From Vairimorpha necatrix (Eukaryota): DNA of 64,000 bases. A program made the translations under genes and the position numbers. Within the stretch, counting starts at the first letter, position 1; the number at the start of each line of letters is the position of its first letter. Where the stretch lies: the NCBI GenBank assembly GCA_036630325.1, contig CP142727.1, positions 248,001 through 312,000 of the forward strand, read 5' to 3'. The notes beneath the pieces were generated by a model, which saw nothing but the letters and a program-made list of their open reading frames with translations, was not told where the DNA came from and searched no databases. Below are positions 1 to 64,000 of this stretch, piece by piece.

Positions 1-5
1 GACCA

Positions 6-653
6 GTGCAGTTTATTTTCGTAGGAAGTGACAATAGTATTTTTTATGATAATAAAAAAATAAAAAAAATTAAATGGGAAAATCGCAAGCTTGAACACAC
101 TGCTGGAAAAGTTAAAGATAGATCAAAGATATATCAAATAGGCCTATTTAAACATGCTGATTTTTATCGCCCTAGGTACAAGAAATTGTTTTTTAAGCCA
201 ACTAAAGAAGCTGTTTCTATTAAATCAATACACAATAAACCCCGTGAAAAAGAGTTGAACTATTCTTTATGCAAAAATAATGTGACTAAAACAAGAGAGA
301 TTACACGGAAGAACGTAAAAAATCAAGAAGAAATAAAAAAACTGAATGTTAAAATTGTAAAAGAGAACAATTTTAAAAACAAAAAAAGTGTTGATTATCA
401 CAATAATGAAACCAATGTTGAGACTGAATCAAAGACTACGTTTCTAAAACAATGTTTATATTCAACTGATGGCAATGAATTTAGTTCTAATAAAGAAATT
501 AGCAATGAGGATATAAAAGACTCGAGTGACGATCAAAATAAATTAATTTCTGCACCGCCCAACGCCGGAGATCAAGATGGAAATAAGGCTTTAATCGTCT
601 TGTTAATGATCTTAGGGATTGCCATATTTATTTTTTATCTGGCCTTTAAGTAA
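6..653 (+). CDS. 5'-truncated hypothetical protein with K/N/E-rich stalk and C-terminal transmembrane helix
   Basis: ORF begins at the window edge (GTG is probably not the true start). It ends in hydrophobic ALIVLLMILGIAIFIFYLAFK, and AATAAA overlaps the stop. Confidence 0.6.
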   Translation: MQFIFVGSDNSIFYDNKKIKKIKWENRKLEHTAGKVKDRSKIYQIGLFKHADFYRPRYKKLFFKPTKEAVSIKSIHNKPREKELNYSLCKNNVTKTREITRKNVKNQEEIKKLNVKIVKENNFKNKKSVDYHNNETNVETESKTTFLKQCLYSTDGNEFSSNKEISNEDIKDSSDDQNKLISAPPNAGDQDGNKALIVLLMILGIAIFIFYLAFK

Positions 654-2951
654 TAAACATTTTTTTATATTTTATCGAATTTACAGCTTTAAAGCTCTAA
701 GATGTTCTTTTTAAATGTCTATATATTCTTTCGATTTTTTGCATATTTTTTCACGTTCTAATATTTGGAATGGAACTAGTGACTAACAGTAAAAGTTTGA
801 AAAATTTAGAATCAAAAACATCATAAAATAGGAATTGGCACATTTTTTAAAAAATCATATGTTCTTTTTTTTTTGTAATATTTATAATGATCATTAACCG
901 CTTTAAAAAAGTACAATAAGAATTATCCATATAAATGTGTAAAATTACTTAGATAATATCTATCAATTTTTATTCTTTAGGCATCTATATTGTATTTTTT
1001 GATTTAAATATTATCATGTATGAGTAAAAATGCATTATAATTCCATACTCAATGGCGTGTTGATCATATTTTGTGAGGAACGAAAAACAGTGCTCGAAGT
1101 ATTTTTTAAATGACATATAGGCCTAATAAACAAGAAAAGGTAAAGTACAAGGAGTATTTTGATTATAATATTCCTGGAAACTTTAAAACAAAATTATAGC
1201 AAGCAAGAGCGAAGCCGAAATCTAGGGAGCACTTGGCCAGCCTTAATGATTAAGATGTAACTATACAATAATACCTTTGTAAATTTTTTTTGAGCTATTT
1301 TTATAAATGTTCAATAATACTTTCAGTTTTAATCTTTGAATTTGAAAATAAAAAAATATACAACACCTATAACTTTTCTAAGTGCAATTATAACGCATTA
1401 ATATGAAATTTTTTAATATTAAATAGTTTGGTTTATAGAAAAATATTAAAAAATCAAAACTATAGAATCAAAATATTATTATGTTATAAATAATTATAGT
1501 AAAATATTTTTTTTTTGCAATCCGTATATTTTTATCGAACGATAATAATTATATATAAGATTCTATTATGGTTTGTAAGTAAATATCATAGAAAGTAGAA
1601 CATAAACGTGCTAATCCAGCCCTCTCTCATAGCAGACACCAGGTTGATTTGCTGAAGAAACTTGTTTGAATTTCTTTATAAGGCGATAAATATACGGACA
1701 GAAACTGTTTAAGAGGAAACGGCTAGAGCTATAAGTGCACTAGCTGAGAGAGAATTTCTTAAGAAAAGATAACTGTATTATAATGGATTTGCGACGTTGC
1801 ATAAGATCATCTTAGATAGTAAGGTTAAAAACTTCGGCGAGCTTAATTCCATGGCAGAATACAGGAAGCATTTACCAATTACAACAAAAAAATCATGTAA
1901 ATCGTTTAGAACAAATTTATTTATCTACAAGAAATGTGTGATTTTACACGATTCAATAAATAAATTTTATATTATTTCTAAGTCTATAAGGGTTTTTTTT
2001 CACAAGTAATACATAGGATAGATAGAATATATTTAGTTAAATGGTATCTTATAATTATATTATTAATAACCTCAAAATTTCTATCGTGAAAATAAGCAAA
2101 CTGTGGGTAATTATTGATGCCAAGTGTCTGTTCTTATAATATTCTATGCAATTATTATTTAAAATCTATAAGTCTATTATTTTATACAGGATCTATAAAC
2201 TTGATAATATTACATTTAAAATTTAACTTGCAATATTTTTTATGAATTAATTGTAAAACATTAAATACTTATTGTAAAAATAAATTTTTTTTATCATCAA
2301 GAATTATAAAAGTCTCATTTAGTTCAATGGATTTGAATAGAGGTATGTGTTTTTTTAAAATATCTTCTATCCGAAGGCGTAAATAATTGTTTAATTTGTG
2401 TAAATTATTGTTTTCTGATTCTTTCGGATCTTTGAATTTGTTTTCTTTTGTGAATTTCATGACTTCTTTTATTTAATTTCATAATTGTTTATGACGTGTT
2501 GAAAATATTTGACATCAAGAATTAAGTCGATATAAAATACCGATCAATTCTTTATTAGTAAATGTGGCTATGGCAAGATTATACCAAATCCTTCACTTCT
2601 AATTTTGAATAGAACTTCTCAATGCAACTCATTTCTTTGGGGGGGGGGGGGCAAGCCTCAGTATGCTTAGGGGATTGCCCTGACATGTTAATTTATAGAT
2701 CTTTCGGAGTATATTTTTGAAGGTTTAAATGCAGTACTAAGCTGCAGAATAAGACAAGGCGTAAAGAATGAGAAGCAAAGAAAGAGAACGAAATTTTATT
2801 GATTGTTTGTCAAGTAACAACAACGAATGACTCCTTTGATTCAATATTAAATTATTTATTTTTGGTATGTTCTAATTTTTTTTTATAACAATACTACTAT
2901 ACTTCAAAATTTATCATTTCGTATTTAAAATATTAAAAAACAACCCATTTT

Positions 2952-3737
2952 ATGTGGTTTAATTCTTATTACGCTCCTAGTGAACTCAGCCCAGATAAAA
3001 TTAACAATCTACTTATTAAAACTGCTGAATACATTGTAGATTATAAAAATCCAAACATTTACTTTGAAAGATTAAAAATTCTTACAATTCTTAAAATATT
3101 GTTATTTCCATTGATGTCAAATGATAATCTACAACTATATGGTGAAGAAGAAATTTTTATCAATGAAAAACTAAAATTTTTTCAATATTTATACAATAAA
3201 AAGATTGAAGATAAACTTGAAGTAAATGACAACGATTTTTCACTAAAAAATCTTAATGATAATTCTGATGCTTTATATAATGTATTTTTTTATAAAAATG
3301 AAGATCAAGATAAATCACAAGTGTATATTCCAGTTTTAGAATTAAAACAGGATAAAATGAGCAATTCTCGTTTATCTCAAGAAGTTTGTGATGAAATGAG
3401 TTATGAATTTTACTTGAAAGATATCAAAAATATTGAAAAAATTAAAAGTAAAGATATTAGGAAATGGAATAGTGGAAAGTGTCTGGTGATGTTTTTATTC
3501 ATTGAAAAACTATTAATGAATTTATCGGCACTAAGTTTTGATCCTATAACTCCTACTTTAATGAGCAATATGGAAAATTATTTGAAAAGCCAAATTCTTG
3601 AATTTTCAAGAAAAAAAGATCCAAATGCGGGAAGAAACTATTACAACGATTTTGAAGAAGTAGCGAATATAATCATATGTCAGATTGATAAAATTACGGA
3701 TATTATAGAATATATAGATACGATAATTAAAAAATAA
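2952..3737 (+). CDS. hypothetical protein (261 aa)
   Basis: Long ORF; CCC motif (caacccatttt) precedes the ATG; AATAAA overlaps the stop. Confidence 0.7.
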   Translation: MWFNSYYAPSELSPDKINNLLIKTAEYIVDYKNPNIYFERLKILTILKILLFPLMSNDNLQLYGEEEIFINEKLKFFQYLYNKKIEDKLEVNDNDFSLKNLNDNSDALYNVFFYKNEDQDKSQVYIPVLELKQDKMSNSRLSQEVCDEMSYEFYLKDIKNIEKIKSKDIRKWNSGKCLVMFLFIEKLLMNLSALSFDPITPTLMSNMENYLKSQILEFSRKKDPNAGRNYYNDFEEVANIIICQIDKITDIIEYIDTIIKK

Positions 3738-4071
3738 ATTATATTTTTAACAAAATTTTAAATTGTCTAAGTTATTATCTAGAATTTATTATTAGAAGCG
3801 TAATATCAAATACTTTTAAAATAAAAAAAAGTTGTTAGAAATAGGAACTTCATTTAAAACCGCCTTTGATATGTTTAATCACAATATAACGAATTTTAAA
3901 ACGATAAATGTTTTATAAAGAGGATATATGCATATATAAGCGCAATAATACAACAATGTAATTTAAAAAAAGATAGAGATTTAGGTCGATAATGTCTATA
4001 CAATACGAGTATACTTATATAATATAAAATTATATTTGATTTTTTTTAAATAAAATGTTTATAATTATAAA

Positions 4072-4569
4072 TTAGCAAGATGATTTAATATAATTACCAA
4101 CATTAGCCATGGGAGGATTCTGGATCATTGGAATATTACAAGACTGAGTATTCTGAACAACATTAGATGGCATTACAAATGCAGGCTGAGTCGAAATATT
4201 ATTTTTACCTACCAAGTGCCCATTAGTTTCACACAAATTCTGTTGTAAGAAATTACTGACTTCTGAACATTCCATTTTCCCAGATTTTCGTGCTATCTCG
4301 ATCCCGTTTTCTCTTAAGATGGTCGTTGGGTATCCTTTTATATTGTCAAAATCGCAACTACAAACCTCACAATTAATTCTTTGAACTGTGATAGGTACAC
4401 CTTTTAACGATGCATTATAGGCCATCTTTTCCATCTCTGGCATGTATGCTTGACAAAATCGACAATAAGTTGTGTAGTATATCGACAAGACTATACCAGT
4501 ATTAATACGATCGCAAGATTCAATAGTCTGCGAAAATGTAAAAGACACAAAAACTAAGGAGAATAACAT
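4072..4569 (-). CDS. secreted/ER thioredoxin-domain (PDI-like) protein
   Basis: Signal-like N-terminus MLFSLVFVSF, CRFC CxxC motif, INCE and IKGYPT cis-Pro motif. First ATG is at 4569. Confidence 0.8.
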   Translation of the reverse strand: MLFSLVFVSFTFSQTIESCDRINTGIVLSIYYTTYCRFCQAYMPEMEKMAYNASLKGVPITVQRINCEVCSCDFDNIKGYPTTILRENGIEIARKSGKMECSEVSNFLQQNLCETNGHLVGKNNISTQPAFVMPSNVVQNTQSCNIPMIQNPPMANVGNYIKSSC

Positions 4570-5047
4570 GCTAATCAATGAAAAAACCTTTTTTATATTT
4601 TAATTTGAAACTGTTTCGGGTTTTTTGATATTAATTTAGCGAATTAAAAACTAGTTGAAAAGAAAGTAAAAACAATAAATTTTAAAAATAATTTAAATTT
4701 TATTTACGTTGTGAAATAAAGTGAAGTCAACATGAATCAAATTTTACACGTCAACACAGCCGAAGTAAGAAATCAAGATTGTTTCAGAATTTGATAATTA
4801 ATTAGTTTTGATTATCAAAATAAAGCGTTGATCATAAAATTGTAGGATTGATCATCATTAAGACATTTTTTATTGGTTATTGTGACTCTCACACCTCAAC
4901 TTACATTTCAATTTTAAGTCTAAATGAAACCTATTTCGCAGTAAATTTATAAAAATGAATCGAACATTAAAATACCGAGTAAAAAGTTTTACTTAATATT
5001 AAAAAATAACAAATAACATATGATGAATTATAACATATTTTAATTAT

Positions 5048-5455
5048 TCAGTCTTTAGTAGATTTCATTGGCTTAGAGGCACTTGGTTTAGATAAACAAG
5101 TATGAACTTCTCTAAGTGCCAATTTCTTCAATTCTCCTTTAAGTAATATTTCGAACGCAGCTACAATTTCATCAGCTCCAACTGTTTGTTTACTGACCTT
5201 TTTAGAGAATTCTGAGGCGACCTCTCCACAGCTAGAAATAATATCATAAGCAATAGCGCATAAAATGGCAATAGCCTGGCTGGTAAGGAAGACAGAGTTA
5301 TCTGGGTTAATATCCTTGGCGATTCTCTTAATAGCTGATTTGAACTGCATACCTGAGCATAAGTTAGACATTTTCTTCTTCTTCTTTTTGTCTCCTTCTC
5401 CTTGCTTAGTATTAATTGGTGCTTTACCGGTATTCTGTTTAGGTGCTTTATTCAT
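5048..5455 (-). CDS. H2B: divergent histone H2B(-like)
   Basis: Basic N-tail and histone-fold pattern FKSAIKRIAKDINPD...KQTVGADEIVAAFEILLKGELKKLA. ATG at 5455 follows a CCC motif. Confidence 0.8.
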   Translation of the reverse strand: MNKAPKQNTGKAPINTKQGEGDKKKKKKMSNLCSGMQFKSAIKRIAKDINPDNSVFLTSQAIAILCAIAYDIISSCGEVASEFSKKVSKQTVGADEIVAAFEILLKGELKKLALREVHTCLSKPSASKPMKSTKD

Positions 5456-6049
5456 TTGTAGATGGTAGGGCAAAAATCAAATTTATATTTTTTGGAGGTA
5501 AAACAACAAGAAAAACAATGAGAAAGGAGGGAAAAAACAAAAAGACAAAAAAATGATAGTAAAAAAGCAGAAAACGCATGAAGAATTTTGCTAAGGATAT
5601 TTGTAAACTTTATTTAATTTTCAAAATGTGTACGACAATTTCATGAAAAATTAAGGGATTTAAACATAAATAATAAGCTCAAATATGAGCTTTTGCTTCA
5701 AAAAATATGAGATTTGCTGTTTTTAAAACGAGCTGATCTTTTATTGATAGTCAATTGGTCAAAAATGAGATGTTTTTTTTTTTGACAAAACAAACAATAC
5801 GAAAAAATGGTTAAAAACATTGCAATGATGTTAAAATCACCCAAGAAAATCAATTAAAGTATTTAAATTTAATTTTAAGTCGATTTTTATCTTTTTTTCT
5901 TTTTATTTTTTGGGGTCGAAAAATAAATAAATTTAGCCTTATAGAAAAACAAATAAAAAAGAAAGAAGTCAAAAAAATACTTCGAGAGAACATCAGTAGC
6001 CAGAAATAAAGATTCTTTGTAAAATAATTTAATTTAGAATTATATTTAT

Positions 6050-7287
6050 GGTTAAGTTCTCGACTTACCCCCCCCCCCCCACCCCTAAAAAAAATAAAAA
6101 AGGGGGAAAAAATAAAAAAAAATAAAAAAAGGGGAAAAAATAAAAAAAAATAAAAAAACGTTTAATTCTCGACTTAACCCCCCTTACCCCCCCCCCCAAA
6201 AAAAAAAAAAAACAAAAAAACTATTCCACAATTGTAAAGTCTATTTCAGGAACAATATCATAAGCTACAATACTAAAATTACCTATTTGAAAAAATTCTA
6301 ACATTTTATCTAATAGATTTTCACGATATATTAATTTGAATCTGTTAATGTAAATCTTTCTTACAAGATTCATAATAGTACCATGACTAGTTCCGCCTTT
6401 TCTTAGTTCTCTTTTAATAACCGACCACATTCCCTCTATAGTCTGAGTATGCGCACCAGTTATATTATCAACAAAATTTTGGCTGTGATTCACAGTCAAA
6501 TGTAGATACTCATATTCTGCACAGATTGTTTGAATATCACTATATCCACGCCAACAATCTGTCACAATTGTGGTCCCCGGAGCAATTTTTCTTGTAATTA
6601 ATTCAACAAGAGTAGCTCTTGTTCTATTTTCTACGATCTCAAAGAAAAAAGAATTTGCATCCCCTCTCACAACGCCTCCAACTGCCCATACTTGATATTG
6701 AAGAACCCTTCCCGCATGGTTTTTACTTTTTACAAGTAAAGTTTCATCAATTTCAACAATACAACCGACGCCGCCAATCGTTTGATTGTTTATATATGTT
6801 GAATAAGAGACGTACACGGCGTTATTAAAACGCGTAAACCATCTTGATACCGTACATTTACCTATATCAAGTTCTAACGTGGCGGCCAAATTACTTGAAC
6901 CCTTTACCCATTCGCAAAGCAATATTAAAAGATCCTCAATAGGCAATTTTGAGTTCTTAAAAACGCTTTGTTTCATTATGGTTCCTTTGTTAGAACATTT
7001 TTTACCATCACGTCTTGAATAACAACGATAGTTTTCAGTGTTGGTCCGATTTTGAGTCATTGGTATATTGCATTTATTGCACATAGGGACCCTCAAAATG
7101 TTTTTTGCAATTAAAAATTGCATTAACTCATTTTTTTTATAGATGAGTTTTCTAAATTCTTTAATTCTCATTATGGGTCAAATTTTTTATTTTTTTTATT
7201 TTTTCCCCTTTTTTTATTTTTTTTTATTTTTTCCCCTTTTTTTATTTTTTTTAGGGGTGGGGGGGGGGGTAAGTCGAGAACTTAACC
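6050..7287 (-). mobile_element. complete Merlin (IS1016/ISXO2-like) DNA transposon
   Basis: ~105-110 bp TIRs starting GGTTAAGTTCTCGACTTACCCC; 8-bp TSD ATATTTAT at 6042-6049 and 7288-7295. Confidence 0.95.
6221..7171 (-). CDS. Merlin DDE transposase, uninterrupted ORF
   Basis: CxxC...C zinc motif, VEIDET, IVTDCWRGY, VNHSQNFV and HTQTIEGMWS motifs. Confidence 0.92.
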   Translation of the reverse strand: MRIKEFRKLIYKKNELMQFLIAKNILRVPMCNKCNIPMTQNRTNTENYRCYSRRDGKKCSNKGTIMKQSVFKNSKLPIEDLLILLCEWVKGSSNLAATLELDIGKCTVSRWFTRFNNAVYVSYSTYINNQTIGGVGCIVEIDETLLVKSKNHAGRVLQYQVWAVGGVVRGDANSFFFEIVENRTRATLVELITRKIAPGTTIVTDCWRGYSDIQTICAEYEYLHLTVNHSQNFVDNITGAHTQTIEGMWSVIKRELRKGGTSHGTIMNLVRKIYINRFKLIYRENLLDKMLEFFQIGNFSIVAYDIVPEIDFTIVE

Positions 7288-7361
7288 ATATTTATTAAAT
7301 AATTCGCCATTTTAATTAATCATATAAAATAAAAAATATTAAAGTATTTTTATTGTAAAAT

Positions 7362-7985
7362 TTACTCTTCTTCTTCGCTAACTTCCTCTTCTTCCTCTTC
7401 TTCTTCATTATCAGATTCTTCTTTTTTGCTATACTCTGCTTCTCTCTTCTCTTTGTTAATTTTATCAGCTTTTTCTTGATAAGCTGCTCTTTCTTCATCT
7501 GTGTAAGCCTTCCATTGTTTGGCTAAAGCAGAAGCCACGTCTTTCATCTGCGGCTTCTCTTCTCCCTCCTTGGGAGCCGAAAGAATTGGATATTGTTCTT
7601 TAAAATAAACATTATAGGCGCTCCGTGCAGTTCTCTTTTTTTTACCTCCCGACTTCTCTTCTGTGGCCAAGGCGTCTTTTTGTTTAAGCCATTTCTTGTA
7701 ATTATCAGTTTTCTTATAAGCTTCAAATTCCTTAAGATAAGCTTCTTTCTCCTTCTGGTATTCGCTTTTAATACTTTCTTTTTCGTCTTCGCTTACTGAT
7801 TTCCACATGTCGCCAAGTACCTTCCCTCGTTGGCCTATTGTCATGGACTGCAATGAGGGGTCTTTCGAACTTTGCTCCTGACCCCATCTCAAGTAAGGCG
7901 TTAAAGGCGCTTTTGGTGCATTCTTATCTTTAAGCTTTTTTACAGTCTTTTTTTTAAGTCCTTTTGCTGCAGTTCTTGTGGCCAT
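7362..7985 (-). CDS. HMG-box protein (two boxes, acidic tail; HMGB/NHP6-like)
   Basis: KDKNAPKAPLTPYLRW...LGDMWKSVSEDEK and RSAYNVYFKE...LAKQWKAYTDEERAAY; poly-E tail. ATG at 7985 follows CCCC. Confidence 0.9.
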   Translation of the reverse strand: MATRTAAKGLKKKTVKKLKDKNAPKAPLTPYLRWGQEQSSKDPSLQSMTIGQRGKVLGDMWKSVSEDEKESIKSEYQKEKEAYLKEFEAYKKTDNYKKWLKQKDALATEEKSGGKKKRTARSAYNVYFKEQYPILSAPKEGEEKPQMKDVASALAKQWKAYTDEERAAYQEKADKINKEKREAEYSKKEESDNEEEEEEEEVSEEEE

Positions 7986-8070
7986 TGGGGCTAAAATCAA
8001 AAAATAATAAAGCTGCGAAAAAGGCGGTTAAACGGAAAAAGTAAATTACAAAAAAACCCTATAATTTCTT

Positions 8071-8682
8071 ATGAAGGAAAATCATATTAAAAAACCCAGA
8101 AAGCCTTCATATGCCCCAGATACAATTTTTTATCATGAAAGATTTAGAATTAATAAAATTATTAAAAAATTAAACCAAAAAGGCAATAAAATTCCACTTA
8201 TAAAAAAATTTAAAGAATTTTTTATCGAGTCGCTTTTAAAAGATAAAATAATCAAAAATAAAAAAAATTATAAAAATTTTAAAAATTATGAAAAATATTA
8301 TAAATCTTATATAAAATATATTGACGAGACTGCTTGTTATTTAATTGAGAATTATGAAGACTGTGAAGAAGATATAGAAGAAATTAATGCAGAGAAAATG
8401 TTAGATAAATTTAAATTTAGATCTAATGGATTTTTTCAATATATTAAATATTCAATCTTAGACATGGATCTTAGTAAGCCAGAAGACGAGATATTTAATA
8501 TTTGTCTGTTAGAATGGTACGATATGAGCGAAAAAGAAAGGAAAATGTATAGAAAATTAGGATCGAAAAAACATAAATTTTACAAAGGATTGCCTGATGA
8601 CATGAGGAAAGCTGGACACATTATTGATAATATTAATGATTTAGACATAGAATGGGACAGTCAAGAAGAATGGATAGATTAA
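8071..8682 (+). CDS. divergent ('weak') HMG-box protein
   Basis: KKPRKPSYAPDTIFY and RSNGFFQY...EWYDMSEKERKMY resemble HMG-box helices; CCC precedes the ATG. Confidence 0.6.
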   Translation: MKENHIKKPRKPSYAPDTIFYHERFRINKIIKKLNQKGNKIPLIKKFKEFFIESLLKDKIIKNKKNYKNFKNYEKYYKSYIKYIDETACYLIENYEDCEEDIEEINAEKMLDKFKFRSNGFFQYIKYSILDMDLSKPEDEIFNICLLEWYDMSEKERKMYRKLGSKKHKFYKGLPDDMRKAGHIIDNINDLDIEWDSQEEWID

Positions 8683-8742
8683 AGATCAAAAGGTCTTTGT
8701 GATTCTAAATTATAATAAATTATTTATTTGTTATTTTATTTA

Positions 8743-8814
8743 GGACACATAGCTCAACGGCAGAGCGTCGGTCTACGGAACCGAAGGTTGAGGGTTCGAA
8801 TCCCTTTGTGTTCG
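8743..8814 (+). tRNA. tRNA-Arg(ACG)
   Basis: Acceptor GGACACA/TGTGTTC, anticodon arm TCGGT-CTACGGA-ACCGA, T arm GAGGG-TTCGAAT-CCCTT, then an oligo-T terminator. Confidence 0.95.
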
Positions 8815-8937
8815 GTTTTTAATCAAAACAAAGCACTTTACAAGTTGAAATAATTTATTTTTTTTAAAAAAACATATAGTTTTCATTTTTGTAACAAAAA
8901 AAATTTATTATAAAATATGATTTATTTGTTTTTTTTT

Positions 8938-9858
8938 CTATCTAATTTTTTGTCTTTTGATATTATAAAACAGTATTCCTAGGATACTTATTCCTAATCC
9001 AATATAATTTACACCATTTAACTCTATTTCTTTTCTAAACAATGATATAAAAATTATTACTAATTCCTTAATTATACTACTTATACTCAAAAACACTACA
9101 CTTGTTTTAGACACTAATGTAAATTCAGAACATATCAATAAGAAGGAAAATATCCCAATTCCTATTATAAATCCTAAATTTTTCATTGCCGATCTAGTAT
9201 TATTAAAAAATTCTGATTGGATAATTTCGTAAAATCCTTCGTAATAATAAGACATGATACATAATATGAAAGATATAGGAAGACTGAGATCTCTTATAGT
9301 CCCATACATTCCTCCTTTCTTAATACCGCGCTTTTCTAAGAGGTACTGAATAAACGCCCAACGGAAACCCGCCATAAAAGACGCGAATGAGATTATTCCG
9401 AAACCGGTAAAATCAAAATTCGAATTCTTAAAAGAAGTCATGAAGACTCCTAAACCAATGGAAAAAATAATAAGAAAAAACTGTACGGAAGGCTGTTCTA
9501 TACCGAATACCATCCCAGATAATAAAATAAAAACTGGTGCTGAAGATTTCACCATCGTATAAAAAGCCAATGAAACATTTCGTAATGAAAAAGAGCTTAG
9601 GCCTATATCCAATGCGCCAGTTATCGCACAAGGAATTGTGTAATACATAAATTTGGAATCTTTAGCGTAGTCTTTGTTCATTTTTATAATAGCAGAGCTT
9701 AAAATGAAATGTGTCAAGTTTTGTATTGAACTTTTAAAAAGTGGAAATCTGAAGTTGTAGGCTGTTTTTGATAAGAAATATTTTGTAAAGAATCCTAATC
9801 CTAGTGATGTAAAATAATAAAGAGTTATAAGACCAATTATTTGTATTGTTTTCTTCAT
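8938..9858 (-). CDS. triose-phosphate/nucleotide-sugar transporter (TPT family)
   Basis: Multi-pass membrane protein with FRFPLF, LDIGLSSFSLRNVSLAFYTMVKSSAPVF and GFRWAFIQ motifs. Confidence 0.88.
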   Translation of the reverse strand: MKKTIQIIGLITLYYFTSLGLGFFTKYFLSKTAYNFRFPLFKSSIQNLTHFILSSAIIKMNKDYAKDSKFMYYTIPCAITGALDIGLSSFSLRNVSLAFYTMVKSSAPVFILLSGMVFGIEQPSVQFFLIIFSIGLGVFMTSFKNSNFDFTGFGIISFASFMAGFRWAFIQYLLEKRGIKKGGMYGTIRDLSLPISFILCIMSYYYEGFYEIIQSEFFNNTRSAMKNLGFIIGIGIFSFLLICSEFTLVSKTSVVFLSISSIIKELVIIFISLFRKEIELNGVNYIGLGISILGILFYNIKRQKIR

Positions 9859-10254
9859 GTTTTGTTTATTTTAAAAATACATTTTAGAATATATTGATTT
9901 TTTTATCGTTGAAACATTCTTGTTATGAACAAACAAAGATGTTTCAATAGAAATATTTACTTTAAACATTAATATTTGATATATTTGCTTTATCAAATGA
10001 GTTTTTATTTAACTCAGTTAAAGATTAGTCGGTTTCAATATATTGAATAACCGTCTTTTAAAAAAAACTAGATTTTTTCATTCTAATTTTACAAATTGAA
10101 AACTAATTTACTAGAATAAATATTCCATTCGTTCATAGGATTTACATACTTCTCCTTTTCATTTAAAGGAGAAAGTTATACTTTGGTTGTATTAAAAAAT
10201 ATTTTCAATTATATTGTTATATAAAGTTAGTTAGTGTCTGTTGTTGCAAAGTCA

Positions 10255-10420
10255 TTATGAAATAATAGTTTCTAAGTAAGAAACTACCATTAGATGCCCG
10301 AACGGGAGCATAGTTAAGACATTGTTCTTAAATTAACATCACAAGCCTATATATGTCTACCAGATATGAACTTGATACTAAAAAAAGTCATTGTTATAAG
10401 CCAACGAGGACGTCTGAAAA
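10255..10420 (+). mobile_element. decayed 3' fragment of RLE-type non-LTR retrotransposon
   Basis: Nucleotide similarity to 12620-12730 (ttagatgcccgaacgggagca...atgtctaccagatatgaacttgatac). Confidence 0.55.
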
Positions 10421-10565
10421 AACATCCAAGGATCTGCACTTGAGAAATAGCGTTTTATTTTAGAAACCAATTCGATTTTTTATATAAATATTATTTTTGA
10501 TTTCTTGATATCAAAATGTGTTTAAATTTTTTTTTAGTATAAATTTTTATTTTTCTTACCCCCTC

Positions 10566-10730
10566 ACTCTCAAAGTTATCGGCTTTGATCAAGTGTAGTA
10601 TCTGTTCTAGTCAGCTTAACAACTGACTTATCCGCAAGGAGTATAATACTTAGAAAAGTGGAGATGTAAAATGAGAGATGTGCTTGCATAATCATCATTT
10701 TTTATAGATCTCTGGCATCTTAAGATGCTT
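10566..10730 (+). ncRNA. U2: U2 spliceosomal snRNA (3' end approximate)
   Basis: Conserved GATCAAGTGTAGTATCTGTTCT with branch-point-pairing GTAGTA at 10595-10600; stem I CAAAG/CTTTG; stem IIa AGTCAG/CTGACT; upstream CCC motif. Confidence 0.9.
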
Positions 10731-10754
10731 TTTTATTTAATTTTTTCCCCTTCT

Positions 10755-11546
10755 ATGGTTTACTGCGAAATTGTCATTGGTCCACCTGGCAGTGGAAAAT
10801 CAACTTATGTGCAGCAGAAAGCTCTAGACATAAAACATAGATCGCCTTTTTTAATAAATTTAGATCCAGGAAATATACACACTGGATTATATGACTACAA
10901 TATTTCAACTACCACCAAAGAATATCAAATTAAAAACCAAAAAGGGCCTAATGGCTCAACAAAAGACATCCTTCATGACTTTGTAATGGACATTGAAGAT
11001 TTTTATTATACTCATTTGGAAAGCAATGAAGATTATTTGATCTTCGATCTTCCAGGACAAGTCGAATTTTTTATAGCGGGCGGAAGTCTCTCAACATTAG
11101 TAAATTTTCTTACTAAAAAAGACATAAATGTAGTCATTGTCAATTTAATAGATCTTGTCTTTTTTAATACTGCACTTATCTCTTCATATTTATTTACTTA
11201 TATTTCAATTTACCGTATGGAAGTCCCTTTTCTATGTGTAATAAGTAAATGTGACAAATATTTGGATTATGACATGAATTATTCCTTGGAAGACATTAGT
11301 AATTTAACAGTACTTGATGTTTTAAATCCAGAGAAAAAATTTGAAAAAATTGCTACTGAATTTTTAAAAGATTATTTTGTTTACAATTTCCAAATATTAA
11401 ATTATAACGACAAAAACTCGAAATTAATTCTTCAACTAAATATTGACAAATGTAGTGGGTACTGCTTTACTGATGAATTTGACACTAACGAATCATATTT
11501 AAAAGATATTGATTCTGATAAGTTATTTGAACCTTATAACAAATAA
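10755..11546 (+). CDS. GPN2: GPN-loop GTPase, GPN2-like
   Basis: IVIGPPGSGKSTY, NLDPG, GPNG and FDLPGQVE motifs. The ATG at 10755 follows CCCC. Confidence 0.85.
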   Translation: MVYCEIVIGPPGSGKSTYVQQKALDIKHRSPFLINLDPGNIHTGLYDYNISTTTKEYQIKNQKGPNGSTKDILHDFVMDIEDFYYTHLESNEDYLIFDLPGQVEFFIAGGSLSTLVNFLTKKDINVVIVNLIDLVFFNTALISSYLFTYISIYRMEVPFLCVISKCDKYLDYDMNYSLEDISNLTVLDVLNPEKKFEKIATEFLKDYFVYNFQILNYNDKNSKLILQLNIDKCSGYCFTDEFDTNESYLKDIDSDKLFEPYNK

Positions 11547-11764
11547 ATAAAAAATTTACATATATTGACATTAACGAATTATTTTTTATTTTTATTAACT
11601 TCAAAATTTATGAGCTGTCTCCTTTTTAATTTATTATTTTACTGAAAAGAACGTGATAATAAGGATTATTTTTATAGATTTACTCATTTTTAATTTGCTC
11701 CTATTTCTCCTTTTTATATTGATTGGTCTTTTAATTAAATAAAACTTGATAGCTCCATCTGCTA

Positions 11765-12382
11765 ATGAATAAAATAGAAGCAACATGCAAAATATGCTAT
11801 TCATTAGACGACACAATATTAAAGAACAATGAACTAATTGCGCCTTGTAATTGCAAAGGATCATTGAAATACGTTCACCGCAACTGTCTTAAAATGTGGA
11901 GATTCAAATCAAAATATTACAATATAAAAAAATGTCTACAATGCGGAATGTATTACAATATCAAAGATGAAGTATATCCCAATAGTTTAATCATATTCTC
12001 GCTCACTATATTAATTTTATTTACTATTCATTTACTTATATCATTAGTGCTAAGATTTTCTATCAAAAAAACTTATTTAAAAATGGATAGTGACTGGTCG
12101 GATATATTTTATTTAGATTCTAATCACGTATCGTTTTACAATATTCCTTTACATATTACGACACTATTTATTTATATTTTAATGTTTAAATTAGTTTTTT
12201 ATTGTAATTTTCTGTCGATTTTTAATTTCGTCTTTACGTATTGGAGAATTACACAATTAGATTTTTTTATTGACAAATTTTTATACATAGGGTTATGTGT
12301 TTACTACTTTAAGCATATATACAATACATTATATAATAGGTTAGAACATCTTTATATATCAACTAAAGAGAAGCAGAATTGA
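11765..12382 (+). CDS. RING-CH (MARCH/Doa10-type) membrane E3 ubiquitin ligase
   Basis: CKIC...PCNCKGSLKYVHRNCLKMW...CLQC followed by hydrophobic helices. Confidence 0.85.
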   Translation: MNKIEATCKICYSLDDTILKNNELIAPCNCKGSLKYVHRNCLKMWRFKSKYYNIKKCLQCGMYYNIKDEVYPNSLIIFSLTILILFTIHLLISLVLRFSIKKTYLKMDSDWSDIFYLDSNHVSFYNIPLHITTLFIYILMFKLVFYCNFLSIFNFVFTYWRITQLDFFIDKFLYIGLCVYYFKHIYNTLYNRLEHLYISTKEKQN

Positions 12383-12519
12383 GAAATAATATAGAATTAA
12401 ATAAATCAATTTTTAAAAAATTTTTAAGCTCTATTATACTTTTTAATTAAAATTTTAATTGTGACTTGAAAATAATTTTGTATTAATATAGTTCATAAAT
12501 AAAACATATGAGTTAAAGT

Positions 12520-12830
12520 TATAAAATCATGTGGCTTCTCTCTACAAATACAGGACGAAAATTATTCCTTATGTGATGACGTGGGATGGAATAGTAACTA
12601 ATTTCCACCGTACGCATATAAAAGTGCTCAGATTAGAACCCAGAACGGAAGCATATATACAATCAAGAGTCCTTAAAATGACTTTAGAAAGCCTAACTAT
12701 GTCAGCCAGACATGGGCTTGATACAGATCAGGAAGGGGTCTTCGAGAGCCCAATGAGTAAATCTCAGAAAGAAGTCCTTGAACTGCCAGATGAGACTGTA
12801 AGCGTATCTTGTGAAAAGTAATTAATAAGC
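12520..12830 (+). mobile_element. 3' fragment of RLE-type non-LTR retrotransposon
   Basis: KIIPYVMTWDGIVT...EAYIQSRVLKMTLES, the C-terminal motif of this LINE family; several copies in the window. Confidence 0.75.
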
Positions 12831-12941
12831 CGAATATTATATCCAAATAAATTATATATGAGTTAAAGCTATATATTAGTAATACTTCAATATAATCATA
12901 TTGTAAAATCACATCTAAAAAAATTTTTATTGTCGTTTTTA

Positions 12942-13490
12942 CTATTTTAATTTTTTAACTATCATGTTTTGTCTATTTTTTATTGAAATTATAGTAAATA
13001 TTATAAAATACATAAGGTTATTAAATAATTCTTCACTCCGCACAACTAAATATATATAAAAATAAATCACAAACTCCATCATATAATGTGAATATACATA
13101 TTTTCGCTTTTTAAATACATAGTAATGAGACAAAAAATGTAAAAAATTTAAAATTAAAAATATTTTCATATTAATATTCCTGACTTTTTTTAAGTGTAAA
13201 CTCATCATTATATAGTAAATTATGCCATGTATCAGTTGACACACTGCCATTTTACTTTTTTTATATCTGAAAATCAAGCATTCAAAAGTTCTTCTAATAA
13301 TGTGTATTATGTAAAAATTATAATTCATTAGAAAAATGTTGAATATGAGAGAAGACAAGTAAAATGTAATAAAGAAGTTTTTTGATATTCCATTTTGTAT
13401 ACGACCATGTTTTGTTAAGGATGTGAATGAAAATGAAAAAGTTAGAATTGGTAAAATAAAAAAATATAATCTGATTATTTTAGAAATCAT
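12942..13490 (-). CDS. steroid 5-alpha-reductase family (polyprenol reductase DFG10/SRD5A3-like)
   Basis: Membrane protein with KHGR, HIIRRTFEC and SHYMMEFVIY; CCC precedes the ATG. Confidence 0.7.
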   Translation of the reverse strand: MISKIIRLYFFILPILTFSFSFTSLTKHGRIQNGISKNFFITFYLSSLIFNIFLMNYNFYIIHIIRRTFECLIFRYKKSKMAVCQLIHGIIYYIMMSLHLKKVRNINMKIFLILNFLHFLSHYYVFKKRKYVYSHYMMEFVIYFYIYLVVRSEELFNNLMYFIIFTIISIKNRQNMIVKKLK

Positions 13491-14105
13491 TCTTAGGGTA
13501 AAAGACCATAAATTTGTAGTTGCAAATAATCTAGAAGACTTACCATGTATTTATACTAGTTATAAATTTAAAATATATTTGTATATATACGAATTAATGA
13601 TATTTTTACGAGACATATAAAGAATTGCAAATTCCAATATAGTGTTAGTGATCTTTTTAAAGTCTAAAAAATCAAATCTCTTTTAAGGCATATAATAACC
13701 AAATGTGCTTTGCTTTCCTTGCGTCATCAAATAGTAATATCTAGACTATTTGGAGAATGTTATGCTCAGTTTAAATTTTTGATCTTGACATGTAGCTTCT
13801 AATAGGTTAATGTTTCATAAGCTGCTCAAAAAATATTTTAAAATAAAAAAATTTGATTAAGAGGCACTTCTTGATTCATGACATTAATTTCTACGAAGCA
13901 TTTATAGATTTACCAATTCTGCCACTTTTAAGACAACTTTTCAACTTTGTCTTAAACCAGATAATCAAAAAGGATAAGAGAAGCTTATTGATGGATTTAT
14001 AATTCAAGCAAATAAAGAACTTAAGGAATATACAGAAAAAACGATAATTTTTTTTAACACAGATGAAGAATTTCTTATTTTTTTAATTTTTTTTCTCCCT
14101 CGTAT

Positions 14106-15077
14106 ATGTTTTTAGACTGGGAATTGTTAACTGTCAAATTACAAAATGTTGAAGAAATTTGTCTCTTAGTATCAAAAGAATATTCTTCTATGGTTCAAGA
14201 TGTCTATGATAAGATAATTTCATTAAGCCCAAATATAAATATTTTTATTATTAGTTCAGATGAAATCATCTGCCCATTAAAACATAAAAAGATGGATATG
14301 GTAGTTCTGATGGGAATAGAATGCCCTGAACATAAATTTCATAATAGAATTTGTATTACTGAAGAATTAATTGATGAACAAAAAAATAAATTAAAAAATG
14401 AAAAAAATATAATTTTTGATAGTTCTTTTTTAAAATATCAACAAGAAGACTTCAAAATAGATGAAGAAGTTTTAATAGTCACAAAAAATGAATCGTTTTT
14501 ACGATATTATTCGAGAATAGCAGATGTAAAATCATTTTTCAATTTAGAAATGGAAAATAAAATGGAATTCTTGACTCGTAGAATAAATTTATCAGAAATA
14601 GCTAAAAATAACAAAACTTTCGCGATTATTTTTGTCCACGAAATTTACAAAGATTTAGCTGTAAAAATTAAAGAAGTTTTAGAAAAAACTGGTAGATGCG
14701 CATATTTATTATTTCTTAGAAATGTAAGATATTCAAGATTAATAACAATAGAGAAAATAGATACACTTGTTTTAATTGATTGCCCGTCTTTTGATAATTA
14801 TCAAATAGACGTAACTCTTCCTATTTTGAGTCCGATTGATGTGCAATATATTCTTACGAAGAAATGGGATTCGCAATATGAAATAAACAAATTTGAAGTA
14901 GAACACGAAAACACAAAAGACAAAGAAATTTGTAAATTTGAAGGAGCTGGGAAACTTATTTTAGAAAGTGAATTTTTTGGATTTCAATTTTCTCATAATG
15001 AGGAAGAAGAAGATTTAGAAATACATGAAGGAAGAAGAGGAATAGCAGGATCATATGAAAATGAAAATAAGCATTAA
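14106..15077 (+). CDS. DPH2: diphthamide biosynthesis protein DPH2-like
   Basis: IDTLVLIDCP...PILSP and C-terminal EGRRGIAGSYENE. Confidence 0.75.
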   Translation: MFLDWELLTVKLQNVEEICLLVSKEYSSMVQDVYDKIISLSPNINIFIISSDEIICPLKHKKMDMVVLMGIECPEHKFHNRICITEELIDEQKNKLKNEKNIIFDSSFLKYQQEDFKIDEEVLIVTKNESFLRYYSRIADVKSFFNLEMENKMEFLTRRINLSEIAKNNKTFAIIFVHEIYKDLAVKIKEVLEKTGRCAYLLFLRNVRYSRLITIEKIDTLVLIDCPSFDNYQIDVTLPILSPIDVQYILTKKWDSQYEINKFEVEHENTKDKEICKFEGAGKLILESEFFGFQFSHNEEEEDLEIHEGRRGIAGSYENENKH

Positions 15078-15277
15078 GAATAGAATTTTTTATATTTTAC
15101 TATTTATTCATATTAAATTATTTTTGAAGTTTACTTTAAAATTTGATTATATCTTTTTGAAATTTCCTCTTAAATTATTTTTAAGTTTACTTTATTTTTG
15201 TAAACACCTTTCTTTTTAAAAATAGACCATAGCTATAATCATTCATTTTTATAAATATTTTAGATTTATTTGAGTTA

Positions 15278-15385
15278 TTATTTTCTTAATATTTCAAAAT
15301 CAAATTGATATTGAATAATCTCATTATCTACAAAATCATCTACACTTTTACTGTCAAAATAATTTTCATCTTCTCTTTCATTCAT
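15278..15385 (-). CDS. small acidic 35-aa protein (not in ORF track)
   Basis: GCCCCAAATG start context; MNEREDENYFDSKSVDDFVDNEIIQYQFDFEILRK; double TAA; AATAAA a few nt downstream. Confidence 0.6.
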   Translation of the reverse strand: MNEREDENYFDSKSVDDFVDNEIIQYQFDFEILRK

Positions 15386-15411
15386 TTGGGGCTTATTTTT
15401 TCTACCCCTAA

Positions 15412-15984
15412 ATGTTTGGTTTTATTTTCTGCATTTTGAAAATATTTGCTTTTTCCAAAGATTACCAAACAGTACTTGAAGTAATTAAAAGACTTCATAG
15501 AGACACGGAGTACAAAACAATATACGATTTATTCGGTGTTTACAGTTTTACTTCGACCAGTGCTGTACAGAAAAAATTTGTAAAACTTATCACTGCTAAA
15601 GAAACCCCTCCTCGTATAAATTTGCCACTAAAAGATTTTAAAAATCTCGTGACTGCTTGCTACGATGTAATAAAAAATAAGAAATCTGCTTACGACGAAA
15701 TTTTAAATAATAGATATCTAATGTATGATGATAAAAAGAATTATACTAATTCTAGGTATATGATCGCCGCGTCGCTTTTGGCCTTGTTATTGAGTCTTGA
15801 TTTGGTATTTTACTGCTATAATTTCATCAAATATTTATCTTTAACAAAATCAGAAATTGAAGATGAGTCAAATAGTAAAAAGAAAAAGAAAGCAAGAAAA
15901 AATGCAGTAATTAAAAACATGACTAAACCCGATATGTATATCTACAAAGGGTATAAGAAAATCATGTCTTTATTAGGAAAATAA
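15412..15984 (+). CDS. ER membrane J-domain-like protein lacking HPD
   Basis: Signal peptide, TIYDLFGV...VQKKFVKL...CYDVIKNKKSAYD J-like pattern, one TM helix, basic tail. Confidence 0.6.
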   Translation: MFGFIFCILKIFAFSKDYQTVLEVIKRLHRDTEYKTIYDLFGVYSFTSTSAVQKKFVKLITAKETPPRINLPLKDFKNLVTACYDVIKNKKSAYDEILNNRYLMYDDKKNYTNSRYMIAASLLALLLSLDLVFYCYNFIKYLSLTKSEIEDESNSKKKKKARKNAVIKNMTKPDMYIYKGYKKIMSLLGK

Positions 15985-16067
15985 AAAAAAATATGAAAAA
16001 AACTATAATGTGTTTTATATTTATTTTACAAAAAACTATAATGTGTTTTATATCTATTTTAAAATTT

Positions 16068-17309
16068 TTATGTTTTTTTAATTTTTAAAAAACCCAATAA
16101 ATTGTTTCTTACTTTACAAATATTTTCTTTATCATCACTAACTTCAATATTTAAATTCACATAGACTGGACAATGATCACTACCATAAATTGATTCTATA
16201 ACATCTGAAAAAATAATCATATTAAAAAATTTTATAGGTACCAAAATATAATCAATACGACTTCCTAAATTCCTAGGTCGAAGATTTAGTTGTGTATTCC
16301 AACATGAGTATCTTTCATTTCTACTATCAAATACTCTAAATGCATCTATATGTGTCATTTCTAGAATAAATTTTAAGAGCCATTTTCTCTGGTATGTGCT
16401 ATAAAATAATAAAGATAAAGTAGATGCACTTTCTACAAGATAGGGGAGTTCAGTTTGACTAGAATAAGATTTCTCAATTATATTTATAGAATAATCTACA
16501 TCTTCATTCTCTATATCTTCCGATATAGAGAACGATAAATTTTTTAAATGACGAATTGACTGATAGAGAAATTTTAAATATGGCGAATTATATGAATTAA
16601 AGAATATATGAATATTTTTACCAAATAAAAAATTTAAATTGCTTTTATCTTCTATAAATATATTATCACTTATTGTATCGTCTCTTATCGCTACTTTAAA
16701 AAAATTTTCTCTGAATTTTGTATTATTAAAAATTTCTGAAAATTTTTCTATAATTTTAATATCGTGAATTTGAGTATCTATTTTTCTATCATACACTTTC
16801 TTATATTCATTATAAAAAATATAATGATCATATAAACTATAAGTAGCATTTAAATCGCCTAAAACTATCAAATCATCAAATTTTTTTATAAATTCGTAAA
16901 TTTCCCTATAAAATTTTATGACAGATTCTTTTGTTTTAGTACCATTTTTATCGTAAAACGGACAATACAAATTTAATATTTTAAAATTTTTATGATCAGT
17001 CAGAATTGATCTTCCGTACTCTGAATATGGAACTTTTATATTGTGTTTTCTACAATATAATTTTTTTGAAATGATTGTACATACGCCATAGATACCATTT
17101 TTATGTGTATTATTGTTACTTAGAGTTATATAATCTTTAAGTGTATAGAAATCTTCCATATCTTTTTTACAACATTTAGTTTCTTGAAGACATAAAATAT
17201 CGACTTTTAGATAAGTCAATAAATAATCATTAAATGATAAATCGAAATTTTCTTTGATAAATTTTGTAAATGATTTTATACCATTTACGTTAAACGACAT
17301 TATTTTCAT
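16068..17309 (-). CDS. APN2: exonuclease III-family AP endonuclease (APN2-like)
   Basis: SFNVNG, LQETK, GDLN, RIDYIL and SDHCPV motifs. Confidence 0.88.
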   Translation of the reverse strand: MKIMSFNVNGIKSFTKFIKENFDLSFNDYLLTYLKVDILCLQETKCCKKDMEDFYTLKDYITLSNNNTHKNGIYGVCTIISKKLYCRKHNIKVPYSEYGRSILTDHKNFKILNLYCPFYDKNGTKTKESVIKFYREIYEFIKKFDDLIVLGDLNATYSLYDHYIFYNEYKKVYDRKIDTQIHDIKIIEKFSEIFNNTKFRENFFKVAIRDDTISDNIFIEDKSNLNFLFGKNIHIFFNSYNSPYLKFLYQSIRHLKNLSFSISEDIENEDVDYSINIIEKSYSSQTELPYLVESASTLSLLFYSTYQRKWLLKFILEMTHIDAFRVFDSRNERYSCWNTQLNLRPRNLGSRIDYILVPIKFFNMIIFSDVIESIYGSDHCPVYVNLNIEVSDDKENICKVRNNLLGFLKIKKT

Positions 17310-17514
17310 ATTAGAGGGTCAAAATAACAATAAATTTACGGTTAATAAATGAAATTTTGTAAATACATTAAATCAACTTTCTTTATAAAATAAAACAATA
17401 TTAATACAAATAAAAATTTATATTAAAAATAAGATTCTATATTAAAAATAAAAATCTTAATTTAATTAAATTTTAAAATAGTTCAAATTTTGTGTTACAA
17501 ACAGTTTATTTTAC

Positions 17515-18912
17515 TTATAATGAAAATCCTAATAATTTATCTGCCTCTTTGAATATTTCAAGTGTTTTTTTAATATCTTTTTTTCTATGTGAACTTGACA
17601 TACACAATCTTACACGACCATACAGAATTGGTGCACCAGGATATCCCACGATAACCACACCAATACCTTCCTCGCGACAAATTCTCGATAATTCACACAT
17701 TTTCGCAGGATGTGTAATAATAACTGGTATAACTGGAGATGACTCGTCGCCCAATACAAACATATTAAGCTTTTTAAGTCCATTTCTCATAAGTTGGACA
17801 TTCCGTCTTAATTTTTCAAGTTTTCTGAGTCCTAATTTTTTATATTTAATAATTTTCAAACATTCTAAGATTTGTCGTGCGACGACTGGGCTCATTTGTT
17901 CGCCAAATCGTGAGAAATCGCTGAAAATTCTTAAATGATCGACTATTGATTTTGATGCTGCGATATACCCGCCCATGGAGGCGAAACTTTTGGTAAATGT
18001 TCCCATTAGAATATCGATATCATTAAAATCTACATTATGATATTCGCACACGCCTCTGCCTGTTTGGCCTAGTGCCCCAATAGAATGCGCCTCGTCTATA
18101 AAAATATAAAATTTATATTTTTTCTTTAGATTTATCAATTCGTTAAGTTTTAGTATTGTCCCTTCCATGGAATAAATTCCTTCTACTATTACGATTATCT
18201 TTTCCCATGACCTATGAGTTGTTGGTTGACCTTGTGATATATCAAATATTAATCTTTTTTCTAAATCTTCCATATCATTATGTTTAAAAGTTTTTATTAC
18301 AGCTTTGCCCATTTTTAGACCAGTGATAATCGACGCGTGGTTTAAAATGTCGCTATAAACAAGTGTACCTTCACTTAAGAGACATGGTATGTTGGAAGTA
18401 TTAGTCCCATACCCCATAGGGAATACTACACAATCTTCTTTGTGTAAAAATGAAGCCATTTCTTTTTCTAATTTGATTATTAGTTTGTGTCTTCCTATGT
18501 CTCTGTAGCATGCGGCTATATTTATTGGGTATTTGTCGATTGTCTTATGTAATTTTTTTATAAGTTTATCGGGAGTATCTCCAAATCCAAGATAATTGTA
18601 AGATCCGAAGTTTATGAGTTGTTTAACTTCTTTAGTTATCTTTAGACTGTATGGTGTGTCTTGTATTCGATTTAGGACATGTATAATTCGACCCGGCCTG
18701 CCTTTAACAGGGAAATTTAGGCAATCAGAAATCCTTCGGGCGCAAGTTCGGCCATAAAAAGATTGTAAGTCACTGAGAATTGACGGGGACTTGTTTTTAT
18801 TAATTTTTAATATTTTTCTTGCAATGTCTTTAATATAGCCAATACAAAATATAATTAAAAATGACAGATATGTAGTTAGCAGAGAAAATTTAGTGGAAGA
18901 TGCTGTGTACAT
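17515..18912 (-). CDS. LCB2: serine palmitoyltransferase subunit LCB2
   Basis: GSYNYLGF, NHASI, EGIYSMEG, DEAHSIGALG and GTFTKSF (PLP lysine) motifs. Confidence 0.93.
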   Translation of the reverse strand: MYTASSTKFSLLTTYLSFLIIFCIGYIKDIARKILKINKNKSPSILSDLQSFYGRTCARRISDCLNFPVKGRPGRIIHVLNRIQDTPYSLKITKEVKQLINFGSYNYLGFGDTPDKLIKKLHKTIDKYPINIAACYRDIGRHKLIIKLEKEMASFLHKEDCVVFPMGYGTNTSNIPCLLSEGTLVYSDILNHASIITGLKMGKAVIKTFKHNDMEDLEKRLIFDISQGQPTTHRSWEKIIVIVEGIYSMEGTILKLNELINLKKKYKFYIFIDEAHSIGALGQTGRGVCEYHNVDFNDIDILMGTFTKSFASMGGYIAASKSIVDHLRIFSDFSRFGEQMSPVVARQILECLKIIKYKKLGLRKLEKLRRNVQLMRNGLKKLNMFVLGDESSPVIPVIITHPAKMCELSRICREEGIGVVIVGYPGAPILYGRVRLCMSSSHRKKDIKKTLEIFKEADKLLGFSL

Positions 18913-20329
18913 TTAGGGTTAAAAAAATAGACCTTTTAATTATTTTAACCCTTTATTTGTTTATTAATTAGAAATTTTTGAAATATTATACTTTTTAAAT
19001 ATTAAGCAAAAATAGCTCATTTTTATACCTTTTAAAATATACAGAGAAAAAATGTATTATGACCAAAAAAATTTGCATACGTCATAAAATGTATAAATAA
19101 TTGTGAAAAGGAAATATATCAGTCTATGGATATTTTCTTATTGTAAAAAATTTTAGATTGTTATTTCGACTTGAAAAAAGGTTTATTCTTAATATCCTTT
19201 TCCCGTTTAATTTATTGCTCTATTGTTTATTTCTCTAAGAAAATTCCTCTTTACGGGATTTATTCTGTCCATTTTGCTCCTCTTAGGAGGCTTTCATAAG
19301 ACTGATGTATTTTGTCACTAAGGTGTACATCATTAGAACCGTAGTAATATGCTTCCGACCCAAAAGCTTGCCCGAACTTGAAGTAATAATGAACAATTAG
19401 ATTGATTACGTAAAATTTATATTTGAAACAATTTATTAAAATTTCTTCGGCGCCTTGCTTTACCTATATTAAATACATCTTTAGGTGTAATGTTTAGTGC
19501 GATCTTCTAGGCAGACACCTCATTTATCGTGTCCTTGATGTAGATAAGTTTTTTGCCCTTTGCAGACCACTTTTAACACTTCTTGCACTTTTTAAGCTTG
19601 TTATAAGACATTGCGTCAAATATTGCACGAGTTTTAAAAACAACTAGAAGTATTCTTTCTACAATTCGCATCGTCTGTCTTTGAATATCGAAATAATGCG
19701 ACAAGGCTAGACGAAAAGTTTTCTACATTTATTACTAATACTTCTTGATAGTTATAATACCTTAAATTAATTCTAATAAATATTTCTAAATATTGCAAAA
19801 TATTTATCTTTACTTGAACTAATATATTGAATTGTACCTTAGTAAAAATATTCTAGAATACAAAATCTTTTCAAATTGATAAATAAATTTACTTTCTTTG
19901 TTCTACATTTTTTACATTATAATATACCGTTTGGTGCATCAAATTTTAGTAAAAATCTATTTTTAAATTCCTTCTTTTTGATACGCTGATGGGCTAAAAT
20001 CTGCATTATCTAAAAAAATCACAAGAGACAAAATTTTTAACAAAAAGGAAAGGAAGAGAAAACTTTATAACCCTCGAACTTGATATGTATATAAAAATGT
20101 TACTATAAAAAGATCATTTGAGTTAATTTATCATTGGTCATAAATGTTTAAAGCAGCTTTCCCCGATATCGCTTATGTAATTCAGCTCTCCACAGACTTT
20201 ATTTTCTGTAAAATAATTATGTTTTTCAACTCCAAATTTTCAGCTTCATTCCCCTTTGACGACACCACTTCTATAACAATCGCCATATTCGCCAGTGCGC
20301 TTACAGCTCTGGCCACTTCTTTCTCTCCT

Positions 20330-20675
20330 GCATCTTCCTTATCGTATCCTCGTCGTCGTTCCGTAGTGATGGACTCTAGAGTCTAGAAAACAATAGATTG
20401 GATGTATGTTTCAAAGTAAGGTTAATTTACAGCTTCCTGATGTACTTTCGGTGGTTTTGGTCACCACTCAATCCCTCTCGTTACATAAGGACCTATTCTT
20501 GTCTGGGATTTATGAATACAAACCATTTCATTTGCAAAGGGCTATAATTTCGTAGTTTTCAGTTCGACTATAGTAGGTCGATCTTGATTGGTTATACCAA
20601 CTTCAACTACTAAAATTTAATTCTTCATCTTATCAAACACAAGAATGTCAGGCTTCTTATGAGTAAACTTTATAT
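20330..20675 (-). mobile_element. decayed RLE non-LTR retrotransposon 3' fragment
   Basis: Minus-strand translation gives KKPDILVFDK..ILVVEVGITNQD (PD-(D/E)xK-like) and ETYIQSIV..TLESITTERRRG, with stops. Confidence 0.7.
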
Positions 20676-20878
20676 AAAATGTCACCGTTCGGAGCGGACG
20701 CCAGGGAAAATGCTTATTTGAGAAGGGTAAAAAATTAAAAAAAAAATTACCCGTTCGGAGCGGACGCCAGGGAAAATGCTTACTTGAGAAGGGTAAAAAA
20801 TTTAAAAAAAAATTGGTGTTTATTTGTAATTTGTATTTAAAATTTCTTTAATTTTAAGGGCATGAAAATAAAATTGAA

Positions 20879-23800
20879 TGTGTTTATTTTCCATAATGAG
20901 GGGTAAAAATAATAAGGATATATAACATCCCCCCTCCAAGACGGTAGTCTCATACTAGAACTCATTAATCCCAAGCAGACCTTTTAAATCATAATGTCGC
21001 TTTTTCACGATCCTACCATTTTCCAAACTAACTAAGTACGAGTCACCTCCGCAAACTTCCTTGATAACACCATATCCTAAAAACCTTCCTTTCTCATACT
21101 TACTACAACCCGATAAGTTCTCTTTCTTCGCTACCCTAACTCTCTGACCTTTATAGAATTTCTCTCTTTTGCGAGCCACAAACCTCCTACTATAAAATCC
21201 TTCAGGTCCATTCTCGATCATAACATGGCCCGTTTCGTCTCTTGAGGCCTCAAACGGTGTACATCTCAACCCTTCATGATAGCTGTTATTATAACGCCAT
21301 ATACATCTATTAACCTTGGCTTCAAAATCCACAGCATCATCTTTCAATATTCCTTCTCTTATGGTTCCTATTACCCTTTCCACTCTTCCATTACTTCTAT
21401 GACTTTCTACGCTTACTTTCCTATGTAATACATTTTCCTCTGAACACCAATTCCTCATATATTCATTACTAAATTCTTTACCGTTGTCAGTAATTATTTC
21501 TACCGGTTTCATTCCTGATCCACACAACTGTTTTAAAAATCCTACAACCGAGCTTCCGCGTTTGTCCTCTATTACTTTTCCCCAAACGATCCTAGTATAA
21601 TAATCAATCACGACCAACACATATTTCCCTAAATCTCTAAACTCAATCAAATCCAAAGCAACCTTTTCCAAATAAAATCTTGAACTAACAAAATCACAAC
21701 CACCACTCTTTTTCCTATTATATATTTGGCAAACTTCACACTTCTTTAAAACATCCTCGATATCCTTCTTCATACCCGGCCAATAAAATTCAAACTTCAT
21801 TGCATAGTACACTGATCCTAAACTTCTATGTCCCAAATTTTCATGAGCATTGACAATTAAACCTTCACGCAATTCTTTCTTTGGAATCTCCGCTTCTCTA
21901 CCAGAGTCAAATACCCAAATGTCTTCCCATCAACAACTTTAACATGCTTGTCCCATTTACCCTGTGCCTGTTTAATACTTCTCTCCTTATTCATTAGCGT
22001 TTTCTCATTTTCATGTACCCTACTCAGTGCATCTGCTACAACCATGGTACTAGGCTCTCTATATTCAATGCTAAAGTCGAACTCTTGAATCTTTTCAATC
22101 CACCTGTTAATCCTATTATTGTTAAATGCTGGTTTATTTCTAATCTCGATCAATGCCTTATGATCAGTTTCTACCCTAAATCTTCTTCCGCGTAGTTCAT
22201 ATTCAAACTTTTTAATTCCCCAAAAGACTGCATACATCTCCTTCTCACTGATTCCATATCTCGTTTCCGTAGGCGTAAACTTTTTTGATGCCCACTGTAC
22301 TGGTACCCAATTACCTTGATCATCTTCCTGCATTAAAACAGCACCCATTCCAACATTACTCGCATCCGTGCGTAACAAAAATTCCTTATTATAATTAACA
22401 ATTGCTAAACCTATTAAATCCCTAATCACTTCCCTTAAACTAATATACTCTTTTTCCATTTCTTCTGTCCATTTCCAATTACTTCCTCGTCCTTTAAGAG
22501 AATCCGTCAACGCCAATGTACGTTTTGCATAATTATCAATATGATTTCTAAACCATCCAGCCAGCCCAAGAAACTTCCTAACATCTGATACACACTCCGG
22601 TTTGGGAAATTCTAACGCTTCATTTTGCTTTATTTCAGATGGCAGTATCTCCTTGCCATTAACTGTTACTCCTAACAACATCACCTCTCGTTTACATAAT
22701 TGAACCTTAGCCAAATTAATTTTCATACTATTCTCCTCTAATATATCCACAGCCTCTTTCAACAATTTGTCGTGACCCTCTCTTGTCTTACTATGAATCA
22801 CAATATCGTCCATATAAATTTCGATTCCCTTACCAATAAATTTTTCAAAAATCCCATTCATTATTCTTTGTAATATCTGCGGTGAGTTTTTAAACCCCAT
22901 GACCATCGAATTCCACTCGTATACCTTTTTATTAAACTCAAAAGCCGTCTTAAACCTATCCTTCTCTTCAATCTCAATACTATAAAACCCCTCCTTTAGA
23001 TCTATCACGGTAAAAAATTCAGATCCCTGTGTACTTCTAATAACATCTCTTATCCTAGTTAACTCATAAGGATCCTTCTCTACAATGTCATTAAGAGCAA
23101 TTAAATTACTTACTAATCTTATATCACCATTCGGTTTCTTAATCGCTCTAATGGGATTTCTCCAGTCAGATGTCGACCTTCTAATTATCTTTCTTCTTTC
23201 CAAACTATTAATATAATCTTCCGTCTTCTTCAACAAAGCCTGAGCTATAGCCTGCCCTTTTTTAACAACTTTCTTGCCTTCTTGAGTCTTGATAATACAT
23301 TTTTCAACCTTACAAAAACTAATATCTTCATCCTCTCTTCCTCCTACCCGTGAAATAATCTCCTCTAAATACGCGATGCCTCTTACATCCCTTCTCAACA
23401 GAACTCTCTTATTATTGTCCCTTTTGCTATAATCTTGTATATCCCCTAAATTTTTCTTCTTACGTTTCCCACCATCAACATTATAATAATCACATTTGTC
23501 CGAATTGGAATCGTCATCACATTTACCCTCTAAGTCTAATTGCACTTTACATTTACCAACATAATTAAAACTACTTTTATTTCTTCTGTCTTCAGAATCT
23601 CGCCCCATTCCCCTACAAAATCTAACACTATGGCCTAACTTCCCACAATTGTAGCAACGCATATTCTTTTTATTTTCCTCACGAGACAACTTATTCTTCT
23701 CCTCAAATTTAGCCCATAACGCTAGGGACAACTCTTCAAATTCTTTTTTTCTCACTTGTTCCTTTTCCTCCTGAATAGCTAGCAACTCTAATTTTTCCTC

Positions 23801-24061
23801 AATTTCCTTCCAACTACCCTCTTGCGATATCCTCTCAACAATAAAATTTCTCAATAAAATAGAACCTCTCCTAAAAATTTCTAATTTAAATCCACACTCA
23901 TCAATTTTCTCTAAAAACAACTCATAAACAATCCTTTTAACCTCTTTTAATAATATTATAGCCTCTTGGCCACGGTCCTCCTTTGTAGACCCATTTTCTG
24001 GTATCGCCCCCATGTGTTTATTTTCCATAATGAGGGGTAAAAATAATAAGGATATATAACA
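20879..24061 (-). mobile_element. Ty3/Gypsy LTR retrotransposon A with 49-bp LTRs
   Basis: Identical TG..CA LTRs at 20879-20927 and 24013-24061; TSD TTGAA; PBS TGGGGGCGATACC; PPT GGAGGGGGGA. Confidence 0.95.
20955..24028 (-). pseudogene. gag-RT-RNaseH-integrase of element A, one frameshift near 21925
   Basis: CYNCGKLGHSVRFC, YMDD, RTDAS/EKEM/TDHKAL/ADALSR, HHCC and DDE integrase motifs. Adding one base restores GKDIWVFDSGR. Confidence 0.85.
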
Positions 24062-25603
24062 TTGAATAACAATGAAAGACAAAAAGTTTTTGTCTTTTTA
24101 CAGACTGGTATTGTAATAGACATAATACAATTTAATAAAGAAAATTATGCAAAGAAGGGATAATGATATTATAATAGAAAAAATAAGTACTAGAGATCTA
24201 AGGTTGCTTGGTAATGAATAAAGTACTAAAAATTTTGTTTATTTTATTTTTCTCCTTTTTTCAATATTCCCTCCCATTATTATAAAAAAATAGCAAAAAT
24301 TTATCCCTCAAAAAATCGAGACAAAACTTTGGTTATCATTTAAGGCGAACATTTATTTGCTCTTATTTTTTGGTTCGATCCTCACTGAAGAGTTTTTTTT
24401 TAATTTTTTACCCCTGGCGTTCGCTCCGAACTGTGACATAAAATGTTACTAAATAAAGATTTAAATATCTAAAAATATAAAAAATATTATTCACAATAAT
24501 GCTTTAAATCTTCTTTGACTCTCAATCCTCCTAATCATATGGGGAGTCAAATATATCTCTGGAAGGTTATATGTCCTACATCTAATAGGTATAGATTCTT
24601 TAAATGACCTTCAATCCCCTTCAAAAGTGTTTGTACGGACACCTGTTTCGATATTTAAAAATGTTTAACTATGATTCGATGTTTAATGGTGCTTATAATG
24701 ATATTCTTTCCGGGTTTTATAGGCCCTCCACATAACAGAATGAACGAGATCCAAAATTACATGCATAAATAAGAACGGAAGCAATGCATCCTTGTTTGCT
24801 TTTTAAAGTCATAAAAATATTCTTTAATCTTCAGTTCTTTGCACCATTTCGAACACCAAAAACTTTAAATCAGCGTCCTCTATGGTATTTAATTTTTCCA
24901 ATCTTACTTTCGTATATCTCTAAGACAATTTCCTTGCCTTCTTTCTGCCCTAGGTTATTCAACTGTCTTAAAAAAATTTTATTTTTACAATTTTTAAGGT
25001 ATAACTAATGTTTTATGCGTTATAATCCAATATTCTTGAGATATGCGCCATTTAAAGTTCCGAATTTTAAAAATAAAAAATTTTAAACAAAATAATATAA
25101 TCTTTGTTATCATTTTAAAATAGAGAATTATTCTAAATTGAAAATCTGCGTTTGCAAGAAGGAAACTTTCTTTTAAATTAAACTATTTCCTTTGGTAATT
25201 TGGCTGCATTAGAACCACATATTGCACATTTCTGTTAATAATTTCTTGCTTAATAGACGTTCATATATGTCTTCTTTCTGTATTACTCAGCAATTCTTTT
25301 ATTTTTTTTTTAGAAAATGAACGATTTTTTAAAAATTCTGATACTGTGATTTTTTACACTATGCTGATTATTGCCCGTTGACAGCAAAATTTCTTTTGAC
25401 ATGTAGCAAAAAAACAATTCTATTATTGTTCTTAAAGATCAATAAGTATTACTAAAAAACGAATTTTAACAAAAATGTGAGAATAATAAATGATTACATA
25501 TCATGATTTTGCATAGAATAAACCAGCCGATTTGATTAAATGTCATTAATCAATGTCATATATCAAAAAACGTCCTTTATATTTTTTATCAAAAAAGATG
25601 CCC

Positions 25604-27319
25604 ATGTTTCTATCATTATTACTTTTTTTATTGAAAATAAAAACCAACAACGATGCTATGATATTTATTACTAAAAATGAAGATGACTACACTCTTTATC
25701 TTGGCTTAAATCATGAGATAAAACACGGTTATCATATGTGCAATTTATTGCAAATTCATAAAGACACAAAAAAAAGAAAAAAATTGATTTTGAAAAACCA
25801 ATTGAATTATCAACCTAATGAAAATAATACTTTCTCTTCTTTTAAAAATGATGGTAGCTTATCTAAATTGATTGATGATGACTTTCCACGTGAAAAAGAT
25901 AAGAAAGAAATGTTTACAAGCTCACAAGAATTTTTTAAAATTAATTTTACATATGACAAACACTATAGTTATTTCATAACAATAATATATTCTAAAAATT
26001 TAGATATAATAAATAATGTATGGAGATCATATCAGTTTTCATTAAAAAAGGATTCGTTGCTTCTACAATTGCCATTAGTCGAGAGAGATGATAATTTCGA
26101 AACTATGAATATGACAATACCTAAAAACAGTGCAAATTATTTCTGTTATATTAGTTTTTCAGATACAGAAGAGAAAATGAAATTAATAAAAAATAAAAAA
26201 CTTATTAAAAATGATATAGTAGACAAAAAGGTTAAACTACCCAGAAAACTTGGTATAAATTATGGAGCAGAAAACAAATCAGAAGCAAGCAAAAACAAAG
26301 ACTGCACAAAAGAAATAAACGAAAACAAAGATGCAAATATTTTAATAAATGAAATAAACGAAAACCAAGATAATAACCATACGGAAAATAAATCAAGCGA
26401 AAGAAAAGCCAAAAACCTTATGGAAGATAGAACAAAAGATTTGGGTGCTAACAAAGAATTTAATTTTACAAAAAATAAATCAAAAGAAGGCAAAAATACA
26501 AACGCTTCTAAAGATGAAACAAGCAAAGATAAAAATATATCCATAAGCAAAACAAAAAAAGCAAGCCAAATTAAAGATAATGATGATAGTATGAAGGACA
26601 AGACAAAGGAAACAAGCGAAACTAAATATAATAATAACATTATAGAAGATATAACAAAGGAAGAACGCGGAAGCCAAGATATCACAAAAGAAAAATGCGT
26701 TAAAAAAGATGAAAATGCCATGGAAGTTGGAATATGTGCAAAGAAAGATAAAAATACCACGGAATATAAAACAAAAAAAGCAAGCAAAAATGAAAATAAA
26801 GATAAAATAGAATCAAAATTAACAACAGAAAATCCAGCTTTAAATAAAGAATACAATAGAGATACAAACTCGAATAAAAATAAAGATAAAACTATTGAAG
26901 CAGAAGATAAAAGAGCAGGAAGAAGCGGAAATATAAATAAAGATAAAAATCAACCAAAACAAAGTCTTGAAATTCAAAAAAATAAACTAAATTCATGTAT
27001 AGGAGACCAGAAAATAACAAAGAATAATGAAAGTACTGAAAAAAATGAACGAACAAGTAATAATAAAAGTATAAATTCAGGAGCACCGGATTCTAATGAA
27101 AATCTAGAGGAGAATGAAACCACCCAACCTTGCGAAAATAAACCTTTGGATCAAATAAATGAATTAATGAACCAACAAAATCAAAATAAACCTAAAAAAA
27201 ATGCCTCTACAGATAATCAACCGAACAAAGATAGTGGTATGCCGTTTATTATGAAATGTGTGCTATTTGGCGCCTTCTTTGGCATTATATTTTTGGTAGC
27301 AAAGAATCTTTACAAATAA
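25604..27319 (+). CDS. type-I membrane protein family X, long-stalk divergent member
   Basis: CCCATG at 25601-25606; N-terminus aligns with 30537/36505/44202 (NND/EA.IFI...F.Y.KH..Y.I...WRS); K/E/N-rich stalk; C-terminal TM. Confidence 0.8.
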   Translation: MFLSLLLFLLKIKTNNDAMIFITKNEDDYTLYLGLNHEIKHGYHMCNLLQIHKDTKKRKKLILKNQLNYQPNENNTFSSFKNDGSLSKLIDDDFPREKDKKEMFTSSQEFFKINFTYDKHYSYFITIIYSKNLDIINNVWRSYQFSLKKDSLLLQLPLVERDDNFETMNMTIPKNSANYFCYISFSDTEEKMKLIKNKKLIKNDIVDKKVKLPRKLGINYGAENKSEASKNKDCTKEINENKDANILINEINENQDNNHTENKSSERKAKNLMEDRTKDLGANKEFNFTKNKSKEGKNTNASKDETSKDKNISISKTKKASQIKDNDDSMKDKTKETSETKYNNNIIEDITKEERGSQDITKEKCVKKDENAMEVGICAKKDKNTTEYKTKKASKNENKDKIESKLTTENPALNKEYNRDTNSNKNKDKTIEAEDKRAGRSGNINKDKNQPKQSLEIQKNKLNSCIGDQKITKNNESTEKNERTSNNKSINSGAPDSNENLEENETTQPCENKPLDQINELMNQQNQNKPKKNASTDNQPNKDSGMPFIMKCVLFGAFFGIIFLVAKNLYK

Positions 27320-27554
27320 ATAATTCTAATTATTAAGTTATTTAAATTGTTTCATAAATATTGTGAAATCTATATTGTGTGTTTCTAGACTATTAAAAAC
27401 GTAATAAATATTATTAATGACGATCATATTTATATATGGTTGAATAGCACATTTAAAAAAACATTTTATAACTACTCAAGCAACATACGTAATTTTTTTT
27501 TCGTTTTACTCTCTCTTATTAAAACCATTGTTAACACTATAATAAAATTAATGG

Positions 27555-27720
27555 TGCAAAATTGTTCCATATTTGATGGATTGTGACGGAATTGTAACTA
27601 ATTTCCATTTCGGGCTCTCCAAAGAGGTTTGATTAGAACTCCAAACGGAAGCATTTAACAGATAAGAATTTTTAAAATGTCATACATGACTAATTTTGTG
27701 AGCAGACTTAGATTAATTAC
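27555..27720 (+). mobile_element. decayed RLE non-LTR 3' fragment
   Basis: gacggaattgtaactaatttcca...gattagaactccaaacggaagcat matches 12585-12655. Confidence 0.55.
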
Positions 27721-29599
27721 TAAATAGATGGATCTATTCGAATTCCTATTATAAGGGTGACTGTTATAACTCCTAGGTGTGATACAAAGATTAAATAAGA
27801 TCTCTGAAGGATAAAAGATTATTAAAGCCATTACATACGAAAACTCTAAATGTTTACTATATTCATGTTCTTTTGCAGTCCTAATCTAGGAAATAAGTCC
27901 ATTTACTATATTTAAGACTACGTTAACATTATTGTTATAATTAAATGTCAGTCAATTTATATTCAATCTATGTAAATTTTTTTCATCCAATTAATTTCGC
28001 CTTAAGGTGACAACAAAAAAATTACAATATAAAAAGCTGAATCAATATAAACCTGTCGAAGACTAGATTACTGGAGGTTTTTTCATTATCTTATTTTAAA
28101 TTTCATACAAGAAGAAAGCAATTCAAATAGAAGCAATATTGGCAAAAATAATTACAACGAACCCTAAAATGATATGCCTACTAAAAAGATTTTTATTTCA
28201 AAAGACCTTTATTAGTTACCTTAACATATTTAAATACTGTTTTGGTATCGAATCATATAGTCACTACTATTATAGATATGCAAGTTCACTTTCGAACTTT
28301 GCGCAGTTTTTAAGCATCGATTTTGATGATGAGTCAATAAGGGTAGCAGATGTGTGACGTGAGTTTCAATTAGTTTATATAAAAAGTTGTCAAAATTTGG
28401 AAAATTATCAACACATAATATTAGGTCGTAAATAAAAGTTAAAATGTTACATACAATACTGAAAAATAATACCATTTTAAGAAATGAACAGGTGTATAAT
28501 ACAAAATTAATTCTTATGAGATATGACAAAAATTAAAAATCAACTACGATAAATGCATATATTTTTATATTATCCTAGAATGTTGTTGGCATCTTGAAGA
28601 TCAATGTAATTAATTATTGTATGGCTTTAAAAATTTTCAAGTTTATTGTCAAAGAAAAATTCTAGTTGTATTGTTAAAATGCTTTCAAATTATTATCCTA
28701 TAGGGGAGTTATTAGTATATTTACTCAGCTCATATGCGCGTCAAATCTTTCATTTCAAATGTTTTACAACGCAATTATTATTAATTTTAATACAATTTAA
28801 TATATGAATAAAAGAAATTTTATAAAAACACTCAATAAACTCAAAAACTTTCAGACAGGTAAAATCCTGCCCTGCGTTTATATAAAAAATAATTTTTCAT
28901 ATCCAATTATGGACAATGCTATTTTATGCAATCCAAAAACGTGTAAATATATATAACTGTTAGAAGTCCAATTTTTATGCGCATCTAATAATGTATCATG
29001 CGTAAAAAACAATAGTGGAGAATTGTTTACCATTAATGCATAAAACTACGTATATTCCATAGAATAGGTTCGTTATATTGTTTTAATAGAACAATTTTTA
29101 AGTATATTTTTTGTATTTGTTTCGATCAAATCTCTTACTGAGTAATAAAATGCAAATATGTTTTCCATAATTGAATTGGCTATGTTTAACTGAGCCAAAG
29201 GGATATTTAATAGATTAAAGAATCCTCGCTAAAAATCAGAAACAGATTTGTACTACTACATGATTTAAGGCATAAAAGATTGAACAAAGTATTCGGTTCA
29301 TGTTAAACATGAGACAAAAATAGAAACTAATAATCGTAGAATTATATTATAAAACCTATACCTTCAAGAAAATTTTAAAAATATATCTAATTTATAAAAG
29401 CGGAAGTTAAAATAGATTTTTTTTTCTACTTAAATATGATGAAAGTGGTTTGGAGACATATCGGACGGGATCCAAGCAGTAGATTTCAAAGGATGAGTTT
29501 ACATAATTGAAAAATGATTTCTTTTAGTATTACACTACGTTTATAAATAATGATAAATTTTTATTGAATCTATTGTTTGGTTTGTTTTCTTCAGTTTGC

Positions 29600-29840
29600 C
29601 TCCATTGACGCGCACTCTCTCTGGTCACACTCCCTTCTAGCTATCTCTACTATGTTCTTAGTTGCAGATCCTCCTTCGGCGAAGTCCTGCCGGTGTTCAA
29701 AAGAGATGCTCTTGAGTGTCTTTTAATAGAACTCAATTGGGTGTAAGCTTCGGTACTGGTCGATAGGCCGATGGAATTAACATAATTACTGTGGTATGTT
29801 AGCACAATTCCGACCCATGTCATGACATATGGGGTTATTT
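29600..29840 (-). mobile_element. decayed RLE non-LTR 3' fragment
   Basis: Reverse translation gives ITPYVMTW and a TEAY...LKDTQEHL-like segment. Confidence 0.5.
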
Positions 29841-30536
29841 GAATTTATAGATAAAAAATAATATGTGATAATTCCGAAACATTGTTTCAGAATCATAATG
29901 TTTCAGATGTCAAGAAGACCATTCTTAGTCGCCAGGACTATCAGCCGTATAGAGGAAAATATTTAAAAAATTGTTTTTTTGTCAGATTTGTTTTGTATAA
30001 ATAATAACAAACTACATACTTATCTTAAATTTTTCATAACTATAACGAGTGTTTTGTCATTACAATAATACATTTATCACCTTTTGTATTTTTTTCAATC
30101 ACATATCATGATACGTATTTCATAGTGTATAAATTTTCATAGTATTTTATTATTTAAAAAATAGCACTAATCCACTAATAAGTTCCACTTTTGGCTTTTT
30201 ACAGCGTCGTTTATTATAATCATTTGCCGCTTGCGTTTGTCAACCTATAGTAATGTTTTACTTTTTTTATTTACCTTTTTTACAAATCTCCTTTTTTTAC
30301 ACATTTTTTGGGTAAATTATAATTTAACACACTAAAAAAATTAATAATTTCATAATATATCATTTACTATTTGTTTGGTATCCTCTGAGAATACAGAAAT
30401 ATAGCGGCTAATTATATATAAATTCTAAATATATGATATGTGTACTCAAATAAGAACTCGTAATTATCAAACCTCCTTTATGATATTTTGAGTAAATGAA
30501 AAAATATGTATAAAAAAATTTCAAAAATAATACCCC

Positions 30537-31358
30537 ATGTTTCTAGCAGCAATTATTTTTATATTAAAAATAGCAGCCAACAACGAAGCTTTGATATTTA
30601 TTGATAATAATGAAGAAGAATGCACGATTTTTTTAGGAGGTAATCTTAAATATAAACCAGGATATTACATTTTGAGTTTATTGGAAAATACTTATAGTAT
30701 GGAACCCCGATTAGAAGGTTCGATTAGAGACCCTATAGCGGTTGCATTTCCTGGCCTGCCTTTTGCATTTGTTCCTTTTGAAATAGATGAGATTTTTTTA
30801 AATAATTTTGATGCAACTTTTAATAACATAGATGAGAAAATCAAAGAAAAGTTTTTAAAATCGAATATTTTTTATAGACTTACTTTTCAATATAACAAAC
30901 ATAGTACATATGCCATACAGTTATTATATCTTAAAACTAGAGATATAGTCAATAAGTTTTGGAGATCAGAAACTTTCGAAATAGAAAAGGGGGATAAATC
31001 TAAACTATTGCCTTTAAACATAGAATCATCTAAAACATTCGAATTTTATAAAGTTAAAATTCCAGAAAGTTGGCAAGAACATTTTCATCATACTAACTAC
31101 AATAACGTTTATGTTCTAAATTACGAAAAAAGCCAACAAAAATTAGGTGAGTCAAATAGCCCGAATATTACTCAAGAAAAAGGGAAGGAAAGTAGCACAA
31201 CAAGTCAATCAGAAGAAGTTTTACATGAAAAAAATGAAAATGCTCCTAACGAGAATCGACCTATTGGAAATAGTGTGTTACTTATATTGGCATGTTTTCT
31301 TCTTTGCATTTCAATTTTTATTTCATACTTGATACTAAGTAAAATCAGAAGAGCTTAA
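30537..31358 (+). CDS. type-I membrane protein family X, copy 1 (short stalk)
   Basis: Signal peptide, ~190-aa domain, S/T/E linker, TM, KIRRA tail; CCCCATG start context. Confidence 0.85.
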   Translation: MFLAAIIFILKIAANNEALIFIDNNEEECTIFLGGNLKYKPGYYILSLLENTYSMEPRLEGSIRDPIAVAFPGLPFAFVPFEIDEIFLNNFDATFNNIDEKIKEKFLKSNIFYRLTFQYNKHSTYAIQLLYLKTRDIVNKFWRSETFEIEKGDKSKLLPLNIESSKTFEFYKVKIPESWQEHFHHTNYNNVYVLNYEKSQQKLGESNSPNITQEKGKESSTTSQSEEVLHEKNENAPNENRPIGNSVLLILACFLLCISIFISYLILSKIRRA

Positions 31359-31476
31359 ATAAAGATTTTATCTTTTTTACTATATTATTTTTTTATTTAT
31401 AAAAAATACTATCTGCCTTTTACTATTTCTACATTAGGTTTATATAAAAAAAAATCTTAGTATAAGTAAATAACTG

Positions 31477-32130
31477 GGTACATGACCGTTTGGAACCCGC
31501 TTTGGGGAAATGAACCCGTATTGAAATTTTAAAGGACCCCCTTTAAAAAAAATGGCAAAATTGGCAAAAACAATGTTTGTTGAGGCAGATGAGGTTTTTA
31601 GTGATGAAATGTACTCATACATGGAATATAAAGAAAAGTTTATTTTGGAAACATTTGATGCTGAAGCGGCGTCGCCTTGCTCGTTTCTGTAACTAGTAGA
31701 AATACTGCTTTTTCCTTGAGGTAATACAAGAAAATGTATAACCTGTTTCTATTATGATCTCTAATCAATGGGTAGCATATGATGCCACATTAGCTAAGCA
31801 AAGGGATGGAGCACAGTACTAAGAAACACTCCATAAATGCTGTAACCTCTAGCGATTCTGAGTCACAACACCATATAATTTAGTTGGTTTTGGCTCGTTT
31901 CTATAAGAGATATTCGATCTTAACATAAACAAAGAAGAACACTATGAGTACCTTTTACAGTTTCACTGGGCTTTCCAAATTCCCAAAAATCACCGGATAA
32001 ATTGTCTTCTGTCATTATTTAAAATAAATCGTTAAGTCCCTTTTTTATTATTTTTTTTATTTTTCCCTTTTTTTGAATTTTTTTAATGCGGGTTCATTTC
32101 CCCAATGCGGGTTCCAAACGGTCATGTACC
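31477..32130. mobile_element. non-autonomous TIR element (GG termini, probably Merlin-type)
   Basis: ~45-bp TIR GGTACATGACCGTTTGGAACCCGC(T/A)TTGGGGAAATGAACCCG; no TSD recovered. Confidence 0.75.
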
Positions 32131-33047
32131 ACTACATCGATAGATTAATCAAGCTGAAAAGAGAAATACATACAATTTCTTAAGTCTTTATCTAATTTTG
32201 ATTCTAAATTATTAGCAATTAATTCTATTCTTCTATATGCAGTTCTAGCTGATAACTGCAACATATTAATAGCTTTTAAAATTTCTGTCTTGTTTTCAAA
32301 ATCTTCAAAAAGAGAATCCGCCGCTGTTATCATAGCCTCTTTTATAATTTCTGCATCAGTAAAGGGTTTTTTTCTTAGCCAACAGATGTGCAACTTTTAG
32401 TGAAGCTACAGTGGCCGCCTTTGAAAGCTCTTTTGGCTTTGTAAAACATCTCTGCTGTTTTACAATTGCTGATTTAAAAGATATCAACTTACTTTTTCGC
32501 AGTTCGGACTTCAGTAAGTATTCAATATTTATATTTTCATGCAAACTATTGAAGTGTCGTTCTAAGTTACTTTTTTTGCATATTGCAATGCTTTTGTTGC
32601 AAAGAAACAAATACACCTACCTTGAAATTCTATAAAGAAAAAATCTTCTTTCCATAAATTATTGAATTGATAATTTCTTCTTTTTTTTGAAAGTTCCTTA
32701 AAGGTGCAAAAAAAATTTGTAATAAATTTTGAAAATTTATTGAACGTTGCATTAGCATGTTTTATGGCATAATTATTGTCAAAATAAATTTTAAAGAACT
32801 TTATAATTGGAATAAATAATTTTATTGTTATAATCATCATATGTAAGGAAATTTTTGTTGAAAGGTCTTTTTGCTTAACGAAAAGTAGATTAACTCCTTA
32901 TAATGTGCTCCTAATATTTAGCATTAAAAATGTAATTGATCAAATTTTTTTCAAAAAATTGAAATTATAAATTTTTAAACTTCTTCTCAATATGAAAAAT
33001 GAAAACGGGCGCACCTGCGCCCGCGGGCGCTTCGTTGCCGACCTCTG
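32131..33047 (-). mobile_element. truncated hAT (Buster/SPIN/Charlie-like) transposon with frameshifted transposase
   Basis: End CAGAGGTCGGCAACGAAGCGCCCGCGGGCGC; fragments CNKSIAICKKSNLERHF, KKPFTDAEIIKE, QLSARTAYRRI and FSFQLD. Confidence 0.85.
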
Positions 33048-33099
33048 AGCTAAAGGATTGTCCGGCATTTGAGTGCATCCACATAGAACCCCATTAGGT

Positions 33100-33900
33100 C
33101 AGAGGTAAGCGATAAGAGTCAACCCCAAAGTGCTTTTGAGTAAAACCGGAAAGGAAGAAACTGTATCGACGTTTACTGTCCCGGTCGCTTCAATCAAAGC
33201 ATCTTTCAGTGACATGGGAATTTGTAATGACAAGGGGAAACTTAACAGAAGTAAAAAAAAAAGAGTTTTACCCACATCCTTTAATACAAAAATTACATGA
33301 TCCACCCGTATTTACAAACTTTGAATTGGAGTTAAAATACCTACAGCTAAATACCTGGGGGAAAGGCAGAGAACAGATACCTCACAAAAAAGGGGGAAAA
33401 AAAATTAAAGGAGCAGTATGCTACCGGAACTTATAAATAGAAATTTTAGCATTATTAAAATATAATGGAAGGGGGAAAGACTCCGACGAAAAAGAAATGC
33501 TTCGTTATACATCTATCGCTTACTCGCGGAAGAAACCAAGAAATGAAAAGAAAAAAGTTAAAGACAATGTGGAATTAAGTGTTCATAGAGTTCGGGACGT
33601 AGTACGAAAGCGAAAACCACCGATAAACATTCATAAGAAAGAAATTGACAAAATGGAAAAGTCATATACTATCCCTACGGTTGGAATATAGGGAGTCTAT
33701 AAATTATATAACCTAAATAACGACGCATTCGCTATTAACTGGAAGTACTTGAAGACGCGTCAACAAATGGTAGTCTAGGAGCCTCATAAGAAGGGGGAGT
33801 GTCAAGTGACAGATCTCCAGTGGTCCTAAGATTACCCTGGAGACTAGAGAATACTATTCTATAAGTATTCTCCTCCTTTACCAAACTATGTTTATGGAGG
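33100..33900 (+). mobile_element. decayed Gypsy-like integrase C-terminus, PPT and start of 3' LTR
   Basis: RDVVRKRKP...SYTIPTVG.GVYKL...INWKYLK (GPY/F-like); purine tract 33788-33799 followed by TGTCAAG. Confidence 0.5.
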
Positions 33901-34487
33901 GAAAATGTATCATATTTTCCCGCCTATAAATATAAAAGAAAATCATACCCATGGGGGTATGAAGATGAGTAGAAACAATAAATATTCTATGTTTAAATCG
34001 CCTTCTCGGACAGATGGGAACCCATCAGTCCACAGTAATGTTTTCATTATTTTTATGCTGTTTAAAACAGATTTTAGATTTTTTTATGATTATTTTTACT
34101 ATGTATAAAATATTAGTATTTTTGTTATTTTATTAGTTTTTTTAGACCAACGAAGATTCAAAATCTTATATTTATGTTCTTTAAATCATTCAAATGTATT
34201 ATATCACATAAAAATTGTAAACTAGCGTCAATAAACTGCTATACTATTAGTTTCATGAATTAATATTAAAATATGACTTTACTTATTTTTAAATTATAAC
34301 ATAAATATTTAGTTGCGTTGAATGTTTATTGTATATATTCAAAACTATTTCTTATTATAAACAGATAAACCATAATAAGTACAGATTTAATCAAGTATAT
34401 AGTAAAATAAAGAAACAAAAAGAAATTGAAAAATGAAAAAATAAATTGTTTTTTTTAGTTATTTTCTTGTTTTATTAAATTTTTTTT

Positions 34488-35597
34488 GGTTAAGTTGCGA
34501 TGTTACCCCCCCCCCCCCTACTAAAAAAATAAAAAAAAAGGTGAAAAAATAAAAAAGGAATAAAATTATACCTCTAAAATGAACATCAAGAATTTTAGAA
34601 AATTAATATATAAGAAAGAGAAATTAATTATATTTCTTCTTGAAAAAAATATATTAAAGGCACCGATGTGCAATAAGTGCATGAAACCCATGACCAAAAT
34701 TAAAAATAATTTGGACAAATATCGTTGTTACTTACGACGAAATGGGACAAAATGCTCAAACAAAGGTAACGTTTACAAACAAAGCATTTTTAAAAGTTCT
34801 AAATTAGATATCGAAGATCTTTTAATTTTGCTGTGTGAATGGATTGAAGGCGTAAGCAATGTTTCGGCTACTATCGAATTAAATATAGATAGTAGTACCG
34901 TATCTCGCTGGTTTACGCGTTTTAATAACGCTGTATTCTTATCCTATTTCAACTACATAAAAAACAAAACCATAAGAGGTTTAAATTACATGGTTGAAAT
35001 AGACGTGACATTGCTTGTTAAAAGTAAAAACCAAAACAGTAGAATTCTTCAATAAAAGTTTAGGCTGTTGGTGGAGTAGTAAGAGGAGACAGCAATTCTT
35101 TTTTTTCGAAATTGTTGAAAATCGATCAAGAACTACTCTTGTCGATTTAATTAAACGAAAAATTGCACCCGGTTTTACAATTATTACTGATTGTTTGCGA
35201 GGTTATATAGGGGGTTCGGAACTATGTCCGGATTATAACTATTTACATTTAACTGTAAATCATAGCCAAAATTTTGTAAATGCAACAACAGGCGCCTACA
35301 CCCAAACAATTGAGGGAATGTGGTCTGTAATTGAAAGGAAAATTCCGCAAAGAAGGAATTTGCCATGGTTCTTTAATGAATCTAATTCGAAAACTTTATA
35401 TAGCTCGTTTTAAGTTAATTTATAGAGAATCACTACTTGAAAAAATGTTCAGCTTTTTTAAAATTAATAATATATCATTATCAAATTACGATTTTAGCGC
35501 CCGAATTTAATTTTAAATTAATTGAATTAATTTTGTTGTCTTTTTCCCCTTTTTTATTTTTTTTGGGTGGTGGGGGAGGTTACATCGCAACTTAACT
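34488..35597 (+). mobile_element. degenerate Merlin transposon
   Basis: TIR GGTTAAGTTGCGATGTTACCCC / GGTTACATCGCAACTTAAC; frameshifted transposase similar to 6221-7171. Confidence 0.88.
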
Positions 35598-35599
35598 GT

Positions 35600-35790
35600 T
35601 GATAGATATGTGTAAACAGTATTCTCAGAGTTAAAAGGCGTTTTGCATCTTAGAACAGATTCTTTTGTGCTTTCAAATTCTTTGGCCGATTGTATTGGTA
35701 TTCTTTTACCCTTATGTTCTTTGCATTGATGCCTTCTCTCAAGTTCGGCTCAGGAGAGATGTAATCTTTCTTTAGTTGCGGTCTTAAACT
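35600..35790 (-). mobile_element. decayed internal fragment of non-LTR retrotransposon (also at 41985-42175)
   Basis: Reverse translation ATKERLHLS*AEL.. resembles the ERLYLPR..LGRGL motif downstream of RT. Confidence 0.4.
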
Positions 35791-36504
35791 ATCTTTTATA
35801 AACTATGTCAATGCATTAAAAAATGTATTTGTATTTGATTAAAAAACATTTTTTTAGAATGAACATGTTTCAGATGTCAGGAAGACCATTCTTAGTCCCC
35901 AGGACTATCAGCCGTATAGAGGAAAATATTTAAAAAATTGTTTTTTTGTCAGATTTGTTTGGTATAAATAATAACAAACTACATACTTATCTTAAATTTT
36001 TCATAACTATAAACGAGTGTTTTGTCATTACAATAATACATTTATCACCTTTTGTATTTTTTTCAATCACATATCATGATACGTATTTCATAGTGTATAA
36101 ATTTTCATAGTATTTTATTATTTAAAAAATAGCACTAATCCACTAATAAGTTCCACTTTTGGCTTTTTACAGCGTCGTTTATTATAACCATATGCCGTTT
36201 GTGTTTGTCAACCTATAGTAATGTTTTCCTATATCAATTTACCTTTTTTACAAATCTCCTTTTTTACACATTTTTTCGGGTAAATTATAATTTAACACAC
36301 TAAAAAAATTAATAATTTCATAATATATCATTTACTATTTGTTTGGTATCCTCTGAGAATACAGAAATATAGCGGCTAATTATATATAAATTCTAAATAT
36401 ATGATATGTGTACTCAAATAAGAACTCGTAATTATCAAACTTCCTTTATGATATTTTGAGTAAATGAGAAAATATGTATAAAAAAATTTCAAAAATAATA
36501 CCCC

Positions 36505-37413
36505 ATGTTTCTAGCAGCAATTATTTTTATATTAAAAATAGCAGCCAACAACGAAGCTTTGATATTTATTGATAATAATGAAGAAGAATGCACGATTTTT
36601 TTAGGAGGTAATCTTAAATATGAACCAGGATATTACGTTTTGAGTTTGTGGGAAAATACTTATAGTATAGAACCCCGATTTGAAGGTTCGATTAAAGACC
36701 CTATAGCGGTTGCATTTCCTGACCTGTCTTTTGCATTTGTTCCTTTTGAAATAGATGAGATTTTTTTAAATAATTTTGATGCAACTTTTAATAACATAGA
36801 TAAGAACATCAAAGAAAAGTTTTTAAAATCGAATATTTTTTATAGACTTACTTTTCAATATAACAAACATAGTACATATGCCATACAGTTATTATATTCT
36901 AAAACTAGAGATATAGTCAATAAATTTTGGAGATCAGAAACTTTCGAAATAGAAAAGGGGGATAAATCTAAACTATTGCCTTTAAACATAGAATCATCTG
37001 AAACACTCGAATTTTTAAAAATTAAAATTCCAGAAAGTTGGCAAGAACATTTTCATCTTATCAACTGCTATACCGTTTATGTTCTAAATTACGAAAAAAG
37101 CCAACAAAATTTAGGAGAGTCAAATAGCCCGTTTATTACTCAAGAAAACCCAGAAAGCTCTAGCATAACAAGTAGACCAGAAAAGGAAGAAAGCGAAAGC
37201 TCTAGCATAACAAGTAGCTCAGAAGAAGAAAGCGGAAGCTCTGTCAAAATAAGTGAATCTGAAAAAGTTGAAGTTTTACATGAAAAAAATGAAAATGGCC
37301 CCAACGAGAATCAATCTAAGGCAAATAATGTGTTGATTATATTGACATGTTCTCTTATTTGCGTTTCAATTTTCATCTCATGGCTGATACTAAGTAAAAT
37401 CAGAAGTGCATAA
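36505..37413 (+). CDS. type-I membrane protein family X, copy 2
   Basis: Paralog of 30537 and 44202; intermediate S/E-rich stalk. Confidence 0.85.
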   Translation: MFLAAIIFILKIAANNEALIFIDNNEEECTIFLGGNLKYEPGYYVLSLWENTYSIEPRFEGSIKDPIAVAFPDLSFAFVPFEIDEIFLNNFDATFNNIDKNIKEKFLKSNIFYRLTFQYNKHSTYAIQLLYSKTRDIVNKFWRSETFEIEKGDKSKLLPLNIESSETLEFLKIKIPESWQEHFHLINCYTVYVLNYEKSQQNLGESNSPFITQENPESSSITSRPEKEESESSSITSSSEEESGSSVKISESEKVEVLHEKNENGPNENQSKANNVLIILTCSLICVSIFISWLILSKIRSA

Positions 37414-38834
37414 ATAAAGGTCTTTTTTCTTATTAAGTTAATTTTTCTTTTTGAACAAAAAAATAATATCAGTTTTCAAACTTTAGCTAAACGTAGCACA
37501 TTTAAAAATGTTTAATTACATTAATAGTAAGTAGTTGTTGTAAACGAGTGTATAACTTATAAGAATAATACATCAACAAAAAAAAACTTTTGTGGTTACT
37601 ATTTGTATTCACAAGTAAAAATTGCCATTGAAGTATTACCTATAAGAGCTGTAACAAAGCTTTAACAATTCGTAGTGGTTGAATTTGTTTCGATAAATCT
37701 ATACTCTAGTGTATCTATAAACATATTACCAGCATAAACCTAGCCCGACTGAGTGTATAAAATGTCATTCAAAGAGTAAGTCGCTTTAGTGAATTAAATT
37801 GTGAAGTTTGACAGGCACGGTTTAGACTGATCTAAGTGCTGGGAATATTGAAATATTGAACTTGAGATATAAATGAATATTTAGTTTTTTAAATTTCATG
37901 TATATGCATTTTATATACTTTAATATTGAATATGGATCTTATAAAATAATGAAACCCCGTCTTTGTGATTTACATCTAGTTGAAAAAATGCTTCCAAGAT
38001 TAAAATAATGTAGAATTAATCTTTTGAATGCACATAGCCACTTGTCGGTGCACAACGAAGCAAAATCCTTGGCAATATCAAGACATCAAACGAAGTTGAG
38101 CAATAGAAGGTCTCGTGGACCATATCCTACAAGATTTTGTAACACGGTAGCTGAAACTAGCGAGAGATTGGTTGTAAACTATAACACAAAATGCAGAATT
38201 AGTGATGTGGCGGTGTAAGGAGCCGTGTGTGCAATACAGATGATTTTAGGGACTTTTGAGTTAGTACGATGATGTATCCTCGGCCTATAACCGCCGTGGT
38301 TGTATTATTTTTGCTAATATATCTTATGGAAGAAGATATGGACATAGGTGATAACTGATTTGCTTTTCGCCAATATTCAAATTGTGCGGCTAAGCTTCAA
38401 CAAGTGTTATTATTTGTAAAATTTTTTAAAGTGAAAATCTTAAAGTATCGCAAAGAAGATATCACAATCTAAGTAATTGAAATCATATGTAAGAAGGTTC
38501 CCTTTCTCTTTAGCAAGAAATAATGGATTTTGAAGCAAAGTAAGGGTATTCGTCATTCTTAGCTGGCTTGATTGCCTGTCTTCTCTCAGCTCCATTTTAC
38601 ATTTAAGATGGGGCTTTTTTATTTTTCAAAGTCTTTCCACATTTGACGATAATAAAATAGGTTCCATTGTGCAGGTAAATCAATTATATTATTATTTTAT
38701 CTTATTATATTTAATTTTTTATATATTTTAAGATGACAAATTACTTATAACCGAAGTTTACAGAAGGTTATAAAGTCATTTTCAAATCTTATAAACATAT
38801 TTACTCTTTATATTTTTTCTTATCCCTCCAGTAA

Positions 38835-39785
38835 ATGTTTTTTTTTAATTTTCTACACGTATTAATTTCTTGTTCTTCTCATATTCCAAATTTCGAACAA
38901 GTTCTTTATTCTTCAATTCTCTGTAGGTTAAAATTTACCACCAGACATCTTACTGACACTTCTATAAATGACATTTGTGAAGATATAAGAAAAAATATAC
39001 CTTTCGATTTGGATATCCTTCATTATGGTGCATATTATGATTTACATCTTATAATAAGCAATAACCAAGATAATTTGATATTAATTATTTATTTTAATGA
39101 GTTATTTGTGTACATCTCGAAAGAATGTGCTAATAATAATAGTTCAAGTACTGAACAGAAGCATAATACAGACGAAAATGCTACTAATAGTACAGAAGAT
39201 CTTCTTATAAATGTGCCCACTGATTATCTCCTGTCATTTCTTAAATGTAAATATTTTTTACAGAACAAAATAAAACATGAAGATTTAAAATTCGTCAACC
39301 TCAAATTGTTAATGTTTCTACGACTAAAATATTCGTCTATTCTCGATCTTAAACTGTCTATCCCAGAATTCCACAATTTATTATTTTACATTTACACGAT
39401 ACAATTCATTACCGACCCGGAAATAATCTTTGATACTCTTATTAATTTTTCGATAACTTATTATATTTTAATTAATAACGACAATATTAAAAATAATATT
39501 AATTATATCTATTATTTAATAGAGAAAATAATGAATAATGTGATACCACTGACATATCTTATGACGAATTTTCAAGAACTAAAAAGTGCTATGATGAGCG
39601 CAGACAGCGAAGATATTTATAAAATACGAAGTTATGGAATTATATTGTTTTTTGAGAGTATACAGTTTAACAAATGTAGGAAATTGGGCATGCCTTGGAA
39701 TTTGATAAGTCAAATAACTATAAAAGAAAGTGATAAATCTAAAATATTAGACAAACTAGAAAAATTAATGGATATATTTTATTAA
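38835..39785 (+). CDS. putative secreted hypothetical protein Y, copy 1
   Basis: 316-aa ORF, signal-like N-terminus, CCC before ATG; near-identical copy at 50187. Confidence 0.8.
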   Translation: MFFFNFLHVLISCSSHIPNFEQVLYSSILCRLKFTTRHLTDTSINDICEDIRKNIPFDLDILHYGAYYDLHLIISNNQDNLILIIYFNELFVYISKECANNNSSSTEQKHNTDENATNSTEDLLINVPTDYLLSFLKCKYFLQNKIKHEDLKFVNLKLLMFLRLKYSSILDLKLSIPEFHNLLFYIYTIQFITDPEIIFDTLINFSITYYILINNDNIKNNINYIYYLIEKIMNNVIPLTYLMTNFQELKSAMMSADSEDIYKIRSYGIILFFESIQFNKCRKLGMPWNLISQITIKESDKSKILDKLEKLMDIFY

Positions 39786-40864
39786 AGTCTAAGTAAATAT
39801 CAAATATAGTTTTAATTAATTAAATGAACCGCATCTGTCAAATACTACGCTGTAATTAGTTATTAAGAATTTATAAATTTTTAGAATCTACAGTTAAAAT
39901 TTTAAGTTGGCGTTCAAATATAAAAAAATATCTTAAGCGTTATCGCCGCTTGAGGAGCATGGATTTCCTTCATAGCTAAATAGGTATTTTTTTGACGTGA
40001 AAATAAAATTTTAATTATGATTGTTGACGTCAGCCGAAAATGTTTTTTTTTATTTGCAAGTAAGAGGTAAGTAACATCTTACATAGAAGAAGAAATGCTT
40101 GGAAATATCTTTATCCAATCGGTACTATGAGATTCTTACTCACTAAAACTTCCTTCATATAATTTGCCGGTGCATCAAGCTCCGCTGTATTATTGGGCTT
40201 TGGCTCCAGGAGAACACTTTCCATTTATACCTAAAATCGCATACAGAGTGACCCCACAGCGGATATACTTATTGGGCATGGGTATCTAAACCCCGAGGAA
40301 TGACATCATACTAACTCAAGGGTCCCTACAATCATCTTAATTGCACACACGGCTCCTTACACGGCCACATCACAGCCTGACAATTATTATTGTCTACGTT
40401 GATCATCAGTCTTTCACTTGTTTCGACCACCGCGTTACAGAATCTTGAAGGAAAGGGTCCACGAGACCTTCTATTGCCCCACTTTCTATTCTCTTAGTAA
40501 GCTCTAGAGTGCACCAGCAATGGGTTTAACGGGCTGCTTCCATTAGATACTTTTATGTATCATTAAGTCACCACAAGGGTGGTACTGTTTTCGCCCTTAA
40601 GCTGCGTTTCTATACTAGATTCTATTTGTGACTGGACACACACAAATATCATTGAATCAACTAAATGACTATCGTAACATTTTTCATCATCCGAGTTGAC
40701 CCGACTGCATCATAAAAGTATGACTTTTTTTATGTTTTGTGAATCTATATTTAATCCAGCCAAATAAAATACAATATCTTCATTTTTTATATGTGTTTAT
40801 ATTCTTTATTTTACTGTTTAGCCGCAGACTGATGATTCTTTATCCTCTTCTAGTTTTTAAATTT

Positions 40865-41982
40865 AGTTTAAATTGCGATGTTACTCCAACCCCCCCCCAC
40901 CCCTAAAAAAATAAAAAAAGGGGGAAAAAATAAAAAAGGTTTAAAAAATGCCCCAAAAATGAATAAAAAGAATTTTAGAACATTAATATATAAAAAAGAA
41001 AAAAAATTAATTATATTTCTTCTTGAAAAAAATATATTAAAGGTACCAATGTGCAATAAGTGCATGGCACCCATGACCAAAATTAGAAATAATTTGGACA
41101 AATATCGTTGTTACTATCGACGAAATGGGAGAAAATGCTAAAACAAAGGTAATATTTACAAAGAAAGCATTTTTAAAAGTTCTAGATTAGATATCGAAGA
41201 TCTTTTAAAAATGCTGTGTGAATGGGTTAAAGGTGTAAGCAATGTTTCGGCTACTATCGAATTGGATATAGATAGTAGTACCGTATCTCGCTGGTTTACG
41301 CGTTTTAATAACGCTGTATTCTTATCCTATTTCAACTACATAAAAAACAAAACCATAAGAGGTTTCAATTACATGGTTAAAATAGACGAGACATTGCTTG
41401 TTAAAAGTAAAAACCAAAACGTTAGAATTCTTCAATACCAAGTTTAGGCTGTTGGTAGAGTAGTAAGAGGAGACAGCAATTCTTTTTTTTCGAAATTGTT
41501 GAAAATCGATCAAGAACTACTCTTGTCGATTTAATTAAACGAAAAATTGCACCCGGTTTTACAATTATTACTGATTGTTTGCGAGGTTATATAGGGGGTT
41601 CGGAACTATGTCCGGATTATAACTATTTACATTTAACTGTAAATCATAGCCAAAATTTTGTAAATGCAACAACAGGCGCCTACACCCAAACAATTGAGGG
41701 AATGTGGTCTGTAATTAAAAGGAAAATTCCGCAAAGAAGGAATTTGCCATGGTTCTTTAATGAATCTAATTCGAAAACTTTATATAGCTCGTTTTAAGTT
41801 AATTTATAGAGAATCACTACTTGAAAAAATGTTCAACTTTTTTAAAATTAATAGTATATCATTTTTAAATTACGATTTTAGCGCCCGAATTTAATTTTAA
41901 ATTATATTTAATTAATTTTGTTGTCTTTTTACCCTTTTTTATTTTTTTTGGGTGGTGGGGGAGGTTACATCGCAACTTAACT
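40865..41982 (+). mobile_element. degenerate Merlin transposon at duplication junction
   Basis: Same family as 34488-35597, with the same right flank but a different left flank; multiple frameshifts and stops. Confidence 0.85.
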
Positions 41983-42190
41983 GTTGATAGATATGTGTAA
42001 ACAGTATTCTCAGAGTTAAAAGGCGTTTTGCATCTTAGAACAGATTCTTTTGTGCTTTCAAATTCTTTGGCCGATTGTATTGGTATTCTTTTACCCTTAT
42101 GTTCTTTACATTGATGCCTTCTCTCAAGTTCGGCTTAGGAGAGATGTAATCTTTCTTTAGTTGCGGTCTTAAACTATCTTTTATAAACTA

Positions 42191-42711
42191 CTAGCGTATG
42201 CTTTCCCGTTTTAAAAACGGGATCTAAATGTTTAGTTTTTTTAATATGTATTTCTCCTTTTAATCTTTTTGTGAATTTCCATTTTGGGAAGAAGGAATTG
42301 AAAAGGAGAAAACATGATTTTGAAAAATACTTTTTAGTAACATATAAGGAGTAAATTTGATCTAAAAACATTTAATAATTATAATGAGATAAGTTTGGGA
42401 ACTTCTAAGCTCAAGTTTTATCACTTTTATTTAACTTTTTTTTTGGTACATGTTTTGTGATTTTTTTCTAGAAGGGTTGAATAAATTCTAAAAAACGATT
42501 CTGACGATATTTTGAGACCAAGCCTTTTAAAATTAAGAATTAAAACAAAAAAGTTTTAACATTTAGTATACGCACTTACAATTATCAAATTAAAACATTA
42601 AATCTAAAAACGATATTATATTAACATAATAAGCTATTATAAGAAGTTGACATTTTTAAAATCACAAAAAAGAGGGGTAAAAAATTAAATAAAATTCTTT
42701 TATATATATGA
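42191..42711 (-). mobile_element. non-autonomous Helitron
   Basis: Minus strand 5'-TC...hairpin (42204-42222)...CTAG-3'; inserted between A and T with no TSD; empty site near 35805. Confidence 0.88.
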
Positions 42712-43008
42712 TGTCAATGCATTAAAAAATGTATTTGTATTTGATTAAAAAACATTTTTTTAGAATGAACATGTTTCAGATGTCAGGAAGACCATTCTTA
42801 GTCCCCAGGACTATCAGCCGTATAGAGGAAAATATTTAAAAAATTGTTTTTTTGTCAGATTTGTTTGGTATAAATAATAACAAACTACATACTTATCTTA
42901 AATTTTTCATAACTATAAACGAGTGTTTTGTCATTACAATAGTACATTTATCACCTTTTGTAATTTTTTCAATCACATATCATGATACGTATTTCATGAA
43001 GTATAAAT

Positions 43009-43793
43009 TGTCACAGTCCGGAGCGGACGCCCGTCCGCAGCGGACGCAAGGGGTAGAAAATAAAAAAAAATCTCTTCAGTGAGGATCAAACCAAAAAATA
43101 AGAACAAATAAATGTTCGTCTTAAATGACTGCCCAAATTTTGTCACGAGTTTTTAGGGGTATATTTTTGTTTTATTTTTATAATAATGGGAGGGAATAAT
43201 GAAAAAAAGAGAAAAAAAACATAAACAAAATTTTTAGTACTTTATTCATTTCCAAGCAATCTAAGATCCCTAGTACTTATTTCATCTATAATAATTCCAT
43301 TATCATCTTTTCTGCATAATTTCACTTTATTAAATTGTATTATGTCTATTACAATACCAGTCTGTAAAAAGACAAAAACTTCTTGTCTTTCATTGTTATT
43401 CAATTTTATTTTCATGACATTAAAATTAAAGAAATTTTAAATACAAATTACAAATAAACACCAATTTTTTTTTATTTTTTACCCTTCTCAAGTAAGCATT
43501 TTCCCTGGCGTCCGCTCCGAACGGGTATTTTTTTTTTAATTTTTTACTCTTCTCAAGTAAGCATTTTCCCCTGCGTCCGCTCCGAACGGGTATTTTTTTT
43601 TTTAATTTTTTACTCTTCTCAAGTAAGCATTTTCCCCTGCGTCCGCTCCGAACGGGTATTTTTTTTACTTAATTTTTTACCCTTCTCAAATAAGCATTTT
43701 CCCCTGCGTCCGCTCCGGACGGATATTTTTTTACTTAATTTTTTACCCTTCTCAAGTAAGCATTTTCCCTTGCGTCCGCTCCGGACGGTGACA
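43009..43793. mobile_element. non-autonomous TIR element (TGTCAC...GTGACA), copy 2, five ~66-bp subterminal repeats
   Basis: TSD TAAAT (or ATAAATT); empty sites near 30128 and 36097. Confidence 0.9.
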
Positions 43794-44201
43794 TAAATTT
43801 TCATAGTATTTTATTATTTAAAAAATAGCACTAATCCACTAATAAGTTCCACTTTTGGCTTTTTGAAGCGTCGTTTATTATAACCATATGCCGTTTGTGT
43901 TTGTCAACCTATAGTAATGTTTTCCTATATCAATTTACCTTTTTTACAAATACCTTTTTCTACATATTTTTTTGGGTAAATTATAATTTAACACACTAAA
44001 AAAATAAATAATTTCATAATATATCATTTACTATTTGTTTGGTATCCTCTGAGAATACAGAAAATATTGGCTAAATTATATATAAATTCTAAATATATGA
44101 TATGTGTACTCAAATAAGAACTCGTAATTATCAAACCTCCTTTATGATATTTTGAGTAAATGAGAACATATATATATAAAAAATTTCAAAAATAATACAC
44201 C

Positions 44202-45533
44202 ATGTTTCTAGCAGCAATTATTTTTATATTAAAAATAGCAGCCAACAACGAAGCTTTTATATTTATTGATAAAAAGGGAAAAGACTGCACGATTTTTTTA
44301 GGAGATAATCTTAAATATGAACCGGGATATTACATTTTTAGTTTATTACAAAATATATCTAGTACAGAACCCCAATTTGAACGTTTGATTAAAAACCCTT
44401 CAAAGGTTTTTGAACCTGACCTGCCTTTTACATTTGTTCCTTTTGAAAAAGATAAGAATTTTATAAATAATTTTGATGCAACTTTTAATAACATAGATAA
44501 GAACATCAAAAAAAAGTTTTTAAAATATAAAAATTGTTATAGTCTTACTTTTCAATATGAAGAATCCAAAAAATATGCCATACAGTTATTATATTGTAAA
44601 ACTGGAGATATAGTCAGTAAATTTTGGAGATCAGAAACTTTCAAAATAGAAGAGTGTGTCAAATCTAAACTATTGCCTTTAAGCATAGAATCATCAAATC
44701 CTCGCAAATTAAATGAAATTAAAATTTCAGAAAGTTGGCAAAACCATTTTGATCGTATCGACCTTTATACCGTTTATGTTCTAAATCACAAAAAAAGCCA
44801 AAAAAAATTAAGTGAGTCAAATAACCCGGTTTGCACACAAAAAAAAGGGGAGGAACCTAGCAAAACAAATAAACCAGAAACAGAAAAACCAGAAAGCTCT
44901 AGCAAAACAAATAAACCAGAAACAGAAACCCCCGGAAGCTCTAGCAAAACAAGTGAACCAGAAGAAGTAGAATCAAACAGCCCTAGCATAACAACTAAAT
45001 TAGAAACAGAAACCCCCGGAAGCTCTATCAAAACAAATAAACCAGAAACAGAAACCCCAGAAAGCTCTAGCAAAACAAGTGAATCAAAAGAAGTAGAATC
45101 CGGAAGCTCTAGCATAACAAGTAGCTCAGAAAAAGTAGAACCCGGAAGCTCTATCAAAACAAATAAACCAGAAACAGAAACCCCAGAAAGCTCTAGCAAA
45201 ACAAGTGAATCAAAAGAAGTAGAATCCGGAAGCTCTAGCATAACAAGTAGCTCAGAAAAAGTAGAACCCGGAAGCTCTATCAAAACAAATAAACCAGAAA
45301 CAGAAACCCCAGAAAGCTCTAGCAAAACAAGTGAATCAAAAGAAGTAGAATCCGGCAGCCCCAGTATAACAAGTAAATCAGAAAAAGTAGAAGTTTTACA
45401 TGAAAAAAATGAAAATGGCCCCAACGAGAGTCGATCTAAGGCAAATAATGTGTTGATTATATTGACATGTTCTCTTATTTGCGTTTCAATTTTCATCTCA
45501 TGGCTGATACTAAGTAAAATCAGAAGTGCATAA
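44202..45533 (+). CDS. type-I membrane protein family X, copy 3 (repeat-expanded stalk)
   Basis: Paralog; stalk built of 42-aa repeats. Confidence 0.85.
   Translation: MFLAAIIFILKIAANNEAFIFIDKKGKDCTIFLGDNLKYEPGYYIFSLLQNISSTEPQFERLIKNPSKVFEPDLPFTFVPFEKDKNFINNFDATFNNIDKNIKKKFLKYKNCYSLTFQYEESKKYAIQLLYCKTGDIVSKFWRSETFKIEECVKSKLLPLSIESSNPRKLNEIKISESWQNHFDRIDLYTVYVLNHKKSQKKLSESNNPVCTQKKGEEPSKTNKPETEKPESSSKTNKPETETPGSSSKTSEPEEVESNSPSITTKLETETPGSSIKTNKPETETPESSSKTSESKEVESGSSSITSSSEKVEPGSSIKTNKPETETPESSSKTSESKEVESGSSSITSSSEKVEPGSSIKTNKPETETPESSSKTSESKEVESGSPSITSKSEKVEVLHEKNENGPNESRSKANNVLIILTCSLICVSIFISWLILSKIRSA
45015..45392 (+). repeat. in-frame 126-bp tandem repeat (~3 units plus degenerate upstream unit)
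   Basis: CCCGGAAGCTCTATCAAAAC at 45015, 45141 and 45267. Confidence 0.9.
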
Positions 45534-46846
45534 ATAAAGGACTTTTCTCTTATTAAGTTAATTTTTCTTTTTAAACAAAAAAATAATATCAGTTTTTTAA
45601 CCTTAGTTAAATGTAACACATTTAAAAATGTTTAATTACATTAATATTAGTAAGTAGTAGTTGTAAACGAGTGTATAATTTATAAGAATAATACATCAAC
45701 AAAAAAAAACTTTTGTGGTTACTATTTGTATTCACAAGTAAAAATTGCCATTGAAGTATTACCTATAAGAGCTGTAACAAAGCTCTAAAAATTCGTAGTG
45801 GTTGAATTTGTTTCGATAAATCTATACTCTAGTGTATCTCTAAACATATCATTAGCATAAACCTAGCCCGACTGAGTGTATAAAATGTCATTCAAAGAGT
45901 ATGTCGCTTTAGTGAATTAAATTGTGAAGGTTGACAGGCACGGTTTAGACTGATCTAAGTGCTGGGAATATTGAAATATTGAACTTGAGATATAAATGAA
46001 TATTTAGCTTTTTAAATATTCATGTATATGCATTTTATATACTTTAATATTGAATAAGGATCTTAAAAAATAATGAAAAATCGTCTTTGTGATTTACATC
46101 TAGTTTTGAAAAAATGCTTCCAAGATTAAAATAATGTAGAATTAATCTTTTATATGCACATAGCCACTTGTCGGTGCACAACGAAGCAAAATCCTTGGCA
46201 ATATCAAGGCATCAAACGAAGTTGAGCAATAGAAGGTCTCGTGGACCATATCCTACAAGATTTTGTAACACGGTAGCTGAAACTAGCGAGAGATTGGTTG
46301 TAAACTATAACACAAAATGCAGAATTAGTGATGTGGCGGTGTAAGGAGCCGTGTGTGCAATACAGATGATTTTAGGGACTTTTGAGTTAGTACGATGATG
46401 TATCCTCGGCCTATAACCGCCGTGGTTGTATTATTTTTGCTAATATATCTTATGGAAGAAGATATGGACATAGATGATAACTGATTTGCTTTTCGCCAAA
46501 ATTCAAATTGTGCGGCTAAGCTTCAACAAGTGTCATTATTTGTAAAATTTTTTAAAGGGAAAATCTTAAAGTATCGCAAAGAAGATATCACAATCCTAAG
46601 TAATTGAAATCATATGTAAGAAGGTTCCCTTTCTCTTTAGCAAGAAAAATTGATTATGAAGCAAAGTAAGGGTATTCGTCATTCTTAGCTGGCTTGATTG
46701 CCTGTCTTCTCCCAGCTCCATTTTACATTTAAGATGGGGGCTTTTTTTATTATCCAGAGTCTTTCCACATTTGACGATAATAAAATAGGTTCCATTGTGC
46801 AGGTTAACCAATTATATTATTATTTTATCTTGACATTTTTATTTTC

Positions 46847-49800
46847 TGTGATATATTTGTATAATTTCTATCCCCCATTATGATAAATAAAGACATGGGG
46901 GCGATACCGAATCGTCAGTTTACAAGTGTGGATTGTGGTCTAGAGGCCAAAAAGTTATTAAAAGAAGTTAGAAGAATAATGTATAGGTTGAAGATGGAGG
47001 AAATAGAAATCAGTTTGTGGAAGCAGAGAATATTTATGGAAGGAAGTGAAGAAATAAAAAATTTCATGGTAGAAAGAATTAGTAAAGAGGACGAATATTA
47101 TAAAATAATTGAGAAATTAGAGGAGGAAATATGTAGAGAAGAAAGAACTAAAAAAGAAGAAGAAAATAGGAGAGAACTTATGGAGGTCATAGCTGAGAAT
47201 GTTAGAGAAACTGTGAGAAAAGAAATTCAAGAGAAAGATTTAGTTTTAAGGAATACAGTACAAGAAATAAGAAATAATAGGAATTGTTTTAATTGTGGTA
47301 AATTTGGCCATATGGCTAGGAACTGCTATGTAGGAAGGAACAATAATCAGGAAAATAATAAAAAGTTTAATAAGTACTTAAATTTAGACGAAAACCAAAG
47401 TTGTAGTAGCAGTAATGATAATAAAGAATATAAACCAAGTGGAAAGACAAAACGAGTTAAGTTAAAGGAATGTAATAATAGTGATAGAAGACATAAAGAA
47501 AGAATATATGCGAGCAATAAAGAGACGAAAAGAAGATTACTGAAGAGGGCATTTACGTTGGAAGATCTCAAAGCGGAATATGAAGAAGTTTTTAAACAAG
47601 GAGATGAGGTTATAAGTTATTGTACATTAGAGAAGTGTAAGATAGATACTCCAGAGGGTAAGAAGATAGTCAGAAAGGGGCAGACGATCCCACAGGCTTT
47701 GATCAAACAGACTGAGGAATATATTAATGATTTAGAAAATAGAAAAATTATAAGAAGATCGTCTTCGGAATGGCGAAACCCAATAAGAGCGATACTTAAA
47801 CCAAGTGGTGAAGTAAGAGTAGTTAGTAATTTTATAGGGTTGAATGATTTAGTCGAGAAAGACCCGTATGAGCTAACTAATATGAGAGAAATAATAAGAG
47901 CTACGCAAGGGTCGATAATATTTACTGTTGTTGATTGCAAAGAAGCATTTTACCATTTTGAAATTGAAGAAAAAGATAAACATAAGACGGCGTTTGAATT
48001 TAATAAAAAAGTTTACGAATGGAATAGTATGGTGATGAGATACAAAAATTCTTCACAGATACTACAGAGAACGATGAATATGATTTTTGAAGATTTGCGA
48101 GGAAATGGTGTTGAGGTATACATGGACGATATAGTAATACATGCCAAAAATAAACGTAAACACGATGAATTAGTAATGGAAGTTTTAGAAAGAATTAAGA
48201 GAAATAAAATGAAATTAAATATTGGGAAAATACAGTTTAGACAAGCGGCAGTAAAATTATTAGGTGTGACGCTGAATGGAATAGACATGACGGCCGACGA
48301 AATAAAGAAAAATGAAGCCTTGGAGTATCCGGATCCAAAAACTTTGACGGAATTGAGGAGGTTTCTAGGATTGACTGGATGGTTCAGACCATTTATAAAA
48401 GATTATGCCGGGCTGACGTTGAAAATGACAGATAGTTTGAAGAAAAATGGAAATTCGTGGAAATTTACGGAAGAGATGAAAGAGGAATTTACTAAAATGA
48501 AAAATGTGTTAAGAAATATGGGAAGACTAAGATTACCGGACTATAATAAGGAGTTCATACTAAGAACAGACGCTAGCAATTTGAGATTGGGTGCGGTGTT
48601 ACTTCAGAAGAATGAGAATGGGGAATGGGTTGCTATACAATGGGCATCTAAAAAGCCAACACCTACCGAAATAAGATATGGAATATCAGAAAAGGAAATG
48701 CTTGCGATATATTGGGGCATTGATAAATTTAAATACGAGTTAAGAGGTAGGAAATTCAAGATAGAAACGGACCACAAAGCACTGGTGGAGATAAGAAATA
48801 AACCGTTTTTTATAATAACAGAATAAATCGCTTAATCGAGAAGATACAGGAATATGATTTTATCGTGGAATATAAAAAACCTGATGAGATGGTGGTAGCA
48901 GATGCGTTGAGTCGAATAAATATGGAAGAGGATATTAAAGAAATGAAAAATAAAGAGCGAACAATCAAGCAAACAGAAGGTAAATGGAAAGCACATGTTT
49001 CTTCCGAGAATGGAAAGCAATATTGGCAATTTGACTCAGGACGTAAAGTTGAAATACCACCTGAGAATATAAGGAGACAATTAATCCAAGAATATCATGA
49101 AAAATTAGGCCACAGATGCATGACAAGTGTTTATTATGCAATGAGAGAAGAATACTATTGGCCAGGAGTAAAGAAAGAAATAAACGAGGTTATAAAACAG
49201 TGTCAGAAATGTCAGATATATAACAGGAAAAATATGGGTGGTTGTAAATTTGTAGATACGTCGAGATACTTAGAGAAGGTTGCATTAGATTTGATAGACT
49301 TTAAAAATGAGAAGAAATATGTTTTAGTTGCTATCGATTATTTTACACGTAGAGTATGGGGAGTAGTTATAAATAACAAGTCAAGTAATAATGTTGTTGG
49401 ATTTTTGAAAAGATTATGTGAGCAAGGGAAGAAACCAGAAGAAATTATTACAGATAACGGGAAAGAGTTTATTAACGTGGAATTTAGAAAATTTTGTAGA
49501 GATCTCGATATAATACACCGACAAGTAAGTATAGAAGCGCATAGAAGTAACGGAAGAGTAGAGCGTGTTATAGAAACTTTGAGAGAAAGTATTTTAAAGT
49601 CGGATGCGAAAACTTTTGAAGGTAAAGTGTATAAAAGTATCGATGTATATAATCAGAGCTATCATATGGGAATAAAATGTACACCATTAGAAGCGACTGA
49701 AGATAAAACTGGAGACGTAATGCTTGAAAATGGCCCTATAGGGAAATATTGTAATAGGTTTGGAAAGGGAAAGATCGAAAAATTTAGTAAAGGTCAATTG

Positions 49801-50064
49801 GTAAGAATAGCTAAACGAGAAAATTTGGCAGGTGTTAATAAGTATGAAAAAGGAAGATTTTTGGATACAGGAAAAATTGTTGAAAAGTGTGGAAAGGATT
49901 CTTATATTGTAAAACTTAGTAATGGTAGGCTTGTGAAGAAGAGACATTATGATCTGAAGGGTATGCTTGGGGTAGATGTGAAAATTAAATGAGACTAACC
50001 GTCTTGAGGGGGGATTGTGATATATTTGTATAATTTCTATCCCCCATTATGATAAATAAAGACA
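46847..50064 (+). mobile_element. Ty3/Gypsy LTR retrotransposon B with 49-bp LTRs
   Basis: Identical LTRs at 46847-46895 and 50016-50064; TSD TTTTC; PBS TGGGGGCGATACCG; PPT GAGGGGGGA; absent from the paralogous site near 38715. Confidence 0.95.
46880..49992 (+). pseudogene. gag-RT-RNaseH-integrase of element B, one frameshift near 48810
   Basis: CFNCGKFGHMARNC, YMDD, RNase H and integrase motifs. Adding one base restores FNNNRINR. Confidence 0.85.
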
Positions 50065-50186
50065 TTTTCTTTTTATATTTTAAGATGACAGATTACTTAT
50101 AACCAAAGTTTACAGAAGGTTATAAAGTCATTCAAAAATCTTATAAACATATTTACTCTTTATATTTTTTCTTATCCCTCCAGTAA

Positions 50187-51137
50187 ATGTTTTTTTTTAA
50201 TTTTCTACACGTATTAATTTCTTGTTCTTCTCATATTCCAAATTTCGAACAAGTTCTTTATTCTTCAATTCTCTGTAGGTTAAAATTTACCACCAGACAT
50301 CTTACTGACACTTCTATTAATGACATTTGTGAAGATATAAGAAAAAATGTACCTTTCGATTTGGATATCCTTCATTATGGTGCATATTATGATTTACATC
50401 TTATAATAAGCAATAACCAAGATAATTTGATATTAATTGATTATTTTAATGAGTTATTTGTATACATCTCTAAAGAATGTGCTAATAATAATAGTACAAG
50501 TACTGAACAGACGCATCATACAGACGAAAATGCTACTATTAGTCCAGAAGATCTTCTTATAAATGTGCCCACTGATTATCTATTGTCATTTCTTAAATGT
50601 AAATATTTTTTACAGAACAAAATAAAACATGAAGATTTAAAATTCGCCAACCTCAAATTGTTAATGTTTCTACGACTAAAATATTCGTCTATTCTCGATC
50701 TTAAACTGTCTATCCCAGAATTCCACAATTTATTATTTTACATTTACACGATACAATTCATTACCGACCCGGAAATAATCTTTGATACTCTTATTAATTT
50801 ATCGATAACTTATTATATTTTAATTAATAACGACAATATTAAAAATAATATTAATTATATCTATTATTTAATAGAGAAAATAATGAATAATGTGATACCA
50901 CTGACATATCTTATGACGAATTTTCAAGAACTAAAAAGTGCTATGATGAGCGCAGACAGCGAAGATATTTATAAAATACGAAGTTATGGAATTATATTGT
51001 TTTTTGAGAGTATACAGTTTAATAAATGTAGGAAAATGGGTATGCCTTGGAATTTGATAAGTCAAATAACTATAAAAGAAAGTGATAAATCTAAAATATT
51101 GGACAAACTAGAAAAATTAATGGATATATTTTATTAA
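50187..51137 (+). CDS. putative secreted hypothetical protein Y, copy 2
   Basis: About 10 aa differences from 38835-39785 by manual count. Confidence 0.8.
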   Translation: MFFFNFLHVLISCSSHIPNFEQVLYSSILCRLKFTTRHLTDTSINDICEDIRKNVPFDLDILHYGAYYDLHLIISNNQDNLILIDYFNELFVYISKECANNNSTSTEQTHHTDENATISPEDLLINVPTDYLLSFLKCKYFLQNKIKHEDLKFANLKLLMFLRLKYSSILDLKLSIPEFHNLLFYIYTIQFITDPEIIFDTLINLSITYYILINNDNIKNNINYIYYLIEKIMNNVIPLTYLMTNFQELKSAMMSADSEDIYKIRSYGIILFFESIQFNKCRKMGMPWNLISQITIKESDKSKILDKLEKLMDIFY

Positions 51138-52627
51138 AGTCTAAGTAAATATCAAATATAGTTTTATTAATTAAATGAACCGCATCTGTCAAATACTACG
51201 CTGTAATTAGTTATTAAGAATTTATAAATTTTTAGAATCTACAGTTAAAATTTTAAGTTGGCGTTTGTTTATAAAAATATCTTGAGCGTTATCGCCGCTT
51301 GAGGAGCATGGATTTTCTTCATAGCTAAATAGGTATTTTTGACGTGAAAATAAAGTTTTAATTATGATTGTTGACGTCAGCCGAAAATTGATTTTTTTTA
51401 TTTACAAGTAAGAGGTAATTAACCCTCTTAGATAGAAGACAGAAATGCTTGGAAGTGTCCTTATCCAACCGGTAGTATATGATTCTTACTCACTTAAAAC
51501 TTCCTTCATATAATTTGCCGATGCATCAAGCTCCGCCTATCCATTGACTTTGGGTCCAGAAGAACACTTTCACATTTATACCTTAAATCGTATCCAGAGT
51601 GACCTCGCAGCGGATATACTTAACGGGCATGGGTATCTATAACCCGAGGAGAGACATCATACTAACTCAAAGGCCGTACAATCATCTTAATTGCACACAC
51701 GGCTCCTTACACGACCACATCACAGCCCGACATTTTTTATTGGGCTACGTTGATCATCAGTCTTTCACTTGTTTCGACCACCGCGTTACAGAATCTTGAA
51801 GGAAAGGGTCCATTAGACCTTCTATTGCCCTACTTCGTCTAGTCTCTCAGTAAGCTCCAGAGTGCACCAGCAATGAGCCCCAACTAGGCTGCTTCCATCA
51901 TATACTTTTATGTATCATTAAGTCACCACAGAGGCGATACTGCTTTTTCGGCCTTAAGCTGCATTTCTATACTAGATGCTATTTGTGATTGATCACAAAA
52001 GTTTCATTGAATCAACTAAATGACTATCGTTGACATTATTCATCATCTGAGTTGTCCCGACTGCATCATAAAAGTATGCCTTATTTCATGTTTTGTGAAT
52101 CTATATTTAATCCAGCCAAGTAAAATACAATATAACCATTTTTTATATATGTTTATATTCTTTATTTTACTGTTTAGCCGCAGACTGATGATTCTTTGTC
52201 CTCTTCTAGTTTTGAAATTGGATACTTACCTTTTTTTTTGCTATATAAAATAATTTTATTGAGCAGAAGACATTCCAGCTCTCCTCATATTTTTGTATGG
52301 TCAGAATGTCGACTGCTTGTCGGTAAAATGCTACAAATAATTATAGATGATATAATGGAATAGAAATATGGAGTTTTATCAAAATCACATACTGCCCCCA
52401 CCTATATTTACGCCTGGTTTAATCAATGTACAAATTTCCAAAGCCACTGCATTATCCAGGGAATTTTATACTTTTAATCATTACGTCATCCAATATATTA
52501 CATCAAGTGGATTTTGAAAGATTTTTCGATTTATTGTCAAGCTACTCCGTTCTATCATAGCAGTATAATATGATTAAAAAAATTATAAAAAATTTTTTTT
52601 TAATGTGACCTAAGATGCAAAAACACA

Positions 52628-53843
52628 GGCGCTACTTCATTTTCTTGCCCCCAGAAAAAAAAAATTATTTAGAAGAAATTTTATTTATTCCAACCTACAA
52701 AGTTCTAAAATTTTTATATAAGCACACCTATGATCATCATTATTAAAATGATTGATATTTCTTTTTTTCCAAGCAAATTCTTTTAGAAATAAATTAATCC
52801 TATGCCTTTTAAGCCCCATTCTCGATCTATATTCATTCTTCAAATGGGACCACAAATTTTCTATATTATTTGTGTGGTCTCCTTCTGCATTTATAAATCC
52901 AGGCGAATGATTTACTATGTAATGTTCACTGCCAAAATTTCTAGAGGCTGATGGATATGAAGGGTATCCATCAGTAATTATAATAGAGCCACGTTTTACT
53001 CTGCGTCTAAAAAAGTCTTCAATAGTACTAGATTGTCGATTAGGTAGCAATTCAAGAACAAATTCTCTACAATTACCTCCTACTATGCCGCCTATAATCC
53101 ATTGAATTATAGGCATGGAATCCAAAGTTGATGAAGAATTAGATACAATTAACCCGTTGCATATGGCGGTTTCATCAAATTGTACACGAACAGAAGTTCC
53201 TTTAATTTGGTATCTATCATCGCTTTTAGAAGCAATGATTACCATCACTGTATCCTTGATTTTAATATATGAATTTTCACATATTTTGCACAGATCTATT
53301 GCTTGGTAAGTAGTATAATTAAATACCCCGCCATAGAATGCTCTAAGAATTTTGTGATAAAACGCTTATTCCTTTAAACATCGTACCATTTTTAAGTGAG
53401 CTCTTCGAACTACACTTTTTATTAACACAACGATAAGCTTTACCGTCAATGTAGCCTGAACATCCACTAATGTTCATAAGAACAGTTCGTTCTGATGTCG
53501 AACAATGTCTGGAAGCAATCGATCTTTTTAAAAGACTTTATCTAAAAAAAAATCAATTGCTGCTTCATTGTTCCTAAAGCACGCATCTTCGCAGATATTT
53601 AGCTCTCTAATAGCCTCCTGCAGATTCCTCATTAAGGGGTTAAAAAATTTTAATTTTTTAACCCCTTAATGAGGAATCTGCAGGAGGCATTTAAAAATTC
53701 TCAAATCGACAAAAAATAAAAATACCTTAACTTCATTTTCTTGCCCCCCTCAAAAAAAATGTTTAGATTTGAAAAATAACACGATTTTGTATCTTTTTAT
53801 TAATGTTTTTTTAGGGGGTGGGGCAAGAAAATGAAGTAGCGCC
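52628..53843 (-). mobile_element. Merlin transposon (second family), disrupted transposase
   Basis: TIR GGCGCTACTTCATTTTCTTGCCCC; 8-bp TSD AAAACACA (52620-52627 and 53844-53851); VQFDET, ITDGYPSY, VNHS and HTNNIENLWS motifs; start MRNLQEAIRE at 53632. Confidence 0.92.
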
Positions 53844-54882
53844 AAAACACAAATGAAAATCGATCCATGCGTAGAATTTTGATTCAAGTATTATAAATTG
53901 TAATTTTTTTCAATTTTACGGTCCGAGCTCAAATCTATTCATAAATTTTTTTGCAATATAAAAAATTACCGCTCAAAAAAACATTCGACACAGCTTTGAT
54001 TCCTTATATAGTATACTTTATCTTTTATAAAGATGTTATGAATAAATCTAACGAAGACATTGTTTTTGTAAAAAGCATAAGTATATATAATGACATAAGC
54101 GATCTATATAACAGAAGATTTAATCAATATCAATTAAATCTAGTTTATACACTAATCAATATACTTATCCTCTTATATTGAGTACGAAATTGCATCGCGA
54201 TTTAATTTTTATATTAGAAGCAATTAAGTACAATTTTTCATTTTAGTGGCCTATTAGACAAACTTGTCTCTTATAGATTAGTTTTATTGTGCTATATTTT
54301 CATGATCATATTATCATTAGCCTGTTTAATTTTTTTAAGATGACGATCTTTAGAATAATTTAAGACTTTTTTATTATTAATAAGTATTACATGTAAATTA
54401 TCGAATTTTTTTTTTAGGTAAGTTCAATTCTCGAAATAAATCTATAATAACAGTTAAATTGATACTTTTAATATATTCGTGCATCTAACATGTTGTAATT
54501 TCAGAATATTTGCATTGTCAAATTATGTCTAATTTTCTATAAATAAACTGTCGGGCTTGAGGCGGATTTCTCCCGTTTATTCACAAGACTAGATAAAATA
54601 AAGAATTGGTCTCGGGAACATTCTTCTAGTATTTACGAAGATTAATATAATTTTGCAAAGTGGCCAATTTACTTTAAAATGTAATATTAGATATATGTCA
54701 AATTAGACAATTAAAAGACCTTCCATTATAATACACATGTGCTTTCATGTTAAGACAAGTATACTAGAGCATATGTCCTCTAATTTAAACACTACTTGGT
54801 TAAATTTATAAATCTCTTCATCGGCTTTTTAAAACACATTATAATTATCTTTTTATATATTATTAAATTTTACTATATTTAT

Positions 54883-57800
54883 TTAGAGTATTTGAAATCC
54901 TTCTTTACACTCATTTATAGCATACAAAATATGTCTCCTCATTTCTTCATAAGTTTCATATTCAGGCAAATCCAGTTGATTAAAACAAGTATGTGAACTC
55001 GGCAATCTTTTACTTTTTATTTTATGAATATTAAACTTCTGATCTCCATTCGTACTTTTTAAACTTCCAAATCCTTCATAAGGTACTCTTGATGATCCCG
55101 TACAAAATTGTAATAATAATGCCCTTTCTTCCGATTTAAGTCCCGCTACCACTTTCCAGAACCATATAATATTCTTAGACTTCTTAGTATATCCATAATA
55201 TTCTGTATTATTCTTCCAATCTTCTATATTTATATTTGGTACCCCGTTTATTAATAATTCTATTTCTTTCTCATTAAATATATTTATATTATCTATTATC
55301 TCAAATATTCCTTCTTTTATAGCACTAAGTTGTTTACTAATACTAGTTATTAGTTTATTTTCTAATATTAGATTTATATATTTTACTTTATTCTCATCTG
55401 TTACTAAAATGTTCTTACCATTTGGGACTAGTTCATTTATTTCTAATATTCCCATATTATCTGTTTCTACTGTGAAATTTAAATGTATTAAATTTTGTAT
55501 CTTGTTATCTTTTATCCATACTAGAGATTTATAATATTGTGGATCTAATTCTTCTAAATCTTCTAGAGTACATTTCTTGTTGATTATGAATTTGTAGATT
55601 GATTTATAAAAATGTATTCCTATATTATATTCATTAATAATTAATAGGGCGAGTAATCGCCCTAGAAATTTATAATAAATTAAATGTTCTGGATTTATAT
55701 TACTATTCTTATAAGGATACACTGTATCTTTCTTCTCTGAGGTATAAATGAAAAGGCCCCTGTTTGGGTCTACTAGACTTTTTATTAGTAACTCGTACCA
55801 TTCTTTAGAGAGACCTCCTAAGTCGACTCCTTCTTCTTTACTGAATTTTACTTTTATTGTTTTATTTCTTAATTCTCTGGGGGATTTATTCATAATCTGG
55901 AAAAATGAGTCAGACAAGATTGACTCTCTTTTTACTGTAATGTATAAATAGTCCCCTTTCTCCGGGATATTATCATAGAAATATTCCTTCTTATTTTTGA
56001 AATTTAAAACATTAAATTTCGACAAGAAAGGGACTAGTAGATCATTACAATCTAAATAATCATTAATATTATCATTAATTATCTTCTTAATTTCATCGTA
56101 TTTTCTACTATAATTATTAATAATAGATTTATCTATAATGATATTGTCATTTATAAATTTATCAAATATTGCGAATAATTTCCAATTATTTTTGTATTTC
56201 TCATCATCTGTCAATTTATCTAATTTGTTAATTAGTTCATTATGAATATATTCACTATTTAATTTAGATTTAAGTTGTTTGAAATATTGTAAAGTTAAGG
56301 TTATGACTTGTTCAATATCAATTTCTTCATGATTTAGAAATTCTATTATAAATTCCTTGATTTTATCCCCTTTGATATTATTTTCGCAGAAATTATCAAA
56401 GTCTACATTCGTCATAGACGGGAAATCCATTTTCCTTGTCTCTGCTAAATTTCTCAGTGTTTCTTTGTCTAATTCTTCTTTACATTTTATTCTACCCAGG
56501 AAGAAGATAATATCTTCAGCGTATTCTTTTATATTTGAGAGTTTTATTAATTTGCTTATTAAATCTTTATTATCTCCCATGTGTTTCTTTGAAGATATTA
56601 CCATATTCTTTAATATCAAGACACATGCCTTTACAATGGAATTCGATATTCTATCTTCATTATCTATATTATCTAGATTATCTAAATTATCTTGATTTAT
56701 TATATTGTCTTGATTTGTAAACTTATCTCGATCAGATACTGTATCTAGATCAGATATTCTATCTCGATTAGATACTGTATCTCGATTAGATAATCTATCT
56801 CGATTATCTTGATTTATGGTATTTTCATGTTCAAGATAGTTCATTATGGTCTCAGTGGTAGTTGTCATTACTTTCTTATTATATGTTATTATACATATAA
56901 ATTCTAATATTTCTTTCTGTATAGTATATTCTTCTCTTATTATTTTCTCTAAGAACTCTTTATATATTTCTAAATCTATATTAGTCTTTATATTTCCCAT
57001 TTCTTCTTCTGATGACGTGTCCTCTGAAGATGACTCATAGGGCGGGGCGTATAAGAAGTAGTCGTCTTTGAGTCTCCTCTCTTGTTCCTCGAATTTATAT
57101 TTGTAAGATGTCAAATTTGAGAGGAATGCCTTGTTTATAGGGAGATAAGAAGAAGATGAGGCCTTTCTTGTAGTGTACCAGGAAAGAAGGAAGTGGTCTA
57201 CTTCTGACTCAGACATGTTTTCTATTTCTTCAGGGGATATTTCTGGTTTTATTCCTTCCTCGTCCCCCAAACTTGAAGATGTGTCATCATCTTCTTCTAT
57301 TGTATCATTGAATATATCTAATGAATTATTATCTTCTTCTATTGTATCATTGTCTTCTATTATACTATCTTCTTCTACTATACTATCATTATTATTATTG
57401 TCTTCTTCTACTATACTATTATTATTATTATTGTCTTCTTCTATTGCACTGTCGTGATCTTCTTGTAGATTATATTCGGGTAGATTCTTATATATTTTAT
57501 CTATAAATAATTTCTTTTCTTTTTTACTCTTTAGTTTCTTCTCTACTATCTGGAATTCCTTCTTCCATAAATATTTCGCCGGGTATATTTTACTATAAGT
57601 CACTTTCTCTTTCTTCTTCTTCTTCTTTTTCTCTACTAGTTCATAAGTCTCTAGTGATGATTCTTCTGGGGTAATATTCTCTGAATAATATGTTTCATAA
57701 TATCTTGACTCGTCTATCCAGTCCATTGATAAGTCGAGATCTAAGTCTCCGTATCTTGTAGTGTACAAATTGTATAAGAATTTGTATATAAAATTAATCT

Positions 57801-60800
57801 TATTTCTACTATTTATATAATTCCAGTCTCCATTAGTGTCATTATTAGTATCTAATTTATTATTTAATATTATGTCTTTTTCAGTTTGCTTATTAAGTTT
57901 CTTTAATATTTTCTCAACTACTTTATTCTTCACATAATATTTCACTAATTTATTATCATCTTTATTTATACTTCTATATAATATTATTATATAATTATAT
58001 ATCTTATGATTTTTACTCTGTTTTATTTTATTCATTATTATTTTATAAATCATCTTCATCTTCTTTTTATTATTACATTTTAGACACTGGACTATAAACA
58101 TCATCCCAATATTATATGAGTCATCAGATGATATTTTAATATTCAGATTTATCTCATCAATATAAAGATGAAATATATTCAGAATATATTCTCTGTTTAT
58201 ATATTTTATATAAGATGGATTATTAAACAAGATCTCTGTTAAGATATTTAAGATATGACAATTCTCAAGACTTTTGTCTTTTATAATATTTAGTAAAGAA
58301 GATCTGTCATAATTCTTAAGATCTTTGTTTTCTTTACTGACATAATCTTTAAATATTCTTATATTATGATAAGCTACTAGATAATTTCTACTTATGAAAT
58401 CATATTTGGGATCTACCAAATCATTAGTACTTTTCTTTATTTCCCATTTACTGTGTCCAAATATCTGAATAATAATACATTTACATAATATTCTGTATTT
58501 TAAATTCTCTGATAAATCTAAAGTATAATTTAAATATTCTTGTAAATCTTCTAAATCTTTATTCTGAGACTTATAATATTTTATAAGTGACAAAATGTAA
58601 ATCAACTTAATCTTATGATTTTTAATATCGAATTTAAATATATTTTTAAACTTGATAAATAATGATGAATTATTATATAATGATGAATTATTATAAAATG
58701 TGGTACTATTATAAAATGCTGTATTATTATATAATGCGGAATTATTATATAAGGATACCATATTATATAAGGATACCATATTATATGTTAGTTCTTTAAG
58801 AGTATGAATTACTAATAAGAAGAAAGATCTATTATAAGATTTAGTACTAGTAATAATATTAATACACTTGTCTATGTCATCATAAAAGACTGGATAATTA
58901 CAATCTTCTACTAGTAGATGAAATATTTGAGGAGACTCTAAAACAGGCTTATATTTTATAAGAAACTTGGGCTTATAATATTTAAGATAAATCTTAATAA
59001 TCAAATCTGAACAAGGAGACTTGGAATTATAAAGAAGATTATCAAGGAACTTTAGAGGAGATCTGAGATTATTAGTAAAAATAAAAAGGGAAATGGAATC
59101 TATAAGGGACTTATTAAGGGAGAGATCAATATTCTCAATTTTACAGAATAAATCTGATAATTCATCGACACTAAAAGGCATCTTATGTAAATGTATTCTA
59201 TTACAGTGTCTTTCATGCATATTAATTTCTTCTATATGCGTATTAGTTTCTTCATTATGCATATTAGTTTCTTCATTATGCAATTCATGCTGTTTTATTT
59301 TTTTAACATTATTTTTATGCATTTGTAATTCATTTTCATGCATGAGTAAATCTTCATTGTTATTTGTAAATATCCACTCTAGTAATATCTCAAGATAAAA
59401 CTGCTTCCAATTTCCCACATTTTCCAGAATTATATTTTTCATAAATTTCTTGTTTTTAGTAGTGACGTCATCATATAACTTTGTTTGTTTTTCTATGACG
59501 TCATTTTTAATATCTTCAATATTATTTAATTCCTCCTTATTTTTACTTGCTTTCTTATCATCTTTGATTTTACTTCTCTTTACATTATTTATATCCACAT
59601 ATTGACTATTATCACACATCTTACTCAATATATATTCTATATATTCCTTTTTCTTATTCTTTTCTCCTATTTCTAATATCTCTTTTATTATAAAATGTCC
59701 TTGTTCACTAATTTTTTCTTCTACTATATTTATTATTGTTTTAAATAATTCCATCATATCAAAATATAAATTAAAGAAGTCTTTTTTATATTCTTTAAAT
59801 ATCCAATATATGAAATCTATTTTATCTATAATGTTTTTGTTTTCATTTTGTAATAATAGAGTATTTATTATTGTTTCATGTGTATTATAAATCATTACAC
59901 ATTTATAACATTCTTCTGTATTATTATTTCTTAATATTTTTATTATGTCTAGTTTTATATCTTTAAATTCTAAATATATTACAAATTTGAAATATGCTTC
60001 TGTGTAAGTTTCTGCTTTATTTATAAATTTCTTAGTTTCTTCTTTAAATTCTGGATGATGTTTTAAGAATTTCTTGAAATTCCTTAAGAAAGACAAAGAC
60101 TTGAAATTTTGTACAAGTAAAATGTCTTCTAAGAAGAAATGTAATATTTCTTCTTTTAATATTTTATTTCTTACTTCTTGATTTAAAGATAAATCATCTA
60201 ATAAATCTAATTTAGCCAAATTTACATTCTTAGTGTAATAATCTATTTTATCTTCTATTTTATTTATGCTGTAATTATTTATTTCTATTTTATTTATGCA
60301 GTAATTTTTTTCCATTTTATTTATGCTAGTGTTATTTTCTTCTATTTTATTTATACATAAATTATTTATGCCATTCTTATCTAGTTCATCACATTTATTT
60401 TCTGTGCTCGTGAATATTTGTAATATCTCATCTTGAAATATTCCCGGTATTGATAATGGATCATAATTTATAAACTTACTTAATGTCATACAACTCAAAT
60501 ATGTATACTCATTCATCATACTAATAATCTTCTCTTTATATTTACTATCTTCAAATGGTTCAAATATCTCTCCATAATGATTTATATAAATCTCATTCAT
60601 TATCTTAAATATCATTTTCTGTACTAATCTGTCTTTTTTCTTATGATAAATTTCGAAATTATTTAATAAATCTTTATAATTCTCTAAATTTATATATTGA
60701 TTTAAGGAGTCAGGGTCTCGCTTCATTAACTTAAAGATACTAGAGAAATACATGAAATCTAAGTCTGGATTATTTACAGAAGAAGTTAAGGAATATTTAA

Positions 60801-61788
60801 AAGGGGTAATTAATTCAGAGATAGTGGAAATTATAGAGATATTCTGGAAAGAGGAAGATGAGTCATAAGATAAAACAGAAGAGAGGAAGTCATCAGCCTC
60901 TAAGATATTCTTAATTATTTGTAGATCAGAATTAAGACGAAGTAAAAAAAGAACAAATTCCCCTAATAAGAAAACTAATTCATTATCAATATTATTATAT
61001 ATATTATGTAGTAATAATTTATCAATATTATTAATATTATTATTTATATTATTATTATTAATATATGTTCCTTCTTTTTTTAATATCTTATTTTTTATCT
61101 CTTGAAGATCTTTTAAATTTCCTTGAAGATCTTTTAAATTTCCTTGAAGATCTTTTAAATTTTCTTGTCTTTTTTGTTCTGTAACTATTAGACAATATTT
61201 TCTAATAATAAATGACTCATCTTCATTATACAAAATACCATGAGCTTCTAAATATAAATCTGGAATATTTATATGATTCTTATTCTTATTAAAATATTCT
61301 AAAGCATCTTCATCTCCATCTACATCTTTCTTAATATTTTTGATATTAAGCAATATTTCTAATAAAATATCATTATCTTGTAATATTCTTCCTTTCTTTA
61401 ATATTTTATCTTTATTTAAATAAAGAGAAATAACCTTAAAAGCTTCTAGACTCACTTGATAATCAAAAGAAAGAGCATAAGGAAGATATAAAGAAACATC
61501 ATGTAGATCTGATAAATCATTAATAAATACATATAATCTCTGTAATAACTTAAATACACTCACTAGTAAATTCTTATCTAGAGTATCAAATTTTGAGACT
61601 TGGAATTTATCAGAGAAATTTTTAGTGTAAATTTCTCGGAGAAGAGAAGAACATTTCTTGAAGATTGGAGATAAAGAATCATATCTCTGGGATTTATAAG
61701 GGAAATTTAGTAGGAGTGGATCTATTAAATTTATAAGGGATTTGTAGTCAGAGGAATTTATAAAAGAATTTTTAAAAAAATCTGGCAT
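54883..61788 (-). CDS. TOM1: large HECT E3 ubiquitin ligase (TOM1/HUWE1-like)
   Basis: C-terminal HECT domain: EEGVDLGGLSKEW, LLQFCTGSSRVP, LPSSHTCFNQLDLPEY; CCCC precedes the ATG. Confidence 0.85.
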   Translation of the reverse strand: MPDFFKNSFINSSDYKSLINLIDPLLLNFPYKSQRYDSLSPIFKKCSSLLREIYTKNFSDKFQVSKFDTLDKNLLVSVFKLLQRLYVFINDLSDLHDVSLYLPYALSFDYQVSLEAFKVISLYLNKDKILKKGRILQDNDILLEILLNIKNIKKDVDGDEDALEYFNKNKNHINIPDLYLEAHGILYNEDESFIIRKYCLIVTEQKRQENLKDLQGNLKDLQGNLKDLQEIKNKILKKEGTYINNNNINNNINNIDKLLLHNIYNNIDNELVFLLGEFVLFLLRLNSDLQIIKNILEADDFLSSVLSYDSSSSFQNISIISTISELITPFKYSLTSSVNNPDLDFMYFSSIFKLMKRDPDSLNQYINLENYKDLLNNFEIYHKKKDRLVQKMIFKIMNEIYINHYGEIFEPFEDSKYKEKIISMMNEYTYLSCMTLSKFINYDPLSIPGIFQDEILQIFTSTENKCDELDKNGINNLCINKIEENNTSINKMEKNYCINKIEINNYSINKIEDKIDYYTKNVNLAKLDLLDDLSLNQEVRNKILKEEILHFFLEDILLVQNFKSLSFLRNFKKFLKHHPEFKEETKKFINKAETYTEAYFKFVIYLEFKDIKLDIIKILRNNNTEECYKCVMIYNTHETIINTLLLQNENKNIIDKIDFIYWIFKEYKKDFFNLYFDMMELFKTIINIVEEKISEQGHFIIKEILEIGEKNKKKEYIEYILSKMCDNSQYVDINNVKRSKIKDDKKASKNKEELNNIEDIKNDVIEKQTKLYDDVTTKNKKFMKNIILENVGNWKQFYLEILLEWIFTNNNEDLLMHENELQMHKNNVKKIKQHELHNEETNMHNEETNTHIEEINMHERHCNRIHLHKMPFSVDELSDLFCKIENIDLSLNKSLIDSISLFIFTNNLRSPLKFLDNLLYNSKSPCSDLIIKIYLKYYKPKFLIKYKPVLESPQIFHLLVEDCNYPVFYDDIDKCINIITSTKSYNRSFFLLVIHTLKELTYNMVSLYNMVSLYNNSALYNNTAFYNSTTFYNNSSLYNNSSLFIKFKNIFKFDIKNHKIKLIYILSLIKYYKSQNKDLEDLQEYLNYTLDLSENLKYRILCKCIIIQIFGHSKWEIKKSTNDLVDPKYDFISRNYLVAYHNIRIFKDYVSKENKDLKNYDRSSLLNIIKDKSLENCHILNILTEILFNNPSYIKYINREYILNIFHLYIDEINLNIKISSDDSYNIGMMFIVQCLKCNNKKKMKMIYKIIMNKIKQSKNHKIYNYIIILYRSINKDDNKLVKYYVKNKVVEKILKKLNKQTEKDIILNNKLDTNNDTNGDWNYINSRNKINFIYKFLYNLYTTRYGDLDLDLSMDWIDESRYYETYYSENITPEESSLETYELVEKKKKKKKEKVTYSKIYPAKYLWKKEFQIVEKKLKSKKEKKLFIDKIYKNLPEYNLQEDHDSAIEEDNNNNNSIVEEDNNNNDSIVEEDSIIEDNDTIEEDNNSLDIFNDTIEEDDDTSSSLGDEEGIKPEISPEEIENMSESEVDHFLLSWYTTRKASSSSYLPINKAFLSNLTSYKYKFEEQERRLKDDYFLYAPPYESSSEDTSSEEEMGNIKTNIDLEIYKEFLEKIIREEYTIQKEILEFICIITYNKKVMTTTTETIMNYLEHENTINQDNRDRLSNRDTVSNRDRISDLDTVSDRDKFTNQDNIINQDNLDNLDNIDNEDRISNSIVKACVLILKNMVISSKKHMGDNKDLISKLIKLSNIKEYAEDIIFFLGRIKCKEELDKETLRNLAETRKMDFPSMTNVDFDNFCENNIKGDKIKEFIIEFLNHEEIDIEQVITLTLQYFKQLKSKLNSEYIHNELINKLDKLTDDEKYKNNWKLFAIFDKFINDNIIIDKSIINNYSRKYDEIKKIINDNINDYLDCNDLLVPFLSKFNVLNFKNKKEYFYDNIPEKGDYLYITVKRESILSDSFFQIMNKSPRELRNKTIKVKFSKEEGVDLGGLSKEWYELLIKSLVDPNRGLFIYTSEKKDTVYPYKNSNINPEHLIYYKFLGRLLALLIINEYNIGIHFYKSIYKFIINKKCTLEDLEELDPQYYKSLVWIKDNKIQNLIHLNFTVETDNMGILEINELVPNGKNILVTDENKVKYINLILENKLITSISKQLSAIKEGIFEIIDNINIFNEKEIELLINGVPNINIEDWKNNTEYYGYTKKSKNIIWFWKVVAGLKSEERALLLQFCTGSSRVPYEGFGSLKSTNGDQKFNIHKIKSKRLPSSHTCFNQLDLPEYETYEEMRRHILYAINECKEGFQIL

Positions 61789-62204
61789 GAAAAAATGGGG
61801 TAAGAAAAAACAAAAAAAATATAAGCAAATTTATAATCAAATTTATAATCAAATTTATAATCAAATTTATTTTGATAATAATTTATTTTGATTTGAAGAT
61901 GATAATAATTCAAGTCTTATTATTAGCGTGTGCAACATATAAAAAGAAACTATGATTTAGAAATTATTTAATCTAAGATATACCAAATATCATAAAATAT
62001 AATTCCAAAATATTTCCCTCCAACATTTATTAAATTAAGAGAGGGGGACGAAATGATGGAAAGGAAGAATAACTACCAAATTATAAATCTTCTAAAAACT
62101 TTCCTCATTTATGAATAATTTATGAATAATTTGATCATTATTTATGAGGGATGATCTTGTATTTGGGCCTAGTCTGAGGATAATATAATTTATTTAATCA
62201 AAAT

Positions 62205-62480
62205 CTTACTAGTTACTTTTTACAAGATACACTCACAAGATCTTTTATTAGTTCCTCCTTAAATCCAATATTAAGTTCTCGTTTAACTCTGTCTACTCAG
62301 TATCAAGTCCATGTCTGATTGACATATTAAGTCTTTTTAAGGACTCTTGCTTCTTTTCTAATTGGATCTCTTTGATATGCGTACGGTGTAAATTAGTTAC
62401 ATTTCCATCCCAAGTCATCACATAAGGAAGATTTTTAATTTGTGAGAGAAGCCACATATTTGCAAGCAAGTCGTATTTAT
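62205..62480 (-). mobile_element. RLE non-LTR 3' fragment
   Basis: KYDLLAN...LPYVMTWDG; 3' end gtatcttgtaaaaagtaa matches 12805-12821. Confidence 0.7.
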
Positions 62481-62640
62481 CTTTATATTAGTCTATATCT
62501 GTGTCTAACATAGACATGAGAAAGTGTCTAAATATTTAATATTTAGACAATTAATATTTAGTTTATATTTAGATAATATTTGTTAGTTTATATTTGTTAG
62601 TTTATATTTGTTAATTAATTTATAAGCCTGCCCTTCTTTT

Positions 62641-62883
62641 ATGAAGTCTAAATATTTAAATTATCTCTCTGTCTTTCTTACTTCTCTCTTCACTTTCCTC
62701 TCCATCTTCTACTGTCACTCTGAGATCAGTCCACAGTACAAAGTCCTCTTTGTACTTCTCATTTCTTCTCTAGTCTTCTTTAGCACTAGAATTAGTGTCT
62801 ATAAATCTTTTATCTTACAAGTGGGTATATTTACTGGTCTAGTTTTGTGTACTAAACATGAAGCATATAAAGAAGAACAATAA
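62641..62883 (+). CDS. small multi-pass membrane protein (possibly KCP2/KRTCAP2-like)
   Basis: CCC motif before the ATG, AATAAA at the stop, three hydrophobic segments; family assignment is weak. Confidence 0.55.
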   Translation: MKSKYLNYLSVFLTSLFTFLSIFYCHSEISPQYKVLFVLLISSLVFFSTRISVYKSFILQVGIFTGLVLCTKHEAYKEEQ

Positions 62884-62991
62884 ACTTTAAAAATACACAA
62901 TAGTAAATTCAATATGAAAACTAACACTATTATTATATTTTTTAATATTAGACATTTTAAGATTTTATTTTTTTGGCCCATTTTTTTATAA

Positions 62992-63693
62992 ATGAAAATT
63001 CTTATTGAAGAATCAAATGACCAATTCATCAAGTTCATTTTACAAGACACTTTCATTTCTTACGCTAACGCTCTCAGGCGCATTTTAATCTCTGAAGTCC
63101 CAACTGTAGCCATAGACTTAGTAGAAATAGAAATCAACAACACATCTCTCCCAGACGAGGTCATAAGCCACAGACTAGGCTTAATTCCTCTTTATCTCAA
63201 GAAAGATCTTCTCTACAAATCAGAATGTACTTGTCTAAACTCATGTGATAACTGTAGTATCAATATATCCCTAAATATATCAAACAACACTGACACTCCT
63301 ATTGTAGTAACTTGTAAAGATTTGAAGAGTTCTGATCCTGTTTCTATAAAACCCCAACCTGTTATTTGTAAATTAGGCACACGACAAAATATAAAAGTAA
63401 ATTGTAAAGCATTTAAAGGTCAAGGAAAAACTCATTCTAAATGGAGTCCCGTGTCAGTAATAAGTTATGAATATGATAGTGGGAATAGAAGTAGAAGTAC
63501 AATGTATTGGAGAGAGAAAGATTATGATAATGAAGAAAAAGAAGAAGATGCTAATTTAATAGACGAGATAAATGAAGTAAAAATGTGTGTGGAAGTGGTA
63601 GAAGGATTTGGGAGGCCGATAGAAATATTGAGAAAAGGATTGGAGATAATGAAGAAGAAATTTGAGACATTAAGAGGAGATTTAATAAATTAA
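62992..63693 (+). CDS. RPB3: RNA polymerase II subunit RPB3
   Basis: ANALRRILISEVPTVAID, DEVISHRLGLIPL, CTC..CDNC zinc site and HSKWSPV motifs. Confidence 0.9.
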   Translation: MKILIEESNDQFIKFILQDTFISYANALRRILISEVPTVAIDLVEIEINNTSLPDEVISHRLGLIPLYLKKDLLYKSECTCLNSCDNCSINISLNISNNTDTPIVVTCKDLKSSDPVSIKPQPVICKLGTRQNIKVNCKAFKGQGKTHSKWSPVSVISYEYDSGNRSRSTMYWREKDYDNEEKEEDANLIDEINEVKMCVEVVEGFGRPIEILRKGLEIMKKKFETLRGDLIN

Positions 63694-64000
63694 AAAAAAA
63701 GTATAATTAATTAAAAAAATTTATCATTTAATTTATAAAACATTAAGTAAAATTATGACGAGCGGAAAAATTTATGAAAAATATATAAAAAACAATTAAA
63801 AACTTAGCTGATATCGTAAAAACATTTAGGCCAAATTATTGACGAACGGAAAAATACTTTTTAAAACAGGCTTGACGACATAAAAATTTTTAAAAAAGAT
63901 TAATACAAAAAACAAACATTGTAAGGCACTTATTTTTATTGATAAAGTTGATTATATAAAAAATTTATCTAAGCTACCTTAATAGAACAAAAAAGATGAG

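Follow-up and report, generated by a model that had tools for sequence, protein, structure and literature searches.

A microsporidian Ty3/gypsy retrotransposon lineage without an aspartic protease, compacted to about 3.2 kb

The stretch of Vairimorpha necatrix DNA analyzed here (64,000 nucleotides, positions 248,001 to 312,000 of contig CP142727.1; hereafter the window) contains two LTR retrotransposons of the same family. Element 1 lies on the minus strand and has the following features, given in window coordinates.

20879-24061, minus: element 1 as a whole, 3183 bp including LTRs
24062-24066: upstream copy of the target site duplication (TSD), TTCAA on the element strand, same 5-mer as at 20874-20878
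20874-20878: downstream TSD copy, same 5-mer as at 24062-24066
24013-24061, minus: 5' LTR, 49 nt, TG..CA, 49/49 identical to 20879-20927
20879-20927, minus: 3' LTR, 49/49 identical to the 5' LTR
24000-24012, minus: putative primer-binding site TGGGGGCGATACC, directly after the CA of the LTR, codons M-G-A-I-P
21857-24028, minus: first ORF, 723 aa, Gag-CCHC-linker-RT-RNase H plus an out-of-frame tail past the frameshift
23657-24028, minus: miniature helical Gag, residues 1-124 (AF2 helices)
23615-23656, minus: single CCHC knuckle, residues 125-138 (Pfam zf-CCHC)
23354-23614, minus: charged, predicted disordered linker, residues 139-225, in the usual position of a protease
22079-23353, minus: RT and RNase H, residues ~226-650 (Pfam RVT_1, RT_RNaseH, RT_RNaseH_2)
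21920-21926 (near 21923), minus: frameshift breaking the element (tblastn of P0001, frame change at element nt 2139)
20955-21923, minus: integrase in the shifted frame, with HHCC, DDE core and C-terminal SH3-like parts (Pfam Integrase_H2C2, rve)
20938-20951, minus: hairpin-capable conserved motif GAGACTACCGTCTT, preceding the polypurine tract
20928-20937, minus: polypurine tract GGAGGGGGGA, abutting the 3' LTR

In the first ORF, Pfam matches run from zf-CCHC (residues 124-138) through RVT_1 (296-456) to RT_RNaseH (520-650), and the frameshift falls within the integrase N-terminal region. An unbroken 1024-aa version of this element, 98% identical, is present in the protein collection (P0001), and by tblastn the integrase of element 1 corresponds to residues 703-1024 of P0001, also at 98%. 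The original prediction had described a protease-less polyprotein at 21857..24028; the ORF found there is as described, but it is just the first one of element 1. Element 2 lies on the plus strand and is organized in the same way.

46847-50064, plus: element 2 as a whole, 3218 bp including LTRs
46842-46846: upstream TSD copy, TTTTC
50065-50069: downstream TSD copy
46847-46895, plus: 5' LTR, 49 nt, ATG at LTR position 34, 49/49 identical to 50016-50064
50016-50064, plus: 3' LTR, 49/49 identical to the 5' LTR
46896-46908, plus: putative primer-binding site TGGGGGCGATACC within the ORF, same 13 nt as in element 1
46880-48826, plus: first ORF, 648 aa, Gag-CCHC-linker-RT-RNase H
47282-47326, plus: CCHC knuckle, residues 135-149 (Pfam)
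48805-48811 (near 48808), plus: frame break beside a T run (tblastn frame change, element nt ~1962)
48808-49992, plus: integrase part (Pfam Integrase_H2C2, rve; tblastn)
49991-50015, plus: hairpin-capable conserved motif and polypurine tract, GAGGGGGGA(T)
38515-38918, plus: paralogous empty site, insertion point ~38718

The lengths of 3183 and 3218 bp agree with the total of ~3.2 kb estimated before. RT, RNase H and integrase had been called complete in both copies; all these domains are indeed present, but each copy carries one frameshift and neither is a single open frame. In element 2 the break sits at the RNase H-integrase junction. A programmed frameshift behind both breaks was rejected, since their positions differ and relatives have a single ORF. 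Observations that go beyond the original prediction are the 49-nt LTRs, the overlap of coding sequence with cis signals and the break in either copy.

Both elements are bounded by TG..CA LTRs of 49 nt, 49/49 identical within each pair and 38/49 identical between element 1 and element 2, and by TSDs of 5 bp. A pattern of the LTR 3' half, with 0.01 matches expected, matched four times and at precisely the four LTRs, and the repeats are therefore not due to chance; no solo LTR was found within the window. The 49 nt accommodate a CCC box, an ATG at LTR position 34 and an AATAAA. Directly after the 5' LTR, a putative primer-binding site starting with TGG overlaps the coding sequence in both elements. 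This sequence, which we take to resemble a tRNA-Pro-type primer-binding site, did not match the only tRNA gene in the window (tRNA-Arg, Arg-ACG). At the opposite end, a polypurine tract adjoins the 3' LTR in element 1, element 2 and the related locus L001, and the hairpin-capable motif is almost unchanged in the latter two.

Among host ORFs, 13 of 18 have a CCC within 25 nt of the ATG, vs 8.6% of random 25-mers, and 5' UTRs shorter than 7 nt together with a CCC-like motif are reported in PMC2803860. The CCC box of the LTR would drive host-type transcription, starting a few bases upstream of the ATG; the R region would then comprise just ~15-20 nt, and the rest of the cycle may be an ordinary tRNA-primed LTR cycle.

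Element 2 is a true insertion relative to the paralogous empty site: after removal of the element and one TSD copy, its flanks aligned with that site over 406/406 nt at 95.3% identity (384/403). The insertion postdates a segmental duplication of 95% identity.

As originally predicted, a helical Gag of only ~125-135 residues and a single CCHC knuckle (residues 125-138 and 135-149, respectively) precede RT in the two elements. In the AlphaFold model of residues 1-240 of element 1, helices 16-39, 44-54, 57-66 and 73-122 (pLDDT >90) are followed by the knuckle, pLDDT is below 50 at residues 151-179 and 196-215, and strands are limited to a small hairpin (181-191). The full-length model has no strands between residues 145 and 204; pLDDT is below 50 at residues 141-216 and mostly ~70-93 in RT, RNase H and integrase. 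A beta-rich domain is absent from both models. When PDB and BFVD were searched with the N-terminal model, Foldseek returned no matches at E≤1e-3, the Arc C-lobe appearing only at rank 37, outside that threshold. Protein atlas leads to Retrotrans_gag were all below 0.9, Gag/Arc leads being weak and non-significant, and a two-copy complex prediction of Gag residues 1-145, run without controls, scored 0.00 and is given no weight in either direction. For the RT model, the best-superposing solved structure was Ty3 RT (4ol8_B; E 6e-32, TM 0.76, 27% identity), and the Pol order RVT_1, RT_RNaseH(_2), Integrase_H2C2, rve is of the Ty3/gypsy type.

Conservation within the family differs strongly between regions. 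Knuckle residues C125, C128, H133 and C138 are invariant or almost so across relatives, whereas conservation is lowest in the linker, which has 16% pairwise identity vs 58-64% in RT and RNase H (RT 58%) and differs three-fold in length among members; Gag has 18% and the RNase H-integrase spacer 35%. Between knuckle and RT anchor lie 57-195 aa (n=27, median 81), a stretch that includes ~25 conserved N-terminal residues of RT. The family alignment shows no strongly conserved motif at the junctions. After the knuckle comes a weakly conserved F/S-N-Y-L/V motif, and the linker contains a basic K-R-x-K-K cluster; these could be processing or targeting signals.

Being long, charged and, by prediction, disordered, the Gag-RT linker would be accessible to proteases, and a host enzyme (e.g. 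a Ddi1-type retropepsin or another endopeptidase) might trim such exposed linkers, the RNase H-integrase spacer being likewise poorly conserved. However, the alignment does not reveal a conserved site for such an enzyme, and we regard trimming by the host as improbable.

An element-encoded protease was searched for in several ways. None of the four ORFs of the two elements matched a Pfam protease family at E≤1. A six-frame scan bore out the prediction that the charged linker leads into RT without D(T/S)G: the motif is absent from every frame between knuckle and RT in both elements, and in-frame occurrences are confined to the integrase region; one further case, in element 2, falls in an out-of-frame stretch. 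A protease HMM purpose-built from 20 outgroup segments detected 20/20 held-out outgroup proteases (E 1.6e-8 to 3e-21), but 0/55 family proteins and 0/12 translated element frames (best E 0.88). For 30 family members, 25 Pfam families were listed and no retropepsin family was among them; the only protease family was Peptidase_A17, in 2/30 members at E 0.047. Altogether, AlphaFold, Foldseek, the motif scan and the HMM gave no sign of a retropepsin fold or motif, neither in the linker nor in other frames, the result that would have been expected from the original prediction.

Gag or linker might nevertheless conceal a retropepsin too divergent to be recognized, or a protease belonging to a different class. 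Proteases of retrotransposons are often missed by Pfam (a protease domain was assigned to only 16/65 of the more distant matches P0056-P0120), and two relatives have D[TS]G in the linker (VVDTGNG in P0015, ISDSGSE in P0006). Both cases, however, are isolated and not conserved, located ~25 aa before RT or within a serine-rich run; the HMM that recognized all held-out outgroups found nothing in the family, the linker can be as short as 57 aa with the RT N-terminus included, and neither AF2 model has a folded beta domain there. A protease overlooked in this way is very improbable.

Absence of the protease extends beyond the two copies. Among the 55 best RT-based relatives none had a protease Pfam domain, and the first protease-bearing relative down the match list was P0056, at 35% identity. 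Thus, no protease-bearing master was found among these close relatives, and the 64-kb window contains no protease-bearing element either. In a FastTree phylogeny of the RT-RNase H cut-out (31/122 sequences that did not fit the cut-out were left out), 39 rows (38 relatives and element 1) were separated from 52 rows by a single branch (length 0.61, support 100). Clade members with a species name attached are from Nosema granulosis, Vairimorpha necatrix, V. apis and Enteropsectra breve. A private deletion, which had been considered unlikely because two diverged copies share the absence, does not account for its occurrence across this monophyletic lineage. Judged from the sequences, retropepsin is missing from the whole clade and not just from these two copies, and the lineage is monophyletic and old, with the protease lost clade-wide.

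Gag-only searches for protease-bearing cousins sharing the Gag were uninformative. Residues 1-240 of P0001 matched only themselves, and an N-terminal profile found at longer lengths only P0001 and P0024. Against 1.84 billion representatives the profile gave 8263 matches at E≤0.001, with multi-knuckle CCHC proteins dominating the top 150; single-stretch matches to the full N-terminal region in that search were short fragments of 72-579 aa.

The elements might also be decayed, internally deleted normal elements without biological meaning, as each copy in the window has a frameshift. A scan of prokaryotic genome contigs yielded three related loci, all on mis-binned MAG contigs; two of these (L002, L003) are degenerate and paired LTRs were found in 0/3, the 3' end of L001 being informative. 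Against this view, P0001 and at least 20 other relatives from diverged lineages have uninterrupted ORFs of ~1000 aa with the same architecture, the clade is monophyletic, and the window copies have identical LTR pairs, TSDs and an insertion younger than the duplication. For the family, the relic explanation is refuted and can be given hardly any weight. Identical LTR pairs, TSDs, the empty site and intact ORFs elsewhere suggest that the family is apparently active, although the window copies themselves are frame-broken.

The elements thus almost certainly belong to a microsporidian Ty3/gypsy lineage that lacks an aspartic protease and is compacted to ~3.2 kb. Because there is no element-encoded protease and the Gag:Pol ratio is obligatorily 1:1, the most likely explanation is that the ~1020-aa polyprotein acts uncleaved, as a ribonucleoprotein (probability roughly 0.4). 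It would bind its own RNA via the knuckle and multimerize via the helical Gag, and RT and integrase would be carried within the ribonucleoprotein and not in a matured capsid. The linker, variable in sequence and length and devoid of a strongly conserved junction motif, is consistent with this. Counting against it, the protease is required for transposition in the bench-studied elements Ty1, Ty3 and Tf1.

Second in our order of preference, ahead of the host protease, is dependence on a helper: the protease (perhaps also the capsid) of a co-resident Ty3/gypsy element would be parasitized and the polyprotein cut in trans. Such a protease could be at hand, since Nosema genomes hold several LTR families (3 in N. 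ceranae, 5 in N. apis, 7 in N. antheraeae and 14 in N. bombycis; PMC4202319) and N. bombycis (Nbr) elements are described, second-hand in PMC2474625 after Xu 2006, as Gag-protease-RT-RNase H-integrase. Most A. algerae elements, at 3.6-4.3 kb, likewise have room for a protease (Parisot 2014), and the semi-conserved F/S-N-Y motif after the knuckle might be a site. However, the clade is deep (Gag 18%, RT 58% identity) and covers several named genera and Anncaliia, in all of which a specificity-matched helper would have to persist; the linker offers no well conserved site, and protease-bearing elements are absent both from the window and from the 55 best matches. Helper dependence is therefore unlikely, if less so than trimming by the host.

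Returning to the uncleaved ribonucleoprotein, we tentatively picture a long-lived, mobile clade that does without protease and capsid maturation, in which the polyprotein acts in cis and elements of 3.0-3.2 kb, their LTRs just 38-50 nt long, have signals overlapping the coding sequence; as a whole, this picture is possible but still somewhat doubtful. Retropepsin is regarded as a hallmark of Ty3/gypsy, Ty1/copia, BEL/Pao and retroviruses. A widespread and apparently mobile protease-less lineage would question the need for proteolytic maturation and a closed capsid in LTR retrotransposition, and the 3.2-kb element may offer a natural minimal system for testing what the LTR cycle requires. If the compact ribonucleoprotein reading is true, these would be the smallest protein-coding LTR retrotransposons known to us, and our literature search gave no competing claim; it returned no account of a protease-less microsporidian LTR retrotransposon and no named smallest autonomous element. 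Programs that search for LTRs usually require a length of at least ~100 bp, which LTRs of 38-50 nt do not reach. Family members are, moreover, deposited under misleading names such as 'Tf2-9 polyprotein' and 'krab-a domain-containing protein', even within bacterial MAGs. For both reasons the transposon content of microsporidia is probably under-counted. Promoter, start codon, poly(A) signal, primer-binding site and polypurine tract lie in or against coding sequence, as if the genome compaction of the parasite extended to its own parasites.

Among known systems, Ty3 and Tf1 share with the window elements the RT-RNase H-integrase order, the CCHC knuckle, a polypurine tract and 5-bp TSDs; their tRNA-type primer-binding site has a putative counterpart here, and Tf1 has a single gag-pol ORF. 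Ty3 and Tf1 need their retropepsin and have two-lobed capsid proteins, LTRs of ~340-360 bp and a length near 5 kb, whereas the window elements have no protease, a Gag of ~125 residues, LTRs of 49 nt and a total of 3.2 kb. Reverse transcription without RT being cut from its neighbours is known from foamy-virus PR-RT, the hepadnavirus P protein and LINE ribonucleoproteins, retroelements with a coiled-coil or RNA-binding partner able to act in a ribonucleoprotein. The likeness is one of functional analogy and not of family membership: foamy viruses retain a protease and make use of it, neither LINEs nor hepadnaviruses go through an integrase-LTR cycle, and to our knowledge none of the three is a protease-less LTR retrotransposon. 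Non-autonomous TRIM, LARD and SMART elements lack coding capacity for RT and integrase, both of which the window elements keep in conserved form.

Closer similarities are found within microsporidia, where, in Ty3/gypsy elements specific to the group, a single polyprotein ORF takes the place of separate gag and pol, and in A. algerae families the ORF often starts within the LTR (Parisot 2014). Unlike the window elements, most of these families have LTRs of 105-272 bp besides their greater length (Parisot 2014). A nearer match is 'Aalg retro L' of Anncaliia algerae, a complete consensus of 3127 bp with a 50-bp LTR and an ORF at 32-3049, of which three strains carry 19, 20 and 45 copies (Parisot et al.). 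Its LTR begins alike (TGTTATATAT), has a CCC box ahead of the ATG and ends in ..ACA followed by TGG, its ORF likewise starts within the LTR, and its translation contains a GQE motif, a single CCHC and an F-N-K..S-Y motif, kinship being judged by eye. It differs in genus and in having its AATAAA upstream of the ATG; the AATAAA of the window elements is downstream of the ATG. The main text of Parisot et al. does not mention a protease or discuss the tiny LTR and overlapping signals, and the 3' end of retro L was not found in the supplement. In summary, TG..CA LTRs, 5-bp TSDs, the polypurine tract and the Pol order place the window elements with Ty3/gypsy (Metaviridae), from which they depart by the missing retropepsin, and they share with the retro L type an LTR of ~50 bp, an ORF start inside it and a total length of ~3.1-3.2 kb.

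The two Ty3/gypsy elements of the window contain no retropepsin, and six independent tests agree on this. In the polyprotein, Pfam found the domain order zf-CCHC, RVT_1, RT_RNaseH, RT_RNaseH_2, Integrase_H2C2 and rve, and the four window ORFs had no match to a protease family at E<=1.

20879-24061, minus strand: element 1, LTR retrotransposon
21857-24028, minus strand: first ORF of element 1, within the retrotransposon
46847-50064, plus strand: element 2, diverged second copy
20938-20951 (element 1), 49991-50005 (element 2) and 2699-2713 (L001, a related locus on a mis-binned contig): hairpin-capable motif, just upstream of the PPT
8743-8814, plus strand: tRNA-Arg(ACG), the only tRNA gene in the window

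The original observation that the linker between the single CCHC knuckle and RT holds no D(T/S)G motif was borne out, as no D[TS]G occurs there in any reading frame of either element; the in-frame D[TS]G sequences (FDSG, LDTG) lie in the integrase part. A retropepsin HMM built from 20 protease segments of more distant Ty3/gypsy matches recovered 20/20 held-out proteins (E 1.6e-8 to 3e-21); in the family (the best 55 relatives) and the 12 translated frames of both elements, its best score was only E 0.88 (1.9 bits). When 30 family members were analyzed singly, RVT_1 and RNase H families were present in all 30, rve in 25 and zf-CCHC in 21, and no retropepsin family occurred among the 25 listed of 59 Pfam families, the remaining families being found in at most one member each. 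Peptidase_A17, reported for 2/30 members (E 0.047), was taken as noise from the RT region.

For residues 1-240 of element 1, AlphaFold (28-row alignment) returned a model with mean pLDDT 73, in which helices 16-39, 44-54, 57-66 and 73-122, the last one 50 residues long, all have pLDDT >90 and are followed by the knuckle. Past the knuckle, residues 151-179 and 196-215 fall below 50 and the sole structure is a small hairpin (181-191); helix 218-228 then leads into RT. In the full-length model of P0001, the intact 1024-aa version of element 1 (mean pLDDT 76), confidence stays under 50 across 141-216, and 145-204 is strand-free; RT, RNase H and integrase mostly reach about 70-93. Neither model contains a retropepsin fold in the N-terminus, as anticipated. 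Foldseek of the N-terminal model against PDB and BFVD gave 0 matches at E<=1e-3, the recognisable pieces being retroviral nucleocapsid knuckles only.

The final cysteine of the knuckle and the conserved one at the RT N-terminus lie 57-195 residues apart (n=27, median 81); some 25 of these residues are conserved RT N-terminus, and in most members the span cannot accommodate a retropepsin of ~100 residues. Isolated D[TS]G sequences in the linkers of two relatives (VVDTGNG in P0015, ISDSGSE in P0006) were rejected as protease motifs, being unconserved and badly placed. A protease hidden in the elements is nearly excluded. Two longer relatives, P0026 (1188 aa) and P0043 (1090 aa), have extra length without a protease; their Gag, linker and RNase H-integrase spacer are expanded by coiled-coil and repeat sequence rich in E/K.

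The absence is not a private deletion, in line with what had been proposed: no Pfam protease domain occurs in any of the 55 best matches (E 0 to 3e-83), and the first protease-bearing relative is the next match, P0056 (35% identity), which begins with a DTG protease. Many of the 55 are about 1000-1043 aa long and lie on 3.0-3.3-kb contigs; named relatives come from Nosema granulosis, Vairimorpha necatrix, V. apis and Enteropsectra breve. In a FastTree phylogeny of the RT-RNase H region (91/122 sequences, 403 columns; the other 31, including element 2, were unfit for the cut-out), one branch (length 0.61, support 100) parts 38 family proteins and element 1 from 52 other Ty3/gypsy sequences. Judged from these sequences, protease loss is clade-wide. 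Pairwise identity within the family was 18% in Gag, 16% in the linker, 58% in RT, 64% in RNase H and 47% in integrase, which indicates an old lineage with enzymes under constraint. P0032, P0046, P0055 and L001-L003 were deposited in bacterial MAGs (Clostridium sp., Bacteroidales, Bacilli, Turicibacter sp.), most simply explained by microsporidian DNA contaminating the bins.

Element 2 is a true insertion. Its flanks, joined without the element and with one TSD copy, align to 38515-38918 across all 406 nt (95.3%, 384/403 ungapped columns; junction near 38718), and this paralogous empty site belongs to a segmental duplication inside the window. The alignment sets the whole mobile unit at 3218 bp, leaving no room for longer LTRs and upholding the earlier estimate of ~3.2 kb. 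RT, RNase H and integrase had been called complete; all domains were indeed found by Pfam, but the frame is broken once in each copy: element 1 near 21923, element 2 near 48808, next to a T run. Since the sites differ and relatives are uninterrupted, these breaks are mutations or assembly errors, and a programmed frameshift was rejected on the same grounds. That the elements are dead relics, as the breaks might suggest, can practically be dismissed.

The duplication or triplication spans 29800-46860 with blocks 87-99% identical, and carries paralogous genes for secreted-looking S/T/P/E-rich proteins with 42-nt tandem repeats.

30513-30812 / 36481-36780 / 44178-44477: repeated block, example
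37980-38729 / 46106-46857: repeated block, example
44773-45486, also 37143-37228: 42-nt tandem repeats of the S/T/P/E-rich genes, repeat number varying among copies

Around element 1, inverted GC-rich 28-nt copies (20679-20706 vs 24412-24439, 93% complementary) adjoin a 66-nt tandem duplication (regions 20665-20796, 24373-24439), an arrangement suggesting that the element inserted into a palindromic or MITE-like repeat.

Each element, about 50% identical to the other in protein, is bounded by direct repeats of 49 nt that start with TG, end with CA and are identical within the element (49/49; 38/49 between elements), with a 5-bp TSD on both sides (TTCAA, element 1; TTTTC, element 2). The polyprotein ATG is position 34 of the 5' LTR. 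The LTR ends in the 25-nt pattern CCC(N)CATT-ATG-(NN)AAATAAA(N)ACA, in which a CCC box stands 4 nt ahead of the ATG and AATAAA falls within the first codons; this pattern matches 4 times in the window, exactly at the four LTRs, vs 0.01 expected. Directly 3' of the 5' LTR lies TGGGGGCGATACC in both elements, a putative PBS that starts with TGG and reads M-G-A-I-P. The primer may be a Pro-type tRNA, going by similar PBS sequences; the 3' end of the window's tRNA-Arg(ACG) did not match. In relatives, the N-terminus M-x-x-x-x-M-(A/G) corresponds to the LTR end ..CA plus TGG as codons.

At the other end the 3' LTR begins only 23-27 nt after the stop codon; a PPT (GGAGGGGGGA or GAGGGGGGA) abuts it, and a conserved hairpin-capable motif, GAGACTA(A)CCGTCTT, sits upstream of the PPT in both elements. 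These 14-15 nt, GAGACTA(A/C)CCGTCT(T), could form a 4-bp hairpin and are kept at only ~50% protein identity; non-coding in the window copies, they are translated (G-E-T-x-R-L) in L001 and several relatives, and might serve as an extension of the PPT or as another site of primer contact. Several relatives end in G-E-T-x-R-L-x-G-G, so their ORF continues through motif and PPT. L001 (50% identity) has the same motif and PPT, followed by an apparent 38-nt LTR with CCCC, AATAAA and ATG, its end being deduced, as the contig has a single LTR. The compact cis-architecture is common to relatives.

Host genes use a similar arrangement: CCC stands <=25 nt upstream of the ATG (mostly 4-15 nt) in 13/18 host ORFs and in 8.6% of random 25-mers, counting window ORFs of at least 200 aa and excluding four element ORFs and one antisense ORF.

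3737, 7171, 7985, 15077, 17309, 18912, 61788: CCC-bearing host gene starts, examples

According to Peyretaillade et al. 2009 (PMC2803860), microsporidian 5'UTRs measure <7 nt, a CCC-like motif closely precedes the coding start, and AAUAAA is used stochastically. The CCC near host ATGs is this start signal, copied by the element LTRs. We infer a host-type core promoter within the LTR, and an R region of only about 15-20 nt.

Transcription would start at the CCC box just before the ATG, a tRNA would prime on the in-frame PBS, and R would be very short. The elements possess ordinary LTR-cycle cis parts, a constrained RT-RNase H-integrase and real insertions, without a protease. A single ORF that lacks a protease yields Gag and Pol in a 1:1 ratio, still fused to each other unless something else cuts them. 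Several LTR families coexist in Nosema genomes, which keeps two such cutters live as alternatives: a helper protease from co-resident elements, which is rather unlikely, and a host protease, which is unlikely. Persistence of the lineage across genera, a linker with the lowest conservation and the greatest length variation of any part, and junction motifs without good conservation favour a polyprotein that may act uncleaved, as an RNP, a tentative reading to which we give a probability of roughly 0.4.

Named relatives of the elements and the surrounding genes mark the window as microsporidian DNA of the Nosema/Vairimorpha type. It is AT-rich, with about 22-36% G+C per 2-kb block, mostly near 27%, and the genes around the elements are of ordinary eukaryotic kinds; they encode an HMG box protein, a triose-phosphate transporter, a HECT ligase, an Rpb3-like subunit and a Merlin/IS1595 transposase (6221-7171, minus strand; DDE_Tnp_IS1595, E 1.5e-13). 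Beside the latter, C-run/A-run sequence (CCCCCCCCCACCCC TAAAAAAA...) at 6072-6178 recurs at 34507-34585 and 40890-40968; such sequences could represent the ends of transposons.

Parisot et al. 2014 (PMC4202319) reported three Ty3/gypsy groups that are specific to microsporidia and encode the polyprotein in one ORF; in their Table S1, 'Aalg retro L' is entered as a complete element (50-bp LTR, ORF 32-3049, 3127 bp), and the word 'protease' is absent from their main text. For Nosema bombycis, elements that include a protease (Gag-protease-RT-RNase H-integrase) are attributed to Xu et al. 2006 in the summary given by a 2008 paper (PMC2474625). In the literature searched, no paper was found that describes an LTR retrotransposon lineage lacking a protease, or LTRs this small in a coding element. 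The family is therefore catalogued and, as far as could be seen, its defining oddities are undescribed. The opening lines of the 'Aalg retro L' consensus (PMC4202319) agree with our elements in how the LTR starts, in the CCC-ATG arrangement and in having TGG after ..ACA. Among solved structures, the P0001 model superposes best on the reverse transcriptase of Ty3 (4ol8_B, E 6e-32, TM 0.76).

Follow-up and report, generated by a model that had tools for sequence, protein, structure and literature searches.

Four tandem genes in a transposon-rich part of the window (the whole 64,000-nucleotide stretch of DNA analysed here) encode what we take, as a whole explanation and with somewhat better than even confidence, to be a small family of single-pass, surface-type proteins. 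The genes share one architecture, maintain their reading frames, show high dN/dS and are clade-restricted; one of them, copy 3, is a mosaic produced by recombination between copies, and fast protein evolution underlies that mosaic.

Architecture of the array and of its proteins

Four paralogous open reading frames lie on the same (forward) strand of the window:

25604 to 27319, forward strand: copy 1, 571 aa, which diverges most from the other paralogs (28–33% identity in the domain)
30537 to 31358, forward strand: copy 2, 273 aa, with an acidic ectodomain (pI 5.65) and a 33-aa stalk
36505 to 37413, forward strand: copy 3, 302 aa, a chimera with an ectodomain of pI 4.9
44202 to 45533, forward strand: copy 4, 443 aa, with a basic ectodomain (pI 9.07, net charge +7) and a 203-aa stalk of S/E/T/K/P
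44856 to 45392, forward strand: repeat array of the copy 4 stalk, a 42-nt unit present 12.8 times

As an earlier sequence-only reading had described, each of the four copies starts with a hydrophobic leader, continues through a ∼190-aa domain and a low-complexity stalk, and closes with a C-terminal hydrophobic anchor, and on this the ORFs, the alignment and tblastn agree: the four copies can be aligned over roughly their first 200 residues, and when the domain was searched against the 64-kb window with tblastn, the matches fell at exactly the four copy loci. Alignments and hydropathy place the leader in residues 1–22 and reveal one C-terminal hydrophobic segment (KD19 2.5–2.9). The leader, hydrophobic at residues 2–10 and with a small-residue motif preceding residue 16, is probably a cleaved signal peptide. 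The anchor is in all copies a single hydrophobic segment of ∼24 aa, which follows an N/S/G/A-rich stretch and ends 2–6 residues from the C-terminus in a mostly basic tail; it is predicted to be a transmembrane (TM) helix or possibly a GPI signal, and because the tail is basic the former is mildly favored. Stalk length among the copies ranges from 33 to 331 aa, the longest being the non-repetitive, K/N/E-rich stalk that joins the basic ectodomain of copy 1 (pI 8.95) to its C-terminal anchor. The array in the copy 4 stalk is organised as a 126-nt super-repeat (4.3 copies, 91% matches), and 2.2 of the 42-nt units are found in the copy 3 stalk at 37153–37242. Net ectodomain charge extends from −9 in copy 3 to +7 in copy 4.

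Two AlphaFold2 models of low confidence (pLDDT 59 and 56; pTM 0.63 and 0.60) contain a helix at residues 2–13 and a strand from residue 17, and predict a beta-rich N-terminal domain with its core at approximately residues 17–163. Foldseek against the PDB returned no match at E≤0.001 (best TM-score 0.26). The best VIA-align match, to C2 domains, scored Z 6.1, the typical best score for unmatched models being Z 7–8, and protein atlas feature scores of 0.82–0.85 for C2, CBM32 and F5/F8-type-C beta-sandwich folds fell under the 0.9 lead threshold. The modelled domain would therefore appear to be without a convincing fold match.

When 1.84 billion representative proteins were searched with an HMM, six matched at E≤0.001: three came from the window and two from V. 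necatrix, and the sixth, a repetitive sequence, is probably spurious. The two V. necatrix hypothetical proteins (E = 1.9e-7 and 3.5e-6) were the only other family members found, and on these matches the family appears restricted to the Nosema/Vairimorpha clade. One of them, VNE69_04070, carries the DeepTMHMM label ‘SP+TM’ in a supplementary table (PMC10759460). The census is four copies in the window; the protein databases held no further member from the assembly beyond the window copies. In Pfam, copies 1 and 4 had no match and copies 2 and 3 only sub-threshold noise.

Copy 3 is a recombination mosaic

The same reading had counted about 65 differences among the first ∼209 residues of copies 2 and 3. 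The count holds (66 of 209 aa, 92 of 627 nt), but the pair concerned is the third and fourth genes by position, at 36505 and 44202; the second and third by position, at 30537 and 36505, differ at only 21 of 209 aa. Because the earlier numbering was off by one, the copy-2-like ectodomain of copy 3 went unnoticed. For the 36505/44202 pair the description was otherwise accurate in most respects: the 209 codons align without indels, charge-flipping patches occur at residues 24–28 (NNEEE/KKGKD) and 120–124 (NKHST/EESKK), the signal peptide differs at none of 17 aa, and the last 40 codons, which hold the TM segment and tail, differ by 2 nt. Gene Y (38835–39785 versus 50187–51137) differs at 10 of 316 aa, again as reported. 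To call the noncoding flanks nearly identical was somewhat generous, since 180 of 3201 aligned nt differ (5.6%; 3.9–8.3% by segment). Charge is altered by 35 of the 66 replacements. Along the comparison there are 14–22 differences per 100 nt across 36585–37284 and 0–10 elsewhere, a peak that is not due to chance.

Copies 3 and 4 lie in two duplicated units:

34484 to 40863, forward strand: unit B, a segmental duplication holding a Merlin/IS1595-type transposase remnant, copy 3 and gene Y
40862 to 52219, forward strand: unit C, holding the transposase remnant, a 790-nt insertion (43003–43792), copy 4, a gypsy-type insertion and gene Y'
38835 to 39785, forward strand: gene Y, 316 aa, no Pfam family, duplicated at 50187–51137
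35844 to 37148, forward strand: tract of unit B matching unit A (29877–31180), 96.1% identity by blastn

Unit B is 95%, 94.2% and 93.9% identical to the matching parts of unit C. The transposase remnant matches DDE_Tnp_IS1595, and the gypsy-type insertion (∼3.2 kb, about 46859–50065) contains ORFs with a zinc knuckle and a YMDD reverse-transcriptase motif. Gene Y, which served as the internal control for duplication age, gave a dS of 0.03–0.05 and an omega of 0.15–0.41.

The units abut exactly (40862/40863) and V. necatrix is given as tetraploid in a genome-statistics table (PMC10759460), so that units B and C might be diverged haplotypes of a polyploid parasite placed side by side in the assembly, copies 3 and 4 being an allelic dimorphism. 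We consider such an artefact highly improbable, as the units are distinguished by the 3.2-kb retroelement, the 790-nt insertion and stalk repeats amounting to 420 nt, and copy 2, at a third locus with flanks of its own, shares the ectodomain type of copy 3.

When copies 2, 3 and 4 are compared together, the affinity of copy 3 changes along its length (nucleotide differences):

Ectodomain: copies 2 and 3, 4.7% (27 of 576); copies 3 and 4, 16.0%; copies 2 and 4, 17.0%
Anchor and tail: copies 2 and 3, 18.8%; copies 3 and 4, 1.7%; copies 2 and 4, 18.8%
3' flank: copies 2 and 3, 32%; copies 3 and 4, 3.4%; copies 2 and 4, 32%

Copy 3 thus resembles copy 2 in its 5' flank and ectodomain and copy 4 in its stalk end, anchor and 3' flank (1.7–3.4% different), while copy 2 has an anchor and tail of its own type. 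Between ∼36310 and 37144 the closer relative of copy 3 is copy 2, and from 37153 on it is copy 4; the breakpoint at 37144–37153 is statistically sharp (maximum chi-square 66.4, permutation p = 0.001), and informative sites fall into 39 runs against 95 expected. The tract at 35844–37148 takes in the copy 3 5' flank, itself a patchwork of tracts, together with the signal peptide and ectodomain, and its 3' end is this same breakpoint. These data show conversion or ectopic recombination between copies. A variable ectodomain sits between near-identical ends because copy 3 is chimeric, and the sharp contrast between ectodomain and flank is mainly a recombination mosaic. On this model the copy-2 lineage was the source of both the 5' flank and the ectodomain in copy 3, which retained the stalk end, anchor and 3' flank of the copy-4 lineage.

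Could diversifying selection in situ alone have driven the ectodomains of copies 3 and 4 apart after the B/C duplication? The omega of that pair (1.4–1.8) and the coincidence of the divergence island with ectodomain and stalk would fit, yet copies 2 and 3 have ectodomains that are 95.3% identical and anchors that are not, the breakpoint is abrupt, synonymous sites in the island have diverged about two-fold more than the flanks overall (p = 0.02), and the anchors of copies 2 and 4 are as diverged as their ectodomains. The three-way comparison largely refutes this explanation, which we consider very unlikely.

Rate of protein change and maintenance of the genes

Selection or conversion had been offered as alternatives by the earlier reading; conversion is borne out by the breakpoint, and selection is suggested but not proven. 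Four methods (NG86, LWL85, YN00, ML) gave the omega of 1.4–1.8 for the ectodomains of copies 3 and 4 (dN 0.16–0.20, dS 0.11–0.14), and copies 2 and 3 gave 1.36–1.96. The comparison of dN/dS with flank divergence, which that reading had proposed as a check, was mixed: ectodomain dS is about twice the overall flank divergence of 5.6%, as old paralogy or conversion predicts, yet dN is higher still. The ratio of nonsynonymous to synonymous changes (80:12) exceeds that of gene Y (11:8; Fisher p = 0.006). Nonsynonymous divergence per site exceeds that of the adjacent 249 nt of upstream noncoding DNA (p = 0.0007 and 0.002), a neutral proxy that may be constrained as a promoter or homogenised by conversion, and synonymous divergence is not above this same proxy (p = 0.42 and 0.57).

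Model-based tests were less uniform. A three-taxon, one-ratio GY94 ML analysis gave omega 1.48 and rejected omega = 0.5 (p = 1.4e-4); against omega = 1 the likelihood ratio test on the three sequences was not significant (p = 0.195). The excess of nonsynonymous changes was significant in a binomial test using the flank spectrum (p = 0.006–0.008) and not in one using NG86 sites (p = 0.10). M2a was favored over M1a (2dlnL = 16.05, p = 0.0003, three sequences), with the majority class at omega = 1 and a signal carried by 18 codons with 2–3 differences where 13 are expected by chance (P = 0.04); these multi-hit codons could reflect multi-nucleotide mutation or micro-conversion without selection. 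Neither predicted strands (p = 0.12) nor hydrophobic positions (p = 0.066) showed a significant deficit of replacements.

A failure to reject omega = 1, the M2a majority class at that value, and the similar divergence of coding (4.7%) and noncoding (3.6–4.1%) DNA in the copy 2/copy 3 tract are what one would expect if redundant young duplicates drifted neutrally under relaxed constraint while conversion shuffled them. We hold this to be improbable though by no means negligible, because all frames are intact, the chance of no stop codon arising from 92 random substitutions being 0.001 under the flank mutation spectrum; because the 209 codons lack indels and their replacement sites are clustered, leaving unchanged blocks of 8–15 residues (runs test P = 0.01); because the domain is still recognisable in copy 1 (∼30% identity) and in V. 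necatrix; and because nonsynonymous changes exceed the flank-spectrum expectation. The stop-free frames and clustered replacements, together with CCC(C) directly 5' of the ATG in copies 1–3 and TAAATAAA at the stop of copies 2–4, indicate that the copies are genuine genes; the CCC also supports the ATG at 25604 as the start of copy 1.

We favor maintained genes shaped by four processes: a ∼6.4-kb unit has been duplicated segmentally, the copies exchange sequence by ectopic gene conversion or recombination, stalk repeats expand, partly in 42-nt units, and the N-terminal domain replaces amino acids unusually fast, with many charge changes.

Possible location, role and known relatives in kind

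We infer that these proteins may be displayed at the plasma membrane of the parasite or on the surface of the spore, the N-terminal domain pointing outward on a stalk that is probably O-mannosylated; contact with host molecules would then drive the fast change of that domain. A signal peptide and TM segment indicate only entry into the secretory pathway, and the proteins may instead sit in an internal membrane (ER, Golgi, polaroplast or polar tube), where a lumenal spacer without host contact would be under low constraint. The V. necatrix homologs have few RNA counts in spores, 116 for the first and 77 for what is probably the second, which is in keeping with that alternative, and a spore-stage role is accordingly not indicated. 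We nevertheless think an internal location unlikely, if worth keeping in view, since an omega of at least 1, charge patches, clade restriction and tandem amplification would match the host-exposed proteins described in PMC5423893 and seem atypical of housekeeping secretory-pathway components.

According to Reinke et al. (2017), signal peptides and TM domains are enriched among microsporidian host-exposed proteins, which are clade-specific, rapidly evolving and derived from local duplication; members bearing a TM segment are proposed to sit in the membrane of the parasite and to face the cytoplasm of the host (PMC5423893). The window family resembles the NemLGF-type families of that account in its targeting signals, clade restriction, absence of a known domain, local duplication and rapid change. 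Those families, however, belong to Nematocida, have by definition at least 10 members per genome (four were found here in the window and protein databases), share no sequence similarity with ours, and had their host exposure established by proteomics, whereas that of the window family is a prediction. It would nonetheless belong to a known kind, the rapidly evolving, clade-specific microsporidian signal-peptide/TM proteins.

Anchored microsporidian surface proteins include EcEnP2/SWP3 (labelled ‘Transmembrane’), AlocSWP2 (GPI), the sporoplasm surface protein EhSSP1 and NbTMP1 (PMC7040029; PMC7836179; PMC6703431). As the window proteins may be, these are small proteins of the secretory pathway located in the spore wall or at the plasma membrane of the parasite, with a C-terminal anchor in some cases and binding to host factors in some. 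The TM segment of NbTMP1 is N-terminal, unlike the anchor of the window copies, and in the cited descriptions none of the four is presented as a tandem array with mosaic copies. None was matched in sequence by the HMM search of 1.84 billion representatives.

In the fungal adhesins of Als/Flo/Epa type an N-terminal beta-sandwich is followed by a tandem-repeat stalk rich in Ser/Thr and then by a C-terminal anchor. A predicted beta-rich head, a repeat stalk that varies among paralogs, a C-terminal anchor, changes in repeat number and recombination between paralogs are shared features; however, homology is not detectable, the window family heads are much smaller, glucan-wall anchoring is inapplicable and the fold resemblance is weak (Z 6.1). 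In Plasmodium falciparum, dimorphic merozoite surface protein genes are shaped by gene conversion (PMC10919680), and there too two deeply diverged ectodomain types occur in otherwise similar genes between which conversion moves segments. Those are population alleles under vertebrate immunity, whereas in our case both types come from paralogous genes within a single assembly, that of an invertebrate parasite. The earlier reading had proposed a host-exposed adhesin or variant antigen family. A classical variant-antigen system of the var/VSG type has a large silent repertoire, switching and mutually exclusive expression, and the four genes found in the window and protein databases do not fit one.

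More speculatively, and as a reading we think quite unlikely, the four genes may work as a cassette system in miniature that varies the surface, with ectodomains of opposite charge, module swapping and a reach set by the stalk. Balancing or diversifying selection would then keep both an acidic type (pI about 5, copies 2 and 3) and a basic type (pI about 9, copies 4 and 1), gene conversion would swap whole modules, the breakpoints falling at the conserved boundaries of signal peptide and stalk, and expansion of stalk repeats would set the distance of the head from the parasite membrane.

The comparison of three copies carries a general caution, in that, when only two paralogs are compared, a chimeric copy can give the appearance of a hypervariable stretch flanked by identical sequence, and a third copy is worth checking before selection is invoked. 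The family itself is unnamed, its only database relatives being ‘hypothetical’ proteins. It unites a secretory leader, a membrane anchor, a head that outpaces silent sites, charge reversal and exchange of head modules between genes. These properties make it a candidate, compact and testable, for a surface protein that interacts with the host in the Nosema/Vairimorpha group, to which silkworm and bee pathogens belong.

The copy array and its duplicated units

Open reading frames and alignment confirmed the four paralogs proposed by the sequence-only reading, each with a leader, a domain of ~190 aa (the head, or ectodomain), a variable stalk and a C-terminal hydrophobic segment. Self-comparison of the window placed copies 3 and 4 in a tandem segmental duplication (units B and C).

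Features of the array and its surroundings
6221-7171, Merlin/IS1595-type transposase copy or remnant
25604-27319, + strand, copy 1, 571 aa
29877-31413, unit A, a third, shorter homology block around copy 2
30537-31358, + strand, copy 2, 273 aa
34484-40863, unit B: transposase remnant, copy 3, gene Y
34579-35413, Merlin/IS1595-type transposase copy or remnant
36505-37413, + strand, copy 3, 302 aa
38835-39785, gene Y, 316 aa, without Pfam family
40862-46858 and 50066-52219, unit C: transposase remnant, copy 4, gene Y'
40999-41739, Merlin/IS1595-type transposase copy or remnant
43003-43792, 790-nt insertion, upstream of copy 4 only
44202-45533, + strand, copy 4, 443 aa
about 46859-50065, gypsy-type retroelement, ~3.2 kb, between copy 4 and Y' in unit C, missing from unit B
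50187-51137, Y', the duplicate of gene Y
52685-53248, Merlin/IS1595-type transposase copy or remnant (fourth of four)

A hydrophobic leader, identical over its first 17 residues in copies 2 to 4, opens all four proteins and is followed by the alignable ~190-aa domain, where copy 1 is 28–33% identical to the other copies. The low-complexity stalk then spans 33 aa in copy 2, 62 in copy 3, 203 in copy 4 and 331 in copy 1, and each protein ends in a single strongly hydrophobic segment and a tail of 2–6 residues; this anchor could be a GPI signal instead of a transmembrane (TM) helix. No further copies or fragments were found within the window by tblastn. Microsporidian genes usually have CCC(C) upstream of the ATG as start context and AATAAA at the stop as poly(A) context; here CCC(C) lies directly 5′ of the ATG in copies 1 to 3 (CACC in copy 4), CCC lies near the start of gene Y, and AATAAA overlaps the stop codon in copies 2 to 4. 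Two antisense reading frames overlapping the stalk DNA of copies 1 and 4 (26260-26856, − strand, 198 aa; 44786-45619, − strand, 277 aa) are most likely low-complexity artefacts.

The stalk of copy 4 consists of 12.8 copies of a 42-nt unit, arranged as 4.3 copies of a 126-nt super-repeat (91% matches), and that of copy 3 holds 2.2 of the 42-nt units. Ser accounts for 26–29% of stalk residues and Glu for 19–23%, and the copy 4 stalk also contains Thr, Lys and Pro. By analogy with polar tube protein 1, for which O-mannosylation is reported (PMC7040029), the stalk may be O-mannosylated as well.

The window is AT-rich (22–36% GC) and contains compact, intron-free eukaryotic genes (HECT ligase, Rpb3, GPN-loop GTPase, HMG-box protein and a triose-phosphate-transporter-family protein) together with gypsy-type retroelements and Merlin/IS1595-type transposase remnants. 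The top named relatives of the GPN-loop GTPase were those of Nosema granulosis (52% identity) and Vairimorpha apis (56%), with Encephalitozoon and Ordospora next. Units B and C differ at 180 of 3201 noncoding nt (5.6%), and the 10 of 316 residues previously counted between gene Y and its duplicate were reproduced. The transposases heading the two units are 95% identical and each is broken into two frames; because the duplication unit begins exactly at this element, it may have mediated the duplication. The gypsy-type element (reading frames 46880-48826 and 48865-49992, with a zinc knuckle and a YMDD reverse-transcriptase motif) is present in unit C but not B, so its insertion postdates the segmental duplication. 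The 790-nt insertion holds 4.9 copies of a 66-nt unit (43465-43788), and parts of it are 88–95% identical, in reverse orientation, to gypsy-flanking DNA at 20685-20879 and 24056-24431, a likeness suggesting that it may be LTR-derived. Between copy 2 and the next transposase, three short overlapping reading frames (32145-32840, − strand) look by eye like pieces left over from a larger gene that has decayed, which may have encoded a transposase.

Copy 3 is a chimera

A three-way alignment of units A, B and C, built without the 790-nt insertion, showed that the closest relative of unit B changes along its length.

Nucleotide differences (%) between units, by region
Region; A-B; B-C; A-C
Far 5′ flank; 4.1; 1.7; 5.8
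Near 5′ flank (249 nt); 3.6; 8.0; 9.6
Signal peptide; 0; 0; 0
Ectodomain, codons 18-209; 4.7; 16.0; 17.0
Last 39 codons (anchor and tail); 18.8; 1.7; 18.8
3′ flank; 32; 3.4; 32

Among 223 variable sites, the odd one out was C at 111, A at 81 and B at 22, with all three differing at 9, and these sites fell into 39 runs where 95 were expected. There is one dominant switch, at 37144-37153, at the domain/stalk junction (maximum chi-square 66.4, permutation p = 0.001), and several shorter alternating tracts occur in the 5′ flank. Given the regional divergences and this switch, copy 3 is a chimera that joins the 5′ flank and ectodomain of the copy 2 lineage to the stalk end, anchor and 3′ flank of the copy 4 lineage. 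The sequence-only reading had offered diversifying selection or conversion for a hypervariable ectodomain set between nearly identical flanks; conversion is thereby demonstrated and accounts for the sharp boundaries, and the contrast between ectodomain and flank arises largely from recombination or gene conversion. Between copies 2 and 4, anchor divergence is on par with that of the ectodomain.

Amino acid replacement in the head

The roughly 65 differences in 209 residues attributed earlier to copies 2 and 3 belong to copies 3 and 4 (66 of 209 residues, 92 of 627 nt), whereas copies 2 and 3 differ at 21 of 209; the absence of indels and the quoted charge-flipping patches also hold for copies 3 and 4. 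The changed positions in this pair are clustered (73 runs versus 87.7 expected, P = 0.01), with replacement patches at residues 24-28, 109-112, 120-124, 151-153 and 166-172 and unchanged blocks at 36-44, 89-103 and 140-147. Charge is altered by 35 of the 66 replacements, nine of them full reversals, and the net charge of the ectodomain is −9 in copy 3 (pI 4.9), −4 in copy 2 (pI 5.65), +7 in copy 4 (pI 9.07) and +5 in copy 1 (pI 8.95). Changes showed only a trend to depletion at hydrophobic positions (22/82 versus 44/110, p = 0.066) and in predicted strands (20/73 versus 46/119, p = 0.12).

Over codons 18-209, four estimators (NG86, LWL85, YN00 and pairwise ML) gave dN of 0.16–0.20, dS of 0.11–0.14 and omega of 1.40–1.79 for copies 3 and 4, with omega of 1.52–1.74 for copies 2 and 4 and 1.36–1.96 for copies 2 and 3; copy 1, only about 30% identical, was left out as an outgroup for polarising changes. 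Gene Y, the internal control, is under purifying selection (omega 0.15–0.41), and nonsynonymous to synonymous counts were 80:12 in the ectodomain versus 11:8 in gene Y (Fisher p = 0.006). If the 92 changes had been random, they would have avoided creating a stop codon with a probability of 0.001, so selection has preserved the reading frames. Nonsynonymous changes made up 87% of non-stop changes versus 76% expected from the flank spectrum (binomial p = 0.006–0.008), and nonsynonymous divergence per site exceeded the divergence of the 249 nt immediately upstream (p = 0.0007 and 0.002), whereas synonymous divergence equaled it (p = 0.42 and 0.57).

Selection for change is plausible but statistically unsettled: a three-taxon GY94-F3x4 model gave an omega of 1.48, not significantly above 1 (2ΔlnL = 1.68, p = 0.195), while rejecting omega of 0.5 (p = 1.4e-4) and 0.3 (p = 5.8e-9), and a binomial test on NG86 sites gave p = 0.10. 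A home-written comparison of M1a with M2a on three sequences assigned ~9% of codons to a class with omega of ~16 (2ΔlnL = 16.05, p = 0.0003), a signal carried by 18 codons that each hold two or three differences, where chance would give 13 (P = 0.04), and such codons can alternatively result from multi-nucleotide mutation or micro-conversion. Overall, the data read as weak purifying selection on the head, with the fold kept; selection for change at some sites is probable but not proven.

Relatives, fold and possible host contact

No Pfam family scored above threshold. When 1.84 billion representative proteins were searched exhaustively with an HMM, six matched at E ≤ 0.001, three of them the window's own. 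Two, 340 and 331 aa long (E = 1.9e-7 and 3.5e-6), came from Vairimorpha necatrix and likewise consist of leader, domain, stalk and anchor in that order; their annotations read ‘uncharacterized’ for VNE69_04070 and ‘putative SP-containing membrane protein’ for the other. The sixth, a repetitive protein in which the same 37-residue stretch matched nine times, was regarded as spurious. The supplementary table of PMC10759460 gives VNE69_04070 the DeepTMHMM call ‘SP+TM’ and a spore RNA-seq count of 116; for VNE69_04030, probably the second homolog, the entries are ‘SP+TM’ and 77. Apart from the proteins of the window itself, word-indexed protein searches recovered a single V. necatrix protein; in the second of these searches, scoring covered the 7999 candidates with the most words in common. 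When metagenome contigs were scanned with the domain alignment, 591 stretches matched the pattern, and tblastn confirmed none of them. NbTMP1 was ruled out as a relative by its N-terminal TM segment. Clear shared neighbors were not seen in the V. necatrix chromosome 4 annotation table, and searches of open-access text yielded no paper on this family, which has no name to search by. Of four sequencing runs listed, two contain part of this DNA, with word shares of 0.32 and 0.24, and no RNA run containing it was among those listed.

Two AlphaFold2 models concurred on seven to eight strands and two helices over residues 17-163, but at low confidence (pLDDT 59 and 56, the second run, with six sequences, bringing no improvement) and with no fold match above background: Foldseek found none in the PDB at E ≤ 0.001, the top VIA-align (wide) matches, C2 domains at Z 6.1, lay inside that tool's stated background, and ESM Atlas leads (CBM32/F5-F8-type-C) were sub-threshold. 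A small beta-sandwich is the probable fold of the head.

These proteins form a family of secretory-pathway membrane proteins that is restricted to one clade and encoded in a tandem array. The array diversifies as units are duplicated, copies exchange their head modules, stalk repeats expand and head residues are replaced at a near-neutral or faster rate. The earlier interpretation is partly supported, through conversion, and a host-exposed adhesin or variant antigen family would be a candidate reading. According to Reinke et al. (PMC5423893), experimentally identified host-exposed microsporidian proteins carry targeting signals, are specific to a clade, evolve rapidly and arise by local duplication; the array family has the same profile of four traits but, with four members in the window, differs from the families of at least 10 members specified there. 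The family could instead reside on an internal membrane. By analogy with the host-exposed proteins, we favor a head displayed on the parasite surface, where it would contact host molecules.

Follow-up and report, generated by a model that had tools for sequence, protein, structure and literature searches.

The window, a 64,000-nt stretch of Vairimorpha necatrix DNA (contig CP142727.1, positions 248,001 to 312,000), carries two Ty3/gypsy-type, Metaviridae-like LTR retrotransposons, element A (20879-24061, minus strand) and element B (46847-50064, plus strand), which are 3.18 and 3.22 kb long and are bounded by LTRs of 49 bp. The anatomy, exact ends, mobility and family-wide conservation of these compact elements were established, and A and B are best explained as young copies of two families. 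We consider it probable that the 49-bp LTR acts as a complete, spacer-free cassette for expression and replication, in a microsporidian clade of ultra-compact Ty3/gypsy-type elements.

Anatomy and exact ends of elements A and B

The LTRs of B form a perfect 49-bp direct repeat (46847-46895 and 50016-50064, plus strand) with a spacing of 3169, and those of A form another (5' LTR at 24013-24061 and 3' LTR at 20879-20927, minus strand) with a spacing of 3134; the repeats of 50 and 51 nt returned by the repeat search consist of the 49-bp LTR plus one or two chance-matching flank bases. In both elements, the LTRs begin with TGT and end with ACA, and they are adjoined by 5-bp target duplications, namely TTTTC for B (46842-46846 and 50065-50069) and TTGAA on the plus strand, or TTCAA on the element strand, for A (20874-20878 and 24062-24066). 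An element-free paralogous segment (38522-38900, plus strand) aligned with both flanks of B, and since this empty site joins them at 38715-38717, the exact ends of B and its 5-bp duplication are fixed. A candidate empty site for A, a contig of sequencing run X1 joining 20842 to 24084, was rejected as too weak (depth 5, side 24). An Rfam search of 20000-25500 gave no match.

On the element strand, the LTRs of A and B share 38 of 49 bases with zero indels, a level attained by only 3.9% of internal 49-nt windows; the overall identity of the two elements is 67.9% for DNA and 54-63% for protein. Both LTRs contain ATATAT at 5-10 (TATATAT at 4-10 in A; TATA-like words at 6-9 and 14-17 in B), a C run at 26-29 (A) or 26-30 (B), ATG at 34-36 (window 24028-24026 in A) and AATAAA at 40-45. 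Relative to this ATG, TATA lies at -28/-30 and CCC at -9..-6 in both. The 5' LTR is directly followed by a 13-nt, TGG-initiated primer binding site (PBS), TGGGGGCGATACC, at 24000-24012 (minus strand) in A and 46896-46908 (plus strand) in B, which is exactly the same in the two elements, and their divergence begins immediately past it. The terminal A of the LTR and the TG of the PBS form a second in-frame ATG (46895-46897 in B), and the N-terminal peptides read MENKH-MGAIP in A and MINKD-MGAIP in B. An earlier note on this DNA had proposed 49-bp LTRs holding a promoter motif, the gag ATG and a poly(A) signal in fixed register, and sequence reading and the repeat search confirmed this throughout. 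The TG..CA boundaries with 5-bp duplications were likewise borne out in A and B, the proposed second ATG across the LTR/PBS junction was seen in both translations, and the gag-pol start was indeed found inside the LTR, with the ORF beginning there and running through the PBS.

The 15-nt word at the LTR end and PBS occurred twice in the 64-kb window (0.00 expected), and a degenerate search with the 24-nt 3' half of the LTR hit four sites in the window (0.04 expected), which excludes a chance origin of these matches. Since all four 24-nt sites belong to the four known LTRs, there is no solo LTR in the window by this search.

The ORF of A and B encodes gag (CCHC), RT, RNase H and integrase, the Pfam order being zf-CCHC, RVT_1, RT_RNaseH, Integrase_H2C2 and rve; it starts in the LTR and passes through the PBS, which is translated as (M)GAIP. 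In B (plus strand), translation and Pfam placed gag CCHC (~47282-47326), RT (~47792-48274) and RNase H (~48464-48799) on a first piece running from the LTR ATG (46880-48826). Protein comparison located a frame shift by one base (KPFF / YNNRINR...) at a T6 run (48806-48811), which reflects a defect of this copy or else an error of the assembly. The second piece (48812-49992) holds a linker and the integrase (H2C2 at ~49057-49227, rve core at ~49288-49521) and ends with a TGA stop (49990-49992). It is followed by a conserved 3' block (49991-50015), also found in A and in the relative L006, with a small hairpin (GAGAC..GTCTT) and the polypurine tract (PPT), GAGGGGGGA(T), of which GAGGGGGGA occupies 50006-50014, directly before the 3' LTR. 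In A (minus strand), the first piece (21857-24028) encodes gag CCHC, RT, RNase H and the start of the integrase, the second (20955-21872) encodes the integrase, again by translation and Pfam, and the PPT GGAGGGGGGA (20928-20937) adjoins the 3' LTR. The frame is broken in both window copies, and neither is autonomous as assembled.

A was compared with the assembled contigs of four sequencing runs (X1, X2, X15 and X16), in all of which the base missing near 21922 of the window copy was present. The A family was found in other flanks elsewhere, contigs of X2, X15 and X16 spanning the element and not the window flanks. X2 yielded the LTR as a separate 50-nt contig with a depth of 69.5, versus 39 for the main internal contig of 2285 nt, and X1 and X16 yielded one contig of 3165 nt each, which is the period of 3134 plus 31. 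The depth of X15 was uneven along the element (about 56 to 747).

Coding capacity and relatives

Intact relatives are ~3.0-3.2 kb long and have a single ORF of ~1000-1040 aa, with a small, helical gag carrying one CCHC knuckle. No retropepsin family was found in any of 21 full-length members (Pfam, E up to 1), and the sole peptidase family found was Peptidase_A17, in two of the 21 (best E 0.047). In the family alignment, none of the columns between C138 and C244 formed an invariant D-[ST]-G, and in an AF2 model residues 141-213, between CCHC and RT, had pLDDT <50 and no fold. The family thus appears, from sequence and model, to have no detectable protease, a point absent from the earlier note. 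PF00077, PF13975 or PF08284 was present in more distant homologues. The chromodomain PF00385, which marks the integrase C-terminus of chromoviruses, was absent from the 21 scanned members and the other family rows and present in some distant homologues.

Named homologues came from Nosema granulosis, V. necatrix, V. apis and Enteropsectra breve, and all named family members were microsporidian except three labelled as bacterial MAG bins. One intact homologue of 1024 aa was 98% identical to A. In a tree built with a fast alignment and FastTree, from which family proteins below 850 aa and other matches outside 950-1300 aa or past the first 28 were excluded, a branch of 1.21 (support 100) set 32 compact rows apart from 28 further gypsy rows. 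This clade, together with the homologues and their shared N- and C-termini, upholds the suggestion of the earlier note that A and B represent a lineage rather than two odd copies.

The N-terminus M-x(1-8)-[YHDN]-M-[AG] was present in 22 of the first 55 homologues; it is the translation of ..NAC-A|TG-G.., that is, of an LTR ending in ACA directly before a TGG PBS. Eight further homologues begin at the junction Met itself. An in-frame upstream ATG was accordingly seen in 22 of 30 against a chance of 0.18 (P 6e-11, a generous value as the rows are related), and at least five full-length homologues (P0012, P0026, P0036, P0037 and P0043) lack the junction-Met pattern. At the other end, 9 of 25 C-termini read ..ETTRLE.G|ML.. 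or ..GG|DV.., which corresponds to the PPT followed by the TGT of the LTR. The ORF of roughly one relative in three crosses the PPT and ends inside the 3' LTR, a feature that the earlier note did not have. The N-termini of homologues also suggest further PBS classes, TGGCNAAYAC.. and TGGCNWCNGC...

Two relatives gave LTR lengths, each from one LTR only: L006 has a 38-bp 3' LTR in which the CCCC run is kept, and L020 has a 5' LTR of ~47 bp that is C-poor and is followed by a different, G-poor PBS (TGGCAACACC..). A second copy of the L006 LTR was not found, and no repeats were found within L001, L002, L006, L007 and L008. A metagenome scan gave five loci, two of which were family members, both 5'-chimeric with an RNase H fragment fused to gag. 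A genome scan gave three loci in two MAG bins, where the 66 matches were mostly other gypsy types or decayed copies, and no family member was found in a scan of viral contigs. The best 150 matches of a profile search of 1.84 billion representatives were mostly long fused gene models and said little on N-termini. Logan contigs exceeded the ORF by 25-100 nt, which fits tiny LTRs and equally contigs breaking at LTR borders.

Host-type layout and the proposed working of the LTR

CCC was present at -15..-3 in 10 of the 14 host ORFs of at least 250 aa in the window (8 of 11 when paralogues were merged) against a background of 5% (binomial P 1e-10). TATA was at -26..-28 in 4 of the 14 and spanned -27..-33 in a fifth (44202). 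The rule given for Nosema and Encephalitozoon in the accessible text of PMC2685015 is CCC at -10..-3 after a T run, with a TATA peak at -27, and PMC2803860, as far as its text was available, gives microsporidian 5' UTRs of <7 nt and an AAUAAA close to the stop codon. The LTR has TATA near -28 and CCC at -10..-3 as in the host genes of the window and in these two sources, and by its sequence, the view that the LTR copies the 5' layout of host genes is supported, in line with the adaptation to host-style promoters suggested in the earlier note. Since the LTR of B has no exact TATAWAW and the 38-bp LTR of L006 has no clear TATA, the promoter may be the T run and CCC alone, or may lie partly outside the LTR.

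The proposed working of the LTR is as described below. The left integrase end (TGTKATAT) would overlap a TATA box at -28/-30, to be followed by a T-rich stretch and the CCC at -9..-6. Pol II would start a few nt 5' of the first ATG, at LTR position ~27-33, since microsporidian 5' UTRs are <7 nt in the text available for PMC2803860. U3 would then measure ~26-32 nt, R would extend to the LTR end over ~17-23 nt, and U5 would be ~0. Between the ATG at 34 and the right integrase end ACA, AAUAAA would double as codons 3-4 (N-K), and the final A of that ACA would make the second in-frame ATG with the TGG of the PBS; with two in-frame ATGs, the frame would be kept whether transcription begins before or after the first of them. 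Cleavage and polyadenylation would probably take place at the 3' LTR end or a few nt past it. The usual distance from AAUAAA to cleavage is about 20 nt according to the available part of PMC2803860, and with this spacing cleavage would fall in host DNA, which is unusual for an LTR element. A tRNA would prime at the PBS, and the resulting strong-stop cDNA of ~20 nt would jump to the 3' R. Within the window, the sole tRNA (Arg-ACG) does not match the PBS. The candidate primer is tRNA-Pro, whose predicted 3' end (..GGUAUCGCCCCCA) would pair with the PBS, since the start of the latter resembles what we take to be the tRNA-Pro PBS of gammaretroviruses.

The same element might instead be transcribed from a start past the first ATG (LTR position 35 or later), in which case the junction ATG would be the true gag start, R would be ~10-14 nt, and the LTR ATG would owe its conservation to something else or be used in a minority of transcripts only. 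We regard this as rather unlikely, even though TATA at 4-10 plus 25-30 nt would allow a start anywhere from 30 to 40, the junction Met is called as the start in 8 of 30 homologues with complete N-termini, and an R of ~10 bp is published for Sire (PMC3601003, in its accessible text). The in-frame, stop-free upstream ATG in 22 of 30, versus 18% expected, argues against it, as does the host CCC, which sits 3-12 nt before the used ATG and suits the first one. Still less probable is an LTR without a self-sufficient promoter, with genomic RNA made by read-through or from upstream host promoters, favoured by the overlapping transcription frequent in microsporidia, and the CCC/ATG block serving translation or processing only. 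Strand transfer needs R at both RNA ends, which is given only by an LTR-internal start; moreover, the TATA/CCC register is kept in two families that differ by 32% overall, and the family is present at many sites and in many species. These points outweigh the ~14 nt that are all that precedes CCCC in the L006 LTR, the lack of an exact TATAWAW in B and the transcription overrun and polycistronic RNAs described for E. cuniculi in the available text of PMC2803860.

Priming by the RNA itself, as in Tf1/sushi elements, would have the LTR C run at the RNA 5' end fold onto the G run of the PBS, be cut and prime the minus strand. The minimum-energy fold does pair CCCC(C/U)CAU with AUGGGGG in A and B, and B LTR 22-31 (TATCCCCCA) matches the reverse-complement PBS at 10 of 11 positions with one gap; however, of the 13 PBS nucleotides, which are the same in A and B, only 6-7 take part in the pairing, the LTR of A matches the remaining PBS poorly, and the fold z-scores (-1.5 and -1.7) are not significant. 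Besides, L020 combines a C-poor LTR with its different, G-poor PBS, CCC is a general host motif, and if the 5' UTRs are like those of host genes, most of the C run would precede the transcription start; we consider self-priming very improbable. That the short repeats are deletion remnants of normal long LTRs or an assembly artefact, and the copies dead relics, is hardly credible in spite of the frame break in both window copies. The same 49-bp layout, with TG..CA, 5-bp duplications and adjoining PBS and PPT, exists in two families, an empty site exists for B, independent runs recover the same period and, as a 50-nt contig of its own, the same LTR, the 1024-aa copy 98% identical to A is intact, and N- and C-termini encode LTR junctions across the clade.

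Known elements and the meaning of ultra-compact LTRs

Like A and B, the Tf1/sushi elements of the Ty3/gypsy type encode gag and pol in one ORF, and in both the 5' end of the RNA may fold back on the PBS; Tf1 has a protease, LTRs of several hundred bp and a self-primer, the first ~11 nt of the transcript, that matches the whole PBS, whereas A and B pair only 6-7 of 13 nt. Ty1 has LTRs of ~330 bp, a 5' UTR of ~50 nt and tRNA-iMet as primer. Nosema bombycis reportedly carries the elements Nbr1-8 (Xu et al. in 2006).

Gag was expected in the earlier note to start downstream of the PBS in LTR elements in general, and this premise fails, as Ty1 (S. cerevisiae, Pseudoviridae) has its PBS within the GAG ORF, with cis-acting RNA signals in coding sequence as in A and B (PMC4974528, available text). 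Since the PBS follows the 5' LTR, Ty1 GAG would have to begin before the PBS, within the LTR-derived portion of the RNA. Unlike A and B, Ty1 is 5.9 kb long with two ORFs, and its domains include a protease and are in the copia order (same text of PMC4974528). The plant copia elements Sire/Retrofit (Benachenhou et al. 2013, PMC3601003, accessible text) show the same module order of TGT..ACA, TATA box and AATAAA, and R of Sire is ~10 bp there, since TATA and the poly(A) signal are close together; their LTRs are hundreds of bp long without a start codon, whereas A and B hold all modules in 49 bp that overlap the ORF. FRetro129 (SMART) and FRetro64 of grasses (Gao et al. 2012, PMC3281118) share short LTRs, TGT..ACA and 5-bp duplications with A and B. 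FRetro129, presented in the available text of that paper as the smallest LTR retrotransposon then reported, is a non-coding element of 292 bp with 85-bp LTRs, and FRetro64, a candidate for its autonomous partner, measures 5,234 bp with LTRs of 76 and 90 bp. A and B, by contrast, encode proteins and reach 3.2 kb with LTRs of 49 bp, or of 38 bp in a relative.

Among microsporidia, the Ty3/gypsy groups of Parisot et al. 2014 (PMC4202319) resemble the A/B family in their hosts and in having one gag-pol ORF instead of two, and the A/B family and these single-polyprotein groups are very likely the same broad groups, matched by description rather than by reference sequences. In the main text of PMC4202319, so far as available, LTR lengths, the PBS and the position of the start codon are not stated, and the term protease is absent. 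Nearly all Nbr elements are said to have a protease domain in a secondary account (PMC2474625, accessible text), in contrast to the A/B family, in which none was detectable. The V. necatrix genome paper counts 109 retroelements and does not describe their structure (PMC10759460), and the terms LTR, gypsy and protease are all absent from De Albuquerque 2020 (PMC7313128). In the open literature, to which the search was confined, we found no description of this architecture and no paper on short LTRs in microsporidia or on protease-less LTR elements; LTR sizes may be listed in Xu 2006 or in Table S1 and file S1 of Parisot 2014. Among the papers listed by the literature search, the only one mentioning microsporidia together with a primer binding site was on a rose fungus.

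LTR finders usually apply a minimum LTR length of about 100 bp. We tentatively raise the possibility that microsporidia harbour the smallest autonomous LTR retrotransposons known (3.0-3.2 kb), a phylum-wide clade that would have shed its protease and whose LTRs of 38-49 bp would serve as a leaderless host-type promoter and at the same time supply the gag start codon, the poly(A) signal, the two integrase ends and an R of ~20 nt; with the PBS, and often the PPT and the start of the 3' LTR, translated, nearly every base would be coding, and standard LTR finders would miss such elements. Homologues are annotated as lone 'reverse transcriptase', 'endonuclease' or 'Tf2 polyprotein' genes, presumably because default LTR tools require longer LTRs. 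Element counts and insertion dates that rely on LTRs would then be wrong for microsporidian genomes.

If this is true, the practical lower limit of a working LTR would be ~40-50 bp, which would suffice for a promoter, strand transfer through R, a 3'-end signal and recognition by integrase, given host signals as short as those of microsporidia. Genome compaction would affect a selfish element as it does the host genes, with leaderless mRNA, a poly(A) signal in or beside coding sequence and overlapping functions. The maturation of a protease-less gag-pol is raised as a question, and the polyprotein might function uncut or be processed by a host protease. Each copy would also spread a ready promoter and ATG, and the elements may thus be a source of new or altered host transcripts.

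Boundaries and internal register of the LTRs

Two Ty3/gypsy-type LTR retrotransposons are present in the window, namely element B on the plus strand (46847-50064; 3218 bp) and element A on the minus strand (20879-24061; 3183 bp). Both are flanked by perfect 49-bp direct repeats, which start with TGT and end with ACA, and by 5-bp target duplications (element strand; TTTTC for B and TTCAA for A). The primer-binding site (PBS), TGGGGGCGATACC, occupies the 13 nt directly inside the 5' LTR and is the same in A and B, with divergence beginning after it. Directly before the 3' LTR of both lies a G-rich purine run, the polypurine tract (PPT), preceded by a conserved block, GAGACTAnCCGTCTTG, in which a 5-bp hairpin is possible. 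When the PBS plus the last two LTR bases was searched for as a word, it occurred twice in the window (0.00 expected), and a degenerate word from the LTR 3' half occurred four times (0.04 expected), all four being the LTRs. Owing to a segmental duplication, the window also holds a paralogue of the B insertion site without the element (38522-38900), which aligns with both flanks of B. Since these alignments join at 38715-38717, B ends exactly at the ends of the 49-bp repeats. The repeats, target duplications and empty site agree with the claim of the earlier note that the two elements have exact 49-bp TG..CA LTRs and 5-bp duplications.

The LTRs of A and B (element strand) were identical at 38 of 49 bases with zero indels, and in both elements ATATAT occupies LTR positions 5-10, ATG positions 34-36 and AATAAA positions 40-45. 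Relative to this ATG, the A LTR carries an exact TATAWAW at -30 and the B LTR carries TATA at -28 and -20; CCCC (A) or CCCCC (B), preceded by a T-rich stretch, lies at -9 to -6. The final A of the LTR and the TG of the PBS form a second ATG in frame with the first, and the ORFs begin with MENKH-MGAIP.. (A) and MINKD-MGAIP.. (B). Read in this way, the poly(A) signal therefore constitutes codons 3-4 and the PBS codons 6-10. Thus, the fixed register and the junction ATG noted earlier were confirmed in both elements.

Between A and B, DNA identity was 67.9% over 3111 aligned columns, and protein identity was 54% for gag-RT-RH and 63% for IN. With 38 identities, the LTR was equalled or exceeded by only 3.9% of the internal 49-nt windows. 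Pol usually evolves more slowly than LTRs do; this LTR is as conserved as the catalytic cores, which points to constraint by many overlapping functions.

Several neighbouring features were observed. The duplication involves a gene pair of unknown function (30537-31358, 36505-37413 and 44202-45533; 38835-39785 and 50187-51137), whose paralogues have near-identical upstream regions in common. B was inserted after the duplication into one copy; the ATG at 50187 follows the element at a distance of 122 nt and reads in the same direction as B. A dispersed tandem repeat with a unit of about 66 nt and a GC-rich core (CCGTTCGGAGCGGACGCCAGGG..) forms two units 83 nt from A (20665-20796) and five units about 3 kb upstream of B (43493-43788), giving 7 matches in the window against 0 expected; Rfam gave no match at 20665-20796, and part of the repeat was scored as high-copy in the run-contig comparison described below. 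A minus-strand ORF of 316 aa (6221-7171; DDE_Tnp_IS1595, E 1.5e-13), with a CCC motif at -6 and followed by a long T run and a G run, is probably a Merlin-type DNA transposon; such transposons have already been reported in microsporidia. Another minus-strand ORF of 413 aa (16068-17309; Exo_endo_phos, E 1.7e-10; CCC motif at -9) could encode a host nuclease or the endonuclease part of a non-LTR element.

Coding content and distribution of the family

In A and B, the Pfam domains were zf-CCHC, RVT_1, RT_RNaseH, Integrase_H2C2 and rve, in this order and with no other domain. Each window copy has one frame break, at differing places: B has a one-base shift in a T6 run (48806-48811), and A lacks, near 21922, one base that was present in contigs of all four sequencing runs compared. 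A public assembly encodes an intact 1024-aa protein 98% identical to A. Given this intact relative and the differing places of the breaks, the undamaged element has one continuous ORF. None of the 21 full-length members matched the retropepsin families (E up to 1), and the sole peptidase family found among them was Peptidase_A17 (2 members, best E 0.047). No column of the family alignment was invariant from the CCHC up to the first RT motifs. The 21-row alignment also served for an AlphaFold2 model (mean pLDDT 77), in which residues 16-121 were helical, residues 124-138 formed the knuckle and RT began near 220, with pLDDT below 50 for residues 141-213. A protease is absent from the family in that none is detectable. 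The LTR/PBS-encoded residues 1-19 were also disordered in the model, which would leave these codons free for nucleic-acid signals.

A search with A yielded 159 matches at E ≤1e-3 among 7998 scored candidates. The best 55 of these (E about 1e-83 or lower) were proteins no longer than about 1040 aa, and contigs of 3.0-3.3 kb carried many of them; the named sources were Nosema granulosis, Vairimorpha necatrix, V. apis and Enteropsectra breve, and three were labelled bacterial MAG bins. The N-terminus M-x(1-8)-[YHDN]-M-[AG] was found in 22 of the best 55. This pattern is expected from translation of an LTR ending in ..NACA and a PBS starting with TGG: Y, H, D and N are the only residues possible ahead of the second Met, and the next residue after that Met is G (TGGGG.. 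PBS) or A (TGGC..). Eight others start at the second (junction) Met, two start with M-A inside RT, and the remaining 23 are mostly N-terminally truncated. At least five full-length homologues (P0012, P0026, P0036, P0037 and P0043) are without the junction-Met pattern. An upstream in-frame ATG with no stop in between was present in 22 of 30 cases against 18% expected from base composition (P 6e-11, which overstates independence because the rows are related).

Among 25 proteins with a KKRHYDLK-like C-terminus, nine (six by pattern; P0006, P0029 and P0030 by eye) extend into ..ETTRLE.G-ML.. or ..GG-DV.., as expected when translation continues through the hairpin block and the PPT into the TGT of the 3' LTR. 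Together with the translated 5' junction, these C-termini indicate that the ORF runs from LTR to LTR in those members. The read-through takes in 5-27 nt at the start of the 3' LTR (L006:2690-2770 and the proteins P0006, P0020, P0029, P0030, P0032, P0385, P0386, P0388 and P0389). At L006, a DNA locus of a relative represented by a single LTR, ..GGAGGAGGGGA is followed by a 38-bp TGT..ACA block and then by unrelated sequence; this LTR contains CCCC and an AATAAA that overlaps an ATG, it ends in ACA, and the ORF stops at LTR positions 12-14. At L020, a decayed copy also represented by a single LTR, a block of roughly 47 bp ending in ACA precedes TGGCAACACC...

In a FastTree phylogeny (60 rows, 863 columns), 32 compact rows including A and B were split from 28 other gypsy matches by a branch of 1.21 (support 100). 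A and B fell within an 8-row clade including a V. necatrix member (support 99), and the L006 protein fell in a neighbouring group. This one-sided branch and the family-wide junction N-termini indicate, as the earlier note had proposed, a lineage rather than two odd copies. On two metagenome contigs (L001:50-430 and L002:1092-1470), a family member has an in-frame RNase H fragment from a different element in place of its gag N-terminus; these may be nested or recombinant copies, or assembly chimeras.

Part of A was found in 20 listed public runs from 13 studies, 0 of which are on record as RNA, and four runs (X1, X2, X15 and X16) were compared along A as contigs. X1 and X16 each gave one 3165-nt contig, equal to the LTR-to-LTR period of 3134 plus 31; that of X16 had 86 differences. 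In X2, the LTR formed a separate 50-nt contig, whose depth of 69.5 compares with 39 in the main internal contig; this amounts to roughly two LTRs for each element, with few solo copies. In X2, X15 and X16, the window flanks were uncovered and contigs left the element at the LTR borders into other sequence. The A family is therefore multi-copy and occupies other sites with the same ends. Along X15 (20869-24009), depth was about 56-68 over the integrase half, climbed to 197 and reached 747 at the gag end; depth was flat in the other three runs, and X15 is only guessed to be RNA. A relic or artefact reading of the elements was excluded by the empty site, the exact ends, the family-wide junctions and the independent run contigs.

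Host gene fronts and a proposed mechanism

Among 14 non-element ORFs of at least 250 aa in the window, CCC starts at -15 to -3 in 10 (8 of 11 host ORFs with paralogues merged), against a random-position background of 5% (binomial P about 1e-10). Four of these 14 ORFs have TATA at -26 to -28, in one more (44202) TATA words extend from -27 to -33, and several host stop codons in the window overlap an ATAAA word. According to Cornman et al. (PMC2685015), Nosema ceranae genes have a T run and then a C triplet within 15 nt of the start, commonest at -10 to -3, and a TATA peak near -27. For E. cuniculi, Peyretaillade et al. (PMC2803860) found 5' UTRs of <7 nt by RACE and a CCC-like motif that directly precedes the start; roughly half of the genes they examined have AAUAAA close to the stop codon. 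The LTR copies this layout of host gene fronts, in agreement with these two articles. The host serine palmitoyltransferase was 75%, 66% and 59% identical to those of V. ceranae, V. bombi and N. granulosis, respectively, which places the host, as judged from sequence, in the clade of microsporidia covered by the cited promoter studies.

From the anatomy of A and B, we infer that the most likely mechanism is as described below. Pol II would assemble on the TATA and T-run/CCC motifs and start a few nt before the first ATG, so that the genomic RNA would be nearly leaderless, as host mRNAs are. The AAUAAA of the 5' copy would be no more than about 10 nt from the cap and presumably unused; that of the 3' LTR would direct cleavage at the terminal CA or, with the usual AAUAAA-to-cleavage spacing, in the adjoining host DNA at a distance of a few to 20 nt. 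R would then extend from the start site to the LTR end (about 17-23 nt), with U3 of about 26-32 nt and U5 of about zero. A tRNA would anneal to the 13-nt PBS, which begins with TGGGGGC.., as the tRNA-Pro PBS of gammaretroviruses does. The strong-stop cDNA of about 20 nt would transfer to the 3' R, the PPT would prime the plus strand, and integrase would act on the TGT..ACA ends. With two in-frame ATGs at a spacing of 15 nt, translation would tolerate a transcription start on either side of the first.

Other readings were considered. Translation may start mainly at the junction ATG, in which case R would be shorter still. The LTR may also be without a self-sufficient promoter, as B lacks an exact TATAWAW and L006 leaves little room for one. 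Tf1-like self-priming is allowed by the predicted RNA folds of A (23948-24038, minus strand) and B (46870-46960, plus strand), in which the LTR C run pairs with the PBS G run. However, this pairing spans only 6-7 of the 13 nt of the PBS, the folds were not significant in a shuffling test (z of -1.5 and -1.7), and the pairing was not seen in L020, which has a C-poor LTR and a different PBS. L006 retains a C run in its LTR. In the same predicted folds, the first ATG and AAUAAA occupy a loop and the second AUG a stem, and A has one G-U pair at the place of a G-C pair in B.

Comparison with known elements

A and B fall within the single-polyprotein Ty3/gypsy groups that have been described from microsporidia (PMC4202319). 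Ty1 has its PBS inside GAG (PMC4974528), as in A and B where the ORF spans the PBS, and Sire, with an R of about 10 bp (PMC3601003), is a precedent for the short R proposed here. The LTRs of FRetro64 and FRetro129 are 76-90 bp long (PMC3281118), compared with 38-49 bp in the present family. The combination of an in-ORF PBS, a very short R and a very short LTR was not found in these three articles. Unlike the A/B family, in which no protease is detectable, nearly all of the Ty3/gypsy (Nbr) elements of Nosema bombycis have a protease according to a secondary source (PMC2474625). In the literature searched, outside Xu 2006, the Parisot supplements and Repbase, no account was found of a 38-49-bp LTR holding promoter, start codon and poly(A) signal in fixed register, of a translated PBS and PPT in such elements, or of their lack of a protease. 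These elements are of solid interest for research on retroelements and on microsporidian genomes.
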